A DNA stretch of 53,752 bases from Candidatus Parcubacteria bacterium. GTDB lineage: Bacteria; Patescibacteriota; Minisyncoccia; JAHIHE01; JAGLIN01. The DNA lies in NCBI GenBank assembly GCA_023132875.1, contig JAGLXN010000008.1, forward strand, positions 1 through 53,752, in the 5' to 3' direction. This document shows, piece by piece, positions 1 to 53,752 of the stretch (its first letter is position 1; each line of letters opens with the position of its first letter). Position numbers and translations under genes: made by a program. The notes beneath the pieces were generated by a model. That model saw only the letters and a list, made by a program, of their open reading frames with translations, was not told the origin of the DNA and made no database searches.

Positions 1-169
1 GCCAATTGTTATAATGTCATACATAGATTTTATTTTATAGTAAGTATTTATACTTTTATTTTAACCTATTTTCAATATTTTTTCAAATTTATAAAACAGA
101 CACATTATTTTAATAAATGCGTCTATTTTGGGAAATGATTTGTGATTTATTGCAAGCATACCAGTATTT

Positions 170-1321
170 TTACGTCTTAACTTCATATTCTTTTCCTTTA
201 AATTTCGTCGTTATTTTCCCATCGGGAGAAATATTAATATCAAGACTTTCATTATAATCAGGAACATAATTCTCCACATCTTTACCCGCTTTTAATTGAT
301 GTTGAAGAAAAGAACGGATCAATTCCATATGACTAATCATCCAAATAACTAGATTTCTTTCCTGATCTTCTTTTTTTATTTTGTTATTGTATAACTCCAT
401 CATTTTTATGACCAATTTAAATCTTTCAGCAAGATCTTTTGGTCCTTCGGCTTTTGTCTCCTTTCTTAAGTCCTCAAGCTCTTCAACAATATTATAATAA
501 GGCTCCCACCAATCTTCCTTGCCAAACTTTTCATGCAATGCTTTTATGTAAGCTTTTGGATTTGGCGCATCAAAAATATAAAAAATATCTAACTCCCTTA
601 ATTTTTCATTTGGTCCAATTCCCGTAATCCGTATATTTTCTTTGATTTTTTTTCCTAATTCCGTATTTTCTTTCATCTCAGAAGAAATTGTATCTAAAAT
701 TACTTTTGTCGTCTCCTTTCCGCGGCCTCCAAAACCCTTAGCAAATCCTTGCTCGTCTCGCCAATCCATCCATTCAGTAGGACTATAAAGAAAAATTACA
801 TCAGCCGGCTTGTTCTCTGCGGTAATTTCTTTTAATCTTTCCAGTGTCGCTTCTTTGGTTAATTCTTTACCTTTGTCAGTAAGCGAACCAGCATCACTTT
901 CTTTTTTTACTTCGTTAAAATTTCTATTATTATCTATATAATCTTTAAACATTTCCTTGGCTTTCTCTGAATTTTCAGCAAATTCAATTTCTACAAGAAA
1001 ATTCAAGAAATCTTCTTCTTCCGGAGAATTTAATAATTTTCCATCATCTACAAGCTTTATCAACTCATCTTCAATAAATTCTGAGTTTTCTATTTTTTCT
1101 CGATCTTCTTCTTCAATAACATTTTTCTTTATCAGAAAATTTATTAAATCTTGTTTCTTCTCACCTGTGATTTCAATCCTCCAATAACATTCATCTCTCG
1201 GATCCTTTTTATATTCACTGTGCCGTTGAAAAATAATTTTTGTATCCCACGGCTCTTCTTTTTCTTTCTGTTCTGTTTGAGATTCTGTTAAAATTTCAGA
1301 TCCTATTTTCTCTTGATTCAT
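170..1321 (-). CDS. Histidine phosphatase superfamily protein with a large acidic insertion
   Basis: IIFQRHS resembles the RHG motif; GSLTDKG, YSP..R..ET and ISHMELIRSFL match the later branch-1 motifs. About 100 acidic residues separate RH from LTxxG. Confidence 0.6.
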   Translation of the reverse strand: MNQEKIGSEILTESQTEQKEKEEPWDTKIIFQRHSEYKKDPRDECYWRIEITGEKKQDLINFLIKKNVIEEEDREKIENSEFIEDELIKLVDDGKLLNSPEEEDFLNFLVEIEFAENSEKAKEMFKDYIDNNRNFNEVKKESDAGSLTDKGKELTKEATLERLKEITAENKPADVIFLYSPTEWMDWRDEQGFAKGFGGRGKETTKVILDTISSEMKENTELGKKIKENIRITGIGPNEKLRELDIFYIFDAPNPKAYIKALHEKFGKEDWWEPYYNIVEELEDLRKETKAEGPKDLAERFKLVIKMMELYNNKIKKEDQERNLVIWMISHMELIRSFLQHQLKAGKDVENYVPDYNESLDINISPDGKITTKFKGKEYEVKT

Positions 1322-1359
1322 AATTTTTCCTTTTTAATTATAAATTACTAATTATTTTC

Positions 1360-2451
1360 TCATCCAATAAAATCATTTCTTGGATCAAAAAGTTTCATAA
1401 AAAAGTTTATTGACACTTTTTCGCTATTTTTATATTGATTCCAAAATTTTAAACCCCAATTATCAATTCTGTCGTATACTTCCTGTGAAGGTCTCCAATC
1501 TTCTTTATAATATTTGAAAAAATCTCTATTTGAATAATAATATATCTCTGCTCCTTTTTTTATAATTTTTTGAGGTGTAAGTTTATTGACTTTCTGCGAT
1601 TGACTTTCTGTCAAAATAGAAAAATATTTAAATAGAGAATTAATCTCTGACAAAGAAACTACATTTTTCCCATCAACTAATATTGAAAAAGAAATTAGCT
1701 CTTTTCCAAGCGATTTGGAAGAATTAACTTGATCAATAAAATTTATTTTAATTCCAATATTTTTAGGATATTTTAGATATATTTTAACTGATGAATATTT
1801 GTTTTTGATTAGCCAAATTTCTTTGGGATTTATATCAAAATAATCTCTGATTAAAATATAATAATTACCAACTAAATATGGACCGTGAATTTCACTTCCT
1901 GCAGATCTATATGGATCAAAATATAACGACCAAATTAAACTATCCAAAGAAACAATCAAACTACCTATTTCTTTTTTTGCCGTTAAATCTGAAGACTTAG
2001 TCCATATTAAATTTTTATTTATTTCCTTTATTTCTTTATTGTCTAATATTTTATAGTTTTCATTTAAGCAAAATAACTTTTCTTTTGATTTCTTCTTGGC
2101 AACATTAAGCATAAAAACTATAAAATCAACTATTTCTTTTTGAGTTATAGGATAATTTTCAAATCTCTTAAGCACTTTTAATCCTGCAACCTTTGAATGA
2201 TGCAACATATTATGTATAGCAAACATTCTGAGTGTATTTAACGCTTTTTCAAATTCCTTTGGATTATTTTTAAATTTTTCAAAAAATATTTTTGAATAAA
2301 TATCACTAAAATAAGCTTCTATCTGAGAAACATTAGCAGGCCAAACTGTTCTTGTGTCTATTGTTGAAATACAATTTTTGTTAGCTAAAAGAAAATTATC
2401 TATAATTTCATTTTGTTTTTTGCTTATTTTATAAGATTGATTTTTAATCAT
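1360..2451 (-). CDS. Hypothetical protein, coupled to the upstream swivel-domain gene
   Basis: Long ORF. Start at 2451 (MIKNQ) is preferred because it lies 4 bp after the upstream stop, whereas the track start at 2490 overlaps that gene. No motif recognised. Confidence 0.75.
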   Translation of the reverse strand: MIKNQSYKISKKQNEIIDNFLLANKNCISTIDTRTVWPANVSQIEAYFSDIYSKIFFEKFKNNPKEFEKALNTLRMFAIHNMLHHSKVAGLKVLKRFENYPITQKEIVDFIVFMLNVAKKKSKEKLFCLNENYKILDNKEIKEINKNLIWTKSSDLTAKKEIGSLIVSLDSLIWSLYFDPYRSAGSEIHGPYLVGNYYILIRDYFDINPKEIWLIKNKYSSVKIYLKYPKNIGIKINFIDQVNSSKSLGKELISFSILVDGKNVVSLSEINSLFKYFSILTESQSQKVNKLTPQKIIKKGAEIYYYSNRDFFKYYKEDWRPSQEVYDRIDNWGLKFWNQYKNSEKVSINFFMKLFDPRNDFIG

Positions 2452-2455
2452 TTTT

Positions 2456-2797
2456 CTAAATTTTATAAATAACGCCCTTTTTTCCATCAACTCTAATTTT
2501 CATCCCATCTTTTAAAACTTTAGTCGCTTTTTCTGTTCCAACCACACAAGGAATCCCAAGCTCACGAGAAACGATCGAGGGATGCGAAGTCAGACCTCCT
2601 ATGTCAGTAACAATAGCGGCAGCTTTTGTTATTATCATTATCATTGAAGGATTTGTGATTCTAGTCACTAAAATATCACCTTCTTTGAATTCAGCAGAAG
2701 AGAAATCTAAATCTTTTACAACTTTTACCACTCCCTCAACTTCCCCCACACTTGCACCGGTCCCCTTTAGAATAATTTTAGATTCTTTTGTTTTCAT
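2456..2797 (-). CDS. Stand-alone PEP-utilising enzyme mobile (swivel phosphohistidine) domain
   Basis: GDILVTRITNPS and GGLTSHPSIVSRELGIPCVVG match the PEP-utiliser mobile domain with its phospho-acceptor His; only 113 aa. Confidence 0.9.
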   Translation of the reverse strand: MKTKESKIILKGTGASVGEVEGVVKVVKDLDFSSAEFKEGDILVTRITNPSMIMIITKAAAIVTDIGGLTSHPSIVSRELGIPCVVGTEKATKVLKDGMKIRVDGKKGVIYKI

Positions 2798-2901
2798 AAT
2801 TCTGCTTTTTTATATTTATAAATTCCTTCCCGCGCCCAAAAAACACAAGATGTTAAACACAAAGAGAAAATTAAACCGCAAAAAGATCATAGCGTATTGA
2901 T

Positions 2902-2956
2902 AATAAAAGAGTAGTGTCTTTTGTAACGGCCGTTGCAAAGGACACTACGCTTTATT
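2902..2956 (-). terminator. Long hairpin downstream of gpmI, probable intrinsic terminator
   Basis: Near-perfect inverted repeat GTAGTGTC..AACGG/CCGTT..GACACTAC centred on CGGCCG, with T-rich flanks. Confidence 0.55.
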
Positions 2957-3005
2957 ATTGTCATTTTGAACCCGATAAATAATAACAATATAACAATATA
3001 ACAAT

Positions 3006-4562
3006 TTACTTCTCAATCAAACTTCCTAAAACCATGTCTTTCGGTTTTTCAATATTCAAAGCATCAAGCAATGTCGGAGCTACATTTCCCAAAATTCCGT
3101 TGCGCCTTAATTTGCATTTCTCCGGACTGTATCCATTTTTAGCTATGATAAACGGAACTGGATTTTTGCTGTGCATTGTCATAACCTCCTTTGTTTTTAA
3201 ATCAATCATTTCATCAGCATTGCCGTGATCAGCTGTAATAATCGCTGTCCCTCCGCTTTCTAAAATCTTTTCAATTACCTGTTTTAAACATTTGTCTAAA
3301 AATTCTACCGCTGTTATAGTCGCCTTTAAATTGCCGGTATGCCCAACCATATCAGCGTTCGCGTAATTTACGGCTATAAAATCATACACGCTGTACTCTA
3401 TATTTGAAGTTATAACTTTTGTAATATCATTTGCCGACATTTCAGGCTGTTGGTCATAAGAAAAAACATTTGGTGATGGAATTTTTTCTCTGTCTTCCTT
3501 ATCAACAAGATTTTTATGCCCGCCATTTAAAAAATATGTTATGTGGGGATATTTTTCCGATTCAGAAATATAAAGCTGCTTCAAATTTTTCAACACAGAT
3601 GGAATGGTATTTTTAATCTCTTGAGAAGAATAAGCCACTTGCACAGGAAGATCCGGGCCAAAATCAGTCAGCGTGCAAGCAAAAATATCTTTAAGCTTAT
3701 GCGGCCTGTTTTCGTACCCAATCACATCATCAAGAACAAATAATTTTGTGAACTGTCTTGCCCTGTCTCCGCGAACATTGAAAAATATTATCGCATCATT
3801 ATCCTTTATCTTTGCCATGGGTTTGTTTTTTTTGTCCATAATAACCGTTGGAACAATAAATTCATCAGTTAAGCCCTGTTTGTAAGAGCTTTCAATTGCC
3901 TCTTCCGCTGAATTGCTTTTAGCTCCATCTCCCAAAACCATTACATCATACGCTCTTTGCAATCTATCCCAGTGCTTAACCCTGTCCATGCCATAATATC
4001 TGCCGCCTATAGTAGCAATTTTGCCAATTCCTATTTCTTCTATTTTATTATTTAAATCCTTTAAAAAAGAAAAGGCTTTTTTTCTATAAGTATCTCTTCC
4101 GTCCGTGAAAAGATGCAGATAAACCTGTTTTATTCTTTTTTGTTTCGCAAGCTTTAAAAGAGCGTAAAGATGATCAGGATCACTGTGCGGACTGTCAAGT
4201 TCAGATAAAAGTCCGATGAAATGAAGATTCTTTTTTTTCACTAATGCATGGTTTATAGTTCTTAAAATTTTCGGGTTTTTGAAAAATTTTCCCGACTCAA
4301 TATCTTCTCTTATGATTTGCGAGTCCTGTTCTATAATCCTTCCAGCACCTATATTAAAATGCCCCGCCTCGCTTCCGCTTCTTTCATTCTCGCTAAGTCC
4401 CACAGCAAGCCCAGTCGCGTTAAGCATTGTAGAAGGATATTTTCTTACTAAATTATCAAAAAAGGGCTTCTTCGCCAATTCAATGGCATTACCCCTATTT
4501 TTCGGAGCAACTCCCCAGCCATCAAGGATTATTAGAATGTTTGTTGGTTTTTTCATAAACAA
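3006..4562 (-). CDS. gpmI: 2,3-bisphosphoglycerate-independent phosphoglycerate mutase
   Basis: LIILDGWG, SEAGHFNIGAGR, HLFTDGRD, NADMVGHTG and TADHGNAD motifs. Confidence 0.97.
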   Translation of the reverse strand: MFMKKPTNILIILDGWGVAPKNRGNAIELAKKPFFDNLVRKYPSTMLNATGLAVGLSENERSGSEAGHFNIGAGRIIEQDSQIIREDIESGKFFKNPKILRTINHALVKKKNLHFIGLLSELDSPHSDPDHLYALLKLAKQKRIKQVYLHLFTDGRDTYRKKAFSFLKDLNNKIEEIGIGKIATIGGRYYGMDRVKHWDRLQRAYDVMVLGDGAKSNSAEEAIESSYKQGLTDEFIVPTVIMDKKNKPMAKIKDNDAIIFFNVRGDRARQFTKLFVLDDVIGYENRPHKLKDIFACTLTDFGPDLPVQVAYSSQEIKNTIPSVLKNLKQLYISESEKYPHITYFLNGGHKNLVDKEDREKIPSPNVFSYDQQPEMSANDITKVITSNIEYSVYDFIAVNYANADMVGHTGNLKATITAVEFLDKCLKQVIEKILESGGTAIITADHGNADEMIDLKTKEVMTMHSKNPVPFIIAKNGYSPEKCKLRRNGILGNVAPTLLDALNIEKPKDMVLGSLIEK

Positions 4563-4584
4563 TAATTTTTAATTTTGTAATTTT

Positions 4585-4788
4585 CCAGCCAGAGGCTGGT
4601 CCGCCTTGGGCGGGTAATTTTGTAAATAAATCTTAATTTTTAATTTTTAAAACCATCATTCCTGGAACGAGTTTGCCAACCTGTCCGGCAGGCAGGCAGC
4701 TCGTTTCTTTTGTTTTGAGGTTTCAATGATTTTGTTTTATCGTAACCATTGAAAGATTCTGATCCGCCAGCTGGCGGACAGAATGACA
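4585..4788. repeat. Composite of short palindromic elements between eno and gpmI
   Basis: CCAGCCAGAGGCTGGTCCGCCTTGGGCGG (4585-4613), CCTGTCCGGCAGGCAGG (4680-4696) and AGATTCTGATCCGCCAGCTGGCGGACAGAATGACA (4754-4788); each has relatives elsewhere in the window. Confidence 0.85.
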
Positions 4789-4888
4789 AGTTAAAATGAC
4801 AATTCAACAATTTGGCAATAGAACAATACGGTAATTATTACTACAATCAAACATTCTAAATTTCTATAATATTTTTCACAATAATCAC

Positions 4889-6157
4889 TTATCCCAATTC
4901 ATTTTCAATCTCCATCAGCCGATTATATTTCGCCAGTCTTTCTCCTCGCGATAATGATCCCGCTTTCAAAAAATCCGCTCCGACGGCAACAGCTAAATCC
5001 GTAATGAAGTCATCGCAGGTTTCGCCAGATCTATGCGAAACAATAATTTTCCATTTAGCTTTTTGCGCCATTTTAACGCACTCTATTGTTTTAGATAAAG
5101 TTCCGATTTGATTAAGCTTAATAATAATCGCATTAGCGCAATCATTATCAATTGCCTTTTGCAATCTTTTTGTGTTCGTCACGGTTAAATCGTCCGCTAC
5201 GATCATTAAATTACTGTTTTCTGCAATTAATTTCTTCTTCATTTCTTTCCACTCATTCCAATCTTCCTCGTTCAATCCATCTTCAATCGAAAATAATGGA
5301 TACTTTTTAATCCATTCCAAATATAATGCTATTAATCTTTGATAATCCAAAGAAATGTTTTCGGGCTTTAAAATATATTTATTATCATCCAAAGAAAAAA
5401 ATGAATTTGTGGCAGCATCTATAGCAATAAAAACATCTTTTCTTAATTCATAATTTGATTTTTTAACAGCACTGCTTATCAAATCAAAGGTTTGAGCATG
5501 GCTATCCAACTTGGGAGCAAAACCTCCTTCATCGCCAACCCCAGTTGAATACCCATTTGCAGAAAGAATGCTTTTAAGATTATGGAAAATTTCACTTCCA
5601 GCTCTTATTTTTTCCTTAGTTGTTTTTATACCTTTCGGCACAATCATAAATTCCTGAATCGAAAGTCCGCTATCCACGTGCTTGCCGCCATTTAGAATGT
5701 TAAACATAGGGATTGGTAATTGGTAATTGGTAATTGGTAATTGGTAAGTTTTTGCAATGTATTTATATAATGGTTTATTCGTCACCGCGGCTCCGACTCT
5801 GGCACAGGCAAGAGATACCCCCAAAATCGCGTTTGCTCCTAAATTTGATTTATTTTCAGTACCGTCAAGATCAAGCATAATTTTATCAATTTTTTTCTGC
5901 GCAGTAACTGGCTGTCCTTTCAAAGCTTTTGCAATTTCTTTATTAACATTCTCACAAGCTTTCAAAACGCCTTTGCCGCTATATCTTGACTTATCTCCAT
6001 CCCGCAATTCCAAAGCTTCGAATTCCCCCGTTGACGCTCCGGAAGGAACGGCGGCAACAGCTTTAATCTTATTTTCCAAAACAACTTCAACCTCAACAGT
6101 CGGATTCCCGCGAGAATCAAGAATTTCCCGCGCTTTTATTTTTTTGATTTTATTCAT
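4889..6157 (-). CDS. eno: Enolase
   Basis: DSRGNPTVE, VPSGASTG, GDEGGFAP, SHRSGET and RGERLAKYNRL motifs. Confidence 0.98.
   Translation of the reverse strand: MNKIKKIKAREILDSRGNPTVEVEVVLENKIKAVAAVPSGASTGEFEALELRDGDKSRYSGKGVLKACENVNKEIAKALKGQPVTAQKKIDKIMLDLDGTENKSNLGANAILGVSLACARVGAAVTNKPLYKYIAKTYQLPITNYQLPIPMFNILNGGKHVDSGLSIQEFMIVPKGIKTTKEKIRAGSEIFHNLKSILSANGYSTGVGDEGGFAPKLDSHAQTFDLISSAVKKSNYELRKDVFIAIDAATNSFFSLDDNKYILKPENISLDYQRLIALYLEWIKKYPLFSIEDGLNEEDWNEWKEMKKKLIAENSNLMIVADDLTVTNTKRLQKAIDNDCANAIIIKLNQIGTLSKTIECVKMAQKAKWKIIVSHRSGETCDDFITDLAVAVGADFLKAGSLSRGERLAKYNRLMEIENELG
5712..5746. repeat. (ATTGGTA)x5 tandem array inside eno
   Basis: Five perfect 7-bp units, translated as YQLPITNYQLPI. 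Confidence 0.95.
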
Positions 6158-6169
6158 TATTTTTAATTC

Positions 6170-6727
6170 TTAATTCTTAATTCGTTCTTCCACCTCAAAC
6201 TCATTTGAATAAAAAGTTTCAAAACTTCTGCATGTATCGTAACCAGGTTTTCCACAGTTATAATATACATTAACAACAGTTCTATAAACACCTTTGCCTG
6301 ATTGCGGCAAATCTATTTCACATTTGATAACGCTATTTTTTTTATCAAAAGCATGTTCGTCATAGATTTTATTGCTTATAATTTTATTTTCTGCAACCCA
6401 CTTTCCATTTATTTTTTTCTCAAAATTATTCAAATATTCACAAGGCTCAAAATACACAGGTTCTCCTGAATTATTTTTAACAATTAAAACAATTTCGTCA
6501 TTTAAGTTATAAATATTCTTATCAGTTAATATTTTCACATCTTTACTGTCTTTTAGATAATGCTCCTTGTAAATTTTATTTGTTCCAAAAACAGAAAGAA
6601 CAAAAAAAGAAAAAAGCGGAATAAGAATTATCATTAAAATTACTTCAAAATAAATATTCCCATTCAGGCGCTTTTGCTGCTTCTTTTTTTGTTTTGTTAT
6701 TTTTGTTTTGCTTATTTGCTTTTTCAT
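6170..6727 (-). CDS. Membrane-anchored protein with a probable Ig-like beta-sandwich domain
   Basis: Basic N-terminus, one hydrophobic helix, then beta-rich TDKNIYNLNDEIVLIVKNNS and GVYRTVV..FYSNEFEV segments. Confidence 0.6.
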   Translation of the reverse strand: MKKQISKTKITKQKKKQQKRLNGNIYFEVILMIILIPLFSFFVLSVFGTNKIYKEHYLKDSKDVKILTDKNIYNLNDEIVLIVKNNSGEPVYFEPCEYLNNFEKKINGKWVAENKIISNKIYDEHAFDKKNSVIKCEIDLPQSGKGVYRTVVNVYYNCGKPGYDTCRSFETFYSNEFEVEERIKN

Positions 6728-6838
6728 AATATTTTTTATGAATTAATTTTTATACTTGTTTAATGATTGCTTTGATTCTCTGAATCTTGTGCTTGTTCCA
6801 TATATTTTAGTTATTATATTTGAAAGCTTGCATTCTGG

Positions 6839-6867
6839 GTTCCACAGCCCTATCGGGACTATGAAAC
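6839..6867. repeat. 29-bp palindromic element, intergenic copy
   Basis: Reverse complement GTTTCATAGTCCCGATAGGGCTGTGGAAC matches 53130-53158 at 26 of 29 positions. Confidence 0.85.
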
Positions 6868-6891
6868 CATCAATAATTCCGACGCGATAAA

Positions 6892-7938
6892 CTATTTAAA
6901 ATTATAATTTAACCACCTTATATACAGCCCGCTTCCGATCATAATTGGCAAAGGCAAAACTGTTAAAGTAAACATTCCCCAAAGTCCACTGATTAAAACA
7001 ACTAATACGGCTCCAGAGAGCATTAAGAAGTAACTCCACAAATTTCTGATTCTTTTAACAGCAAATAAGCAGATACCGATCAAAAATATTGGATAAAGAA
7101 AAAATAAGTTAGTAAGAAGAAAAATCGGCAAATTTTCCATATTAAACCCATATCTGAATATTGTATAAAGCTGGTTTAGGGAAGAACTCCAATAAGTATT
7201 ATCTTCATTAAATATTACCCAAGCTTTTTCAACATACGGAACTGTCATAGACTCATAAAATTTTATGCCCATCTCATCACTTGTGTCATTTAAAATACTG
7301 TTTCGAACTTCAGAAGAACTGGCGTTTTCTTCATATATTCTCAGCCAAGCATGCGTTCCGCCGGCAAACCCTCCTGTTATATATACATTATACCCTAGAT
7401 TCTTCAAAATTGCATACCCTACCAAAGCCCGTCCGCGGCAATCAGATGACATAAGATTCATAACTCTATCCGTTGTTGGATAATAAAAACTAGAAATATG
7501 ATAAGGTATTTGATTATGAACATAACTTTCAATTTCATCCGCGACATAAGATAAATTACTTGAATTATTAGAATAATTCTTAAAATCCTCCGTCATTCTA
7601 ATAATTTCTGGATGATTTCTGTCAATAATCAACTCTGGATTGTTCATCTTATACTTTTCCATTGCATTTCCAACAATTATCGGAGAAGATATAATCCCAA
7701 TAATAAAAAGAATTAAAACCATTTTCTTCAATGATCCAAAAATATCTTTGAAGCTAAAAAAACCGATAAACAGCGGCACAGCGGTAATAATCAAAACCAT
7801 ACCGAATAAAACAGGTGATAAATATAAAAATAATATTACAAGAACAAGCAAAAAAACTGACATTAAGTAAATATTTCTTTCTAACTTTTTGATAAATTTA
7901 AAAATCATTTTATAATACAAGTTAGATTTTACAAACAC
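6892..7938 (-). CDS. Membrane protein with a transglutaminase-like extracytoplasmic domain
   Basis: N- and C-terminal TM helices; SDCRGRA..YAILKNLG and THAWL resemble the transglutaminase-like Cys/His motifs. The real start may be downstream of 7938. Confidence 0.6.
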   Translation of the reverse strand: MFVKSNLYYKMIFKFIKKLERNIYLMSVFLLVLVILFLYLSPVLFGMVLIITAVPLFIGFFSFKDIFGSLKKMVLILFIIGIISSPIIVGNAMEKYKMNNPELIIDRNHPEIIRMTEDFKNYSNNSSNLSYVADEIESYVHNQIPYHISSFYYPTTDRVMNLMSSDCRGRALVGYAILKNLGYNVYITGGFAGGTHAWLRIYEENASSSEVRNSILNDTSDEMGIKFYESMTVPYVEKAWVIFNEDNTYWSSSLNQLYTIFRYGFNMENLPIFLLTNLFFLYPIFLIGICLFAVKRIRNLWSYFLMLSGAVLVVLISGLWGMFTLTVLPLPIMIGSGLYIRWLNYNFK

Positions 7939-7945
7939 ATTTATT

Positions 7946-8093
7946 TCCCCCTGATAAGGGGGATTAAGGGGGATTGGATACTGGCAGAGTCATAACTACA
8001 AAAGAAAATTGAGAAGATATTTTAACTTTTCAATTTTAAATTATAATTCTGTGATTCTCCAAACCCCTCCTAGCCTCCCCTTATCAGGGGAGA
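7946..8093. repeat. MITE/REP-like element with CCCCTGATAAGGGG inverted ends
   Basis: Left end TCCCCCTGATAAGGGGGATTAAGGGGGATT; right end is the reverse complement of TTCTCCCCTGATAAGGGGAGGCTAGGAGGGGTT. Related to the murD insertion. Confidence 0.75.
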
Positions 8094-8119
8094 AAGTACA
8101 TATTGAAATCCATAATAAA

Positions 8120-9295
8120 TTATTCCAGCGCTTCCAATCCTGGCAATTTTTCTCCTGCCAAAAATTCAAGCATCGCGCCGCCGCCCGTACAAATATAATC
8201 CATTTTATTTAAATAACCAAGCTGGTCAAGCGCCATAATTGTATCTCCTCCTCCTATTATAGTATATCCGTCTGATTCTACAACAGCTTTTGCGATTTCC
8301 CTTGTGCCAAAAGAAAAATTTTTGTCTTCAAACATTCCCATCGGCCCGTTCCAGATTATAGTTTTAGAATCAGATATTATTTTTGAATACAAATTTGCGC
8401 TTTCCGTTCCAATGTCAAGTATTTTATTATCTCCGACTTTTCCTATTGCCTGCAAAGAAATTTTTTTGCTTTTAGAATTGTAAACAACCGCATCAACTGG
8501 AACATATAATTTATTGCTTCCAAGATTTATTTCTCTTACCTCCTTAATATCTATCCCATCCATTAAAGATTTTCCGGTATCAATCCCCTTTGCTTTTAAT
8601 ATCACATTTGCCACAACTCCTCCGACCAAAATATGATCAACTTTATTCATTAAATATTCGATTACGGGCACTTTTGTTTTTACCTTTGCTCCACCGATAA
8701 TAACGGTAACTGGCCCTTTTGAATTGTTTATCGCGTCAGATAATATTTTTACTTCTTTTCCCAAAAGTAATCCAGCGTAAGACGGCAAGAATTTTGTAAT
8801 AGCTGAAATAGAAGCGTGAGCGCGGTGCGAAACAGAAAAAGCATCGTTTACATAAATATCTGCGAGTTTAGATAGTTCTTTCGCAAATTTTTCGCCATTA
8901 TTTTTCTCTTCTTTATAAAATCTTAAATTTTCCAACAAAATAATTTCTCCTGCCCGCATTTTTTCAACAGCATCTTTTGCCTTATCCCCAACACAATCAT
9001 CAATAAATTTTATTTTACAATCCAACAGTTCTTCAAGCCGTTCTGCTACAGGTCTTAGACTATATTCTTGATTCTTAATTCTTAATTCTTGATTCCCTTC
9101 CGGTCTTCCCAAATGACTTATCAAAATAATCTTCGCTTCTTTTTCCAATAAATACTCTATCGTCGGCAACGCCGCTTTAATTCTCCAATCTTCTTTATTA
9201 TCCACAATTCCATCATCCCCAACTGGCACATTAAAATCAACCCTAATGAGAATTTTTTTATTTTTTAAATTTTTAATTTTTTTAATTAATTTCAT
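8120..9295 (-). CDS. pgk: Phosphoglycerate kinase
   Basis: IRVDFNVP, SHLGRP, LLENLRF, NDAFSVSHRAHAS, WNGPMG, GGGDT and TGGGAMLEFL motifs. Confidence 0.98.
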   Translation of the reverse strand: MKLIKKIKNLKNKKILIRVDFNVPVGDDGIVDNKEDWRIKAALPTIEYLLEKEAKIILISHLGRPEGNQELRIKNQEYSLRPVAERLEELLDCKIKFIDDCVGDKAKDAVEKMRAGEIILLENLRFYKEEKNNGEKFAKELSKLADIYVNDAFSVSHRAHASISAITKFLPSYAGLLLGKEVKILSDAINNSKGPVTVIIGGAKVKTKVPVIEYLMNKVDHILVGGVVANVILKAKGIDTGKSLMDGIDIKEVREINLGSNKLYVPVDAVVYNSKSKKISLQAIGKVGDNKILDIGTESANLYSKIISDSKTIIWNGPMGMFEDKNFSFGTREIAKAVVESDGYTIIGGGDTIMALDQLGYLNKMDYICTGGGAMLEFLAGEKLPGLEALE

Positions 9296-9304
9296 AAACC
9301 AAAA

Positions 9305-9475
9305 TTATTCTAATCCTTTTGTCATCTTAAATTTAACAGTGTAAACCATGTACAAAGTTAACAATAAAAACAAAACTCCAATCACAAGAAACATTTTACC
9401 ATAATTTTCTTTTCTTTTATAAATTCCTATCAAGGTAAGTAAAAGACCTATAACAGGAATAATAGCAAAACCCAT
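9305..9475 (-). CDS. Small two-helix membrane protein, 56 aa (not in ORF track)
   Basis: Translated by hand: MGFAIIPVIGLLLTLIGIYKRKENYGKMFLVIGVLFLLLTLYMVYTVKFKMTKGLE; fills the gap between co-oriented genes. Confidence 0.65.
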   Translation of the reverse strand: MGFAIIPVIGLLLTLIGIYKRKENYGKMFLVIGVLFLLLTLYMVYTVKFKMTKGLE

Positions 9476-9520
9476 ATTTATCTTCTTTATAAAATTAATT
9501 AAGCTAAGATTAAAATTGAT

Positions 9521-9952
9521 TTAAGTTGAAATTACCTCAAACTCAATCTTATCTCCGTTATCATCCTTTAACTCCCCCCAAACAAAAACCACTTTCACTT
9601 CCGGATATTTTTCCAGAATTACTTCTTTAACTTTTTTCATATCCTCAAACTGCTTTTCTTTTTCTTCTTCTAAAGAACTAAATTTATAATCCAACGCGTA
9701 AGCGCCGCAGTCGCTGTGGTGGAAAAGAATAATTTTCTTCGCTTGATGAATGTCAACAGAAATACCAATCTGCTTCATTAAATTATTTTTTACTTCTTCG
9801 CTTCCGTCAACCAATTCCTTGCCAGCCCCGGCAATTGAAATAACATCAAATCCGCCCTCAAATAAATCCGATTCGGCAATCCATTTTTTAGTTTTTTTAT
9901 AAAGCCGAAAATCCATACAGCGAATTAAAAGATTTTTGCATGTGTGTGGCAT
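9521..9952 (-). CDS. Putative beta-class carbonic anhydrase
   Basis: Zn-ligand pattern CMDFR ... HHSDCGAY (CxDxR, HxxC). Confidence 0.8.
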   Translation of the reverse strand: MPHTCKNLLIRCMDFRLYKKTKKWIAESDLFEGGFDVISIAGAGKELVDGSEEVKNNLMKQIGISVDIHQAKKIILFHHSDCGAYALDYKFSSLEEEKEKQFEDMKKVKEVILEKYPEVKVVFVWGELKDDNGDKIEFEVIST

Positions 9953-10000
9953 AAATATAAGTTAAAAGTTAAAAAGTTTATAAAGTTGAAAGTTGTAAAT

Positions 10001-10441
10001 CTAATTCAGATAAACTTCTTTTCTGAATGTTTCAAATGTTTCAGATCCTACTTTATGTAGTTCTAATATATATCTATCATTTTTTAAAGGCGCTATTTCT
10101 CCTTTTATATTATAACATTTAATACTCCAACGACAGATTTCTCCTTGCAATAAAAGCTTTATTAGATTTCTATCTTTTTCCATTTGAAGTTTATTATTAT
10201 CACAGTTTGTAGCCACATAATCAATATCAAAAGATATTTTATTATTATATGCTTCCACTATTTCATTTTTTGGTTCAGACTCTTCGCAAACAGAGATAGT
10301 ATAAGTTAAGTTTGGCGTCCCCATTTCTTCTTGCTGATTGTTCAATTTTTGGCTATTTAGAAAAATCCACCAAGCTCCAACTAAGACAACGCAAAGCGCA
10401 ACTAAACAAATCAACCCGATTTTTAATTTTTTATCCATCAT
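10001..10441 (-). CDS. Hypothetical membrane-anchored or secreted protein
   Basis: N-terminal hydrophobic helix and a Cys-containing soluble domain. Confidence 0.7.
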   Translation of the reverse strand: MMDKKLKIGLICLVALCVVLVGAWWIFLNSQKLNNQQEEMGTPNLTYTISVCEESEPKNEIVEAYNNKISFDIDYVATNCDNNKLQMEKDRNLIKLLLQGEICRWSIKCYNIKGEIAPLKNDRYILELHKVGSETFETFRKEVYLN

Positions 10442-10499
10442 AATTTAATATCTTCTTTCTTTATTAAATATATTATGTTTTATAAAATATCTTATCTGC

Positions 10500-11084
10500 T
10501 TAATACTCCTCGCACTCAACCTCAAAATAACTCTGCGGATGATTGCAAGACGGGCATTTCTCTGGCGCTTCGTTAGCCTCAGAAACATAACCGCATTTTC
10601 GGCAAACCCAATAAACTTTCTTCTCTTTTTTAAATACTGTATTTTCTTCAACTTCTTTCAGTAATTTTCTAAATCTTTCCTCGTGATGTTTTTCCGCAAT
10701 CGCAATCGCTCTTATTTGCGCGGCGATTTTCGTAAACCCTTCTTCTTCCGCCATATCGGCAAACTCCGGATACATTTTCGTTTGCTCAAAATTTTCTCCG
10801 GCAATTGCCGCTTTCAAATTTTCCGCCGTATCGCCCAGCGTTGTCGGCACATCCGCTTCTATTTTTATTTCATCTAAATTTTCATCGCTCTTCTTTTTTA
10901 ATTCATTAATTAAACGAAAAAGCCACTTAGCATGCTCTCTCTCATTTTCCGCAGTAAGCAGAAAAATTTCCGAAATTTGCTCAAACCCTTCTTTCTGGGC
11001 AATTTTAGCGTAGAATGTATACCTATTCCTTACCTGACTCTCGCCAACAAAAGCTTTGGTGAGGTTTTGGATTGTGTTTTTCAT
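10500..11084 (-). CDS. rbr: Rubrerythrin
   Basis: AFVGES..RNRY, ENEREH and EKHHEER diiron motifs plus a C-terminal CRKCG/CPSC rubredoxin domain. Confidence 0.95.
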
Positions 11085-11110
11085 GGTTTTTTTGCTAATT
11101 ATTTAATGGC

Positions 11111-11206
11111 ACACTGATAACACTGACTAAAGGCACAGATGAACACTGATTATTTTTAATTTCCTATCTGTGTTAGTCTGCGCCTTTAGTCTGTGTTCTT
11201 CTGTGT
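11111..11206. repeat. Inverted-repeat element built from about 9-bp ACAC(T/A)GA subunits
   Basis: Left arm ACACTGATAACACTGACTAAAGGCACAGAT is mirrored by ATCTGTGTTAGTCTGCGCCTTTAGTCTGTGT. Confidence 0.7.
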
Positions 11207-11210
11207 CGAA

Positions 11211-12212
11211 TTATTTCCCTCCCACAAACTCCGCCATTTCCACTAATCGGCAAGTATAACCATATTCATTATCGTACCAAGCGCAAATTTTGACCAGATT
11301 TTCATTGACCATTGTTAATGGCAAATCAACAATAGAGGAGAATCTATTGCCTTTGAAATCCATTGAAACCAATTCCTCTTCCGAGACCGCCAAAACATTT
11401 TTGAGATTATTTTCTGCCGCTTCCTTGAATAAATTATTTACTTCATTTGCGTTTGTAGATTTTTTCAAAGTAGCCACAAAGTCAACAATAGAAACAATTG
11501 GAGTTGGTATTCTCATTGCTATCCCATTTAACTTTCCTTCTAATTCGGGAAGAGTTTTGATAACCGCTTTCGCTGCTCCTGTAGTTGTTGGAATAATCGA
11601 CATTGCCGCCGCTCGCGCTCGGCGTAAATCGCCTTCGTAAGGCAGATCTAAAATTTTCTGGTCATTAGTGTAGCTATGCACTGTGGTCATAAATCCCCTT
11701 TCAATCCCCAAATTGTCATTTAATACTTTTACCACTGGCGCCAAACAATTTGTCGTGCAGGAAGCGTTGGAGATTATATTGTCTTTTTCTGGATTATATT
11801 TTTCTTCGTTGACGCCTAACACAAAAGTGTTAATCTCTTCGCTTTTCGCTGGAGCGGAGATGATCACTTTCTTTGCTCCCGCCTTCAAATGTTTTCCCGC
11901 GCCTTCACTATCCCTAAAAAATCCCGTGCATTCTAAAACTACATCCACCTCCAAATCTTTCCATGGCAAAAGCTCTGGATCTTTCTGCGCGAATACTTTA
12001 ATCTTTTTTCCGTCTATTATAATATGCTCTTCGTCATAACTCACATCTTTTTCATAAATCCCATAATTGGAATCGTACTTCAGAAGATGCGCCAAAGTTT
12101 TTGTGTCAGTTAAATCATTAACTGCAACAACTTCCAAATTAGAATTCTCCAACGCGATTTTCAACGCTGGCCGCCCAATCCGACCAAAACCATTAATTGC
12201 AATTTTTGTCAT
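11211..12212 (-). CDS. gap: Type I glyceraldehyde-3-phosphate dehydrogenase
   Basis: INGFGRIGR, NASCTTNCLAP, IIPTTTGAAKA and WYDNEYGY motifs. Confidence 0.98.
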   Translation of the reverse strand: MTKIAINGFGRIGRPALKIALENSNLEVVAVNDLTDTKTLAHLLKYDSNYGIYEKDVSYDEEHIIIDGKKIKVFAQKDPELLPWKDLEVDVVLECTGFFRDSEGAGKHLKAGAKKVIISAPAKSEEINTFVLGVNEEKYNPEKDNIISNASCTTNCLAPVVKVLNDNLGIERGFMTTVHSYTNDQKILDLPYEGDLRRARAAAMSIIPTTTGAAKAVIKTLPELEGKLNGIAMRIPTPIVSIVDFVATLKKSTNANEVNNLFKEAAENNLKNVLAVSEEELVSMDFKGNRFSSIVDLPLTMVNENLVKICAWYDNEYGYTCRLVEMAEFVGGK

Positions 12213-12232
12213 AGTTTTTTGTTAATTAATAA

Positions 12233-12442
12233 TTATTGTTTTATCTGCCTCCCAAAATCAGTTAAATTCCACAGCCTCTCATGAATATAATAAAATATTG
12301 TTTTCAAGGCATTTGCGACCAAGCCAGAGCCAAGAGCAATAGACCAATTGTCGGTCCAAAGATAAATCACAATCACCGTAGTCAAAGTCGCGATCATCCT
12401 CCAGGTAATTGTTTTAACTATTGTTCTCTTGTGTGTATCCAT
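12233..12442 (-). CDS. DUF2061-like small membrane protein
   Basis: RTIVKTITWRMIA ... KTIFYYIHERLW family pattern. Confidence 0.8.
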   Translation of the reverse strand: MDTHKRTIVKTITWRMIATLTTVIVIYLWTDNWSIALGSGLVANALKTIFYYIHERLWNLTDFGRQIKQ

Positions 12443-12977
12443 AATTTTTTATTTTAATTTTATTCCAAACCCCCCAAGCAATTACTCCCCCAATCACCGC
12501 TGTATAAAATTGCGGCCAGCTCATCATTTGGGCGATTTTTATTGCCAGCTCCTGCTTGATTAAAAGCCCGCTGATCATATTGACGCTTAAAAACAAAAAT
12601 AAGAATTTCAAAGCGGCTCCGACTATTATGCCTATCCAATATCCTTTTGTTTTATCTTTAAAATTATTATAGAACCAATCCACGCATAGAATTAAGATCA
12701 TATTGCCGATCATAATAAAAGGAACGACTGGCGCTAGAATTGCCGGAAGAAGTCCGCCAGATAGAGCCATTAAACTTGGAACTACCGCAATAGCAATCGC
12801 ATTACGAAATCCGAATTTAAGCAAAGTTAAAATTAAAATTGCATTAACGATTGGTCCCGTTATCCATTGGATATGGATCAAATATGGCAAAAATATTGCC
12901 ATACTCGCCAATCCCGCGAACTGCGTGATAGAACTGATATTAATTTGTTCAAATGTTTTTTCTTTTAGATATTGCAT
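12414..12977 (-). CDS. ECF transporter S-component-like membrane protein
   Basis: About six hydrophobic helices; QWITGPIVNAIL, PFIMIGN, KFLFL and SWPQFYTA fit the S-component pattern. Confidence 0.65.
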   Translation of the reverse strand: MQYLKEKTFEQINISSITQFAGLASMAIFLPYLIHIQWITGPIVNAILILTLLKFGFRNAIAIAVVPSLMALSGGLLPAILAPVVPFIMIGNMILILCVDWFYNNFKDKTKGYWIGIIVGAALKFLFLFLSVNMISGLLIKQELAIKIAQMMSWPQFYTAVIGGVIAWGVWNKIKIKNYGYTQENNS

Positions 12978-13008
12978 AGTTGTAAATTAAAAATAAAAAG
13001 TTATAATC

Positions 13009-13148
13009 TGTCATTGCGAAGAGACTGAATGAACGCAGTGAATGAAATGGCGACGAAGCAATCCCGTGATTAAATTCTTCGTGCATAGTTGCGGGATTGC
13101 TTTGTCGTTCCACTACGCTATCGCTCCATTCCATTTCTCGCAATGACA
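13009..13148. repeat. TGTCATTGCGA...TCGCAATGACA palindromic (REP/MITE-like) element
   Basis: Terminal inverted repeats with an internal GCAATCCCG/CGGGATTGC stem; second copy at 37890-38010. Confidence 0.9.
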
Positions 13149-13156
13149 TTCACAAG

Positions 13157-14926
13157 TTACTTCCTTTCTTTATATTCCGTATGCAAAACGCTATACTCTA
13201 ACTTCCCCTGTTTCTTCAGCCATTCCAAAACTTCTAAAACTCCTTTATTTCGATGCGCTTCTCTTATTTTTTTATTCTTGTCAATTTTATACAGCGCTGC
13301 TATTCTTTTCTTTCTTATTTCATCTGTTGTTGGAATTGGCTGGCCGCCGCCGCCAATGCACCCTCCGGGACACGCCATTACTTCAATATAATCGTAGCTA
13401 TTTAATTTTTCCAGCACTTGCTCAATATTGCCGATACCGTTGACAACAGCAACGCGCAATTTAGCACCAGATACAGAGACGGCTGTTTCTTTCACGTTAT
13501 CAAGTCCGCGGACAGATTTAAAGTCCAGATTTAATTTGCATATTTTATTTTCCTTTTTCTTATCGCCAGCGCAAGCAAAAAACCGCGCGCTTCGCAAAGC
13601 TGATTCCATTACTCCCCCGCTTCCGCCATAAATAGCTGCCGCGCCGCTATATTCTCCCAGTGGATGATCCGCTTGTTCTCCTTTTATTTTAGCGAAATTA
13701 ACACACCCTCTTTTTATCATCCACGCAAATTCTCTAGTGGTTAAAACATAATCAACGGGGAACATTCCTTTTATTTTCATTTCTTTTCTTGAGGACTCAA
13801 ATTTTTTGGCTGTGCAAGGCATAATAGAAACAACTACTATATTTTTTGGATCTACATTCATTTTCTCCGCCCAATATGTTTTGATAATTCCGCCCAAATG
13901 AATATGCGGTGATCTAGCAGTTGTTAAATTCGGAATTAATTCCGGATGGTAAAATTCAACATATTTCACCCAAGCGGGACAGCAAGAAGTTATCATCGGA
14001 AGTTTTGACTTTGCGCTTTTTTTGTCGGAATTATTCAATCTTCCTAATAATTCTTTCGCCTCAACCACTGTCGTCACATCAGCGCCGAAGTTAACATCAA
14101 AAATATGATCAAAACCGAGTTTTCTTAATCCCGCAACAACTTGGCCAGTCGCGATTTTACCGTAGGGCAGGCCGAATTCTTCTCCAATGCTGACCCTAAT
14201 TGAGGGAGCAAACTGCGCGATGACAATTTTACTTTTGTCATATAAAACCTTTTCAACTTCTTCCCAATGACTTTGCTCTTGCGCTGCACCAACAGGACAA
14301 TGAACAGCACACTGCCCGCAATAAATACAGTCAACCTTGCCATCCCCTCTGACAAGGGGGGATAGAGAAGAATTATTTTTTTTATTTTCCACAATTTCTT
14401 GATCAACTCCTTTTCCTTTTAATTTCAAATAATTTATATTCTGTAAAACAGAACAAGCATCAAGACAATTACGGCAGTCAATGCATTGAGATCCGTCAAT
14501 TTCAACAGCATTGGCAAATTTATATGTTTTTCTTTCACTTTTTCTATCTTTAAACCGCTTGATTTTAATATCATATTTTTCGGCCAATTTTAATAATCCG
14601 CAATTGACATTCCAAATGCAATCGGGACATTTTTCAATATGTTCGGCAAATATTAATTCAATATTCAAATTGCGGACTTTTTTCACCCGTTCTGTATTTG
14701 TATAAATTTCCATCCCGCCTTGAACTTTAGTTGAACAAGATGTCATCAACTTTTTCATTCCCTTAATTTCCACTACGCAAATCCGGCAATTCGCTTTCGG
14801 CGAAAAATCAGGATGATTACAAAGTCCCGGGATTTCTATTCCATTTCCTTTCGCCGCTTCCATAATTGTTTTATCTGAAGAGCAAGTTATTGCCCTATCG
14901 TCAATTTTAATCTTTACTTTCTTCAC
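13157..14926 (-). CDS. hydA: [FeFe]-hydrogenase group A catalytic subunit
   Basis: H-cluster motifs TSCCPAW, MPCTAKKFE and EVMACPGGCIGGGGQP; N-terminal 2Fe-2S domain, HxxxCxxCxxxxxC cluster and two CxxCxxCxxxC ferredoxin motifs. Confidence 0.96.
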   Translation of the reverse strand: MKKVKIKIDDRAITCSSDKTIMEAAKGNGIEIPGLCNHPDFSPKANCRICVVEIKGMKKLMTSCSTKVQGGMEIYTNTERVKKVRNLNIELIFAEHIEKCPDCIWNVNCGLLKLAEKYDIKIKRFKDRKSERKTYKFANAVEIDGSQCIDCRNCLDACSVLQNINYLKLKGKGVDQEIVENKKNNSSLSPLVRGDGKVDCIYCGQCAVHCPVGAAQEQSHWEEVEKVLYDKSKIVIAQFAPSIRVSIGEEFGLPYGKIATGQVVAGLRKLGFDHIFDVNFGADVTTVVEAKELLGRLNNSDKKSAKSKLPMITSCCPAWVKYVEFYHPELIPNLTTARSPHIHLGGIIKTYWAEKMNVDPKNIVVVSIMPCTAKKFESSRKEMKIKGMFPVDYVLTTREFAWMIKRGCVNFAKIKGEQADHPLGEYSGAAAIYGGSGGVMESALRSARFFACAGDKKKENKICKLNLDFKSVRGLDNVKETAVSVSGAKLRVAVVNGIGNIEQVLEKLNSYDYIEVMACPGGCIGGGGQPIPTTDEIRKKRIAALYKIDKNKKIREAHRNKGVLEVLEWLKKQGKLEYSVLHTEYKERK

Positions 14927-14962
14927 CTATTGTAGATTATAAAATTATTAATTTTAGTTTAC

Positions 14963-15030
14963 TTCGTGTGAATATTAGTTTATTTAGTGTTTATTATAGA
15001 AGCCACTAATAAAACCAATATTCGCACTAA
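14963..15030. repeat. TTCGTG..TATTAGT repeat element
   Basis: About 30 bp nearly identical to the start of 19712-19788. Confidence 0.7.
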
Positions 15031-15041
15031 AAAAACTAAGA

Positions 15042-16046
15042 TTAGAATTTCAATATATTCTTCCGATATGATCTAATTGGCACCGGCACGACGCTTCCTA
15101 ACCCGCAAAAAGACGCTTCGTCCAAATTATTCAACAATTCTTCCAGTAATTTCCAATTTATATCAGAAGAATTTATTATTTCATTTAAACGATAAACCCC
15201 TTCTCGGCACGGCGTGCATTGCCCGCAAGACTCATTAACAAAAAAACTAATCCATTTTCTTAATATTTCTTTCGGTTTATATTTTTTGGAATTATAAATG
15301 GTGATTGATCCTGCGCTACTAGCGGGTCTGTCTAATTGCTTGCTATTCAGCACTTCTCCACTGGCATCTCCGCCAACCTGAACGAAAAAATCAAATTTAG
15401 GATAATTATTTGTTTTTTTTAATATTTTTTCTATCGTTAAATTATCAGACAATTCATAAACACCGACAGATATACAATCTCCGCTAACAGTATAAAATCT
15501 GTTCTTTTGATATTCATTGCTAGCAGCTAAACTAACATTATAAAATGTTTCTACATTGTTTACTAAAGTCGGGCAATTCCATAAACCGTTAGTTGTTGGA
15601 AATGGAGGGCGTAATCGCGGTTCAACTCTTTTTCCTTCTATCGCGTTTAAAATTGACGTTTCCTCGCCGCCAATATATCCAGAACCATCTGGCTTGATGA
15701 AAAGTTCTATTTTATATTTTTTGTCGTTAGCTATAATTTTATTTAATTTCTTACCGAAATTTTTGTAATATTCGTGATTGATAAAAATGTATCCTTTTAT
15801 ACCACATTTATTTCTAGCAGACAAAAAATCTATCGCAATCTTTATCCCGTCTATCGCCCTCTCTCCAAAATTTTCCAAAATATATCCGTCTTTTTTAACG
15901 CCAGGCTCTCCTTCGGAAGCATTACAAACCACATATTTTTGATTTCCTGCCGCTTTTTTTACCATCTCCCATTTCATCGCGGTAGGAAAACACCCGCCAC
16001 CCCGTCCGACAAGATTCGCTTTTTTTATTTTGTTTATTATGTTCAT
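15042..16046 (-). CDS. Minimal NuoF/HydB-like NADH-binding flavoprotein subunit
   Basis: LVGRGGGCFPT, VCNASEGEPG, GYIGGEETS, NNVET and ESCGQCTPCREG..FCGLG; only 334 aa. Confidence 0.9.
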   Translation of the reverse strand: MNIINKIKKANLVGRGGGCFPTAMKWEMVKKAAGNQKYVVCNASEGEPGVKKDGYILENFGERAIDGIKIAIDFLSARNKCGIKGYIFINHEYYKNFGKKLNKIIANDKKYKIELFIKPDGSGYIGGEETSILNAIEGKRVEPRLRPPFPTTNGLWNCPTLVNNVETFYNVSLAASNEYQKNRFYTVSGDCISVGVYELSDNLTIEKILKKTNNYPKFDFFVQVGGDASGEVLNSKQLDRPASSAGSITIYNSKKYKPKEILRKWISFFVNESCGQCTPCREGVYRLNEIINSSDINWKLLEELLNNLDEASFCGLGSVVPVPIRSYRKNILKF

Positions 16047-16226
16047 AATATTTAAAATAAATTCTATCTGTTTTACCAGAATATTTTATAAAAATGTAAG
16101 TAGAGCATGAATAACAATTGCCAAACTGTTAAATTGCCATCCTACTTATTTTGGCAATTTGGCAATTTGACAATATTTTTTCTAAAAATCTCCGATAAAA
16201 TAAAAGTTTAAAACAATTTTTTGCAA

Positions 16227-17084
16227 TTATTTCCCACATCTAAATAACTCTATCTTCTCTTCAACCTTTTTTTGAACTGAATCACGCGCTATAGACAAAA
16301 CCTTTCTCGGATCAGTTACCATCTGTCCGCTAACACAAAAATCGCTTATCGCCGACATAAAAGCAACTCTGATTTCCGTATCAATATTTACATTGACTAT
16401 TCCATAATTAGATATAGCTTTTTTTATGTCTTCTGACGGCGTTCCGGACCCGCCATGAAGAATAAAAGGTGTTGAAACTTTTTCTCTTAATTTTTTGAAT
16501 AAATCTAAATCTAAATTAGGATTCCCCTCTGGTTTATACATCCCATGTATATTTCCTGCGATTACTGCAACAGTGTCAACTTTGGTTTTTTTAATAAATT
16601 CTTCTAGTTCGTCTGGATCAGTTTTTTCCATTTGTTTAAGAGTTGTTCCTATTTCCGTACTATTTTTCATTCTCGGAATTTTTCCAAGCTCAGCTTGAAC
16701 AATAACTCCCTTTTTATGCGCGTAATCAACAATATTTTTTGTAATTTCTATATTTTTTTCCAACTCATACATAGAAGCATCTATCATAATAGATTTGAAT
16801 CCCTCATCTACGCATTTTTTGATAAATTTTGGATCTTTTCCGTGATCAAGATGTAAAACTAGATCCGCTTTTGACTCTGCTATAATTCCTTTTACTAAAT
16901 TCATCAATGGTAAAAACCCGGCGTACTCCGCAGCTGTTTCTGTTACACCGATCATCGCGGGCATATTCTTTGCCTCTGCTGCTCTCGCAATCCCTTGCGC
17001 CACTTCTAAATTGGAAGTGTCAAAAGTTCCAAAAGCATATTTTCCTTTTTGCGCTTCTTTAATTATTTCTTTAATTAGTGACAT
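16227..17084 (-). CDS. fba: Class II fructose-bisphosphate aldolase
   Basis: LHLDHG, SIMIDAS, VQAELG, GNIHG, LHGGSG and NVNIDT motifs. Start at MSLIK (17084) is preferred over the track start at 17138. Confidence 0.93.
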   Translation of the reverse strand: MSLIKEIIKEAQKGKYAFGTFDTSNLEVAQGIARAAEAKNMPAMIGVTETAAEYAGFLPLMNLVKGIIAESKADLVLHLDHGKDPKFIKKCVDEGFKSIMIDASMYELEKNIEITKNIVDYAHKKGVIVQAELGKIPRMKNSTEIGTTLKQMEKTDPDELEEFIKKTKVDTVAVIAGNIHGMYKPEGNPNLDLDLFKKLREKVSTPFILHGGSGTPSEDIKKAISNYGIVNVNIDTEIRVAFMSAISDFCVSGQMVTDPRKVLSIARDSVQKKVEEKIELFRCGK

Positions 17085-17132
17085 GGATTTTATTGTTAAA
17101 TTGTTAAATTGTTGTACTGCTATATTAAAATT

Positions 17133-17160
17133 TGTCATTCTGAAGCAAGTTCAGAATGAC
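17133..17160. repeat. Solo GTCATTCTGAA..TTCAGAATGAC hairpin
   Basis: Perfect inverted repeat of the same family as 32325, 33987 and 52569. Confidence 0.8.
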
Positions 17161-17177
17161 GGAAAAAAATTATTTTT

Positions 17178-17945
17178 TTACACAAACAAGTTCACAATCC
17201 TTACAAACTCGCTTCCATTCAGTGACGCGCCTCCTATTAACAATCCATCCATTCCCGTCTTATCAATAAAATCAAACGCGTTTTTGCTATTAACACTACC
17301 ACCGTATAAAATCGGAATTTTCTCCGCTGTTTCACGGCCATAAAGATTGGAAATAGTTTTTTTAATCAAAAGACAGGCACTCATTATTTCATTTGCAGAC
17401 GGTGTTTCTCCGGTGCCGATCGCCCATATTGGCTCATAAGCAATTTGTAAGTTACAATTTAAAACTTGTAATTCAACATTTTTCAAAGCTTCTTCTAATT
17501 GGGTGATGATTACTTCACTTGTCCGATCTTGTTGTTTTTCTTTTATTGTTTCACCGATACATAAAATAGAAATAAGATTATTTTTTATCACCGATTGGAC
17601 TTTCAGATTAACCATTTCATCCGTTTCGTTTAAATATTTTCTTCTTTCAGAATGTCCTATTATAATATGATTCACCTTTAAATTTTTTACCATCATCGCT
17701 GAAATTTCTCCTGTATAAGCTCCCTTATCTTCCCAAAAGATATTTTGAACGCCCAATTCAAAATCTGAATTAACTTTAATTTTTGAAAGATAAACGGTAG
17801 GCGGACAAATCACAACACTAATACTATCAGATTTTTTAATTCCTTTTTTAATTGTCTTAATCAGATTATCCGCCTCATCAAAACTAACCGGATTCATTTT
17901 CCAGTTAGCAACAATATACTTCAACTTACTATTATCAGTCAACAT
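17178..17945 (-). CDS. tpiA: Triosephosphate isomerase
   Basis: ANWKMN, GAYTGEIS, IGHSERR, AYEPIWAIGTG, LYGGSV and LIGGASL motifs. Confidence 0.98.
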   Translation of the reverse strand: MLTDNSKLKYIVANWKMNPVSFDEADNLIKTIKKGIKKSDSISVVICPPTVYLSKIKVNSDFELGVQNIFWEDKGAYTGEISAMMVKNLKVNHIIIGHSERRKYLNETDEMVNLKVQSVIKNNLISILCIGETIKEKQQDRTSEVIITQLEEALKNVELQVLNCNLQIAYEPIWAIGTGETPSANEIMSACLLIKKTISNLYGRETAEKIPILYGGSVNSKNAFDFIDKTGMDGLLIGGASLNGSEFVRIVNLFV

Positions 17946-18037
17946 TTTTATGTAAAAAATAAATCAAAATATAAAATGATAAAAAATAATTCTTAATTTT
18001 ATAATTTTTAAAAATTTTAACATCAAGAATTATAAAA

Positions 18038-18952
18038 TTACTTTTTTTTCAAATACTTATAAATACTCGTCGCGGCAATCGCTCCCTCTGAAACAGCGGT
18101 TACAATTTGGCGAAGTCCATTGGAACCATTTGTGATATCCCCCGCCGCGTAAATACCTTCTATGTTAGTAGAGCCGCTTGCTTCTATAATAATACAACCG
18201 CTTTTGTCAATTTTAACTCCCAGTCCTTTTGCTAAATCCACAAAAGGAATAGAGCCAACCTCGATAAACAATCCGTCTAATTTTATTTTATTGCCACCGT
18301 TATATTTATTATTAATTTCAATCAATTCAACTTTTTTATCGCCTGACACTTTTGTTATATTTGTATTGTAAATAATTTCTATTTTAGAGTTTTTTTCTAA
18401 TCTTTCTAAAATGACCGGCTCGCACCTCATCGACTGTTTTCTGTAAATTACATATACTTTTTTCGCGCATTCGGAAAGCATTTCTGCCGCCATTGCCGCT
18501 GAATCACTGCCACCGGCAACTGCTACTGTTTTGTCTTTAAAAAACGCGCCATCGCAAACAGCGCAGTAGCTTACGCCTTTTCCTAAAAACTTTTTCTCGC
18601 CCGAAATATTAAGTTTTCTGTGTTTTGTCCCAAGAGTAATCAAAATTGCTTTTGATTTATAGACTTTACTCAAATTAGTTTTTATGATAAATATGCTATC
18701 ATCTTTGCTAATTTCTACAACTTCTTCCTGTATAATTTCTAATCCTAAACTTTTGGCGTGATCATAAAATTTCATAATTAAATCAGAACCTTTTATTGAT
18801 TTTTCTCCCGGCCAGTTTTCAATTTTATGCGCTTTTGAAAGTGATCCATCAAAAACATTACCAACTACTATGTGGTTAATTTTATACCTTGAAGCATAAA
18901 TTGACGCCGATAATCCAGCAGGACCAGCGCCTAAAACTATAAGATCATACAT
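18038..18952 (-). CDS. trxB: Thioredoxin reductase
   Basis: GAGPAG, GVSYCAVCDG (CxxC) and GIYAAGD motifs. Confidence 0.9.
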   Translation of the reverse strand: MYDLIVLGAGPAGLSASIYASRYKINHIVVGNVFDGSLSKAHKIENWPGEKSIKGSDLIMKFYDHAKSLGLEIIQEEVVEISKDDSIFIIKTNLSKVYKSKAILITLGTKHRKLNISGEKKFLGKGVSYCAVCDGAFFKDKTVAVAGGSDSAAMAAEMLSECAKKVYVIYRKQSMRCEPVILERLEKNSKIEIIYNTNITKVSGDKKVELIEINNKYNGGNKIKLDGLFIEVGSIPFVDLAKGLGVKIDKSGCIIIEASGSTNIEGIYAAGDITNGSNGLRQIVTAVSEGAIAATSIYKYLKKK

Positions 18953-19046
18953 TGTTTATATTGCTAAATTGCTAAATTGCTTTATCCGTCATATTATTGT
19001 TTATCGCACAACAATTTGACAATTTAGCAATTTGACAATTTGACAA

Positions 19047-19238
19047 TTATTTTTCTATTTTTATCGCCCCAACCGGACAACTATTTATTGCTATTTCACA
19101 ATCGCATTTTTTACTCTCGTCTTTATTTACAACATTAACTTTTCCATCATCTTGCAGTTCAAACGCGTCAGGACACAAATTAACACAAGCTCCGCACCCA
19201 ATACAGAGTTCTTGATCAACTTTAATTTTTTTTGCCAT
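19047..19238 (-). CDS. fdx: Monocluster ferredoxin
   Basis: CIGCGACVNLCP ... CPVGAI in 63 aa. Confidence 0.92.
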   Translation of the reverse strand: MAKKIKVDQELCIGCGACVNLCPDAFELQDDGKVNVVNKDESKKCDCEIAINSCPVGAIKIEK

Positions 19239-19246
19239 AATTTTTC

Positions 19247-19573
19247 TTAGTTATTTTTTATCAAGTTATTTATTTTCTCTATTAAAATTTCTTTTGGCTG
19301 AAGTCCTATCATTTCTTCAACAACTTCTCCTTTTTTAAACACTTTCAGCGTTGGGATGCTTAAAATTTCATATTCTCCTGCAATATTTGGATTTTCATCC
19401 ACATTAAGTTTTCTTATCTTTATTTTTCCATCAAATTCTTTGGAAAGTTCCTCAATAACAGGACTCATCATTTGGCACGGACCGCACCATGGAGCCCAAA
19501 AATCAACCAAAACAAGTATTTCGGACTTTCTTACTTCATCCTTAAAATTTTGGTCAGTTAGTTCAATATCCAT
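19247..19573 (-). CDS. trxA: Thioredoxin
   Basis: VDFWAPWCGPC and SIPTL; start at MDIEL (19573) preferred. Confidence 0.96.
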   Translation of the reverse strand: MDIELTDQNFKDEVRKSEILVLVDFWAPWCGPCQMMSPVIEELSKEFDGKIKIRKLNVDENPNIAGEYEILSIPTLKVFKKGEVVEEMIGLQPKEILIEKINNLIKNN

Positions 19574-19711
19574 AGGATATATACTCCTTTCTTTTTTGTT
19601 AAATCTTGGCATTTTCTTTTACTCTGCAGTTAAAAAAATAACCAGAATTACACTTTATTTCTTATTAATGTTATACTTACCTTGGACTACGAAATTCTAT
19701 TTTTAGTTATC

Positions 19712-19788
19712 TTCGTGTAAATATTAGTTTTATTAGTGTTTCTTATAATAAACGCTAATTGAACTAATATTCACGCTAAACAGACGAA
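19712..19788. repeat. TTCGTG..TATTAGT inverted-repeat element
   Basis: TTCGT/ACGAA ends and AATATTAGTT/AACTAATATT inner arms; relative at 14963. Confidence 0.65.
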
Positions 19789-19849
19789 TTATAAAAGTTT
19801 TGTAATTCAAAGTACTTATAATATTAATAATATAACAAAAACAAAAGAA

Positions 19850-20878
19850 ATGCAAACTAAAAATGTGATAATCATTGGCGCGGGTCCAGCCGGTCTTGCG
19901 ACTGCGATAGAATTAAAAAAAATAAGCCGATATAATATTATTATTCTCGAAAAAAACCCTGAAATAAGCTATAAAATATGTGCCGGCGGAATTGATCCTA
20001 ATGTTTCTGAAATTGGCATACCAGAAAAGATTATAGACAGAAAATTTAATAAAATAAAACTGTTTACAGCAAAACAATCAATAACAATCCAAGAAAACAA
20101 ATCAATAATCGCGACAACAAACAGAAAAACATTACATGAGATTATGGCAAATAGGGCGCGTAAAATGGGAATAAAGATATTATTTAACAAGCAGGTTAAA
20201 GAAATGGATGATAATTCGGTTATAACTTCTTTAGGTGAAACATTTAATTTTGATTATCTCGTTGGAGCAGATGGAAGCACTTCAACAGTAAGAAAAAAAA
20301 TAGGAATCAAAACTAAAAAAGTATTAATAGCCTTTCAATATATTATTCCGGGAGAATATTCTGATATTGAATTTTATATTGATTTTAAAAAATTTGGATT
20401 TTCATACGCTTGGATTTTTCCGCAAAAAAATGTAATTTCAGTTGGAACTGGCTATGATTCTAGTTTATCTAATAATAATTTTAAGATTAAAGAACTTCGT
20501 GAAAATTTTGACAGCTGGTGCAAAGAAAAATTCAATCTTGAAAATGCAAAATTTGAAGCATTTTCAATAAACTACGACTATCAAGGTTTTGAATTTGGAA
20601 ATATATTTCTCGCTGGAGACGCAGCAGGATTTGCTTCCGGCCTTACAGGAGAAGGAATAAAATTTGCTATCCTCTCCGGAAAAGATATTGCCAGAAAAAT
20701 AGTTAATTCAAATTATAGGTGCAAAGAAATTGAAAATATTTTGAAAATAAAAAAACGCGGAGAAAATTTCATCCGTTTTCTCTCGCTTAATAAAACTGTC
20801 GGAAAAATTACTGTTGAGCTTTTCGCATTTTTTATACAAACTCCGATTGGAAAAAAGATGTCTGAGAAGATGTTTTAA
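19850..20878 (+). CDS. Geranylgeranyl-reductase-family FAD-dependent oxidoreductase
   Basis: GAGPAG, ICAGGI, LVGADG, YAWIFP and LAGDAAGF..LTGEGI motifs. Confidence 0.85.
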   Translation: MQTKNVIIIGAGPAGLATAIELKKISRYNIIILEKNPEISYKICAGGIDPNVSEIGIPEKIIDRKFNKIKLFTAKQSITIQENKSIIATTNRKTLHEIMANRARKMGIKILFNKQVKEMDDNSVITSLGETFNFDYLVGADGSTSTVRKKIGIKTKKVLIAFQYIIPGEYSDIEFYIDFKKFGFSYAWIFPQKNVISVGTGYDSSLSNNNFKIKELRENFDSWCKEKFNLENAKFEAFSINYDYQGFEFGNIFLAGDAAGFASGLTGEGIKFAILSGKDIARKIVNSNYRCKEIENILKIKKRGENFIRFLSLNKTVGKITVELFAFFIQTPIGKKMSEKMF

Positions 20879-20991
20879 AAAAATCTTATTCGGCTCCCTT
20901 CAAACAATTTTACAGGCAAAGATAATCTCATTCAGCTGGAGTCTCTAATAAGGACTCCGGCAAGAAATACTATTTATTTATCTTTCTTTCG

Positions 20992-21022
20992 CGTCGGAGT
21001 CCTCTGCTGAGAGATTCCGACG
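20992..21022. terminator. Hairpin between convergent genes, possible bidirectional terminator
   Basis: CGTCGGAGTC..GATTCCGACG inverted repeat. Confidence 0.45.
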
Positions 21023-21053
21023 AGGCGAAATAACAATATAGCAATAAAATAAT

Positions 21054-21959
21054 TTATTCAAACAAATCAGTGCTTAAATACCTTTCTCCGTTATCTGGCA
21101 AAATTACTACTATCGTTTTGCCTTTTTTTAGTTCTCTTGCTTTTTGAAGAGCAATATACATAGCAGCACCAGAACTCATTCCAGCTAAAATCCCCTCCTT
21201 TTGAGCTAGCATTTTTGAAACAGTAAAAGTTTCCGGCACTTCCTCTTTTGATATTTTAATAATCTCGTCAAAAGCATTATTTTGAAAAAGGTCTGTTTGC
21301 TTAAGCTCTTCAGAATTTCTAAGTCCTTGAATACGCGCGCCTATCTCAGGCATAACTCCAATAACTTTAATCTTTGAATTATATTCTTTTAAACACTTTG
21401 AAACTCCAACTCCCGTGCCAGCAGTTCCTATGCCTATAACAACCATATCAACTTTACTTTTAGTCTGCTTTAGAATTTCTTTGCCTGTAATCTTATAATG
21501 AGCCATTACATTAGCTGGATTTCTAAATTGATCAAGATCCGCGTATTTTTTCGAGTTTTCAGTTAATATCTTTTTTTTTACTTCAGTCGCGCCGTCCGTA
21601 CCCTTTGCGCTTGAAGATAAAAATAATTCTGCTCCATACGCTTTGATTAATTTTCTACGCTCAATGCTTACCGATTCCGGAATAATGATTGTAATTCTAT
21701 ATCCTTTAACCGCGGCAACTATTGCCATAGCAATGCCAGTATTGCCAGAACTTGCCTCTATTATAACTTTGTCCTTGGTCAATTTGCCTGACTTCTCGGC
21801 AGCTTCAATCATATAAAGAGCCATTACACTTTTTATAGATCCTCCTATATTATATTCCTCTAGTTTTGCCAAAACCGTAGCATCGCATGGATTTGTAAGT
21901 TTGTTTATTTTTACTATCGGCGTATTGCCGATCAGACTTAAAACATTCTCATGAATCAT
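21054..21959 (-). CDS. cysK: Cysteine synthase family PLP enzyme
   Basis: IGNTPIV, AKLE..N.GGSIK, EASSGNTGI, GTAGT and GMSSGA motifs; CysK versus CysM not resolvable by eye. Confidence 0.85.
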   Translation of the reverse strand: MIHENVLSLIGNTPIVKINKLTNPCDATVLAKLEEYNIGGSIKSVMALYMIEAAEKSGKLTKDKVIIEASSGNTGIAMAIVAAVKGYRITIIIPESVSIERRKLIKAYGAELFLSSSAKGTDGATEVKKKILTENSKKYADLDQFRNPANVMAHYKITGKEILKQTKSKVDMVVIGIGTAGTGVGVSKCLKEYNSKIKVIGVMPEIGARIQGLRNSEELKQTDLFQNNAFDEIIKISKEEVPETFTVSKMLAQKEGILAGMSSGAAMYIALQKARELKKGKTIVVILPDNGERYLSTDLFE

Positions 21960-21994
21960 TTTTTCTGGTTAACTTTAATTATAATTAAACTTTA

Positions 21995-22029
21995 CAAACA
22001 AAAACCAACCTTCACGGGTTGATTTTTTT
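21995..22029 (-). terminator. Attenuator terminator of the cysK leader
   Basis: Minus strand AAUCAACC-CGUGAA-GGUUGGUU followed by UUUGUUUGU, about 36 nt before the cysK start. Confidence 0.8.
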
Positions 22030-22074
22030 ATCAATATATAAACAAAAAATTAAATACTTAAAAACCAACCTGAC

Positions 22075-22125
22075 CTACAACTCGCAACAGCAACAACAAA
22101 TCAATTGATTTTTAAATGTTTTCAT
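22075..22125 (-). CDS. Poly-cysteine leader peptide MKTFKNQLICCCCCEL (not in ORF track)
   Basis: ATG AAA ACA TTT AAA AAT CAA TTG ATT TGT TGT TGC TGT TGC GAG TTG TAG, between a promoter and the terminator preceding cysK. Confidence 0.85.
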   Translation of the reverse strand: MKTFKNQLICCCCCEL

Positions 22126-22158
22126 AGATAATCTAAGTTATATTCTTTTATTAATTCA

Positions 22159-22186
22159 ATTCTACCATATTAAAAACTTTTGTCAA
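22159..22186 (-). promoter_or_regulatory. Sigma70-type promoter of the cysK leader
   Basis: TTGACA-16 bp-TAGAAT with TG immediately upstream (extended -10). Confidence 0.75.
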
Positions 22187-22208
22187 ACATTTCCACCTTG
22201 CTTGACCG

Positions 22209-24041
22209 CTAAAACTTCACAACTTCGCCTTCTTTAATTTCTAAATTTTTGCCTTTGGACAAGTCTTTATAATTAGACCGATTCATTTTCTCTACACTAA
22301 CATTTTTTCGAATAGGATCACCTTTTATTATTGCATTAGACGACTTTTCGGAAACTTCCTTATTTTTTTGTATTTGAAAATTATTAGAAATAGAGAAAGA
22401 TTTTTCTTTTCTTTCATCAACATCTCGCCCGACAAAACTATTTTTGGAATCAGTTGCTTTAATTTCCTTTTTTTTTATTTGGTAAATTTTCTTTTCTTCT
22501 TCTTTTTTTTCAAAATCAACTTTATCAACTTTATTATTTTTTACTGATTCTGCCGCTTGCTTTCTAACCTCTGCGAGACAATTCTTGCAATAAGTTGATC
22601 TTCCCGGATCCGGCTTAAATGGAACTTTTATCTTTTCTCCACACATCTCGCATACCGCGTCCCACATTTCTTTTTCTTCCATTTCATTTATATTATTTTT
22701 TGATCCTATTTCTTTAGACTCTTTACTTTTTTTGTTATTATTATTTTCTATTTTTTTATCTTCATTATCCATTCCTGACCACCTTGAAATTTTTTCTTCT
22801 ACAACTTCCCTTTTATTTGCATATCTTTCTCTTGAGACTTTTATTATTTTTTCTACATTGCTTTGTTCTGTCACTCCTAACGGTGGCAAAGTCGTTGCAC
22901 TAAAAGCATCTCCAGTAACTCCATCTATCATTAGCTTTAAATATATGTCGTACTTTGTAAGATTAACTAAATCGTTCATCATAAACACAGGCTCAAATTC
23001 TTTTTCCAAAAACTCAGCATCCGCGGCTCCTACTCTAAATGTAACAATAGTCCCAACATTTCCAAATATAGCATCGCGAACTTCTTCTTCAAGCTGTCCA
23101 ATATATTGATGAGCAACGATCAAATTCAATTTATATTTTCTTGCTTCCGAAAGAATACCTGCAAATGATTCTGTGGCAAAATTTTGAAATTCGTCAACAT
23201 AAAGATAAAAATCTTTTCGTTCTTCTTCTGGAATATCAGATCTACCCATGGCTGCCAGCTGAACTTTAGTAATAAGCATTGCCCCTAAAAGAGCGCTGTA
23301 ATCTTCGCCGATTTTTCCTTTAGCCAAATTTATGATAAGTATTTTTTTATTATCCATTATTTCCCTCATATCAATAGTAGAATGAGTTTGAGAAATAATA
23401 TTTCTAACAAGAGAACTGGAGAGAAACTGTCCAACCTTATTTTGAATTGGAGAAATGGCATCAACTGTAAACTGGCTTGAGTATTTTGTAAATTCATTAA
23501 GCCAGAAAGCTTTTACAACAGGATCAGAAACCTTATTTACCACCTTTTTTCTATAATCTTTATCAATGAACATTCTCGGCACTCCCAAAAGAGTGCTTCC
23601 GGGATATTCCAGAAGAGCTAAAATCACATTTCTAAGCAAATATTCTAATCGCGGTCCCCATGAATCAGCCCATATTTTTTTAAATACTCCAATCAATCCA
23701 GAAGCAACCAAATGCCTATATTTTGGATTAACATGCTCCATAACATTAAAAGCAATCGGATAGTCTGCGTCTGCCGGATTAAAATAGATAACATCATTGA
23801 TCCTTGATGCCGGAATAAAATTTAATATTTTTTCAGCCAAATCTCCATGAGGGTCAACAACAGCAACTCCGTTTCCAGCTCTGATATCAGAAATTATCAT
23901 AGTTTCCAAAAGATTTGTCTTTCCCATTCCAGTTTTTCCGATTACATAAACATGCCTTCTACGATCATCTTTCTTTACGCCAAAAACATACTCCTTTTCC
24001 CTGAAGTTAGTTTTCGCAAAATATGTAATATTTTCTGTCAT
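22209..24041 (-). CDS. VirD4/TraD/HerA-like P-loop ATPase with a C-terminal CxxC-x17-CxxC zinc ribbon
   Basis: Walker A GKTGMGKT, VVDPHGDL, Walker B LYVDEFQNF, SEARKY and AHQY; CEMC..VPFKP..YCKNC domain. Confidence 0.85.
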   Translation of the reverse strand: MTENITYFAKTNFREKEYVFGVKKDDRRRHVYVIGKTGMGKTNLLETMIISDIRAGNGVAVVDPHGDLAEKILNFIPASRINDVIYFNPADADYPIAFNVMEHVNPKYRHLVASGLIGVFKKIWADSWGPRLEYLLRNVILALLEYPGSTLLGVPRMFIDKDYRKKVVNKVSDPVVKAFWLNEFTKYSSQFTVDAISPIQNKVGQFLSSSLVRNIISQTHSTIDMREIMDNKKILIINLAKGKIGEDYSALLGAMLITKVQLAAMGRSDIPEEERKDFYLYVDEFQNFATESFAGILSEARKYKLNLIVAHQYIGQLEEEVRDAIFGNVGTIVTFRVGAADAEFLEKEFEPVFMMNDLVNLTKYDIYLKLMIDGVTGDAFSATTLPPLGVTEQSNVEKIIKVSRERYANKREVVEEKISRWSGMDNEDKKIENNNNKKSKESKEIGSKNNINEMEEKEMWDAVCEMCGEKIKVPFKPDPGRSTYCKNCLAEVRKQAAESVKNNKVDKVDFEKKEEEKKIYQIKKKEIKATDSKNSFVGRDVDERKEKSFSISNNFQIQKNKEVSEKSSNAIIKGDPIRKNVSVEKMNRSNYKDLSKGKNLEIKEGEVVKF

Positions 24042-24100
24042 AACATTAGTATTTAGTATTTAGTATTTAGTATTCCAGCTATATACTGCATACTAAATAC

Positions 24101-25393
24101 TCATATTGGTAATTCCGCAGGCGGCTTGCCTTTCTTAGCTTCAACCCTAGGAGCTACAGGAGCCTTAACTTCAATGGTTGGAAAGTGAAACAATGTTGCT
24201 AATTCTTCTGTATTTAAAACATAGCTTCTTTGATCAAATTCTCTTTTTTTATATCTTCTAAGAATTTTTCTCTTTTTCAAAGCTTTCCTGTATTCAGTAA
24301 GAAAATAATAGGCGCTTGTTTTAGTTTTTCCATCGGGAGCAAAACTATTTAAATCTTGAGAACCAAATTGAGAAAAATAGGAAAACGCTATGGCATTCCC
24401 TTTTGTTTTGTCAAAAATATCTCTCTTTGATAAATAAATCCAACGAATATCTGTTTCAAATCCCGGTCTTCTTGTATTGTTTTCTATAGCGGTAACTACG
24501 TCCTTTTCTCCCGGAGAAAGATGAAGCATCATGCTTATTTCTTCTTTTTTTTCTTTTTTATCTTCCTTTTCTATTAAACTCTGCGGTGAAAAAAAACCAA
24601 GAATCGTATACCTTCCAAGATCAACTATTTCACTTACAATAAGCGAAAAAAATCCTTCTCCTTTTTTATTTTTGTTATCTTTTCTCCCAATAAGCTTAAG
24701 CACTAAAGAATCAGCTTCCTTTTTCCAATCATCACCAACTGCTCTAATGAGAATTTGAATCCAAAGTTGCTCTCCTTTCTGCAATTTACTGACCCCTTCA
24801 ACAATATTTGAAATCGGATCAACAAATTCTCCTGACGCTGGATCTTCAAACTCTTTATAGATTCTCAGCGGATAAGCATCTTCTTTGTTTAATTTCATAT
24901 CAGCTCCCCACAATTCATAATCTTTACTCGGTATATCATCAGGAACATCAGTTACATAATCCTCAACTTCTTTTATCTCAGCTTCCGGATATTGCGCATA
25001 TATCTGAGATTCTACCATCTCTAAGGATTTAACCGGGGTTCTAATATAAAAATGAATATCACCTTCTATGCTTACAATTTCCAAGCTAAACCATATATCC
25101 ACAATACCTTCTAAATAAACATCATATAAAGTATCTATTATAACATCAAAGGTGCTGTATATGGCCGAAAAAAACTCTTCCATTGTTTTTGGCCTCTTTT
25201 CTATTTCTTTAGGAATTTTTACTTCTAATAATTTCCATTTGATATTCCTTATATGTTTTTCCTGCACATAACTAATCCATGCAAGTTCAAAAATAGGCCA
25301 CAAAACCAGTGGCGTAAAAAACCACCACCACTCACGATAAAAAATAAGAGCTTCCTTAAGCGATTCTGCTATTACAAAAGAAGATGTTAGCAT
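24101..25393 (-). CDS. Membrane-anchored partner protein of the ATPase
   Basis: N-terminal TM segment; FSLEIVS, QIYAQYPEAEI and ELATLFHFP pattern typical of proteins preceding such ATPases in CPR genomes (recalled, not searched). Confidence 0.7.
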   Translation of the reverse strand: MLTSSFVIAESLKEALIFYREWWWFFTPLVLWPIFELAWISYVQEKHIRNIKWKLLEVKIPKEIEKRPKTMEEFFSAIYSTFDVIIDTLYDVYLEGIVDIWFSLEIVSIEGDIHFYIRTPVKSLEMVESQIYAQYPEAEIKEVEDYVTDVPDDIPSKDYELWGADMKLNKEDAYPLRIYKEFEDPASGEFVDPISNIVEGVSKLQKGEQLWIQILIRAVGDDWKKEADSLVLKLIGRKDNKNKKGEGFFSLIVSEIVDLGRYTILGFFSPQSLIEKEDKKEKKEEISMMLHLSPGEKDVVTAIENNTRRPGFETDIRWIYLSKRDIFDKTKGNAIAFSYFSQFGSQDLNSFAPDGKTKTSAYYFLTEYRKALKKRKILRRYKKREFDQRSYVLNTEELATLFHFPTIEVKAPVAPRVEAKKGKPPAELPI

Positions 25394-25555
25394 AATTTAT
25401 AAAAAATAATTTTTAATTTTGTAAATAATTTCTTAATTTTTAATTCAAAAAACTTTTTGTGTTTTGATTTTGAGAAGTTTAATGCTAATCAGAAACGGTT
25501 TAAAAATTAAAAATTTAATCATTATTTAAAAATTACAAAATTAAAAATTACAAAA

Positions 25556-26623
25556 TTATTTAATCCTATAAACTTTATTTGCCAATTTTTCAAAATATTT
25601 TTTGTTTTGTAGATTGAGAACAATCGTATTTTTTCTCACCTTTCTTTTCTCCAAAACTTTTTCAACTATCTCGTTCTGGCTCATTTCTTTGCCATCTTTA
25701 TTGAATATTTCCAATAAAACATCTAACACAGTTCCAGGCTTATATCCCCATTCAGCAAGAGCATAAATTCCCCTGCCTACGAGAACAAACCTTTTATCTT
25801 TTATTAATTCGTTGTGAACAGTTTGATTATTGGCTCTTTTTTTGTTTTTCCAAATTTCATTTATTTTATCCGCAATTTCTACAAAATGAAGAGGCTTTTT
25901 GATTTTTTTCAAGGCCAAATACGCCTTATCTCTGATACTTTTTGGATTAATATGAGGCCATTTTTGGTGTCCCCATTCGCCTATAACGCTTCGCAAAATA
26001 ATTTTATTGGATTCAAGATAAGATCTTATAGACATTTCAGAAAAATAAGAAAAATCTTTATCTTTCAATAAGTTTGATATTCTTTCAAAACTTAAATTTT
26101 CCTTGTTTTCTATTAAATATTTCTCTAATATCCCTATTATGTTTTTAAATTTCTCAAAATTTTCTTTTTCATAAAAATATATTTTTTTGTATGCCTTTGT
26201 TTCTTTGGCTACTTCAATTTTATCATCTAATGACAAAATCAGCAAAGAAACTTGCTTATTAATATTATCACGACTTTTATTTTTAAACAAATGCTTGATT
26301 ATTTCTTCCTCGCTCATAAGACCGCCATGATCTTCAATGGTTTTTCTTATGTTATTAAAAATTAAGCCGATATTATGCCTCTTGCCTATATGTTTAAGCC
26401 TTGTAATGGCTTCTGATTCAATCTGTCTTACTCTCTCCCTTGTTATTCCATATTCTTTCCCGATTTCATCAAGAGTTCGGACGCCCTTTTCATTAAGATT
26501 AAATCTCTTAGTGATAATACTTCCTGATCTTTCTGAGAGTTCATTGATTATATCAAAAATAAGACGATTTAAGTCCATCGCCACCAATTTATTTTCACCT
26601 GTTTTTTCTTTATTCTCTGCCAT
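25556..26623 (-). CDS. Sigma-70 region 4 HTH plus HARE-HTH (RNAP delta-like) DNA-binding protein
   Basis: RTLDEIGKEYGITRERVRQIE (sigma r4); KPLHFVEI..TVHNELIKDKRFVLVGRGIYALAEWGY (HARE-HTH-like). Confidence 0.8.
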   Translation of the reverse strand: MAENKEKTGENKLVAMDLNRLIFDIINELSERSGSIITKRFNLNEKGVRTLDEIGKEYGITRERVRQIESEAITRLKHIGKRHNIGLIFNNIRKTIEDHGGLMSEEEIIKHLFKNKSRDNINKQVSLLILSLDDKIEVAKETKAYKKIYFYEKENFEKFKNIIGILEKYLIENKENLSFERISNLLKDKDFSYFSEMSIRSYLESNKIILRSVIGEWGHQKWPHINPKSIRDKAYLALKKIKKPLHFVEIADKINEIWKNKKRANNQTVHNELIKDKRFVLVGRGIYALAEWGYKPGTVLDVLLEIFNKDGKEMSQNEIVEKVLEKRKVRKNTIVLNLQNKKYFEKLANKVYRIK

Positions 26624-26668
26624 AATTTCTAATTATTAATTTAGTTTTAATGTTTATATCGCTAAAAT

Positions 26669-26697
26669 AGTATATCATATTTAATAAAATATGTCAA
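26669..26697 (-). promoter_or_regulatory. Near-consensus sigma70 promoter
   Basis: TTGACA-17 bp-TATACT, 46 bp upstream of the HTH gene. Confidence 0.8.
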
Positions 26698-26824
26698 CTG
26701 CTTGCGCCTATATTCTACTCCGAAGTTCAACAAAAAAACTGATTACAAATCAGTTTCTATAATATAATACACTTTATTGCAGGAACTATTATTGTTTTTT
26801 TAATCACATTTTCAAGAAATATCT

Positions 26825-26929
26825 GGTTCAGGTCGGGAGACCTGAACCAACAAGAAGATTTTTGTTTATTTGGAAAATATTAGAAACTAATTACAAACCA
26901 GTTCCCGCGAAAGGGACCTGAACCAACAA
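26825..26929. repeat. Hairpin GGTTCAGGTC-GGGA-GACCTGAACC plus a partial second copy
   Basis: Perfect 10-bp stem; GACCTGAACCAACAA is repeated exactly at 26839-26853 and 26915-26929. Confidence 0.75.
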
Positions 26930-26936
26930 CAGAAAT

Positions 26937-27812
26937 TTATTTACAACAATCTGGCACAGAAGGTGATTTTGGCATTGTCCATATTTTTACTACTCCTTCG
27001 GTTGAAATTTTCGACATTATTTCTTTATCAATATCGATTTTTTTCTTACAATCATTTGCTAGCTCCCTTTCTTTGTCTATCTCTTTATACATATCAACTT
27101 CTATAAATTCTGGACAAGCTTCACAACCTATATGATAATATCGCATAGCCTCTTTATATCCCAAGTCTTCACATTTAACAATTTCTTTAAAAATTTCTTT
27201 TCTCTGTTCCTCGCTTAATCCAAAAAGATTTTCTTCTATTCTTTCTTTATCTATAAAGTCAGTAAATTCATAAGTTAGCTTTTGATCCTTTCCAATGTCA
27301 GCTTGGCTCCAATCACCATTAGGCGCCCATTCGGCTTTGGCTAATGTGTAAGCTCCGTCAATTTGACCTTTATCAAAGTAGAAAAAAATAGCCAATGCAT
27401 CTGCATTTTTTGCCTCATAATCATTAACTATTTTTTCACTAATTGCTTTAATTTGATTTTTAGTAGTGGGATTATTATTAACAACAACTCTGACTCTGTA
27501 TCGTTTAGCAAGAGCATGTGAAATATCTTCTTCTTCAACAATTTCATAATTAGTGGTATTTAAAATATCTTCTTTTTCTGTTTGTTCGCTCTTTAATTCT
27601 GAAGTTTCATTATTTGAATCTAACAAGACTATCATTACAAAAAAAAGAATTAAAATCGTTAATATAATTTTAACAAATTTATTCCAGTTTGTTTTTTTCC
27701 AAATATACCAAATAGCTACAAATGGTAAAAATATGAGAATAATTAAAATTCCCCACCATTTTTTATACCACTTTTTATGTTTAACTTGCTCTTGTTTTTG
27801 TTCTTCTTGCAT
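26937..27812 (-). CDS. Hypothetical membrane-anchored protein
   Basis: KKWYKKWWG followed by two hydrophobic helices and a Cys-containing extracytoplasmic part. Confidence 0.75.
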   Translation of the reverse strand: MQEEQKQEQVKHKKWYKKWWGILIILIFLPFVAIWYIWKKTNWNKFVKIILTILILFFVMIVLLDSNNETSELKSEQTEKEDILNTTNYEIVEEEDISHALAKRYRVRVVVNNNPTTKNQIKAISEKIVNDYEAKNADALAIFFYFDKGQIDGAYTLAKAEWAPNGDWSQADIGKDQKLTYEFTDFIDKERIEENLFGLSEEQRKEIFKEIVKCEDLGYKEAMRYYHIGCEACPEFIEVDMYKEIDKERELANDCKKKIDIDKEIMSKISTEGVVKIWTMPKSPSVPDCCK

Positions 27813-27834
27813 ATATTTATGTTAAAAAATTAAT

Positions 27835-29403
27835 TTAATATGACCACGATGACGATTCACACGGAACACCGTTATTATCGCCATCAAGTTTATGAATATC
27901 ATTATTAATTCCACCGCAAATATCAAAAATTCTTTGAGCATCTACTTGATTTCCAAAATCAGAACAATTATAAAAATCATAAGAACAAATCACATAATTC
28001 CCAAAATCCACTCCATTAATCGTATAAACCAAATCCAAATCATAACCAATAGTTGACTCTAACAAAACCTTAGTTCCAACATCGCCATTTGGTACAAGCT
28101 GATAAATATCTATTTGTCCATCCACTCTTACCAAATCAGAAACAATAAAAGAATCCATTTCACTTTGGCTAACCGTCAAAATATCTTCCCATTTCAAATG
28201 ACCATAGCTTTCAAAAACTTGCGGATTCAGAACTAATCTTTTAAATTGTTTTCCGTTTTTATATTTTACAATATAAACATCCGGATTGTTGCCAGTTTTT
28301 ATTACTGCCCCTTCTGGAATTGGACTATTAGGATTATTTTCATTTGTTTCGGACTCGTGTTGTGTCGTAGTTTCTGTATTATCTTTATCGTTAGTTTCAA
28401 CTTGACATGATTGACTTAGGACAGGATTGCCGTCAATACAATTATCAGGAGAAAATGAAATAATAGATCTTGTTTGTTTCTCGTCTATGCATTCGCTCCA
28501 GTTTGAATATATCCATGAAGTGCAAATAGTAAAAGTTGGTGTATCGGGATGAGGTTCAGTTAAAATCGGTAAATAATTTATATAATTTTCTACGGTAATG
28601 TCATCATTTTTGTCATAAATCGTTGAATCAATAACATTTACATCTTGAGTGTCCCAATAATTTTCAGAAGCTGAAAAAGTATTAATGCTATCAGATCCTA
28701 ATTTTAAAACTATATCATTCATATTAATAAAGGAATTATATTTGATTATGACTTCTGATGAATCTTGACTCTCAACTATTATGTAGAAATTCCAGTAGCC
28801 TGTATTGTTAACTGAATGTCCTTTGTAGAAAAAATTATTTTTTATGTTAACCTTGATATTATTGTCAATATATATTCTAAAACCATAAGTATTTATAAAC
28901 TTATTATAACTAATATCAATATTATCAGTAGGAAACCAAATCGTTGATTGTTCAGCTAAATTAGCAAGTTCAGAATATTGCAAATAGAAATGTCCACTAC
29001 GATTACCACCTGGCCAAAACATAAGTCCATTTTTAACTGTACAATACTTTAAATCTAAAAATGCATTTTCATATCCAGTAACATTAAAAAAATCAGAATT
29101 ACTCCCACCATCAAAAATAATTTTATTGTCGACAACTCCATGGGCATAAATTATTCCATTCAATAAAAACATGTCGCCATTCGTAGGTTTATTGATAGTC
29201 ACACCCGACTCAATTGTCAATGTAACTCCTGTTGGAATTTGAACTGTATCTATTACAATATAAGGACTATTATTTAATGTCCAAGTTGTGTTAGAATTAA
29301 TAATTCCGCTAACTTCTGTTTCTGCGTTTGCTTGTCCTGCTAACATAAAACAATTAAATACTGCTAAAACCAAAATTGATAAAAATGTAAATTGTTTTTT
29401 CAT
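27835..29403 (-). CDS. Secreted modular protein: beta-helix-like region, Cys repeat and Excalibur Ca-binding domain
   Basis: Signal peptide; TTWTLNNSPY..VQIPTGVTLTIESGV beta-helix opening; CTSWIYSNWSEC; C-terminal YNCSDF..DIHKLDGDNNGVPCES. Confidence 0.75.
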   Translation of the reverse strand: MKKQFTFLSILVLAVFNCFMLAGQANAETEVSGIINSNTTWTLNNSPYIVIDTVQIPTGVTLTIESGVTINKPTNGDMFLLNGIIYAHGVVDNKIIFDGGSNSDFFNVTGYENAFLDLKYCTVKNGLMFWPGGNRSGHFYLQYSELANLAEQSTIWFPTDNIDISYNKFINTYGFRIYIDNNIKVNIKNNFFYKGHSVNNTGYWNFYIIVESQDSSEVIIKYNSFINMNDIVLKLGSDSINTFSASENYWDTQDVNVIDSTIYDKNDDITVENYINYLPILTEPHPDTPTFTICTSWIYSNWSECIDEKQTRSIISFSPDNCIDGNPVLSQSCQVETNDKDNTETTTQHESETNENNPNSPIPEGAVIKTGNNPDVYIVKYKNGKQFKRLVLNPQVFESYGHLKWEDILTVSQSEMDSFIVSDLVRVDGQIDIYQLVPNGDVGTKVLLESTIGYDLDLVYTINGVDFGNYVICSYDFYNCSDFGNQVDAQRIFDICGGINNDIHKLDGDNNGVPCESSSWSY

Positions 29404-29428
29404 AAATTTATTTATATTAAAAAATTAA

Positions 29429-30628
29429 TTAATTACTACTCAATTCTAGCTGACTTATTATAAAATTTAATCTTCTAAGTAAGTCGTCATAAGTCAAAAT
29501 ATCAATAACATTTTTATATTTTCTTCTGACAACTTCAAAGTCGTTTTTTTGATCTTTACTAAGTCCGGCATCTCTTCCTATAATAATCAAACCGCATGGA
29601 TTAATTATTTTTATACTAAATTTTTTTGGTAGACTATCTTTGTATTTATTCGTTAAATATTTCTCTCCATTTTCACCCCATCTATTTAAGTTAAATATAT
29701 ATTTTTCAACTTGCATCACTGTTCCAGATAAATCTCTTAATGGTATATAATTATTTCTGTATAGACCTTTTGTAATTATTAGATTTTTCCCAGGTAGCTT
29801 TATTTCTACTATGTCAATATTTCCTCCAGCATCTACCAATAAATAATCTAATCTCTTGTTTTTCTTGTGGCTAGATTTTACTGGAGCTTCATCAAAGACA
29901 TCTATATATTTAGGATATAAAAGTAAAATTATCTTGTGCATTTCTTTTTGCCATTGTCTTTCATTATATTTATCTTCGTTTTTTAACATTTCTTTTAATT
30001 CTTCGTGGACAATTCTATATTTTTCTAATTCTCCTTTTTGTAATAGCTTAGATATGTCGTTACCTTTTGTACTGATTTTTTTATTCATATAGTCTTTGTA
30101 TTTTTCTTCACCATCAATTGTTGTATCAAAATAATTTTTCAAGACAATGCTAAGCCGAGCATTAACATACTTTTCGAGTTCACCTTTTTTTGGAAAGTCA
30201 TCTAGCATTTTGTTAAATTCTTCTTTTGGAATATGATTATCTTTTTCTCCTCCAATATAAATATCTTCGTTGAGTAGTTTATCAATTTTTCTAAAAATTG
30301 ACACTCCTCTTGATGCAATAAAAAATTTCCAAGTAATCTTAATATCTTTGTAAATAAATACATCTTTGCTTATATCCAACTTATTTCTATCAATTTTATA
30401 ATAATTATCTTCTACTAGTTTGCCAAAAATGAATCTAGCTTGTCCGTCGTAATCTTCCTCTAAATTTTTATCTAAACTTTGTTCAAATAAATCTTTTCTT
30501 TTGAATACAAAAGTTTTCTTTATCGGTATTGCTTCTTGTTTTCTTAGTTTTTTAAAAATCCACTCAGGATTACCGACAGGTTCGTAAATAAGTATCAACA
30601 GATTATTTTCTACTCTAAATTCAATCAT
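29429..30628 (-). CDS. sduA: Shedu anti-phage nuclease (DUF4263)
   Basis: NERQWQ..LLLYP, DYLLVDAGGNIDIVEIK (PD-(D/E)xK-like), LSGTVMQVEKY, GLIIIGR and IDILTYDDLL motifs. Confidence 0.85.
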   Translation of the reverse strand: MIEFRVENNLLILIYEPVGNPEWIFKKLRKQEAIPIKKTFVFKRKDLFEQSLDKNLEEDYDGQARFIFGKLVEDNYYKIDRNKLDISKDVFIYKDIKITWKFFIASRGVSIFRKIDKLLNEDIYIGGEKDNHIPKEEFNKMLDDFPKKGELEKYVNARLSIVLKNYFDTTIDGEEKYKDYMNKKISTKGNDISKLLQKGELEKYRIVHEELKEMLKNEDKYNERQWQKEMHKIILLLYPKYIDVFDEAPVKSSHKKNKRLDYLLVDAGGNIDIVEIKLPGKNLIITKGLYRNNYIPLRDLSGTVMQVEKYIFNLNRWGENGEKYLTNKYKDSLPKKFSIKIINPCGLIIIGRDAGLSKDQKNDFEVVRRKYKNVIDILTYDDLLRRLNFIISQLELSSN

Positions 30629-30663
30629 ACTTTTTAAAATTATCTTTAAAATATTACTCTCAC

Positions 30664-30839
30664 AAAAAAAGCTTTCCGCCAGCTAATAGCCCCTTTCGGT
30701 GCTATCACTATACCCTTTCGAGTATAGACTCGTCCTACAAAGTACTGGCTAGAAAGCCATTTCTATATAGGACGAGATTTAAACCATACTCCAAGCAAAA
30801 AGCCCAAAGGTTAGGTTACTAAATTGTTACTCATTTTCT
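30664..30839 (-). ncRNA. Candidate structured leader RNA upstream of sduA
   Basis: Closing stem GCUUUUUGC/GCGGAAAGC, 9-bp CUCGUCCUA/UAGGACGAG stem, two GAAA-capped hairpins and a U7 tail; G-U wobbles favour the minus strand. Confidence 0.6.
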
Positions 30840-30845
30840 ATTAAA

Positions 30846-30873
30846 ATAATATCACACCAAACAAAGAAGTCAA
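30846..30873 (-). promoter_or_regulatory. Sigma70-type promoter for the leader RNA and sduA
   Basis: TTGACT-16 bp-TATTAT with extended TG. Confidence 0.65.
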
Positions 30874-30900
30874 TCAAAAATAAATATAAAACATAGAAAA

Positions 30901-30950
30901 ATAGCTATAGCCTCTTTCAGTGCGGCCGCATCAAAAGAGGCTATAGCTAT
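30901..30950 (-). terminator. 17-bp perfect inverted repeat, probable terminator
   Basis: ATAGCTATAGCCTCTTT/AAAGAGGCTATAGCTAT with central TGCGGCCGCA; T-run follows on the minus strand. Confidence 0.6.
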
Positions 30951-31049
30951 AATTTGTATTAAGATTTACATGTTTGGAGTGTCAAACAAAGCGTGATAAG
31001 ATTGAAATGCGTAAATTCTATGTATATTAGAATTATTTAGAGAGATTAA

Positions 31050-31084
31050 ACAAAAGGCTCCAGTCAGGAGACTGGAGCCAACAA
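31050..31084 (-). terminator. Intrinsic terminator after secF
   Basis: GGCUCCAGUC-UCCU-GACUGGAGCC followed by UUUUGUUU. Confidence 0.75.
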
Positions 31085-31106
31085 ATAAAAAGTAATAAAT
31101 TTCCAA

Positions 31107-32267
31107 TTACTTTTGCCTTCTCAAGCTCCACTTTTGCCAAGTTACAAGAAGCGGGCTGGCAATGAATATAGATGAATAGGTTCCAGCGGTAATTCCGACT
31201 ATAAGAGCGACAATGAAATATTTTATAGTTTCTCCGCCGAATAAATAAAGAGTAATAAGAACTAGAAGCGTGGTAAATGAAGTGTTTAACGATCTTATTA
31301 AAGTTTCGTTCACGCTTTTGTTTACGACTTTTTCAAAATCATCAGATCCAGATCTTATTAGATTTTCACGAGTTCTGTCAAAGACAACAATCGTATCATT
31401 TACGGAATAACCAAGAATAGCAAGAAGCGCGGCCACAAAAGGAATGCCAACTTCAACGTTATATAAATGACCCAGAACAGCAAAAACGCCCAAAGTAATT
31501 ATGATATCATGAAAAAGGGTTATCGTCGCGATAATTCCATATTTAAAACTTGAAACCGGCCGCGACACTTTTCTGAAAGCCCATCCTATATAAAGAACAA
31601 TCGCGATTAAAGCTATGGCAATCGCGATTACGGCAGTTGACTTTAGTTCATTTCCAATTACGGGACCGATTGAATCAAATCTTTTTTCTTTAATGTTAGA
31701 ACTTTCTTCATTAGCCGCAATAGCGGATTCTAAATCAATCTCTTCGCTTTCAATATTTATTTCTTCGCCGGAATCCGTAATAACTTCAATTCCGCTTTCT
31801 TCAGCTTCATTTGTTTCATTTATTATTTCAACTTCATCCGCCGCCATTGCTTTTCTTATACCGCTAATCGGCTCGTTCTCAATACCTATATCTTCTTCAT
31901 TTATATCTTCGATGCTTCCTTCTGAATTATTACTATTTTCTTCTTCCCTGCCTTCTCCTAAAATTGCAAGATCCAGAGCCTTAATGATTTCCTGATGAGT
32001 ATTTTCATCAACATCTTTAAATCTTAATAGAACGCTATCATTGCCAGAGAATTGAACATTAACTTCTCCTAAATTCAAATCTTTCAGCGCCTCTTTTATT
32101 TCTTCGCTATTCAAAGTTTCCTCTTCAAAACTAAATTCCATCAGGGTTCCGCCAGTAAAATCAATTCCCAGTCTTAGCCCCCAAACCGAAAGAGCCGCAA
32201 TGCTTGCAGAAATTAAAATTAGTGAAAACGCAAACCAAATTTTTCTTCGTTGGATTATTTTTAGCAT
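31107..32267 (-). CDS. secF: Protein translocase subunit SecF
   Basis: GIDFTGGT, IGPVIG.EL, LFHDIII, GYSVNDTIVVFDR.RE and TYSSIFIASP motifs. Confidence 0.96.
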   Translation of the reverse strand: MLKIIQRRKIWFAFSLILISASIAALSVWGLRLGIDFTGGTLMEFSFEEETLNSEEIKEALKDLNLGEVNVQFSGNDSVLLRFKDVDENTHQEIIKALDLAILGEGREEENSNNSEGSIEDINEEDIGIENEPISGIRKAMAADEVEIINETNEAEESGIEVITDSGEEINIESEEIDLESAIAANEESSNIKEKRFDSIGPVIGNELKSTAVIAIAIALIAIVLYIGWAFRKVSRPVSSFKYGIIATITLFHDIIITLGVFAVLGHLYNVEVGIPFVAALLAILGYSVNDTIVVFDRTRENLIRSGSDDFEKVVNKSVNETLIRSLNTSFTTLLVLITLYLFGGETIKYFIVALIVGITAGTYSSIFIASPLLVTWQKWSLRRQK

Positions 32268-32324
32268 ATAAGTATTCTATAAATGAAATTAGTTGTATAG
32301 AAATTAGTAATAAAAAAAACATGG

Positions 32325-32525
32325 TGTCATCCTGAACTTGTTTCAGGATCTTTTGTATTTTAGATTTAATTTATATTATTTAGTATTATCTTTCATCTAA
32401 AACGCAAACACAATTATTTCTTTTCTATATAGTAATTGCATTTTCACACCAGTCAAAATGTCTGAAGATTTATGGGTCTGCTTATTATAATAGACGATAG
32501 ATTCTGAAATAAATTCAGAATGACA
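32325..32525. repeat. GTCAT..TGAA..TTCAG..ATGAC MITE-like element
   Basis: Two terminal hairpins; right end TAATAGAC.ATAGATTCTGAA.TAAATTCAGAATGACA is shared with 33987-34096 and 52569-52687. Confidence 0.85.
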
Positions 32526-32529
32526 ATTA

Positions 32530-33876
32530 TTACTTCTTTACCCCAAAAAGCCGCAGATTTTTCCTCAACTTTGTCATAGCTGTAATCTTTAAAAGAGTTT
32601 TTGTTATAAACATAGCGGAAAACATGCTGAGAACAACTCCAATTCCCAAGGTTATCGCGAATCCCTCAATTATGCTTGTGCCAAAATAGGCAAGAATTAT
32701 ACAAGTTATAATTGTTGAAACATTAGAATCAAAAATTGAACTCCATGCTCTGGCAAAACCTTCTTCAATGGCAATTGTTACAGGCTTTCCTTTTCTAATT
32801 TCTTCTTTTATCCTTTCAAAAATAAGAACATTAGCGTCAACTGCCATACCGATAGATAATATAAAGCCAGCTATGCCTGATAAAGTAAGCGTAACAGGAA
32901 TAAGTTTAAAAATAGATAAAACCAATAAAGCGTAAATGATCAAAGCAATGACAGCTATAATCCCCTGAATTCTATAATAAATAATCATAAACAAACTTAA
33001 CAGCGCGAATCCTATAAATGCCGCAATTATACTTTTTTCAATTGAATCTTTTCCCAGACTAGCGTCAACGGTTTGCTGGCTTATTAATTTTATGGGAACA
33101 GGCAAAGCTCCAGCGTTTAATCGTTGAACCAGAGTTTTGGCTTCGTCTATAGAAAAACTGCCGGAGATAACAGCTCTGCCGTCAGTTATTGGTTCATTTA
33201 CAACCGGAATGCTAATTGGCATTCCATCTAAATATATTGCCACCTTTTTTCCTACATTTCTTTCTGTAATTTCAGCAAATAGTTTTTTTCCTTCACTGTT
33301 AAATTGAAGCTGAACTTCAGGCTCATAAGTATTGGGATTAAAAATAACATCTGCCCGATCCAGCTGTTTTCCTCCAAGATCAGCGCCTTTATAAAAAAAC
33401 TGCGACAGATACTCTTCCGGGATGTTTGAATCTTTTAATTGTTCTCTGAGACTACTTTTTTCCTCTTCTGTCATTTCTTCTTTAAATTCCAAAAGAGGAG
33501 TCTCTCCGATCATTTCTATAGCTTGGTTTACATCTTTTATTCCTGCTAATTCAACTATAAGGCGGTCTTTTTTCGTAGTCTGAACAATCGGCTCAGAAAC
33601 TCCAAAAGCGTTAACTCTCCTCTCAATAACATCGCGAACTCCTTCCAAGGCTGTTGATTTTTCGTTTTCCTCAATCTGAGACAAGTCGGACTGATAAATA
33701 AGGTGAGTGCCTCCTTGCAAATCAAGACCTAAGCGAAATTTCAGATCATTAGAATAATTAATTCCGTAATCCTGAATTTCTATTCCTTGATTTTTTGGAT
33801 AAACAATATAGGCGGTTGTTACCGCCAAAAGTATTATGAGTATAAAATTTAGGAGAGTTTTTCTTTTACTGGACAT
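32530..33876 (-). CDS. secD: Protein translocase subunit SecD
   Basis: LGLDLQGG, RVNAFGVSEP, LNAGALP, GMAVDANVLIFERIKEE and DSNVST motifs. Confidence 0.97.
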   Translation of the reverse strand: MSSKRKTLLNFILIILLAVTTAYIVYPKNQGIEIQDYGINYSNDLKFRLGLDLQGGTHLIYQSDLSQIEENEKSTALEGVRDVIERRVNAFGVSEPIVQTTKKDRLIVELAGIKDVNQAIEMIGETPLLEFKEEMTEEEKSSLREQLKDSNIPEEYLSQFFYKGADLGGKQLDRADVIFNPNTYEPEVQLQFNSEGKKLFAEITERNVGKKVAIYLDGMPISIPVVNEPITDGRAVISGSFSIDEAKTLVQRLNAGALPVPIKLISQQTVDASLGKDSIEKSIIAAFIGFALLSLFMIIYYRIQGIIAVIALIIYALLVLSIFKLIPVTLTLSGIAGFILSIGMAVDANVLIFERIKEEIRKGKPVTIAIEEGFARAWSSIFDSNVSTIITCIILAYFGTSIIEGFAITLGIGVVLSMFSAMFITKTLLKITAMTKLRKNLRLFGVKK

Positions 33877-33986
33877 AGAACAGGGTTATAAAGTAAAAAG
33901 TTATAAAGTTTGTAAAGTAGAAAGTAATTATATACTATAAGATTAAATTTATATTAGAATTGTTTAATTGTCAAATATATATGTAT

Positions 33987-34096
33987 TGTCATTCTGAATT
34001 TACTTCAGAATCTTTTAAATTATAGGTTTTGCCTTAACTTGTTTCACAAGATTAAACATAATAGACAATAGATTCTGAACTAAATTCAGAATGACA
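33987..34096. repeat. GTCATTCTGAA MITE-like element
   Basis: TGTCATTCTGAATTTACTTCAGAATCT ... AGATTCTGAACTAAATTCAGAATGACA. Confidence 0.88.
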
Positions 34097-34138
34097 GATT
34101 TTTTGTTAGAATGTTTAGATGTTTATATGTTAAAATGA

Positions 34139-36784
34139 CTATTTCCCCATACAGCACTTTTTATATTTCTTCCCGCTTCCACAAGGACAGGGATCGTTTC
34201 GGCCAATTTTTTTAACAGTTTCCGGAGTTGACGCGCTAGATTCTTCTCCGCCTCCGCTTGTTGAAATATTTTTGCTTTCCATCGGAGATTCAACCTTTTT
34301 TACAACTTGAACCTTAAATATCGCGGAAAGTATATTTTCTTCAATTGCTCCGAGAAGAGATTGGAACATGCGATAGCTTTCTTTTTTGTATTCAACTAGA
34401 GGATCTTTCTGTCCGTAGCCCTGAAGGCTTATCCCATCCCTAAGACTGTCCATAGAATCAAGATGTTCCATCCAAAGCATATCAATGCTTCGAAGCATAA
34501 CCATTTTTTCTATCTGCCTTGCAGCCTCATAGCCAATCTCATCCTCTCTTTTATTATAAACATCAGACAAAACTCCAAAAATCAGTTCTGTAGCCAAACT
34601 TCTAGCCTCTTCATCCGGCTTATCTAAATTTACAATTTCTTTGATTTTATTTTCAAAACCGCTATTAACAGATACGATTTTATGAACTGCTTCTAGCATC
34701 CCTTTTATATCCCAAGCGCTTCTATTTTCAGCGCTATGTATTGAAACAATATATTGCGATTGATTTTCAAACATTTCCAGAATTTTATCCTTGAGCTTTA
34801 GAAGCTCTGGAAAATTATCTTTACTAATCTCTTTTTCCGCTTTTTCTATATTCTTTGTTACATCCAAAATTTCTCTTCGTTTTTTGTATATCACTTCCCT
34901 TTGCCTGTTCATTACATCGTCATAATCCAAAACATGTTTTCTAATATCAAAATTATATCCTTCAATTTTTCCCTGCGCACTCTCAATTGATTTGGAAATA
35001 AAAGAATTTTCAATTGGCATATCTTCATCAATACCAAGCTTGTCCATCATCATTTTCATTTTATCCGAACCGAAAACCCGCATCACATGATCTTCCATTG
35101 AAACAAAAAATCTCGTTTCTCCCGGTTCGCCCTGTCGTCCGGATCGGCCTCTTAACTGATTGTCAATTCTTCTCGCTTCATGCCTTTCAGTCCCAAAAAT
35201 ACACAGTCCTCCTGTTTTTTCAATTCCTTCTCCCAATTTTATATCCGTTCCACGTCCCGCCATATTAGTAGCAATCGTAACAGCATTTTTTTGTCCGGCA
35301 TTAGAAATAATAAGCGCTTCTTTTTCGTGGAATTTTGCATTTAAAACATTATGTTCAATACCCTCTCTTTTAAGCATATCGCTTAAAAGTTCTGACTTAT
35401 CAATAGCTATTGTTCCAACTAAAACAGGCTGTCCTTTTTTATGCCGTTCTTTTATTTCACGAATTAACGCTGTGAATTTTCCATTTTCTGTTTTATATAC
35501 CGAATCCACGCGATCCATTCTTGTTATAGGCTTGTTAGAAGGAATAATTATGACATTCAAATTATAAACTTTTGAAAATTCTTCGGCGTTAGTAACGGCC
35601 GTTCCCGTCATTCCCGCAAGTTTGCCGTAAATCCTAAAATAATTCTGAAAAGTTATAGTCGCCAGAGTCCTGCTCTCTCTTTGAACTTTTACGTTTTCTT
35701 TTGCTTCTATCGCCTGATGAAGCCCTTCGCTGAATCTTCTCCCCGGCATCATTCGTCCCGTAAATTCATCAACAATAATAACTTCTCCGTCTTTAACAAC
35801 ATAATCCTTGTCTCCTTTGAATAATATCTCCGCTTTCAACGCCTGCTCCAGATGATGAACAAACATTATTCCGCCTTCACTGTAAATATCTTTCATTCCA
35901 AGCATTCCCTCTACTTTTTCTATTCCCTCGTCGGTCAAGCTTACTGCTCTCATTTTCTCGTCAACCGTATAGTCTTTTTCATTCTCTAATCTCGGCACAA
36001 TCCGTGAAAATGTCTGGTACATTGTGTTTGATTCCGTATCCGGCGCGGAGATGATCAAAGGCGTTCTCGCTTCGTCAATCAAAATACTGTCCACCTCGTC
36101 AACAATCGCGTAATTCAACTCTCTCTGAACCATCTGGCTTTTATTAACCGCCATATTGTCGCGCAAATAATCAAAACCGAATTCATTGTTTGTTCCGTAG
36201 GTTATATCACACGCGTAAGCCTCTTTGCGTTGAATTTCTCTTAAATTCTCCATTTCAACTGTAACCTCATTTTCATCCGGTTTTGTTTGCGGATCAAATA
36301 GATATGACACATCATGCTGAATTACGCCAACACTTAATCCTAAAAAATGATAGATCGGCGCCATCCAATTCGCGTCTCTCTTGGATAAATAATCATTCAC
36401 AGTTACAAGATGAACTCCTTTTCCGGTAAGAGCATTCAAATATATAGGCAAAGTTGAAACAAGCGTTTTTCCCTCACCGGTTTTCATCTCGGAAATATTA
36501 CCTTGATGCAAAACAATTCCGCCAATAAGCTGAACATCGTAATGCCTTTGCCCCATAACCCTTTTGGAAACTTCTCGAACAACAGCGTAAGCTTCGGGCA
36601 AAATTTGATCAAGTGTTTCGCCTTTTTCTATTCTTTTTCTGAATATATCAGTTTGATTTTTTAATTCTTCATCAGAAAAAGACTGGAATTTTTCTTCCAG
36701 TTTATTAATCTCCTCAACAATCGGCTGGATTTTTTTTAACTCTTTCTCGTTTGGATCGCCAAAGATTTTGGTTAAGATACTCAT
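34139..36784 (-). CDS. secA: Protein translocase subunit SecA
   Basis: MKTGEGKT, VDEVDSILIDEARTPLIIS, TNMAGRGTDI, RRIDNQLRGRSGRQG and SEC-C motif GRNDPCPCGSGKKYKKCC. Confidence 0.99.
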   Translation of the reverse strand: MSILTKIFGDPNEKELKKIQPIVEEINKLEEKFQSFSDEELKNQTDIFRKRIEKGETLDQILPEAYAVVREVSKRVMGQRHYDVQLIGGIVLHQGNISEMKTGEGKTLVSTLPIYLNALTGKGVHLVTVNDYLSKRDANWMAPIYHFLGLSVGVIQHDVSYLFDPQTKPDENEVTVEMENLREIQRKEAYACDITYGTNNEFGFDYLRDNMAVNKSQMVQRELNYAIVDEVDSILIDEARTPLIISAPDTESNTMYQTFSRIVPRLENEKDYTVDEKMRAVSLTDEGIEKVEGMLGMKDIYSEGGIMFVHHLEQALKAEILFKGDKDYVVKDGEVIIVDEFTGRMMPGRRFSEGLHQAIEAKENVKVQRESRTLATITFQNYFRIYGKLAGMTGTAVTNAEEFSKVYNLNVIIIPSNKPITRMDRVDSVYKTENGKFTALIREIKERHKKGQPVLVGTIAIDKSELLSDMLKREGIEHNVLNAKFHEKEALIISNAGQKNAVTIATNMAGRGTDIKLGEGIEKTGGLCIFGTERHEARRIDNQLRGRSGRQGEPGETRFFVSMEDHVMRVFGSDKMKMMMDKLGIDEDMPIENSFISKSIESAQGKIEGYNFDIRKHVLDYDDVMNRQREVIYKKRREILDVTKNIEKAEKEISKDNFPELLKLKDKILEMFENQSQYIVSIHSAENRSAWDIKGMLEAVHKIVSVNSGFENKIKEIVNLDKPDEEARSLATELIFGVLSDVYNKREDEIGYEAARQIEKMVMLRSIDMLWMEHLDSMDSLRDGISLQGYGQKDPLVEYKKESYRMFQSLLGAIEENILSAIFKVQVVKKVESPMESKNISTSGGGEESSASTPETVKKIGRNDPCPCGSGKKYKKCCMGK

Positions 36785-36828
36785 TAGTTTAAAGTAAAAA
36801 GTTTATAAAGTTATAAAGCAACATTGCG

Positions 36829-36871
36829 AGAACTGTTTTGCCTGCCTGCCAGACAGGCTGGTAAACAGTTC
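36829..36871. repeat. Hairpin with CCTGCCTGCCAGACAGG in its loop
   Basis: AGAACTGTTT/AAACAGTTCT stem around a 17-mer that matches the reverse complement of 4680-4696 at 16 of 17 positions. Confidence 0.75.
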
Positions 36872-37043
36872 TTTTTGTTTTTAAATTTCGTTTTTCGTTT
36901 TTATAGAAAGGAGATTTATAATACAATTTTGTTTGTTTTCAAAACATTAGAAACGGATTATAAATCTGTTCCCACAATATTTATTCCTACCCCTTGACAA
37001 TTTTTAAAATCTGAGTTATTAAGAAGATAGGAGGGAAAAAATT

Positions 37044-37391
37044 ATGCTAGAAATAGACAGAGAGTTCATGTTTTTATTTCATAAAATATCTGGGAAATTT
37101 CCTCGTGGAACAAAAACAAACATAGAGCAAGAAACATTAACCTTCTTGCGATTCATAAAAAAACACGGGCTAAGAAAAAGAACATTAGAATTTTTAAAAT
37201 CTAAGAAAGAAATTGAGCTTACAGAAAAAACTATACGGCAGCTTACACCAACAGAATCAGACGAAAAAATAAAGGGTTATGAAAATATAGACATAATAAT
37301 CTTAGTTCTTAAAAAAATCATACCAATGGTTTTTAAAAGAAAAGGAATACAAGAAAAAATAAACTTTAAACAATTATTAAATGGACATTAA
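37044..37391 (+). CDS. Small basic hypothetical protein
   Basis: ORF with an AGGAGG RBS and TTGACA upstream; convergent with hpf. Confidence 0.7.
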   Translation: MLEIDREFMFLFHKISGKFPRGTKTNIEQETLTFLRFIKKHGLRKRTLEFLKSKKEIELTEKTIRQLTPTESDEKIKGYENIDIIILVLKKIIPMVFKRKGIQEKINFKQLLNGH

Positions 37392-37402
37392 TGTCCATTT
37401 TT

Positions 37403-37825
37403 TTATTTCCCCTTCCTAATCTTAAACTTCCTAAACTCGCCCTTTGCCCACGCTAAAGGAGAAATTCCTTTCAATTTTTTTATCATTCTTGCTCCCCTTC
37501 TTATTCTTGAGGTTCTTTCGTCTTTATAACTATTTATCATTTCTCTGAGCTCGTCTTTCACTTTATCAATTGATTTATAAATATCATCGCTTTCATCAAC
37601 ACTCCTAATCATTTTTCCCGGAAATTGTAAATTAACTTCCGCCTTATAAATATCTCCATGCCGATGATGTTGTGTGGTCTTTGCAAGTTCAACTCTGGCT
37701 ATTACACTATTCGTATCTATATTGTCATTTTCAATAAATTTTTTCAATCCACCGATTTTTTCATTAACATATTCTTTTAAATCATTATGAAGCTCCAAAT
37801 TAGTACCTTTGATGATGATATTCAT
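37403..37825 (-). CDS. hpf: Ribosome-associated translation inhibitor RaiA / hibernation factor
   Basis: MNIIIKGTNLEL..LKEYVNEKI, YKAEVNLQFPG and DIYKSID..KDEL..INSYK pattern. Confidence 0.88.
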   Translation of the reverse strand: MNIIIKGTNLELHNDLKEYVNEKIGGLKKFIENDNIDTNSVIARVELAKTTQHHRHGDIYKAEVNLQFPGKMIRSVDESDDIYKSIDKVKDELREMINSYKDERTSRIRRGARMIKKLKGISPLAWAKGEFRKFKIRKGK

Positions 37826-37889
37826 TGTTTTTATTTTAGTTAATTACATATCTTATAATAGCATATATTTTGAATTTATCAAGACCTAC

Positions 37890-38010
37890 TGTCATTGCGA
37901 GGAGTGAAGCGGAGCGATAGCGTAGCGGAATGACGAAGCAATCCCGTAACTAAGTTCCTCGCATATAGCCACGGGATTGCTTCGTCGGCTATCGCCTCCT
38001 CGCAATGACA
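37890..38010. repeat. TGTCATTGCGA...TCGCAATGACA element, copy 2
   Basis: Same ends and GACGAAGCAATCCCG/CGGGATTGCTTCGTC core as 13009-13148. Confidence 0.9.
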
Positions 38011-38012
38011 TT

Positions 38013-39263
38013 TCATAATTTATGATTCAATTTATAAAACCACGAAATCAATCCTAATAAAAACACAATTACCCCCGCAATCAAAAAAGTGTTTTGAAAT
38101 CCGATATAAAAAATCATAATGCCACCAAAAAGAGCGCCAATTGCAGGACCAAGGGTTGTTATAACTGTATCTATTGTTGACGCTTCTTCCTGATAATTTT
38201 TAAGCTTCTTGGAAAGCAAAGCGCTTTTTCCACTTTCCATTGTCAACGCGCTAAGTGAGCTAATTACCATTACAAAAAACATTCCTATTAAATTTACTAC
38301 ACTGGCAAAAGTTCCAAGCATAATGGTTATTAACCCCTCTAATGTCATTCCTCCACTAATAGTTTTTGCATCTCTAAATTTCTCAACTATTTTTATAACT
38401 ATTATTGAAAGCGGTAAATAAGCTATAGCAGCCAAAGAAATAAATCTAATAATTTCCTCTTGAGAAAAATGCAACTCTTTTAAAAATAAAACAAAAAAGG
38501 CGCGGTAAATCCCGACTAAAATTAAAGCTGCAAAGAGAGAAGTTAAAATTACAATGAAAGTTTTGTCGGGTTTTATGATATTAAAAATCTTGGTATAATT
38601 TTTTCTTATACTTATTGTGGATGATACTTCCGTAGGCGACACGTCAACGTGTCGCCTACGGGATGATGTCAAATTTCCATTCAACCTCGCATAAGCATAG
38701 ATTGTATTCGCGAACTGAATTATAACACTCAAAACAAAAACACCCGTAAAACCAAATTTCCAAATAACAATTCCTCCAATTACTGGAGCAAACGCCGCGG
38801 CATAATGAGGCATTGAATAAAACCATCCAAAACTTCGGCTATGGCTGTCTGTTTCAGACTTCATTAAAATTAATTTCAAAGATACCAGCCATGCCGCCGC
38901 GGAAAAACCAAGGATTATTTGAGCGATATAAAAAACTGTTAAATTATGGCTTACGATCATCAGTAACGCAAAAATCCCATACCCAAAAATTCCAAACGCC
39001 GCGACTTTTGACGGATTAAATTTGTGGATATAATAATTTATTATTACGGAAGAAATAGCAATAACAGAATAAGTAAGAAGATAAATGCTTCCCACATTCA
39101 TTATTGAAAATCCGATAGAAATTAAAAACAACGGATAATAGAGCGAGAAAAGCTTATATCCGAACATCAATAGAAAATGCACCAGTGAAACATCAAAGGT
39201 GGTTTTTTCCATTTTCGGAAACCAGGAATATAGATTTTGGTGGTTTTCAAGAAGACCAAACAT
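38013..39263 (-). CDS. MFS transporter
   Basis: About 12 hydrophobic helices in two halves; FAPVIGG and GPAIGALFGG motifs. Confidence 0.85.
   Translation of the reverse strand: MFGLLENHQNLYSWFPKMEKTTFDVSLVHFLLMFGYKLFSLYYPLFLISIGFSIMNVGSIYLLTYSVIAISSVIINYYIHKFNPSKVAAFGIFGYGIFALLMIVSHNLTVFYIAQIILGFSAAAWLVSLKLILMKSETDSHSRSFGWFYSMPHYAAAFAPVIGGIVIWKFGFTGVFVLSVIIQFANTIYAYARLNGNLTSSRRRHVDVSPTEVSSTISIRKNYTKIFNIIKPDKTFIVILTSLFAALILVGIYRAFFVLFLKELHFSQEEIIRFISLAAIAYLPLSIIVIKIVEKFRDAKTISGGMTLEGLITIMLGTFASVVNLIGMFFVMVISSLSALTMESGKSALLSKKLKNYQEEASTIDTVITTLGPAIGALFGGIMIFYIGFQNTFLIAGVIVFLLGLISWFYKLNHKL
38630..38661. repeat. GTAG-type palindrome in-frame in the MFS gene
   Basis: CCGTAGGCGACACGT-CA-ACGTGTCGCCTACGG, encoding SRRRHVDVSPT. 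Confidence 0.9.
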
Positions 39264-39289
39264 AGATTTTTTTTATCAGAGTTTTTACA

Positions 39290-39369
39290 GGAGTGACACA
39301 CGAGCGAAGCGGAGTATGTTATAAAACTTCAACAAATAACAAACTACGCTGTAGTTCGTTTGTCACTCC
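39290..39369. repeat. GGAGTGACA..TGTCACTCC inverted-repeat element
   Basis: 9-bp terminal inverted repeat with an internal AACTACGCTGTAGTT hairpin. Confidence 0.55.
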
Positions 39370-39454
39370 GCTTATTTTATCATTTTTCAGACAAAAAAAG
39401 AAGAGGCAACTCATTTGCGATTCACAAAGTCATTATTGCCTCATTAATAATCTC

Positions 39455-40195
39455 TTACTTCATCCTTTCCTCCAGTTTTTTTGTTGCTTCTCCGAGCCGA
39501 TTCCTTAGTCCTTCTAAATGTTTTTGAGATGGTTGATCTTCTCGAAGATAAAAAGATTTGGCTTCAAATAGGTCATTAATACCTCCGGTGACATCGAAAC
39601 CACTTCGAATTTTTGAGGTACCCATATTATTAATAATATTACCAGTATGCCTCAAATTTTCAGGTCGTTGTAGTTCTGTGTGTGAAAGTTTTCCAATCTC
39701 ACTAAAGATTTCCACAGCTTCAAGCCAATTTTTTTCCGCCATTTTCTTTAATCCTCTGGAGTTAATGTGCCGCAGGATTGAAGCGAGTGAAACTTTCTCG
39801 CTTGAGATAATCCTGTTCATCTTATCTATTAGTTGACCAGCTTGTTTTTGATCGTCTAATAGATTGCTCCAGATTACTGATTCTAAATAAAGCAGAGCTA
39901 CTTTATTGTCAGGGTCTGTAAGATAGGTATAGATACTCTCTATCTTAAACGCAAAGTCGTGCCTATCTTCATCTGCAGAGGAGGTCGGAAACTTCAGATG
40001 AAGATAATATTCCGCCCACCAAGAAGATAGCCGAGTTGATACTTTCATATCAGGATCTTCTCCTATCACAACTTTTATTTCCCCTCCTTCTTTGACGACC
40101 TTTTCATATTCTTCTTTTGTCGTTGCTTTTTCATAAAGCTCAGACAATTTATCAGCCAGTTCTTGTTCTTCTTTGTCTTTCTTCATTTCGTTCAC
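39455..40195 (-). CDS. Hypothetical alpha-helical (TPR-like) protein
   Basis: ORF with amphipathic helical patterns such as WLEAVEIFSEI and HTGNIINNMG. Confidence 0.7.
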   Translation of the reverse strand: MNEMKKDKEEQELADKLSELYEKATTKEEYEKVVKEGGEIKVVIGEDPDMKVSTRLSSWWAEYYLHLKFPTSSADEDRHDFAFKIESIYTYLTDPDNKVALLYLESVIWSNLLDDQKQAGQLIDKMNRIISSEKVSLASILRHINSRGLKKMAEKNWLEAVEIFSEIGKLSHTELQRPENLRHTGNIINNMGTSKIRSGFDVTGGINDLFEAKSFYLREDQPSQKHLEGLRNRLGEATKKLEERMK

Positions 40196-40235
40196 CCCAA
40201 ATTTCTATACTTATAATACCAGCAAATCCCTCTCG

Positions 40236-40379
40236 AATTCACCAGTCATGGAAATTTGTTATTGAAATTCTACCCTGTCTTGACAGGGGTTCATGCAAAA
40301 CTATTGATAAATCCCGCTTTCAAACCGCTCTCAAGAGAGCGTAGAATAAACAATACCAAGCTTTCATAACTGGTGAATT
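40236..40379. other. Branched structured element of unknown type
   Basis: Outer stem AATTCACCAGT/ACTGGTGAATT, inner stem TATTG..ATTCTAC/GTAGAAT..CAATA, hairpins at 40273-40288 and 40326-40341. Confidence 0.55.
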
Positions 40380-40411
40380 TTGTTTATTTTTAAAAGAACA
40401 TCTGATTTTGC

Positions 40412-40439
40412 ATTGTATATGAAATGAAAAATATGTCAA
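40412..40439 (-). promoter_or_regulatory. Sigma70-type promoter
   Basis: TTGACA-16 bp-TACAAT. Confidence 0.65.
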
Positions 40440-40534
40440 CCTCCTGTCATTTTAACATACTTAAAACTGTCCCATTCCAAAAGATTAAGCAGAAGATTTT
40501 GTTAAAATGTTAGTATGTTTACATGTTAAAATGA

Positions 40535-41509
40535 TTAGAACCCCACATACTCAATCTCTTCCCTCAACTGAATGCCAAATCTACTTCTAATTTTTTGTTT
40601 AATTAAACTTATCAAAATAACAACATCTTCCGCTTTGGCATTGCCAGTATTAACAATAAAATTACAATGCTTTTCTGAAATCATTGCTCCACCGATTTTT
40701 TTGCCTTTAAATCCTAATTCCTCTATCAGCCACCCAGTAGGAATGGTGTTGTTTTTAGCAATTTTATTTAGCTCTGGATATTCTTTTATTAATTTTGCCA
40801 AATGACTATCGTCAACAACAGGATTTTTAAACACGCTTCCAGCGTTTGGATATTCAAGCGGCTGTTTCTCTGTTCTTAATTTTAAATACTCTTTAATTAC
40901 TTTCCTGCTTTCTGCTTCATCTCCTTTGCTTAATTTTAAAACAGCGCTTAAAATAATATATTTTTTTTCTTCTTTAAAAATGCTACTACGATATTTAAAT
41001 TGACATTCTTTGTTGTTTAATTTTCCAGTTTCCAATTTCTCCGCCCAAGGCGGACCAGCCTCGGGCTGGCAATTTCCAATATCCAATATCTCCACTTCTT
41101 TCACAACATCCTTCATACATTTTCCAAAAGCCCCAACATTATCTACAATCGCCCCGCCTACTGTCCCCGGAATTCCCGCCAAACACTCTAATCCAGTTAA
41201 ATTATTTTTAACAGATTCGCCAATTAATTTTGCTAAAGACAATCCACTACCAACAATAATTCTATTATTCTTAATTCTTAATTCCTGATTCTTAATTCTT
41301 ATTACCAATCCATCAAATCCTTCATCTGAAATTAATAAATTACTCCCGCCACCCAGAACAAAAACATTTAATTTATTTTTCTCCGCGAACTCCAATACTT
41401 CTTTTATTTCATCGTTATTTTCCGCCACGCAAAAATACTTCGCCACTCCGCCGATTTTAAACGAAGTGTATTTTGATAATAAAATGTTTTTTTGAATTTT
41501 AATTGACAT
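40535..41509 (-). CDS. murB: UDP-N-acetylmuramate dehydrogenase
   Basis: TSFKIGG.A, LGGGSNLL, IPGTVGGA, YRSSIF, AGSVFKNP and HCNFIVN motifs; start at MSIKI (41509) preferred. Confidence 0.95.
   Translation of the reverse strand: MSIKIQKNILLSKYTSFKIGGVAKYFCVAENNDEIKEVLEFAEKNKLNVFVLGGGSNLLISDEGFDGLVIRIKNQELRIKNNRIIVGSGLSLAKLIGESVKNNLTGLECLAGIPGTVGGAIVDNVGAFGKCMKDVVKEVEILDIGNCQPEAGPPWAEKLETGKLNNKECQFKYRSSIFKEEKKYIILSAVLKLSKGDEAESRKVIKEYLKLRTEKQPLEYPNAGSVFKNPVVDDSHLAKLIKEYPELNKIAKNNTIPTGWLIEELGFKGKKIGGAMISEKHCNFIVNTGNAKAEDVVILISLIKQKIRSRFGIQLREEIEYVGF
41041..41069. repeat. 29-bp double-hairpin element in-frame in murB
   Basis: Reverse complement CCAGCCCGAGGCTGGTCCGCCTTGGGCGG matches 4585-4613 at 28 of 29 positions; encodes QPEAGPPWAE. 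Confidence 0.92.
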
Positions 41510-41699
41510 ATTTTTGATTTGTAATAAAATATTTATAAGAGGTGAAACAAATAATGTACGGAGATATTGGAACACGACGAGAAGGAATACTTGAAAGGGC
41601 AGAAAGACTTCGTAGAAACTTTCCTAATTGGGCATTTAATTGGAAAAAAGAAACAACAACTAAGAAAGGTACCTTTTAAATAAACCTTTCTTTTTTTAT

Positions 41700-41830
41700 T
41701 GTCATCCCAGAATTTTTTCTGGAATCCAGTTTATCTCACTTTATTAAAATTATACGAGAGATATTGTTTATTGAAACTTACTGGATTCCCGCCGGAGTTT
41801 ATGCTGAATTTATTTCAGTGCAAGAACGAC
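41700..41830. repeat. GTCATCCC..GGAATCCAG/CTGGATTCCC palindromic element
   Basis: GTCAT start, GGAATCCAG/CTGGATTCC stem and internal TGCTGAATTTATTTCAG hairpin. Confidence 0.7.
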
Positions 41831-41839
41831 AATATTTTT

Positions 41840-43591
41840 TTACCCATCGCTTTCTCCCAACGACTGCAATGTGAAGAGCTTATAATATAGCTCTTTATTT
41901 TTTATCAACTCTTCGTGCTTTCCTTCTTCCACAATCTCGCCTTTGTCAATTACTAAAATTTTATCCGCATGCATGATTGTGCTTAGGCGATGGGCGATAA
42001 CAAAAGTTGTTCTGCCGGTAATCAATCTTTTTAATGCCTGCTGGACTAACAATTCTGATTTAGAATCCAGCGCCGAAGTTGCTTCGTCTAAAATTAAAAT
42101 CTTCGGATCTTTCAAAATTGCGCGCGCGATTGCCACGCGCTGTTTTTGTCCGGTGGATAATTTTACTCCCCGTTCTCCCACCTCCTGATTTATTTTGTCT
42201 GGAAAATTATTTATAAACTCATCCGCGTTCGCCGCTCTGATAGCTTCATTTATTTCCTGATCAGTCGCATTTAATTTTCCATAAATAATATTATTTTTCA
42301 AAGTATCATTAAACAAACTCACTTCCTGCGGGACAATTGCGATATTTTGCCTTAAACTTCTCAAATCAATTTTTTGAATATCAATCCCGTCTAAAAATAT
42401 TTTTCCTGAAGTCGGAATATTATACCGTGAAATCAAATCCATCATCGTTGATTTCCCAACTCCGCTCTCGCCGACCAAAGCGACAACTTTTCCCGGATTT
42501 ATTTCAAAACTAATGTCTTTTAAAATACGCCTTGTTTCGTGATAACAAAAATTGATTTTCCGGAACTCCATCTCACCTTTTATATCTTTTAATTTTACCG
42601 CGCCTTTTTGATTATATGGTTCTGTTTCCTCGTCAAGCAATTCATAGCCGTGTCTTACAATTCCCATCCATCTTCTAAAGCGGTTTATATGTAGTCCTAA
42701 CTCTCTCATTGGAATACTCATCAGTCCCAAATAACCGACAACTGTTACAATTTGTCCCACCGTTATTACGCCATTTTTAAACATTACCATAACGGCAACA
42801 AATAAAACAAAAATTCCAATAGCCAAAGAAGCATCTTGGAAAAAGGAGGTTTTATTCAACACTAAAAGAAATTTCTTAAAATATTTTTGGGTTTTATTTT
42901 TAAAAACTTCCGAAACTTTTCTATTCTCATATTTTTCTCTTGAATTTGCTTTGACTAATTGGATATTAGAAATTGAGTCGTGAGTGAAACCAAAAGCATT
43001 TTCATACGATTTTTGTGTTTCAATAATTGAATCAGTGATAGGCTTTGAATATTTTAATGTAACAAGAATATAAACCAAGATATTTATCGCGATTATAAGA
43101 AAAAGAGACCAATGAACAAACACTGCCATAAACACCAGAATAAATAAAAGCATCAGTATACTGGGAATAAACCAGATTATTTCAAACAATATACTTTCCA
43201 AGGCATCAGACGCCTTAATATAACGAGAAGCCAATTTGCCGCTTTTTTGCTTTTTGTGATATTGCGGTTTTAATTTTAGCGTGTGTTCATTAAGAATTAA
43301 TACAAAATCATGCATACACTTTATTCCTACTCCCATCCCGTGAATAGAAACATACCTTTTTCCCAAATCCCTAATAAAACTTAGAATCAACCATAAAAAT
43401 AAAATCCAAAAAATCACAGACATTGCTTCACCAGTAATAATCAAATCAACAATTTTTCCATAAATATATGGAATTATTGCCTCAATCATAGAAGCAAAAA
43501 TCGCCACAACAAAAATAGCATAGACTTGCTTTTTATACTTTGACAAAAACCTCCAGATAATTTTCAGATCGTCAATAAATTCCATAAACAA
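41840..43591 (-). CDS. ABC exporter, fused permease/ATP-binding (MsbA-like)
   Basis: TM domain plus GESGVGKS, LSTGQKQR, ILDEATSALD and IAHRLST motifs. Confidence 0.93.
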   Translation of the reverse strand: MFMEFIDDLKIIWRFLSKYKKQVYAIFVVAIFASMIEAIIPYIYGKIVDLIITGEAMSVIFWILFLWLILSFIRDLGKRYVSIHGMGVGIKCMHDFVLILNEHTLKLKPQYHKKQKSGKLASRYIKASDALESILFEIIWFIPSILMLLFILVFMAVFVHWSLFLIIAINILVYILVTLKYSKPITDSIIETQKSYENAFGFTHDSISNIQLVKANSREKYENRKVSEVFKNKTQKYFKKFLLVLNKTSFFQDASLAIGIFVLFVAVMVMFKNGVITVGQIVTVVGYLGLMSIPMRELGLHINRFRRWMGIVRHGYELLDEETEPYNQKGAVKLKDIKGEMEFRKINFCYHETRRILKDISFEINPGKVVALVGESGVGKSTMMDLISRYNIPTSGKIFLDGIDIQKIDLRSLRQNIAIVPQEVSLFNDTLKNNIIYGKLNATDQEINEAIRAANADEFINNFPDKINQEVGERGVKLSTGQKQRVAIARAILKDPKILILDEATSALDSKSELLVQQALKRLITGRTTFVIAHRLSTIMHADKILVIDKGEIVEEGKHEELIKNKELYYKLFTLQSLGESDG

Positions 43592-43693
43592 TATAACATT
43601 TATTTTAATCTTAATACCATGTACAGTCTATGGTATTAATTGTCAATTTACTAAAATATTTTTATTTAAATATCTTATTATCGCATCTTATTT

Positions 43694-45151
43694 CTATCCT
43701 ACCAATACATCTGCTACTTTGTATATATCCCCCGCTCCCATAATTAATAATATATCATCTGGTTTTATTTTCTCATCAATTAATTTTCTTGTTTCTTCCA
43801 AATTTTCAGCGTAGAAAATTTCTCCAGAAGGCGACACGTCGACGTGTCGCCTTCGTTTTATATCTTCCACTAAATCTAAAGAACTAATATTTTGATCGTC
43901 GCTTTCTTCACGACCAGCTACATCAAATATTTCCGCTAAAATAACAACATCCGCCCCGTCAAAACTGTTTAAAAAATCTTTATATAATTTTTTAGTCCGA
44001 TTGTGCTGATGCGGTTGGAAGACAGTGAAGATTCTTTTATTGGGATAAAATTGCCTTGCCGCTTCTATCGTCGCTTTAACCGCCGTCGGATGGTGCGCGT
44101 AATCAGAAATCACTAAGGCATTTTTATATTTCCCTTTTATTTCAAACCGCCGCCAAATCCCTGAGAAATTTAACAATGATCTTTTTATAATTTCAACTGA
44201 AATATTTAGAGTAAATCCTAAAGCAATTACTCCCAAAACATTATAAACATTAAACAGCCCCGGCACTTTCAAAACAAACTCGCCCAGATCTTTATTATTA
44301 TAAACCACTTTAAATTTAGTTTCTCCATTTTTAAATTCAATGTCACAACCCCGCACATTATTATTTTTATTTAAACCAAAGGATAGTGTTTTGAATTTGT
44401 AATTTTGAATTTGTAATTTATTTGTTATTTGTAATTTTTTCGCCCAAGGCGGACCAGCTTCGGACTGGGAATTTGTAATTTCCTCATCATCGCCATTATA
44501 TATTAGCGTTCCATCTTCCGGCAAATGCGAGATAAATTCCCTGAACGCGTTTTTAAAATCTTTAATGTCTTTATAATAATCCGTATGATCAAGTTCTATA
44601 TTATTTAAAATAATTATTTTAGGATATAAATTTAAAAATGACCTTTCGTACTCGCACGCCTCAGCAACAAAATATTTGCTTTTTCCAACTCTTAAATTGC
44701 CATCATATTTTGGCATGATACTCCCCACAATAATAGACGGATCAATTCCGGCATCATCTAAAAGTAATCCCGCCATCGCAGAAACTGACGATTTTCCATG
44801 CGTCCCGCAAATTGCAATTCCGTATTTATCATTAAAAACAAGCCCAAGAGATTCAGGATAAGTGATTGTTTTTATTTTTAATTCTTTTGCTCTTCTTAAT
44901 TCAGGATTATCTTTTGGAACAGCAGTTGTATAAATTACCAAACCTGTATCTTGAGAAATATTTTCTTCCGACTGTCCTATATAAATTTTAACTCCCAATT
45001 TTTCTAATTTTTCCGTCATCAAAGAAGGGCTCATATCCGAGCCACTTACTTCTCTGCCCTTTTCTTTCATAAGTCTGGCAATCGCGCTTAGTCCTATTCC
45101 TCCGATACCTATAAAATGAATTTTTTTTATTTTATTTAAGTCTATATTCAT
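43694..45151 (-). CDS. murC: UDP-N-acetylmuramate--L-alanine ligase
   Basis: IHFIGIGGIGLSAIA, GTHGKSS, VAEACEY, ELDHTDYY, RRFE, DYAHHPT and FQPHQ motifs. Confidence 0.95.
   Translation of the reverse strand: MNIDLNKIKKIHFIGIGGIGLSAIARLMKEKGREVSGSDMSPSLMTEKLEKLGVKIYIGQSEENISQDTGLVIYTTAVPKDNPELRRAKELKIKTITYPESLGLVFNDKYGIAICGTHGKSSVSAMAGLLLDDAGIDPSIIVGSIMPKYDGNLRVGKSKYFVAEACEYERSFLNLYPKIIILNNIELDHTDYYKDIKDFKNAFREFISHLPEDGTLIYNGDDEEITNSQSEAGPPWAKKLQITNKLQIQNYKFKTLSFGLNKNNNVRGCDIEFKNGETKFKVVYNNKDLGEFVLKVPGLFNVYNVLGVIALGFTLNISVEIIKRSLLNFSGIWRRFEIKGKYKNALVISDYAHHPTAVKATIEAARQFYPNKRIFTVFQPHQHNRTKKLYKDFLNSFDGADVVILAEIFDVAGREESDDQNISSLDLVEDIKRRRHVDVSPSGEIFYAENLEETRKLIDEKIKPDDILLIMGAGDIYKVADVLVG
43827..43854. 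repeat. 28-bp perfect palindrome in-frame in murC
   Basis: GAAGGCGACACGTCGACGTGTCGCCTTC, encoding RRRHVDVSPS. Confidence 0.92.
44440..44468. repeat. 29-bp double-hairpin element in-frame in murC
   Basis: Reverse complement CCAGTCCGAAGCTGGTCCGCCTTGGGCGA, encoding QSEAGPPWA. Confidence 0.9.
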
Positions 45152-45181
45152 AATTCCTTATTCATGATTCATAATTCAATT

Positions 45182-46294
45182 CTATTTAGCTATTTTAATA
45201 ATTTCTTCCGCTATTTTTCTAGCAGCTTCTGGATGGGCTAATCGTCTGGCAGCTCTTTGCATTTCGATGGTCTTTAGATGGCTCTGGAAAATTTCATGTA
45301 TGACATTTAAAAGCAGATGGGGCTTAAGATTTTTCTCGCTTAACAAAATCGCTGCGCCAGATTCGGAATAATGGAACGCATTCTTTTTTTGCTTGTCGCT
45401 TATTGCTGACGCAAGAGGAATTAAAATACTTGGCTTTCCTACGGTCATAATTTCCGCGACAGTGTTTGCGCCCGCCCTGCTGATTACAAGATCACAAGCC
45501 GCGTAAGCATCGCCAGCCCTTTCTCTAAAAAATGGAAATAAATGATAATCATTTAAATTAGGAATGTTCATTTTTTCAACAATTGATTTTACTTTATCAT
45601 AATTAACAATACCGCATTGATGAATAATTTGGTAGCCTTTTAATAAATCGGGAAGAATTTCCAGCACAAGATTATTTATTTCTTCCGCTCCTTTGCTTCC
45701 TGCCATAATAAAAATAATTGGCTTTTCTTTGTTTAGAACAAAATTTTTCATGGATTTTTCTTTATTTCCTTGTGTGATAAAGCTTATTGTGGGATTGCCT
45801 GAAAAAAATACTTTCGGTGAAACATAAATTTCTTTACTATCGCTAAAAGAAACCGCCACCTTTTTCGCAAAACGAAACATAAATTTATCCATAGGGCTCG
45901 CGACTGCGTCAGATTCATGGATAAGTATAGGAATACGAAATATCCAGCCAACTATGATAACAGGCAGGGAAACATGACCGCCTTTTGAAAAAATAACATC
46001 CGGCATATAATTAAAAATATGAATTATAGACTGAAAAAAGCCAATAATAAACTTAAAAAAATCAATAAAAATCAAAGGAGAGAAAGAATTCCTCTGTTTC
46101 GCGGCCTGTATAACCTTATATGGAATTTCTGTTCCTTCAAGCATTTCTTGCAAGAAATGGCTCTTTGAGCTTATCAACATAACCTCTAGAGAATCAAAAT
46201 TAGATTCATCTGCGAGTTTTTTAAGTTTTTCATAAACTGCAATTATCGGATATAGATACCCTTTTAAAGATTCACCAGTAAATAAAATTCTCAT
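45182..46294 (-). CDS. murG: MurG-like glycosyltransferase (GT28)
   Basis: FSKGGHVSLP, IHESD, IHQCG, ISRAGANT and KPSILIPL; lies between ftsW and murC. N-terminal glycine loop is degenerate. Confidence 0.85.
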   Translation of the reverse strand: MRILFTGESLKGYLYPIIAVYEKLKKLADESNFDSLEVMLISSKSHFLQEMLEGTEIPYKVIQAAKQRNSFSPLIFIDFFKFIIGFFQSIIHIFNYMPDVIFSKGGHVSLPVIIVGWIFRIPILIHESDAVASPMDKFMFRFAKKVAVSFSDSKEIYVSPKVFFSGNPTISFITQGNKEKSMKNFVLNKEKPIIFIMAGSKGAEEINNLVLEILPDLLKGYQIIHQCGIVNYDKVKSIVEKMNIPNLNDYHLFPFFRERAGDAYAACDLVISRAGANTVAEIMTVGKPSILIPLASAISDKQKKNAFHYSESGAAILLSEKNLKPHLLLNVIHEIFQSHLKTIEMQRAARRLAHPEAARKIAEEIIKIAK

Positions 46295-46436
46295 ATATTT
46301 ATATTAAATTGTTATATTGTTATATTACCATTTTTTAAGCAAAAAAAGAAGGGGGTGTATTAAGTATTTAGTATTTAGTATCAAGTAAAATTGGTTAAAT
46401 GTTTCTGCTAAATACTAGATACTGTATACTGTATAT

Positions 46437-47531
46437 TCATTTCCCACGCCTTGAAATACTCAACAAAACACCTGCTCCTACTAGCGAGGTTATTAATGCT
46501 GATCCGCCATAGCTAATGAATGGTAGGGGTATTCCGGTCAAGGGAATTAGCGATGTAATAGCAGCCATATTAATTAACGCCTGAAAAGTAATCCAAGAAG
46601 TAATCCCGACAGCAACAAATTTTCCAAAATTATCAGGCGCCTTGCTTGCAATTTTAAATCCTTTCAAAGCAAAAATAAAAAATAAGGCCATAAGAATAAA
46701 CAATCCAATTATGCCAAGCTCTTCTCCTGTAATGGCAAAGATTGAATCGCCTATCGGTTCTGGAAGATAATTGAATTTTTGTCTGCTACGCCCAAACCCG
46801 AGACCTAAAATTCCACCTGAACCAAGCGCCAGCAGAGCTTGGTTTATTTGATATCCAATCCCTTGAGGATCAATTTCAGGATGCATAAATACCATAAATC
46901 TATTCATACGATATGGCGCAATTTGCACCAATAAAAATAATCCGGCAAGACCTCCCGCGACGAGAGCAAAAATATGGCTTATTTTCGTGCCTGATGCAAA
47001 ATACATAATCACAGCCGTTAGAACAATAATACTAAGAGTGCCAACATCAGGCTGCATTATTAACGGAATAGCTATAATTAAAACCACAACAATAAAAGGA
47101 ATTAGTAAATTTGAAAAGTCTTTTGCATTTTTCTTATTTTTCTCAAGCCAAGCGGCAAGATATAAAATAAAAGTCAGTTTGATAAATTCTGAAGGCTGAA
47201 AGCTTATGCCTGCAATATCTATCCATCTGTTAGCCCCCTTTAGTCCGAATCCCAAGCCGGGAATAAAAACTACCAATAAAAGAATTAATGTGATAATTAA
47301 AAAAAACAAGGCATGCTTTTTAAATAACCTATAATCAGTCTTTTGAATAAAAAATAAAAGAATAATTCCTGGCAAAAACCCGTATAGAAATTGATGAAAT
47401 AAATAATAATGATTATATCCAAAATTGTTATAACTCATAACTACGCTCGCGCTTGAAATAATAATCAAACCGAAGATTGACAATAGTAAAACTGTGATTA
47501 ATAAAGTTTTATCACAACCATAAAATTTCAT
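46437..47531 (-). CDS. ftsW: Cell division peptidoglycan polymerase FtsW (SEDS)
   Basis: GANRWI, FQPSEFIK, QPDVGT, GYQINQAL.ALGSGG and PLTGIPLPFISYGGS motifs. Confidence 0.95.
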   Translation of the reverse strand: MKFYGCDKTLLITVLLLSIFGLIIISSASVVMSYNNFGYNHYYLFHQFLYGFLPGIILLFFIQKTDYRLFKKHALFFLIITLILLLVVFIPGLGFGLKGANRWIDIAGISFQPSEFIKLTFILYLAAWLEKNKKNAKDFSNLLIPFIVVVLIIAIPLIMQPDVGTLSIIVLTAVIMYFASGTKISHIFALVAGGLAGLFLLVQIAPYRMNRFMVFMHPEIDPQGIGYQINQALLALGSGGILGLGFGRSRQKFNYLPEPIGDSIFAITGEELGIIGLFILMALFFIFALKGFKIASKAPDNFGKFVAVGITSWITFQALINMAAITSLIPLTGIPLPFISYGGSALITSLVGAGVLLSISRRGK

Positions 47532-47632
47532 AGATTATATTGTTATATTGTTGTACTGTTATATTGTCCTATTGTTAAATTGTTAGATATTTTTATTTTA
47601 ACAATAGAGCAATAGAGCAATAGAGCAATTAA

Positions 47633-49039
47633 TTATATCTTTATCTTGATATTTTTTAACACAAGATGAATTATTCTGTCAAAACAAAATTTAAATTGCC
47701 GATCGTTTTTCATTATTCCATATCCAACTTGAATATTTGTATATTCCATATCAGAATTTATTAAGCTTCCTTTTTTTACAGTTTGAATTAAAAATTCATT
47801 TTCTTTTAAATCTTTCGCGTAATAAGTTTTCTCTTTTAAAATTAGTTTATCTTTCTTTATTTTGTAAATGCCGGAAGTCATAGATTTCACAATTTTAACG
47901 CGATTCTCATTGGTATTTCTTAAGATTAACTGTGAAAAATTGAAACTCTTCTCCTTGTTCCATTTTACAAAAGAAAAATCAAATGGCAATGGCTCTGATC
48001 TACAACTAATATCAAAAAACTCCGCTAAATGCAAAAACAAAAACGGCACTTGCTTTCTTTGGATTTGAAGTTTTGTAAAAACTGGAATTGAACCAACAAA
48101 ACGAGGATTAATTTCTATAAGATCAGCATTATCGCCACTAACAATAAAATCAAGACCAAAAATCCCCCTGTATCCTATTTTTTTCATATAACTGCCAACT
48201 TTTTTTGTATAATTAAATATTTTCTTTTTTTCTTTGCTTTTCAATTTTTCGCCATACATATAATCATTTCCGCAAGTTCCCAGTTCATTTTTGTTATAAT
48301 CAACTAATCCTGTAATTTGAAATATGGGCTGGCTTATGATTATACCAAGCTCTCCGACATGGACATTTACCGTATATGTATCGCCTTTAATATATTTTGA
48401 AATTTTAACTTTTCTTCCTTTATATTTTTTTATAATTTTATCTAAATCCGTTTTGTTCTTGATTAAAAAAGTAGAGTTTCCCGAATATCCTCGCTGGAGC
48501 TGAATGACATATTTTTCTTTCAAATTAAACAAACCCTGAAACTTTTCATTATTTTCAATCTTTTTTATCTCACTTTTCGCGTTTGGAATCCTAAGCTTTT
48601 TTGTTATTTTGACAAATTCAACTTTGTCTTCTAATTTCCTGTTTAATTCCCACTTATTGCCCAAATACTTAAAATCATTATTATTACATAATCTTGCAAT
48701 TTTTGGACTTGGCTTGAAAGTTATAATATCAGTCATTTTGCCTTTTGACTTCCTTTTTATATAACTCAAAACTTTTTTATCTCCCAAAAGCTTTCCAGAA
48801 TTTTTTATATTATCATCATCAAGACATAAAACTGAAACTTTTTCTTTTTCCAGATAATCTATAATATCAGTTCTTTGAGAACAAATTATATGATAATTTT
48901 TTACTTCTTTTTCAATCCCAACAGCACGATTAGGATTTGGAGTAACAAAAAATATAGGACCAGTTTGTTTGGTATTTAATAATTCTTTGATTTTTTTATA
49001 ATTATTGATCATTTTATAAATAATATTAAATATGAGCAT
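47633..49039 (-). CDS. ATP-grasp domain protein
   Basis: LEDKVEF, YVIQLQRGYSGNST, ISKYIKG and GYRGIFGLDFI..LIEINPRF ATP-grasp motifs. Confidence 0.8.
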   Translation of the reverse strand: MLIFNIIYKMINNYKKIKELLNTKQTGPIFFVTPNPNRAVGIEKEVKNYHIICSQRTDIIDYLEKEKVSVLCLDDDNIKNSGKLLGDKKVLSYIKRKSKGKMTDIITFKPSPKIARLCNNNDFKYLGNKWELNRKLEDKVEFVKITKKLRIPNAKSEIKKIENNEKFQGLFNLKEKYVIQLQRGYSGNSTFLIKNKTDLDKIIKKYKGRKVKISKYIKGDTYTVNVHVGELGIIISQPIFQITGLVDYNKNELGTCGNDYMYGEKLKSKEKKKIFNYTKKVGSYMKKIGYRGIFGLDFIVSGDNADLIEINPRFVGSIPVFTKLQIQRKQVPFLFLHLAEFFDISCRSEPLPFDFSFVKWNKEKSFNFSQLILRNTNENRVKIVKSMTSGIYKIKKDKLILKEKTYYAKDLKENEFLIQTVKKGSLINSDMEYTNIQVGYGIMKNDRQFKFCFDRIIHLVLKNIKIKI

Positions 49040-49071
49040 TTGGTATTGAGTATTGAGTATTGAGCTTGATA

Positions 49072-50163
49072 CTAAATATTAGATACTGAATACTGAATAC
49101 TAGATACTATTTCATCCACCTCACCAAAATTTTCTGCTTTATAAATTTTGCTCTCGTCGATTTTACCAACCTCAACTCTTGCTTTTCCAGAAAGAATACA
49201 AACAGCTCTATTAAATTTATTTTTTCTACTAGCTTTTATAATTCCAGCAAAACTCGCACAACCCTCTGAAGATGTATTTATGTTATTTTTTTCAAGTAAT
49301 TTTGTCGCTTCTTGAATTTCTCTATCAGTAACATAAATTCCTTTTCCTTCGCTTAATTTTATAAGTTCAATGATCTCATTTTTTCTTTTTGTATTTTTTG
49401 CGCCTAGCTTACCAGTGTTTGATTCTTGTTTTTGAATTTTTTCAAATTCAGATGCAATTGAAAATATCTTTCCACTCTGAACAGCAAATAGCTTTGGCAA
49501 CTTTTTAATTCCACCGCTTTCTAAAAGATATTTATATGCTCTGCCAATCCCAATAAATGAACTTCCGCTTGTTACGAAAGTAAAAATCGCGTCCATTTCT
49601 CCTAAATTCTCAAATATTTCAAATGCGATTGACTTAAATCCTTCTATTGATGAATTATTAATAGAGGGTCTTAGATTTTCTATTTTATATTTTGCTGTTA
49701 AATAATTCGCCAGCCGAATTGCTCGTTTTGATTTTATTATTATCGGATTATATTTTTGCATTTTAACGGTCTTTGCTTTTTCAGTTTCTGGAGATATAAA
49801 AATATACAATTTTATTTTCGCCTTCTGGCAATATGCAGCCGCCGCAATCCCTGCGTTCCCGGAAGTTGAGATCACTAGTTTATTTTTGTTATTCTGTTTC
49901 GCCAGTGAAACCTGATAAGCAAGACTCCTGTCTTTGAGTGATCCTGTAATATTTTCGTCTTCCCGCTTGAAATATAAATGATTTATATTTGGTAAATCAA
50001 CTTTAGCAACATTGTTTTGCAGGCGACACGTCGACGTGTCGCCTTCATTTGGGGAATCATTTAAACTTAACCTATTTTCCGACTTTATAAATTCATCATA
50101 AAGTTTAGCATATCGCCAAATGCCTTTTTCTTTTTTGTTGATTTTATTTTGAAAATTTGACAT
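49072..50163 (-). CDS. Fold-type II PLP enzyme (threonine-synthase-like)
   Basis: YFKREDENITGSLKDR (PLP Lys), STSGNAG, VTSGSSF and CILSG motifs; substrate unknown. Confidence 0.85.
   Translation of the reverse strand: MSNFQNKINKKEKGIWRYAKLYDEFIKSENRLSLNDSPNEGDTSTCRLQNNVAKVDLPNINHLYFKREDENITGSLKDRSLAYQVSLAKQNNKNKLVISTSGNAGIAAAAYCQKAKIKLYIFISPETEKAKTVKMQKYNPIIIKSKRAIRLANYLTAKYKIENLRPSINNSSIEGFKSIAFEIFENLGEMDAIFTFVTSGSSFIGIGRAYKYLLESGGIKKLPKLFAVQSGKIFSIASEFEKIQKQESNTGKLGAKNTKRKNEIIELIKLSEGKGIYVTDREIQEATKLLEKNNINTSSEGCASFAGIIKASRKNKFNRAVCILSGKARVEVGKIDESKIYKAENFGEVDEIVSSIQYSVSNI
50021..50044. repeat. 24-bp perfect palindrome in-frame in the PLP enzyme gene
   Basis: AGGCGACACGTCGACGTGTCGCCT, read as GDTSTCRL. 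Confidence 0.92.
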
Positions 50164-50211
50164 AAAAAATCATTTTAATATTTCAATATTTAAACAACTT
50201 AATCTGGGATA

Positions 50212-50239
50212 TTGCATAAATATAAAAATAAACTATAAT
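50212..50239 (+). promoter_or_regulatory. Sigma70-type promoter for the rod-shaped RNA and lysW-like gene
   Basis: TTGCAT-16 bp-TATAAT. Confidence 0.7.
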
Positions 50240-50240
50240 T

Positions 50241-50403
50241 TAAGGAGTTGGAGGTAAATAACATTTCATAATTTCGTCAGAATGTGCGCCAGATGTGCTT
50301 TAAAAAAGATGAGGAATAGCTAAGCTATGCTGAAACTTTTTTAAAGCGCAGATGACGTACAGGCTGGATGAAATTTGGAAGATTATTTACTTCCAACTCC
50401 TTA
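50241..50403 (+). ncRNA. Rod-shaped ncRNA, 6S RNA candidate
   Basis: 21-bp closing stem (50241-50261/50383-50403), internal bubble, 14-bp stem (50295-50308/50336-50349) and apical AUAGC-UAA-GCUAU; G-U wobbles favour the plus strand. Confidence 0.55.
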
Positions 50404-50429
50404 GTAAAGTTAATCATTAATCTAATACT

Positions 50430-50582
50430 ATGACAAATTGCCAAGAATGCAACACTCCAATTCCAATTGAGGAGGAAATACCGGATATAGGAGCTATATT
50501 GGTTTGCCCGTCCTGTGGCGCCGAACACGAAGTTATTGCGACAGATCCGATTGAATTGGAACTTATCGAAGAGGAAAAGTAA
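50430..50582 (+). CDS. LysW/AmCP-like zinc-ribbon carrier protein, 50 aa (not in ORF track)
   Basis: MTNCQECNTPIPIEEEIPDIGAILVCPSCGAEHEVIATDPIELELIEEEK: two CxxC pairs and an acidic tail like LysW, but ending EEEK instead of EDWGE. Confidence 0.85.
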   Translation: MTNCQECNTPIPIEEEIPDIGAILVCPSCGAEHEVIATDPIELELIEEEK

Positions 50583-50680
50583 GGATTACATTGCTCTATT
50601 GTTATATTGTTCTATTGTTATGCGTAGCACGGCAATTTAACAATGGAACAATGCGACAGTATGATGACGCAATAGTTTTA

Positions 50681-52246
50681 CTATTTCATCAATTTAACCC
50701 ATTCTCTTAAATCCTTATTAGTATTCTCTACATATTTTGAATAAAAATGCGCTGCGCCGGGAGAAATTAAAACAACACTACCTTTTGAAAGACCGGTTTT
50801 TTTATAATATTTTTTCAAAATTTTAATCGCCTCTTGGAAATTCTTTACTTTTATAAAATCTATTTTGTTCTTATTAATCAGCTTTCCAATTTCATCTGAA
50901 GCGTCACCGGGAAATAAAACCAGAAATTTTACTTTATCATTTATTTTCTCTACCAATTTTTGATAATCCATTCTTTTATTATCTCCGCCTGCCAATAAGA
51001 TTATATCTTTATCAAAAGATTCAAGTCCGGCGATTGCCGCTTCTGGAGTAGTTGCTTGCGTATCGTCATAATATTTTATTCCATCTATATTGTAAAGCAG
51101 TTTTAATCTATGTTTTGTGCCGGTATATTCTGATACGCCTTTTTTTATTATCCTCGGCTCTATGCCATAAAGATAAGCAACAGAAACAGCCGCTAAAACA
51201 TTTTCCAAATTATGTTTCCCCGGAATTTTTATATTGTCAATATTACAAATAGTAACAAACTCAGAAGCTAAGCGTCCTATAAAACGCTTAGCTTCTTTTA
51301 TTTTCATTACTATTTTCCCATCTTTTACAAAACATCCTTCTTTTAATTTTTCTTTTCTACTAAATAAAAATATTTTTGATTTTTGATTTTTGATTTTTGA
51401 TTCATTGGCTATTTTTCTTGTTTCTTGATTATCATAATTCAAAACCGTCCAATCCCCTTTCTTCTGATACCTGATTAAATTCTTTTTCGCCTCAATATAA
51501 TTTTCGAAACTTCCATGATCATCAATATGATTTGAAGTAATATTTGTTATTACTCCAATGCGCGGACTTATTCCTGAATTTAACAATAGTTGCGTGCTGC
51601 TTGTTTCCAAAATTAAAACATCATCTTTAGTCATCTCACTAAGCTTATCTAAAACCTGAACATTCTGACGATCATTGCCGGCAAAATAAACTTTAATTCC
51701 CCAACCCTCCTTATCAGGGGGAGAATTTAGCCCCCCTGATAAGGAGGGTTGGGGAGTTTCTGTCCAAGCCTCAAAAATATTATTAATCAATCTTACCGTT
51801 GTTGTCTTACCGTTCGTCCCTGTTACAGAAATTATTTTGCATGGCGCTAGTTCAAAATATAAATTGGTTATAGTTTTAAAAGGAACTCCGCTATCTTTAA
51901 GCTTTTCTAAAATCGGCATATTTTGCGGATATTTAAACCAAACTTGCGAAACAAAAACTATATCCGCCTCTTCAACGCCTTCCAGATAATGATCTTTAAA
52001 ATTTATTCTGATCGGCAAATTCAAAAGATGATTTAAGTCCTCTTCTTTTTTTTTGGATTTTAAACTTAAATGGGTATTATAGTAGACTTTTTTAAAATCC
52101 GCCTTAGGAGAAAAATCATGTCCTGTTATTGATGAAATTCCATTTGCAACCAAAAACTCCGCAACAGCGCTTCCCTCCGCCCCGCCAATTCCGACAATGT
52201 GGATGTTTTTGTTTTTGTATTGATTGAGTTTTTCTGATATTGACAT
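50681..52246 (-). CDS. murD: UDP-N-acetylmuramoyl-L-alanine--D-glutamate ligase
   Basis: VTGTNGKTTT, LETSSTQL, NITSNHIDDHG, PGKHNLEN, HRL and YYDDTQAT motifs. Confidence 0.88.
   Translation of the reverse strand: MSISEKLNQYKNKNIHIVGIGGAEGSAVAEFLVANGISSITGHDFSPKADFKKVYYNTHLSLKSKKKEEDLNHLLNLPIRINFKDHYLEGVEEADIVFVSQVWFKYPQNMPILEKLKDSGVPFKTITNLYFELAPCKIISVTGTNGKTTTVRLINNIFEAWTETPQPSLSGGLNSPPDKEGWGIKVYFAGNDRQNVQVLDKLSEMTKDDVLILETSSTQLLLNSGISPRIGVITNITSNHIDDHGSFENYIEAKKNLIRYQKKGDWTVLNYDNQETRKIANESKIKNQKSKIFLFSRKEKLKEGCFVKDGKIVMKIKEAKRFIGRLASEFVTICNIDNIKIPGKHNLENVLAAVSVAYLYGIEPRIIKKGVSEYTGTKHRLKLLYNIDGIKYYDDTQATTPEAAIAGLESFDKDIILLAGGDNKRMDYQKLVEKINDKVKFLVLFPGDASDEIGKLINKNKIDFIKVKNFQEAIKILKKYYKKTGLSKGSVVLISPGAAHFYSKYVENTNKDLREWVKLMK
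51699..51754. repeat. 56-bp palindrome in-frame in murD
   Basis: 23-bp perfect arms CCCCAACCCTCCTTATCAGGGGG/CCCCCTGATAAGGAGGGTTGGGG, within the peptide TPQPSLSGGLNSPPDKEGWG. Confidence 0.92.
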
Positions 52247-52252
52247 AATATA

Positions 52253-52534
52253 TTAAAATAATTGCTTTATACCAAAAAGAAGCAACCCAAGTACTCCCAA
52301 AAATATAAATATTATAATTAAAAATGAAAAAACTTTCTTTACAACAGAAATATACTTTTCGAATCTAAGTTGACCAATGGCATCCTTAATATTTTCCTCT
52401 AGTTCACTATCTGTCCACTCCTTAATAAAATACCAATCAGAACTTAAGGAATTTTTCCAATGTAATTGTAATTCAGTTTCTTTTTCTATATAGAGTTTTT
52501 CTTTTCTTTCTCTTGAAAGTTTTTGAATATTCAT
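52253..52534 (-). CDS. Small hypothetical membrane protein
   Basis: C-terminal hydrophobic helix; abuts murD. Confidence 0.7.
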   Translation of the reverse strand: MNIQKLSRERKEKLYIEKETELQLHWKNSLSSDWYFIKEWTDSELEENIKDAIGQLRFEKYISVVKKVFSFLIIIFIFLGVLGLLLFGIKQLF

Positions 52535-52568
52535 AGATTTATTAATAATTATTCAAAATAGTTAAATT

Positions 52569-52687
52569 TGTCATTCTGTCCACCAGCTAGCGGATTCAGA
52601 ATCTGTTATGTGATAAGTATTGTTCGTCTTTATTTCATAAAACTAGATGTAATAGACAGTAGATTCTGAACTAAATTCAGAATGACA
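52569..52687. repeat. GTCATTCTG MITE-like element
   Basis: Right end nearly identical to that of 33987-34096; left hairpin carries a CCACCAGCTAGCGG variant also seen at 4754-4788. Confidence 0.88.
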
Positions 52688-52728
52688 AGTTAGATATAAC
52701 TTTATGGACTTTTGACTTTATAAACTTT

Positions 52729-53715
52729 TTACTCTACAATCCTTCTCGCCTCCATAAAATCATAATTCTCAAAAACTTTTTTCAGACTTTGCCTGATGAC
52801 TTTTTTCTTTTCTAGTGAAGCGTGAATTAAGCTTATATTGTGCTCCGCCACAGTCTCCGATAGGAACTGCGGCGACTTTATAACTTCAACAATCCCCACA
52901 TGTTTATGCGTGTTGCTTTTCTTTATTAAAAACACCAAATCCCCTGTTTTTGTATTTTTTAAATTTACTTTTTTTCCCATTTCTTTCTGATCCCATGAAT
53001 GCTTTGGCAGAATTATATTCAAAGAATTTTTATACACAACTTGAACTAGTCCCGAACAATCAATCCCTTTCTTGGACTTTCCGCCAAGAATATATTTCGC
53101 ATCTAAATATTTTTTCGCCTCAGATGTTAGTTCCATAGTCCCTTTAGGGCTGTGGAACTTTCTTGCAATTCTTTTATTAGTAATATTTATTACTTTACCC
53201 TTAACTGCATAATTTCCGTTCTTCCATTTTTTATACAATTTTTTTTTCTTAACAACTACCTCTTTTCTACTTACCCACCCCAAAGTCAGATCATTTTGCT
53301 GAACTAATAATTGATCTTCGTTTTTATATAAAACGCGCAATATCTCGCCTTTAAACGCCTGCGAGCACCTGATTCTTTTCAGTATTCTTTGATTTATTAT
53401 TTTATCAGAAACAAATCTTAATTTCAAATCCGCGATTGGACTTTTTACAACCACCCAGCTAATTTCATTTCTCGCATGTCCATCGCTTAAAATTTTCAGA
53501 TTTTCCTTTCTGATTTTTATTTTCTTTTCCCTAAAAGCATTTAATATATGATCTCTCTGATTTTCAGTCAAGGCACTTCCCTTTATTTCAACACTGCTTT
53601 CAAAATTTTTAATATCAATATTAAAAACAGCAATTCCATATTTTTGCTGATATAACTTTCTTAAATTCTCTATAATACTATTTATTTTATCGTCATTGCC
53701 CATAAAGATAATCAA
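52729..53715 (-). CDS. NlpC/P60 (C40) cell-wall peptidase
   Basis: YILGG..GIDCSGLVQ.VY, HVGI and IHAS form the Cys-His-His triad. Confidence 0.9.
   Translation of the reverse strand: MIIFMGNDDKINSIIENLRKLYQQKYGIAVFNIDIKNFESSVEIKGSALTENQRDHILNAFREKKIKIRKENLKILSDGHARNEISWVVVKSPIADLKLRFVSDKIINQRILKRIRCSQAFKGEILRVLYKNEDQLLVQQNDLTLGWVSRKEVVVKKKKLYKKWKNGNYAVKGKVINITNKRIARKFHSPKGTMELTSEAKKYLDAKYILGGKSKKGIDCSGLVQVVYKNSLNIILPKHSWDQKEMGKKVNLKNTKTGDLVFLIKKSNTHKHVGIVEVIKSPQFLSETVAEHNISLIHASLEKKKVIRQSLKKVFENYDFMEARRIVE
53130..53158. repeat. 29-bp palindrome in-frame in the NlpC/P60 gene
   Basis: GTTCCATAGTCCCTTTAGGGCTGTGGAAC, encoding FHSPKGTME; intergenic twin at 6839-6867. Confidence 0.85.
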
Positions 53716-53752
53716 ATAATTAGATTTCGCGCATTTCAGGAGCTTAGCTCCG

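Follow-up and report, generated by a model that had tools for sequence, protein, structure and literature searches.

Genes for cell-wall and other proteins in a Patescibacteria genome carry short GC-rich hairpin elements, inserted in frame, that add peptides to the encoded proteins. We found eight such elements, of five families (A to E), in the genes for an MFS transporter, MurB, MurC (twice), a PLP enzyme, MurD (twice) and NlpC/P60. The elements are lineage-specific insertions, and the same few loops have been struck repeatedly, by different families, in related species. All intragenic elements are in frame and lie within poorly structured surface loops. For family A, association in other genomes points to one subfamily of REP-associated tyrosine (HUH/Y1) transposases (RAYTs), of which the palindrome is apparently the cognate hairpin. 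Overall, the explanation that we consider probable is a lineage with several REP-like repeat families, in which RAYT enzymes spread family A and selection acts on the copies.

Eight in-frame hairpin elements of five families

We analysed a stretch of 53,752 nucleotides (GCA_023132875.1 JAGLXN010000008.1:1-53752), here called the window, with 10 kb to each side, so that the DNA read was 74 kb. The source is a Paceibacteria/Parcubacteria-type member of the Patescibacteria (Candidatus Parcubacteria bacterium) with a genome of at least 0.83 Mb. The genome is 32% GC and the elements themselves are GC-rich hairpins. A separate ENA assembly (831,018 nt) matches the window at 100% across the 11.3 kb compared, which covers the intergenic copies of families B, C and D. 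The same 831,018-nt contig is on record with identical MurC and MurD proteins. Hence, the elements are not an assembly artefact.

Features are listed in Table 1. An initial annotation, made from the sequence alone, had listed such elements, and each of them was recovered no more than a few bases from its stated position. It described four in-frame families. These were all found, but the count is five, since family E had escaped notice. The palindromes that it read as RRHVDVSP or GDTSTCRL are the three copies of family A; the first peptide is in MFS and MurC, the second in the PLP enzyme. Together, they account for all six occurrences of half-site AGGCGACACGT, for which shuffles expect 0.03 (six or more in 0/100 shuffles). 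Similarly, the double hairpin said to encode EAGPPWA in murB and murC was recovered as family B, degenerate in murC, and FHSPKGTME in NlpC/P60 as family D. The murD palindrome, described as 56 bp, exists and is 58 nt long. It consists of two small hairpins, inverted, in a REPIN-like doublet. The statement that no ORF is broken was borne out: the host ORFs of all eight elements are intact and full length compared to orthologues.

Intergenic copies had been proposed for three families. Those of B and D are genuine, but the sequence at 7946 is just a related half of family C. The intergenic family B copy is identical to the murB copy at 28/29 bases, and outside the window, some 8 kb from its start, family B has one more intergenic copy. 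The two C-like halves are mutually inverted, with about 80 nt between them, and match family C only in part; they fell below threshold in a search with the 25-nt C arm allowing up to four errors. In a search of the window against Rfam families at gathering score, no match overlapped any element. The sole match was LOOT RNA, at 30685-30817.

Table 1. Palindromic elements and their host genes (window positions; DNA folds in kcal/mol)
Feature	Location	Position	Strand	Details
Host gene	MFS transporter	38013-39263	-	
Host gene	murB	40535-41575	-	
Host gene	murC	43694-45151	-	
Host gene	PALP-family PLP enzyme	49072-50163	-	
Host gene	murD	50681-52246	-	
Host gene	NlpC/P60	52729-53715	-	
Family A CCGTAGGCGACACGTcaACGTGTCGCCTACGG	MFS transporter gene	38630-38661 (24-nt core 38634-38657)	.	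15-bp arms, perfect palindrome; peptide RRRHVDVSP; GTAG tag present; fold -18.7, z -7.2
Family A GAAGGCGACACGTCGACGTGTCGCCTTC	murC	43827-43854 (24-nt core 43829-43852)	.	perfect palindrome, 28 nt; peptide RRRHVDVSP
Family A	PLP enzyme gene	50021-50044	.	perfect palindrome, 24 nt; second reading frame; peptide EGDTSTCRL
Family B double hairpin	murB	41040-41069	-	30 nt; fold -12.3; peptide QPEAGPPWA
Family B	murC	44439-44468	-	degenerate, 3 mismatches; fold z -1.15; peptide QSEAGPPWA
Family B	intergenic, iPGM/enolase genes either side	4585-4614	+	inside heptamer array
Family C	murD	51698-51755	.	58 nt, 24-bp arms, 10-nt loop; peptide TPQPSLSGGLNSPPDKEGWG; fold -30.5, z -9.35
Family C-like halves	intergenic	7946-8092	.	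CCCCCTGATAAGGGGG... at 7946-7975; ...CCCCTTATCAGGGGAG at ~8052-8092
Family D hairpin	NlpC/P60	53130-53158	-	peptide FHSPKGTME
Family D	intergenic	6839-6867	+	3/29 mismatches; 25 nt past stop codon of 6892-7938 (minus)
Family E hairpin	murD	51263-51296	.	13-bp stem, 8-nt loop; peptide EAKRFIGRLAS; fold -13.7, z -6.9

The elements are insertions into variable loops

Element peptides fall in gaps when aligned with the solved MurC, MurD and MurB structures, and they are absent from most close orthologues. Both observations agree with the earlier proposal that the peptides are insertions. In MurC, the family A segment is a gap relative to the solved structure 9ir5. It is missing from orthologues P0002, P0009, P0015 and P0028, and other orthologues have related variants at the site (RRHSEMSPS, RRRHSRISPS). 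The only MurC segments with pLDDT below 50 are the two insert sites (residues 439-441 for family A and 228-250 for family B). The murC copy of family B sits within a TTTGTAA/TTTTGAA heptamer array (44390-44437). At this site, P0009/L002 has a copy of B with one mismatch, and P0003 has the array without B. Similarly, family B in murB, a gap with respect to the solved MurB structure, is within a 7-nt tandem array that orthologues L002 and L003 possess without B. This insertion is exactly 30 nt. Target duplication is absent and excision restores the heptamer array.

Two sites in MurD are occupied. Compared to orthologue L005, family C is an exact 63-nt insertion (~51701-51763), bounded by TTGG on both sides, and a 4-nt duplication at the borders is possible. 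C-like peptides are at the same site in P0242, P0245, P0247 and P0268. Family E corresponds to a 14-residue gap in the solved MurD 3lk7 and marks a hot spot, where orthologues have ILKQVQND, PPSPPLSGGE or other peptides, and P0296 has the related DTKRPIGHLVS. The two sites are expanded in 42/64 and 30/64 close orthologues, compared with 0/25 more distant ones, in which the loops are short and fixed.

The MFS loop with family A is hypervariable among orthologues, and the family A site of the PLP enzyme has other palindromes in orthologues L003, L005, L006 and L007. At the family D site of NlpC/P60, L005 has a copy with two mismatches and L006 has none. A variant of family D (D', WLHSPDRAVEP) is in frame in L005 MurB, L005 MFS and L006 MurC. 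Hence, as the initial annotation supposed, a process involving multiple families adds peptides to proteins in this lineage, with the same loops in relatives holding other palindromic repeats.

Reading frame and the concentration in the cell-wall cluster

Families A and B have lengths divisible by three (24 and 30 nt), and all six frames are open in both. Among random segments of the window, this freedom from stops is found for 5.6% at the length of A and 2.9% at the length of B. Hence, either family, when inserted into a tolerant loop, merely lengthens the protein by 8 to 10 residues. In families C, D and E, some frames only are open, and the elements are found solely in those frames.

The concentration of elements in the cell-wall cluster, also noted at the outset, is real within the window. 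Between 1 and 38 kb there are 27 ORFs of 140 aa or more; these contain no strong GC-rich hairpin, and one weak hairpin, at 14340. By post hoc arithmetic from ORF lengths, the chance of all eight elements occurring in the 30% of coding DNA between 38 and 54 kb is ~7e-5. Among relatives, SecA, FtsW and HPF never vary in length; MurB, MurC, MurD, MFS, NlpC and the PLP enzyme do. Most likely, the concentration reflects proteins that tolerate insertions.

Sequence and spread of family A

The core of family A, AGGCGACACGTCGACGTGTCGCCT, is 24 nt. As single-stranded DNA, the hairpins are perfect, 24-32 nt long, and fold with -12 to -19 kcal/mol (z -4.9 to -7.2). Family A thus has the form of a REP, which is a short, GC-rich palindrome (20-40 nt) that can fold into a hairpin. 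Classical REPs are also extragenic and high in copy number, but the 74 kb read has just three family A copies, all intragenic. The dinucleotide AG precedes GCGACA in every copy, except a match in Blastococcus (CG), which looks like a chance occurrence. The full GTAG is in the MFS copy and in many copies internal to RAYT genes; most others have GAAG. Unlike the classical REP tag, GTAG or GAAG is base-paired, with CTAC or CTTC.

An exact-match scan with a 22-nt core located 29 further loci, the Blastococcus match set aside. They are spread over several classes of Patescibacteria and two further MAGs, one from the Leptospirales and one with the label Gammaproteobacteria. The Leptospirales MAG has 15 copies, on 13 contigs, and the majority of those checked either do not overlap a plausible gene or precede a start codon. 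In one Kuenenbacteria MAG, contigs break at the element, and a Kuenenbacteria alanine racemase gene has a copy in frame. The outer stems of dispersed copies are perfect inverted repeats, specific to each copy.

Family A and RAYT transposases

The initial annotation drew an analogy with REP/RAYT systems. For family A, this has become a direct link, with the palindrome inside RAYT genes of other genomes. Of 30 loci selected by the palindrome, six have it inside a RAYT ORF. With the REP-associated tyrosine transposase model of NCBIfam, NF047646 (cut-off 80), the ORF scores 91.4 bits, and Pfam Y1_Tnp is a second match; the HUH motif and catalytic tyrosine are conserved. The subfamily comprises about 200 clusters (50% identity, E <=1e-30). 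Among 80 further RAYT loci of this subfamily, 79 have a palindrome of 10 bp or more within the ORF, at the same position, compared with 15% of control windows. At 11/80 loci, another copy is found immediately beyond the part of the gene that was matched. The palindrome has the form (G/T)AAGGCG-N14-CGCCTT(C/A), at one fixed ORF position, and its centre co-varies between enzymes. Watson-Crick covariation is strong: 89% of cells are paired, compared with 65% in shuffles, and double-sided changes number 330, compared with 117, with almost no G-T pairs. In alignments with 4ER8 (E. coli TnpA_REP), the RAYT has an insert of some 46 residues that this structure lacks, with the palindrome at its beginning. 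We found no description of a REP inside a RAYT ORF in the literature searched. The internal hairpin could be a master copy, an autoregulatory site, or both.

The suggested search for a mobilising enzyme thus yielded a RAYT for family A elsewhere, but none locally. The window and 10 kb either side contain no Y1_Tnp domain, RAYT, insertion sequence or any transposase gene, and none of 120 listed close relatives of the family A-type RAYT is on the 831,018-nt or 92,185-nt contigs of this genome. Hence, the three family A copies may be orphans. No dispersed palindrome copies were detected within 10 kb of two RAYTs bearing other palindromes. A search of RAYT-bearing loci, 534 kb in all, recovered no copy of family B, D or E, and none of these families was linked to an enzyme.

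Origin of the elements

The evidence for the presumed transposition is wholly comparative. Our proposal is that a Patescibacteria lineage was colonised by several short GC-rich palindromic (REP-like) families. At the replication fork, a RAYT would bind the hairpin as it extrudes on single-stranded DNA, cut beside it and rejoin it at new single-stranded sites, as do IS200/IS605-type enzymes. Selection would purge each copy that breaks frame or fold, leaving intergenic copies and those in tolerant loops of MurB, MurC, MurD, NlpC/P60, MFS and the PLP enzyme as survivors. We also put forward, tentatively and at slightly under even chances, a more specific reading. In this, the RAYT subfamily keeps its cognate REP inside the ORF, always in one place, as a perfect, translated, co-varying palindrome, instead of next to the gene, and stop-free REPs, of length divisible by three, are insertable peptide modules that repeatedly remodel surface loops of essential peptidoglycan enzymes across a Patescibacteria clade.

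Palindromes could instead spread with no transposase, by replication errors or recombination (template switching at hairpins, gene conversion, slippage), the loops being hot spots since repeats are already there. We consider this unlikely, even though several observations fit. Heptamer tandem arrays, typical products of slippage, accumulate in the same loops, and family B is always within them. The copy-specific outer stems of dispersed family A fit palindrome extension by template switching, and strict Watson-Crick symmetry, with G-T pairs nearly absent, fits a copying mechanism. No RAYT among the listed close relatives is on this genome's contigs. However, three unrelated genes share an identical 24-nt core, which is also found in different phyla, so that independent origin is impossible, and gene conversion requires flanking homology, of which there is none. 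The association with RAYT genes, in 6/30 and then 79/80 loci, would also be left unexplained. As the mobilising enzyme, an insertion-sequence transposase of the DDE type, acting in trans from another part of the genome, is quite improbable. It would account for the similar 8-nt direct repeats flanking all four B copies (8/8, 7/8, 7/8 and 6/8), TTGG at both borders of family C, and the restriction of B, D and E to close relatives of the window, as for a lineage-specific IS derivative. However, the 7-nt periodicity of the arrays explains the B flanks and, since excising exactly 30 nt restores the array, family B needs no target duplication. Furthermore, the hairpins aside, terminal inverted repeats are absent, and the 74 kb lacks a transposase gene.

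It is very improbable that the inserts are absent from mature proteins, due to removal either from the RNA, by hairpin-guided cleavage and ligation, or from the protein. Every element does form a stable hairpin, and members of the Patescibacteria carry rRNA gene insertions, which counts in favour of removal. Frame and length would then not matter, yet 8/8 copies keep frame and avoid their own stop-containing frames. The elements are also far below intein size, and older copies decay like ordinary coding sequence (for example, RRHSEMSSS). We give next to no credence to the peptides being ancestral functional loops or the palindromes being assembly artefacts. Beyond the genome being metagenome-assembled, nothing favours either. 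The fixed short loops of 25 distant MurD orthologues, and the solved structures lacking these segments, refute ancestry; the agreement of two independent assemblies, and orthologous copies in other samples (B in L002, D in L005), refute artefact.

Relation to known palindromic repeats

The elements belong, as a variant, with known kinds: Rickettsia palindromic elements (RPEs) and intragenic REPs. RPEs were reportedly described by Ogata et al. in 2000. As with RPEs, orthologue comparison reveals palindromes inserted in frame in conserved protein genes. In both cases, several families of palindromic repeat coexist in an AT-rich reduced genome, at intergenic and in-frame intragenic sites, with many hosts essential, and add surface peptide segments with the ORF kept. 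The sequences are probably unrelated, and we claim no membership; Rickettsia are intracellular alphaproteobacteria, of another phylum. RPE-1 is roughly 100-150 nt long, but the elements here are much shorter, at 24-64 nt. RPE-4 and RPE-6 have been equated with CGTC-type REPs, which have no dedicated transposase (PMC3733652). Thus, RPEs are without an identifiable cognate transposase family, whereas one family here has one.

REP/REPIN-RAYT systems are said to be known from Proteobacteria (Nunvar 2010, Bertels & Rainey 2011, Ton-Hoang 2012), with E. coli TnpA_REP as PDB 4ER8. Similarly, family A hairpins are short and GC-rich, and beside the stem they have a tag-like (N)NAG or GTAG. The transposase to which family A is tied is of the single-domain HUH/Y1 type, scores above the cut-off of the NCBIfam RAYT model and aligns to 4ER8. 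Some RAYT loci have a flanking copy, and the family C doublet is REPIN-like. Classical REPs number in the hundreds; dispersed family A copies, three in 74 kb, are translated in host proteins. Classical REPs lie outside genes, in the flanks of the RAYT gene (PMC5581495), whereas the palindrome here is within the RAYT ORF, perfect and loop-free, with its GTAG or GAAG base-paired.

In-frame insertion has reportedly been reviewed for MITEs, small non-autonomous repeats able to extend ORFs. The elements are alike in size, lack of autonomy and ORF extension. MITEs differ in having target-site duplication and IS-derived terminal inverted repeats. Here, the insertion of B is exactly 30 nt with no such duplication, there are no terminal inverted repeats beyond the hairpin, and neither a parent insertion sequence nor any other IS is in the 74 kb.

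Di Nocera et al. (2013, PMC3733652) described REPs with GTAG or CGTC tags that are intragenic, in genes for known proteins of several organisms, and others that form part of a larger palindrome. We found both arrangements here. Intragenic units were exceptional in that survey, their families being mostly extragenic, and this phylum was not included. In contrast, 3/3 family A copies sampled here are intragenic, and whole loops are clade-wide hot spots for repeats.

Palindromic elements occupy genes of the cell-wall region

The elements listed in the initial annotation, which named four families (here A to D), are all present, and the observation is confirmed. In a scan for GC-rich hairpins, eight strong intragenic examples were found, every one at 38-54 kb. 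In the 27 long ORFs that precede 38 kb, there was no strong hairpin and a single weak case. Family A has the sequence AGGCGACACGTC[G/A]ACGTGTCGCCT, and its three copies are perfect palindromes of 24-32 nt. Six half-sites were observed, compared to 0.03 expected from shuffles. MurC and the MFS protein carry the encoded peptide RRHVDVSP; the PLP enzyme has GDTSTCRL. Family B consists of two small hairpins, side by side, with copies in murB, murC (decayed), and one intergenic region. The murD gene contains family C, a palindrome of 58 nt (-30.5 kcal/mol), and family D occurs in the NlpC/P60 gene and one intergenic region. A further hairpin, in murD, was missing from the original list and constitutes a fifth family, E. 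Intergenic copies had been claimed for three of the four families. This holds for B and D. For family C, the sequences at 7946 and ~8052-8092 are merely related halves, in inverted orientation. Positions of features are collected in the table.

Described RNA families, in an Rfam search of the window, match none of the elements. Note that family D and its variant, D', found in the relatives' loci L005 (13485 and 14906) and L006 (11314), share two G-T wobble pairs, retained on one strand. The stem also has a compensatory change, T-A to C-G. Strand-specific folding is implied, but both orientations relative to the host gene are found among the copies.

The window has a GC content of 32% and all long ORFs, except one, are on the minus strand. 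The nearest homologues are labelled, by their sources, Candidatus Pacebacteria, Parcubacteria, or Patescibacteria. A second, independent assembly, an 831,018-nt ENA scaffold, is identical to the window sequence over the 11.3 kb compared, intergenic B, C, and D copies included, and this contig is recorded as encoding identical MurC and MurD proteins. The MurC protein is also encoded by GCA_030630745.1 (contig DAOVML010000002.1, 92 kb).

Positions of repeats, genes, and other features in the window
Feature	Position	Gene or setting
Family E hairpin	51263-51296	
Family D copies	53130-53158; 6839-6867	
7-nt-period array	5712-5747	enolase
7-nt-period array	9064-9095	PGK
7-nt-period array	41257-41301	murB
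7-nt-period array	44390-44437	murC
7-nt-period array	51372-51402	murD
7-nt-period array	49069-49109	PLP gene 3' end
8-nt-period arrays	2982-3005; 16150-16174; 17092-17113; 18960-18981; 19011-19048; 46304-46326; 47535-47629; 50586-50621	
~100-nt palindromic repeat	13051-13148; 37890-37987	
TGTCATTCTGAA(n)TTCAGAATGACA hairpins	17137-17175; 32499-32527; 33976-34096; 52630-52698; also 4757-4795; 52562-52595	
Imperfect ~163-nt palindrome	50241-50403	divergent region, PLP enzyme / LysW-like zinc-ribbon genes
~116-nt elements	14936-15051; 19691-19806	
VirD4/TraG-like ATPase gene	22209-24041	
Shedu SduA gene	29429-30628	
LOOT RNA (Rfam RF03000)	30685-30817, minus strand	
Genes of the first part	1-38 kb	glycolysis enzymes, FeFe hydrogenase, thioredoxin reductase, VirD4-like ATPase, Shedu SduA, SecDF, SecA, HPF
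Genes of the second part	38-54 kb	MFS, hypothetical gene, murB, ABC exporter, murC, murG, ftsW, ATP-grasp enzyme, PALP enzyme, LysW-like zinc ribbon, murD, NlpC/P60

The peptides are insertions in variable loops

The initial annotation proposed that such elements add peptides to essential proteins. We aligned the proteins, gene by gene, with orthologues from seven syntenic loci of relatives (MurC 72-77% identical). The peptides RRHVDVSP, GDTSTCRL, EAGPPWA, and AKRFIGRLAS are each missing from these orthologues. In alignments to solved structures of MurC, MurD, and MurB, each peptide sits opposite a gap. The murD palindrome peptide is not found in L005-L007, and L004 has a related peptide at the same site. 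The peptide FHSP.GTME is common to L005 and, in a diverged form, L004; hence, this is an older insertion. An AlphaFold model of MurC from the window has a mean pLDDT of 81, and values drop below 50 only at residues 228-250 and 439-441, where the two inserts lie.

In relatives, these loops contain other repeat peptides, among them PPLKKGARGIS, WLHSPDRAVEPIAQKGST, ILKQVQND, PPSPPLSGGE, and VIASE.... Variation in protein length differs between genes. SecA (880-884 aa), FtsW (364-365), and HPF (140-141) are constant among relatives; MurD (508-640), MurB (317-373), MFS, NlpC/P60, and the PLP enzyme are variable. One relative's MurD is enlarged from ~488 to 640 residues. The two murD sites are expanded in 42/64 and 30/64 orthologues at 62% identity or more. 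In all 25 MurD orthologues at 50-58% identity, loop length is fixed and the proteins have 485-493 residues. Expansion in near orthologues, and in none of these 25 more distant ones, indicates a process specific to one subclade.

The elements tolerate translation

Families A (24 nt) and B (30 nt) have lengths that are multiples of three and are free of stop codons in all six frames. Random segments of the window are stop-free in six frames in 5.6% of cases at 24 nt and 2.9% at 30 nt. For families C, D, and E, respectively three, two, and four of the six frames contain stops, and copies were found in open frames only. Codon-level comparison places family B, as an insertion of exactly 30 nt, within a 7-nt tandem array. 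Its flanks resemble 8-nt direct repeats, and we considered a target-site duplication. This was dropped, since excising the 30 nt restores the array. Measured against L005, family C is a 63-nt insertion, again exact. Orthologues of the PLP enzyme have other palindromes at the same site, for example ATTCTGTAGGTGCTAAGCACCTACAGAAT, likewise GTAG-tagged.

The 7-nt-period arrays are AT-rich and lie within coding sequence. They keep the reading frame and generate a 7-residue peptide periodicity (e.g. RIKNQELRIKNN, KLQITNKLQIQN). The arrays share loops with the GC-rich palindromes, and family B is always within one.

Family A is tied to a REP-associated tyrosine transposase

Exact matches to a 22-nt family A core, with one genome taken per species, identified 30 loci. 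The hosts are Kuenenbacteria (6 contigs), Falkowbacteria, Kerfeldbacteria, Saccharibacteria, and other Patescibacteria and, outside this group, one Leptospirales MAG (13 contigs) and one MAG labelled Gammaproteobacteria. A match in Blastococcus (75% GC) looks like chance. Beyond the 24-nt core, each copy is flanked by a perfect inverted repeat of its own, and one variant has a compensatory C-G to A-T change. Clustering of ORFs across the 30 loci gave a single recurrent family. In six loci the palindrome is inside this ORF, one copy being degenerate. The protein passes the NCBIfam model for REP-associated tyrosine transposases, or RAYTs (91.4 bits, cut-off 80), and also has a Pfam Y1_Tnp match. 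Compared to E. coli TnpA_REP (PDB 4ER8), the subfamily has ~46 additional residues, and the palindrome peptide starts the extra segment. A profile search with the subfamily returned ~200 clusters at E <=1e-30.

Among the 120 RAYT relatives listed, the stretch between an SLKEN..IN helix and an FKWQ.SFHDH motif is mostly EG.....RL, at one fixed position. This reads EGDTSTCRL in ~40 of the 120, with other sequences in the remainder. Read as DNA, the EG.....RL peptides correspond to palindromes. Two RAYT loci without family A, L039 and L040, have perfect palindromes of 48 and 36 nt at the internal position. In 79/80 further metagenome RAYT loci, the ORF contains a stem of 10 bp or more; for control windows taken from these loci, the figure is 15%. 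In 11/80, a second palindrome copy was found beyond the matched part of the gene, at a distance of up to ~450 nt.

Ungapped alignment of 69 distinct internal palindromes gave nnYG(A/T)AGGCG-N14-CGCCT(T/A)CRnn. Paired cells account for 89%, compared to 65% when shuffled and 34-42% with partners slid. Both sides have changed in 17/18 pairs, and G-U is nearly absent from the central pairs. The scarcity of G-U argues for constraint at the level of DNA rather than RNA. Hence, hairpins acting as RNA structures are disfavoured, the family D wobbles excepted.

Among dispersed Patescibacteria copies, the most frequent flank is the extended palindrome found within the RAYT gene, ATGAAGGCG...CGCCTTCAT. 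This fits the internal RAYT copy as a possible source of dispersed copies, one of which is in frame within a Kuenenbacteria alanine racemase. No dispersed copies were found within 10 kb of the non-A RAYTs at L039 and L040. For all families, mobility is a putative property, read from sequence comparison. Scans of viral contigs for phage carriage of families A and B gave no match, and neither the window nor the 10 kb adjoining each end contains a transposase gene.

Outside the window, families B, D, and E turned up in its close relatives alone, with no gene linked to them. Across 534 kb of RAYT loci, there were no matches to families B, D, D', or E, and one C-like match. Hence, B, D, D', and E are confined to the window's relatives, with no tie to these RAYTs.

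The Leptospirales MAG (~50% GC; loci L011-L038, contigs CAZZCF01...) has 15 copies of the 24-nt family A core, whose perfect outer stems (5-9 bp) differ from copy to copy. It also encodes a RAYT flanked by a copy (L019). That family A occurs in more than one phylum suggests that the RAYT/REP pair was transferred horizontally, or that binning was in error. RAYT genes are themselves invaded, in frame, by other palindromic repeats (PARLRLATKSLAGGQ, HACFAKLCGG; L035 1673-2242, protein P0189).

Relationship to known systems

In-frame palindromic insertion of this kind matches the behaviour of Rickettsia palindromic elements. Di Nocera et al. (PMC3733652) noted intragenic REPs, of the GTAG and CGTC types, that behave alike. 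Family A conforms to a REP/RAYT system in structure and in association with the enzyme. It differs in not being extragenic, in its low copy number, and in that none of the 120 RAYT relatives listed is on this genome's contigs (74 kb of scaffold read). Published accounts have REPs flanking the RAYT gene (PMC5581495), and a survey of HUH enzymes does not mention intragenic hairpins (PMC6006769). In the literature searched, there was no account of a REP within a RAYT ORF, no match to the element sequences or peptides, and no description of in-frame palindromes from CPR, Parcubacteria, or Patescibacteria. The proposal that a palindromic process adds peptides to proteins in this lineage is supported, by orthologue comparison, which identifies insertions, and by the RAYT tie for family A.

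Patescibacteria have minimal genomes, thought to be under strong streamlining. Despite this, the clade tolerates selfish hairpin repeats translated inside essential cell-wall enzymes. The insertions provide a natural map of tolerant loops in MurB, MurC, and MurD, and a source of fast, lineage-specific variation in protein surfaces. They also call for caution in annotation, and in phylogenies built from these marker genes. How RAYTs recognize and move REPs is poorly understood. Pairs of enzyme and hairpin, each enzyme with its own substrate, bear on this problem, would take REP/RAYT biology well beyond Proteobacteria, and offer a testable lead not found in the literature searched.

Other repeats and features of the window

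The ~100-nt palindromic repeat has two intergenic copies, which match at 81% as an inverted pair. Its form is GACGAAGCAATCCCG...CGGGATTGCTTCGTC, with a CATTGCGAGGAG motif, and distant MurC orthologues (P0097) have this type in frame, read as VIASE.... The TGTCATTCTGAA(n)TTCAGAATGACA hairpins are intergenic here; in L006 and L007, loci of relatives, MurD and NlpC/P60 have the family inserted in frame, with the peptide ILKQVQND. With A-E, these two types bring the palindromic families in the window to at least seven.

The 8-nt-period tandem arrays (TTATATTG, ACAATTTG/TTGACAAT, CAATAGAG, ATTGCTAA) lie in intergenic sequence immediately before gene starts. TTGACA-like boxes are repeated in some of them, and the arrays may be promoter or regulatory arrays. 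The ~163-nt palindrome has 81-nt arms, 73% complementary, and could be a structured RNA or a larger repeat. The two ~116-nt elements are AT-rich, internally palindromic, and 77% complementary to each other. They flank a 4.6 kb block encoding a NuoF-like protein, aldolase, TIM, and thioredoxin reductase. Finally, the LOOT RNA (68.7 bits, gathering score 46.4) adjoins the Shedu SduA gene.

Follow-up and report, generated by a model that had tools for sequence, protein, structure and literature searches.

A five-gene module coding for an NlpC/P60 peptidase, a variant MurD (MurD*), a small LysW-like protein ending in lysine (LysW-K), a threonine synthase–like PLP enzyme, and an ATP-grasp ligase lies among the cell-wall genes of the window, the whole stretch of 53,752 nucleotides analyzed here. 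The module is undescribed: no published description of a Lys-ended LysW/MurD* system was found in the literature searched. Tentatively, it may be placed at the MurD step of peptidoglycan synthesis, where its task would be the supply of D-Glu without MurI.

In the window, murD is followed by a divergent lysW-like gene, then by the genes for the ThrC-like PLP enzyme and the ATP-grasp ligase, and then by ftsW (46437-47531), murG (45182-46294), and murC (43694-45151), these three on the minus strand. An earlier sequence-only reading of this DNA had given this layout and a carrier ending in EEEK, and every one of these features is present at its coordinates.

This set of genes is found again in 64 related loci, some in Patescibacteria of ~30% GC and others in bacteria of 70-75% GC, and the arrangement is therefore no chance neighborhood. 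This agrees with the co-occurrence of the three genes (those of the carrier, the PLP enzyme, and the ATP-grasp) with mur genes that the sequence-only reading had proposed as a check. The bearers are found among Paceibacteria, Moranbacteria, Wirthbacteria, Peribacteria, and further bacteria. In a locus of 74% GC (L122), NlpC/P60, MurD*, LysW-K, PLP enzyme, and ATP-grasp form one co-directional operon that contains neither ftsW, murG, nor murC, and the start of lysW overlaps the stop of murD* (ATGA), the two genes being translationally coupled. Other clusters are split, with lysW beside murD* and the PLP and ATP-grasp genes beside ftsW-murG-murC. Across four or more distinct rearrangements, LysW-K is found 0-3 kb from MurD*, with the PLP enzyme and the ATP-grasp elsewhere. 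Among the loci examined, none has LysW-K adjoining the PLP enzyme without MurD*, and in two (L112 and L115) LysW-K has no module partner within 2-4 kb. In L126 the trio of LysW-K, PLP enzyme, and ATP-grasp is linked to the stem-peptide tailoring genes of MraY, FemAB, and MurF. The tie to the mur operon claimed earlier thus stands insofar as the three genes are a conserved unit associated with peptidoglycan genes, but the partner is more specific than claimed, namely the variant MurD together with NlpC/P60.

Only four patescibacterial dcw loci lacking the module were available for contrast, and three of these are close relatives. The order in the four loci is MraY-MurI-MurD-FtsW-MurG, with murI (194 bits) directly upstream of a canonical murD, and ddl (415 bits) is near the dcw genes in three of the four. 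In the 64 module loci, searched within ±10 kb, there is no MurI, no Ddl, and no Alr, and the position of murI is taken by NlpC/P60 or by an amidohydrolase. The local absence of ddl means little, because this gene is several genes away from murD even in loci lacking the module. The MurE of one module genome is of the canonical DAP type, scoring above the equivalog cut-off, and therefore presumably needs a normal D-Glu γ-carboxylate. Given such a MurE, and a module at the site where murI sits in other Patescibacteria, an ordinary D-Glu supply is the more economical explanation, and the non-standard cell-wall amino acid of the sequence-only reading is left unsupported.

MurD* (50681-52246, minus strand), a variant UDP-MurNAc-L-Ala:Glu ligase, passes TIGR01087 (253 bits, cut-off 212). 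All 26 sequences retain the catalytic residues K115, N138, H183, and K198 as well as T321 and K348, the ligands of the α-carboxylate. In MurD, the distal carboxylate of Glu is contacted by S415 and F422, and its proximal carboxylate by K348 and T321 (PMC3527612), D182 being among the residues near the bound Glu (PMC8788868). The serine at position 415 is lost from all 26 MurD* sequences, where it becomes H, Y, G, E, or F; position 422 changes from F to V, I, or L in 25, and position 182 from D to N in 24. These sequences also have insertions in common and an altered C-terminal loop with a two-residue deletion. Judging from these residues, MurD* is a distinct subtype, with a distal (γ) carboxylate subsite that is remodeled in all 26 proteins.

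The LysW-K of the window (50430-50582, plus strand) has 50 residues, ends in ELELIEEEK, and matches the zinc-ribbon domain PF21344 (Zn_ribbon_LysW) at 36.1 bits (GA 27). It falls under the curated equivalog cut-offs of TIGR01206 (31.5 versus 53.2 bits) and NF041070 (30.2 versus 75). In public annotation the small protein is called "lysine biosynthesis protein LysW." Among orthologs from the 64 related loci, the zinc cysteines C4, C7, C26, and C29 are invariant, the C-terminal E-E-K is always kept, and the final residue is always Lys. By contrast, the tail of a canonical LysW (P0336) finishes in EDEDWGE, i.e., in Glu. The tail beyond the globular domain has ~5-6 residues, versus ~10 in canonical LysW, and may be too short for buried active sites. 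Its strict conservation suggests a chemical rather than a purely structural role, and because the terminal Lys is invariant, the different carrier chemistry suggested by the sequence-only reading is plausible. No homologs of LysX/RimK, LysZ, LysY, LysJ, or LysK were found within ±8-10 kb of any annotated locus; hence, the separate RimK or LysX beside the carrier that would speak against that reading is absent from the neighborhoods examined.

Upstream of lysW, a promoter-like element (TTGCAT-N16-TATAAT, 50212-50239, plus strand) was read by eye; a consensus scan missed it because its weak −35 hexamer matches at only 3/6 consensus bases. Relatives have TTGACT-N17-TATAAT at the equivalent position. 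The element is followed in the 5′ UTR by a long near-perfect hairpin of ~166 nt (50240-50405, plus strand; MFE −85.5 kcal/mol, z-score −12) that matched no Rfam family. One related locus (L007) has a shorter hairpin with the same outer arms, and two others (L001 and L013) have none, although their lysW UTRs otherwise align. The hairpin is thus a lineage-specific insertion that probably does not belong to the core system: the RNA of the sequence-only reading exists, but not as a conserved component.

The PLP enzyme (49072-50163, minus strand, 363 aa) belongs to fold-type II, as indicated by PF00291 (152 bits), the Schiff-base K77, and an invariant S101-G102-N103 carboxylate loop. The residues invariant in the family are K77, S101-G-N-A104, and N163-L-R-P-S167. 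Among NCBIfam models, threonine synthases score best, at 72-142 bits against cut-offs of 167-421 (142 versus 421 for the top ThrC model, 71.7 versus 167 for TIGR00260). A profile search of the PDB also placed ThrC first (E = 3e-39), with serine and aspartate racemases next, and the top Foldseek match of the AF2 model (pLDDT 88) is again ThrC (TM 0.66-0.70, 22-25% identity). In the HMMER alignment, A104, P166, and S172 stand opposite T88, N154, and R160 of T. thermophilus ThrC, which we take to be phosphate ligands for O-phosphohomoserine, and ThrC S155 is retained as S167. On sequence grounds the protein would be classed as a fold-type II, threonine synthase–like enzyme, yet not as a threonine synthase.

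The ATP-grasp ligase (47633-49039, minus strand, 468 aa) is assigned to its superfamily by PF02655 (ATP-grasp_3, 46 bits, GA 23) and by conserved ATP-grasp residues, including a Mg-binding E-x-N motif and a Lys for ATP; NF005096 matches over the full length with a sub-threshold score. Identity among module loci drops to ~25-35%, and K139, D297, E309-x-N311-x-R313, and a GTCGNDY motif are invariant. The sequence-only reading had judged by eye that this protein is neither Ddl nor LysX, and indeed there is no Ddl or LysX/RimK model among its NCBIfam and Pfam matches, while a genuine patescibacterial Ddl, taken as positive control, reaches 415 bits. The best Foldseek matches of its AF2 model (pLDDT 92) are biotin carboxylase, PurD, and PurT (TM ~0.6, 11-16% identity), and the predicted structure thus puts it in an uncharacterized family of this structural class. 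These nearest structural relatives, among which PurK also counts, all transfer a small acid onto the amine of a larger substrate. Two proteins (P0048 and P0052) are apparent fusions of PLP enzyme and ATP-grasp. The same ATP-grasp clade occurs without PLP enzyme or LysW in polysaccharide clusters of Chloroflexota and Gemmatimonadota (L031 and L034), so that a sugar-linked carboxylate or amine may be what this ligase acts on.

The NlpC/P60 cysteine peptidase (52729-53715, minus strand; PF00877, 68.5 bits) has an SH3-like N-terminal region. Its orthologs have no signal peptide and conserve the catalytic Cys and His, including the one at 74% GC. In 24 loci the gene immediately precedes murD*, and it is absent from all four canonical murD loci. 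A PRK09061-type amidohydrolase joins the module in many Patescibacteria, and upstream the same operon carries genes for an amino-acid permease, VanZ, and MraY along with those for the amidohydrolase and NlpC/P60. The classical target of the NlpC/P60 family is the γ-D-Glu-diamino acid bond. The module peptidase is cytoplasmic, and we propose it as a candidate γ-D-Glu-Lys amidase for the release step or as a murein-peptide salvage enzyme. The peptidase and the amidohydrolase would serve equally well to recover D-Glu and DAP from imported murein peptides; if this is their role, the trio of LysW-K, PLP enzyme, and ATP-grasp needs a different one.

D-Glu is found at position 2 of essentially all known peptidoglycan, and to our knowledge only two routes for its supply are established, MurI or a D-amino-acid transaminase, and MurD2/MurL. 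For the module, the gene content, its conservation and linkage, and the MurD* residue changes are observed; from these we infer both the cargo and each chemical step. The ATP-grasp enzyme would convert the γ-carboxylate of L-Glu into an acyl phosphate, and the activated Glu would be joined to LysW-K at the ε-amino group of its invariant C-terminal Lys. The polarity of loading would be reversed with respect to LysW/LysX, and the α-amino and α-carboxyl groups of the cargo would stay free. The tethered Glu would then be epimerized at Cα by the ThrC-like enzyme, although we know of no precedent for an epimerase of this type. MurD* would link UDP-MurNAc-L-Ala to D-Glu through the free amine of the latter while it is still bound to the carrier, which would fit an intact α-carboxylate site and a rebuilt γ-carboxylate site. 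NlpC/P60 would cut the γ-D-Glu-Lys isopeptide bond or, alternatively, might release free D-Glu beforehand. Such a third route to D-Glu, with ATP-driven L-to-D conversion on a LysW-family carrier, a MurD acting on protein-bound Glu, and release by NlpC/P60, is possible, but we put it forward with more reserve than the role at the MurD step as such.

Several known systems resemble parts of this scheme. LysW/AmCP with LysX/ArgX (Thermus, Sulfolobus, Streptomyces) has a homologous zinc ribbon, an acidic C-terminal tail, an ATP-grasp neighbor, and an acidic amino-acid cargo presumed to sit on the tail while other enzymes act. The module differs in a tail ~5 residues shorter and ended by Lys instead of Glu, in an ATP-grasp of the biotin carboxylase/PurD class instead of RimK/LysX, in having MurD*, a ThrC-like enzyme, and NlpC/P60 as partners and no LysZ, LysY, LysJ, or LysK, and in the proposed attachment, of reversed polarity, through an amine of the carrier. 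MurD2/MurL of Xanthomonas is an alternative D-Glu pathway of organisms lacking murI, with one-way L-to-D conversion (PMC8788868, PMC5808125). It also combines a MurD variant changed at Glu-site residues with an adjacent ATP-using partner. However, the MurD2 signature is D182E and K348R, whereas MurD* has N182, keeps K348, and is changed at S415 and F422; MurL, which has no recognized domains and releases AMP, belongs neither to the ATP-grasp nor to the PLP enzymes; and the Xanthomonas pathway has no carrier protein.

ATP-grasp enzymes that use an amino-acid carboxylate to acylate a lysine ε-amine include PylC (pyrrolysine), presumably a PF02655 member, and Asl(fm), the D-aspartate ligase of Enterococcus faecium, which works with a neighboring racemase on a peptidoglycan precursor. 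Neither has a significant sequence match to the module ATP-grasp in the searches run, and the acceptor proposed here is a protein-borne Lys. In CysO-CysM, a fold-type II PLP enzyme (CysM) works with the C-terminus of a small carrier, and SbnA is a fold-type II PLP enzyme that takes an amino-acid amine. However, CysO is a ubiquitin-like protein that terminates in a thiocarboxylate, and CysM and SbnA are of the OASS type, not the ThrC type (E ~1e-8 to 1e-9 against the PLP family profile). YkfC-type γ-D-Glu-L-Lys/DAP endopeptidases are cytoplasmic NlpC/P60 proteins with N-terminal SH3-like domain(s) acting on the γ-D-Glu-diamino-acid bond, a likeness that comes from family specificity and not from sequence comparison; the module peptidase differs in its fixed place beside MurD* and LysW-K.

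The distal subsite altered in 26 of 26 MurD* sequences would also be expected if position 2 itself were non-canonical, in line with the non-standard amino acid supposed by the sequence-only reading. The PLP enzyme and the ATP-grasp would then make a Glu derivative or analog, free or carrier-bound, for MurD*, or the ATP-grasp would attach a PLP-derived amine, as a decoration, to the D-Glu carboxylate of the nucleotide precursor. Substitutions of the D-Glu α-carboxyl are known from some Gram-positive walls, the ATP-grasp relatives in polysaccharide clusters are compatible with sugar-nucleotide-linked substrates, and the association of the trio with MraY, FemAB, and MurF in L126 points in the same direction. 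We nevertheless consider this explanation unlikely: the normal γ-carboxylate presumably needed by a DAP-type MurE and the unchanged α-carboxylate ligands of MurD* argue against it, and it leaves the Lys-ended carrier without a role and the replacement of murI unexplained. Still less probable is a replacement of Alr and Ddl, with the PLP enzyme as a racemase of Ala (or another amino acid), the ATP-grasp making D-Ala-D-Ala (or D-Ala-D-X) for MurF, LysW-K doing no more than assisting or regulating MurD*, and D-Glu obtained by NlpC/P60 and amidohydrolase salvage, which these enzymes could provide. The absence of ddl and alr from 64/64 module loci, set against ddl near dcw in three of four others, is consistent with it; Ddl too is an ATP-grasp, the PLP enzyme has serine and aspartate racemases as its closest PDB relatives after ThrC, and a racemase-ligase fusion would suit P0048 and P0052. 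Yet the invariant E-E-K tail and the remodeled Glu subsite would go without explanation, as would the constancy of MurD*, over MurF, MurC, or FtsW, as the partner even in the high-GC operon, and the ATP-grasp has no Ddl-like affinity in sequence or structure.

Murein-peptide salvage could be the purpose of the whole module, NlpC/P60 and the amidohydrolase recycling muropeptides of the host or the cell, the PLP enzyme and the ATP-grasp re-processing the recovered amino acids, and MurD* having LysW-K as its zinc-ribbon subunit or regulator. Patescibacteria obtain many building blocks from hosts, the permease, VanZ, MraY, and amidohydrolase genes precede NlpC/P60 in one operon, and the peptidase is cytoplasmic, as are YkfC-type recycling enzymes. 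This is nonetheless improbable, as salvage alone does not require an altered MurD, the strictly kept LysW-K tail speaks for a chemical function, and the module occurs in bacteria of 70-75% GC, taken as free-living on GC content alone. Finally, the public label and the Pfam domain match would suit ordinary LysW-dependent lysine or arginine biosynthesis, lying by chance near mur genes. With a Lys terminus instead of Glu, scores below both equivalog cut-offs, and the partner genes missing from every locus, this is hardly credible and effectively refuted at the neighborhood level.

If D-Glu supply on LysW-K is true, cell-wall synthesis would gain its first LysW-type carrier, which would also be the first of reversed polarity. 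A module that displaces murI beside murD, and that much of the Patescibacteria and some high-GC bacteria possess, would mean a new essential step of cell-wall synthesis. It would widen the chemistry of LysW carriers past the lysine, arginine, and secondary-metabolite pathways, and would assign functions to families now named "ATP-grasp domain protein" and "PLP-dependent enzyme/threonine synthase," or, misleadingly, "lysine biosynthesis protein LysW."

The module lies among mur genes on the minus strand of the window (G+C ~32%), where the genes follow one another from an NlpC/P60 peptidase (52729-53715) through a 93-aa membrane ORF to murD (50681-52246), then to a PLP enzyme (49072-50163) and an ATP-grasp enzyme (47633-49039), and on to ftsW, murG, murC, an ABC transporter and murB. 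The 517-nt gap between murD and the PLP enzyme gene contains, on the plus strand (50430-50582), an ORF of 50 aa with a LysW zinc-ribbon domain above the Pfam threshold and the ending ELELIEEEK. The sequence-only reading had thus described the locus accurately, since the gene order, the divergent LysW-like ORF and its tail are all present. The genes further upstream are known from the same region of another assembly, and code for an amino-acid permease, VanZ, MraY, a PsbP-like protein, an amidohydrolase and a 106-aa ORF, followed by NlpC/P60. The best model for the amidohydrolase (525 aa) is NF006560/PRK09061, and the CDD name of PRK09061 is 'D-glutamate deacylase'. No murE, murF, ddl, alr or murI was found anywhere in the window.

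Several other features of the window lie apart from this locus. A LOOT RNA occupies 30685-30817 (minus strand), scoring 68.7 bits with Rfam RF03000 and so passing its gathering threshold, and the protein directly downstream (29429-30628, minus; 399 aa) has a Shedu SduA_C nuclease domain (126 bits). A 610-aa protein (22209-24041, minus) combines TrwB/TraG coupling-protein and HerA-like ATPase domains with a treble-clef zinc finger, and is flanked by several ORFs without Pfam match (24101-25393, 26937-29403). At 13157-16046 (minus), the large subunit of an [FeFe]-hydrogenase (296 bits) adjoins a NuoF-like flavoprotein, both surrounded by glycolytic genes (enolase, iPGM, PGK, GAPDH, TIM, and aldolase) and by rubrerythrin and thioredoxin/thioredoxin reductase.

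By its sequence, the small protein is a genuine LysW relative. Comparison of its tail (...IATDPIELELIEEEK) with that of P0336, a canonical LysW (...VSVEPLRLELAPEEDEDWGE), shows it to be ~5 residues shorter and to have Lys as its last residue. In the loci of the ATP-grasp clade, the small protein keeps the four cysteines and ends in (L/V)(I/V)E(E/D)EK in all cases. When 1.84 billion representative proteins were searched with an HMM, 616 LysW-like hits emerged, and among the best 149 of these, 21 representatives have the E-E-K ending. Two genes for such proteins (LysW-K) have no partner within a few kb. In some LysW-like proteins the zinc ribbon is tandemly duplicated (database proteins P0261, P0263, and P0264); P0261 ends in LIEEEK and P0263 in LLQEGK. 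Canonical lysine or arginine biosynthesis was rejected, ordinary LysW lysine biosynthesis being excluded at the level of the neighbourhood.

Directly 3′ of the lysW promoter, the window has a near-perfect hairpin of 166 nt (50240-50405, plus strand; -85.5 kcal/mol, z-score -12), in the place where relatives have small hydrophobic ORFs. In many of these relatives (L096, L097, L098, L117, L118, L012, L015, L005, L009, and L043), one or two such ORFs (about 70-110 aa), which have a ribosome-binding site (GGAGG) and a terminator of their own, lie between the PLP and lysW genes, and a conserved TTGACT-N17-TATAAT lysW promoter is found downstream of them. The outer arms of the hairpin (AAGGAGTTGGARGTAAATAA) recur with a much shorter stem in the related locus L007, and the hairpin is absent from L001 and L013, whose UTR is otherwise alignable. 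From this distribution, it is probably either a palindromic element that was inserted or a 5′ UTR structure confined to the lineage. The window has no further copies, and a search of the intergenic RNA against Rfam, at gathering and permissive thresholds, gave only chance-level matches.

Threonine synthases are the nearest relatives of the PLP enzyme (profile E = 3e-39; Foldseek TM 0.66-0.70, 22-25% identity), but its scores are below every ThrC cut-off. It retains the Schiff-base Lys and the S-G-N loop, and its family has a peculiar, invariant N-L-R-P-S motif. In HMMER alignments its A104, P166, and S172 correspond to T88, N154, and R160 of ThrC, presumably the phosphate ligands of that enzyme. 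The window encodes another fold-type II PLP enzyme (21054-21959, minus strand), which is of the cysteine synthase/CysM type and unrelated to the ThrC-like one (PALP 208 bits; cysKM 319 bits, slightly under the 344 cut-off).

The ATP-grasp protein, also present in Patescibacteria assemblies, belongs to an uncharacterised family with 134 homologues, of which every source-named one is from Patescibacteria. As the sequence-only reading had judged, it is neither Ddl nor LysX, no model of Ddl, LysX, or RimK having matched; the match with NF005096 is full-length and far below threshold. Its E-x-N-P-R motif is of the carbamoyl-phosphate-synthetase/PurT/PurK type. The AF2 model is confident (pLDDT 92) and closest to biotin carboxylase, PurD, and PurT, in generic Foldseek matches (TM ~0.6, 11-16% identity). 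Sequence and profile searches of the PDB gave just weak motif matches to carbamoyl-phosphate synthetase and BesA, and neither they nor Foldseek gave a specific functional homologue. MurL was rejected as an analogue because it has no recognised domains and releases AMP. Among database proteins there are two apparent PLP-ATP-grasp fusions. Some orthologues in Chloroflexota and Gemmatimonadota have no PLP or LysW neighbours and lie in polysaccharide clusters (L031 7722-11404; L034 6552-10052) beside Polysacc_synt_2, Glycos_transf_4, GT2, and Gfo/Idh/MocA genes, a context in keeping with a possible activity of the family on sugar-linked substrates. A distant paralogue clade (L039-L084; ~500 aa, 24-29% identity to the module enzyme) is widespread in Patescibacteria having murI and ddl (among the loci are L040, L055, and L056, about 10.0-13.1 kb, and L044 and L061). 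Its genes lie 3′ of TIM-PGK and convergent to ddl, or, in other genomes, are flanked by genes for an ATPgrasp_ST/Zn-protease protein and a RimK-like protein. Following TIM-PGK or sitting among other ATP-grasp genes, this clade was uninformative as a context clue.

A profile scan with the ATP-grasp family, taking one genome per species, gave 80 loci. For the true orthologues in this set, the recurrent gene order is NlpC/P60 - MurD - LysW (divergent) - PLP - ATP-grasp - FtsW - MurG - MurC, seen in Paceibacteria, Moranbacteria, Wirthbacteria, Peribacteria, and further lineages, across which ATP-grasp identity goes down to about 25-35%. With the small protein as the seed, a scan of metagenomes added 24 loci and gave the same picture. 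The E-E-K proteins from the HMM search led to the module in organisms of quite another kind. In a bacterium of 74% GC (locus L122) the five genes for NlpC/P60, MurD, LysW, PLP, and ATP-grasp form one co-directional operon followed by unrelated genes, in which the stop codon of murD and the start codon of lysW overlap. An organism of 70% GC has MurD, divergent LysW, and PLP arranged as in the window, and in one of 29% GC the trio adjoins MraY, two FemAB genes, and MurF. Where the cluster is broken, which happened in at least four rearrangements (the L087/L111 type, L099, L105, and L108/L109), PLP and ATP-grasp stay with ftsW-murG-murC and LysW stays with MurD (0-3 kb). Among loci with enough flank, none has LysW beside PLP without MurD. 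The pattern of the broken clusters and the translational coupling in L122 suggest that the small LysW protein has MurD as its direct partner.

The MurD linked to the module (MurD*) is a distinct variant. Its members share ~17 extra residues that follow the HDF motif in the N-domain, an inserted WFxYP, and a shortened C-terminal loop; E. coli MurD and four patescibacterial MurDs without the module have none of the three. With MurD* of distant lineages the window protein reaches 254-392 bits, and with non-module patescibacterial MurDs only 162-180 bits; FtsW scores are similar in both groups (271-387 and 291-318, respectively). In a comparison of 26 MurD* with 5 canonical sequences, K115, N138, H183, K198, T321, and K348 are unchanged in all 31. 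D182, S415, and F422, present in 5/5 canonical proteins, differ in MurD*: the first is N in 24/26, the second is replaced in every case (by H, Y, G, E, or F), and the third is V, I, or L in 25/26. K348 and T321 contact the carboxylate next to the nitrogen, and S415 and F422 the distal one (PMC3527612); in MurD2, the stereospecificity for Glu depends on residues that include D182 and K348 (PMC8788868). Taken with these published roles, the comparison suggests that MurD* retains the chemistry and the grip on the α-carboxylate and handles the γ end of the substrate differently. The window MurD* has an extra Pro/Ser/Gly-rich insertion of ~17 residues (about 166-185; TETPQPSLSGGLNSPPDKEG) that even its close relatives lack. 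In a Peribacteria MurD* ORF (L032 458-2509; 683 aa), the C-terminal part contains a DUF559/REase-like endonuclease domain, as an insertion or a fusion.

Among 64 module loci, some of them redundant, phmmer found no MurI, Ddl, or Alr; 24 of these loci have NlpC/P60, and 16 have the amidohydrolase. In the comparison set of only four patescibacterial loci with canonical MurD, three of them closely related, the order is MraY - MurI - MurD - FtsW - MurG with Ddl a few genes off (MurI 4/4, Ddl 3/4, both above curated cut-offs; NlpC/P60 0/4). On the most economical interpretation, the module acts at the MurD step, in place of MurI. We infer the cargo, the attachment site, and each step of the following pathway. 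PLP enzymes require a free α-amine, so that a classical LysW cargo, tethered by its amine, could not be a substrate; with Lys as its last residue, this carrier may instead hold its cargo the other way round. The ATP-grasp enzyme is of a class that attaches small acids to large amines, and would link Glu through its side-chain carboxylate to the ε-amine of the carrier Lys. The free amino-acid end of the tethered Glu would then be open to PLP-dependent epimerisation, and subsequently available to attack the MurD* acyl phosphate. The γ-D-Glu-Lys isopeptide thus produced would resemble the bond classically cut by NlpC/P60 enzymes.

Other arrangements could be envisaged. The PLP and ATP-grasp enzymes could replace Alr and Ddl, but the Lys tail and MurD* would then be left unexplained. 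The module could also make or attach a non-canonical residue at position 2; against this argue the intact α-carboxylate site of MurD* and the MurE of a module genome, which is of the canonical DAP type. Alternatively, the role of NlpC/P60 and the amidohydrolase could simply be to recover D-Glu and DAP from murein peptides, LysW-K being a subunit of MurD*. The pathway through carrier-bound Glu would cover the five genes, the changed distal subsite of MurD*, the coupling of LysW with MurD*, and the lack of murI in the module loci.

The literature searched held no description of this neighbourhood and no mention of LysW together with MurD, and the module was not found in that on LysW with peptidoglycan or Patescibacteria, or on ThrC with ATP-grasp and a carrier. 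Public annotation names its parts 'lysine biosynthesis protein LysW', 'threonine synthase' or 'PLP-dependent enzyme', and 'ATP-grasp domain-containing protein'. With the mechanism proposed here, the module would be a variant related both to LysW carrier systems and to alternative routes to D-Glu.
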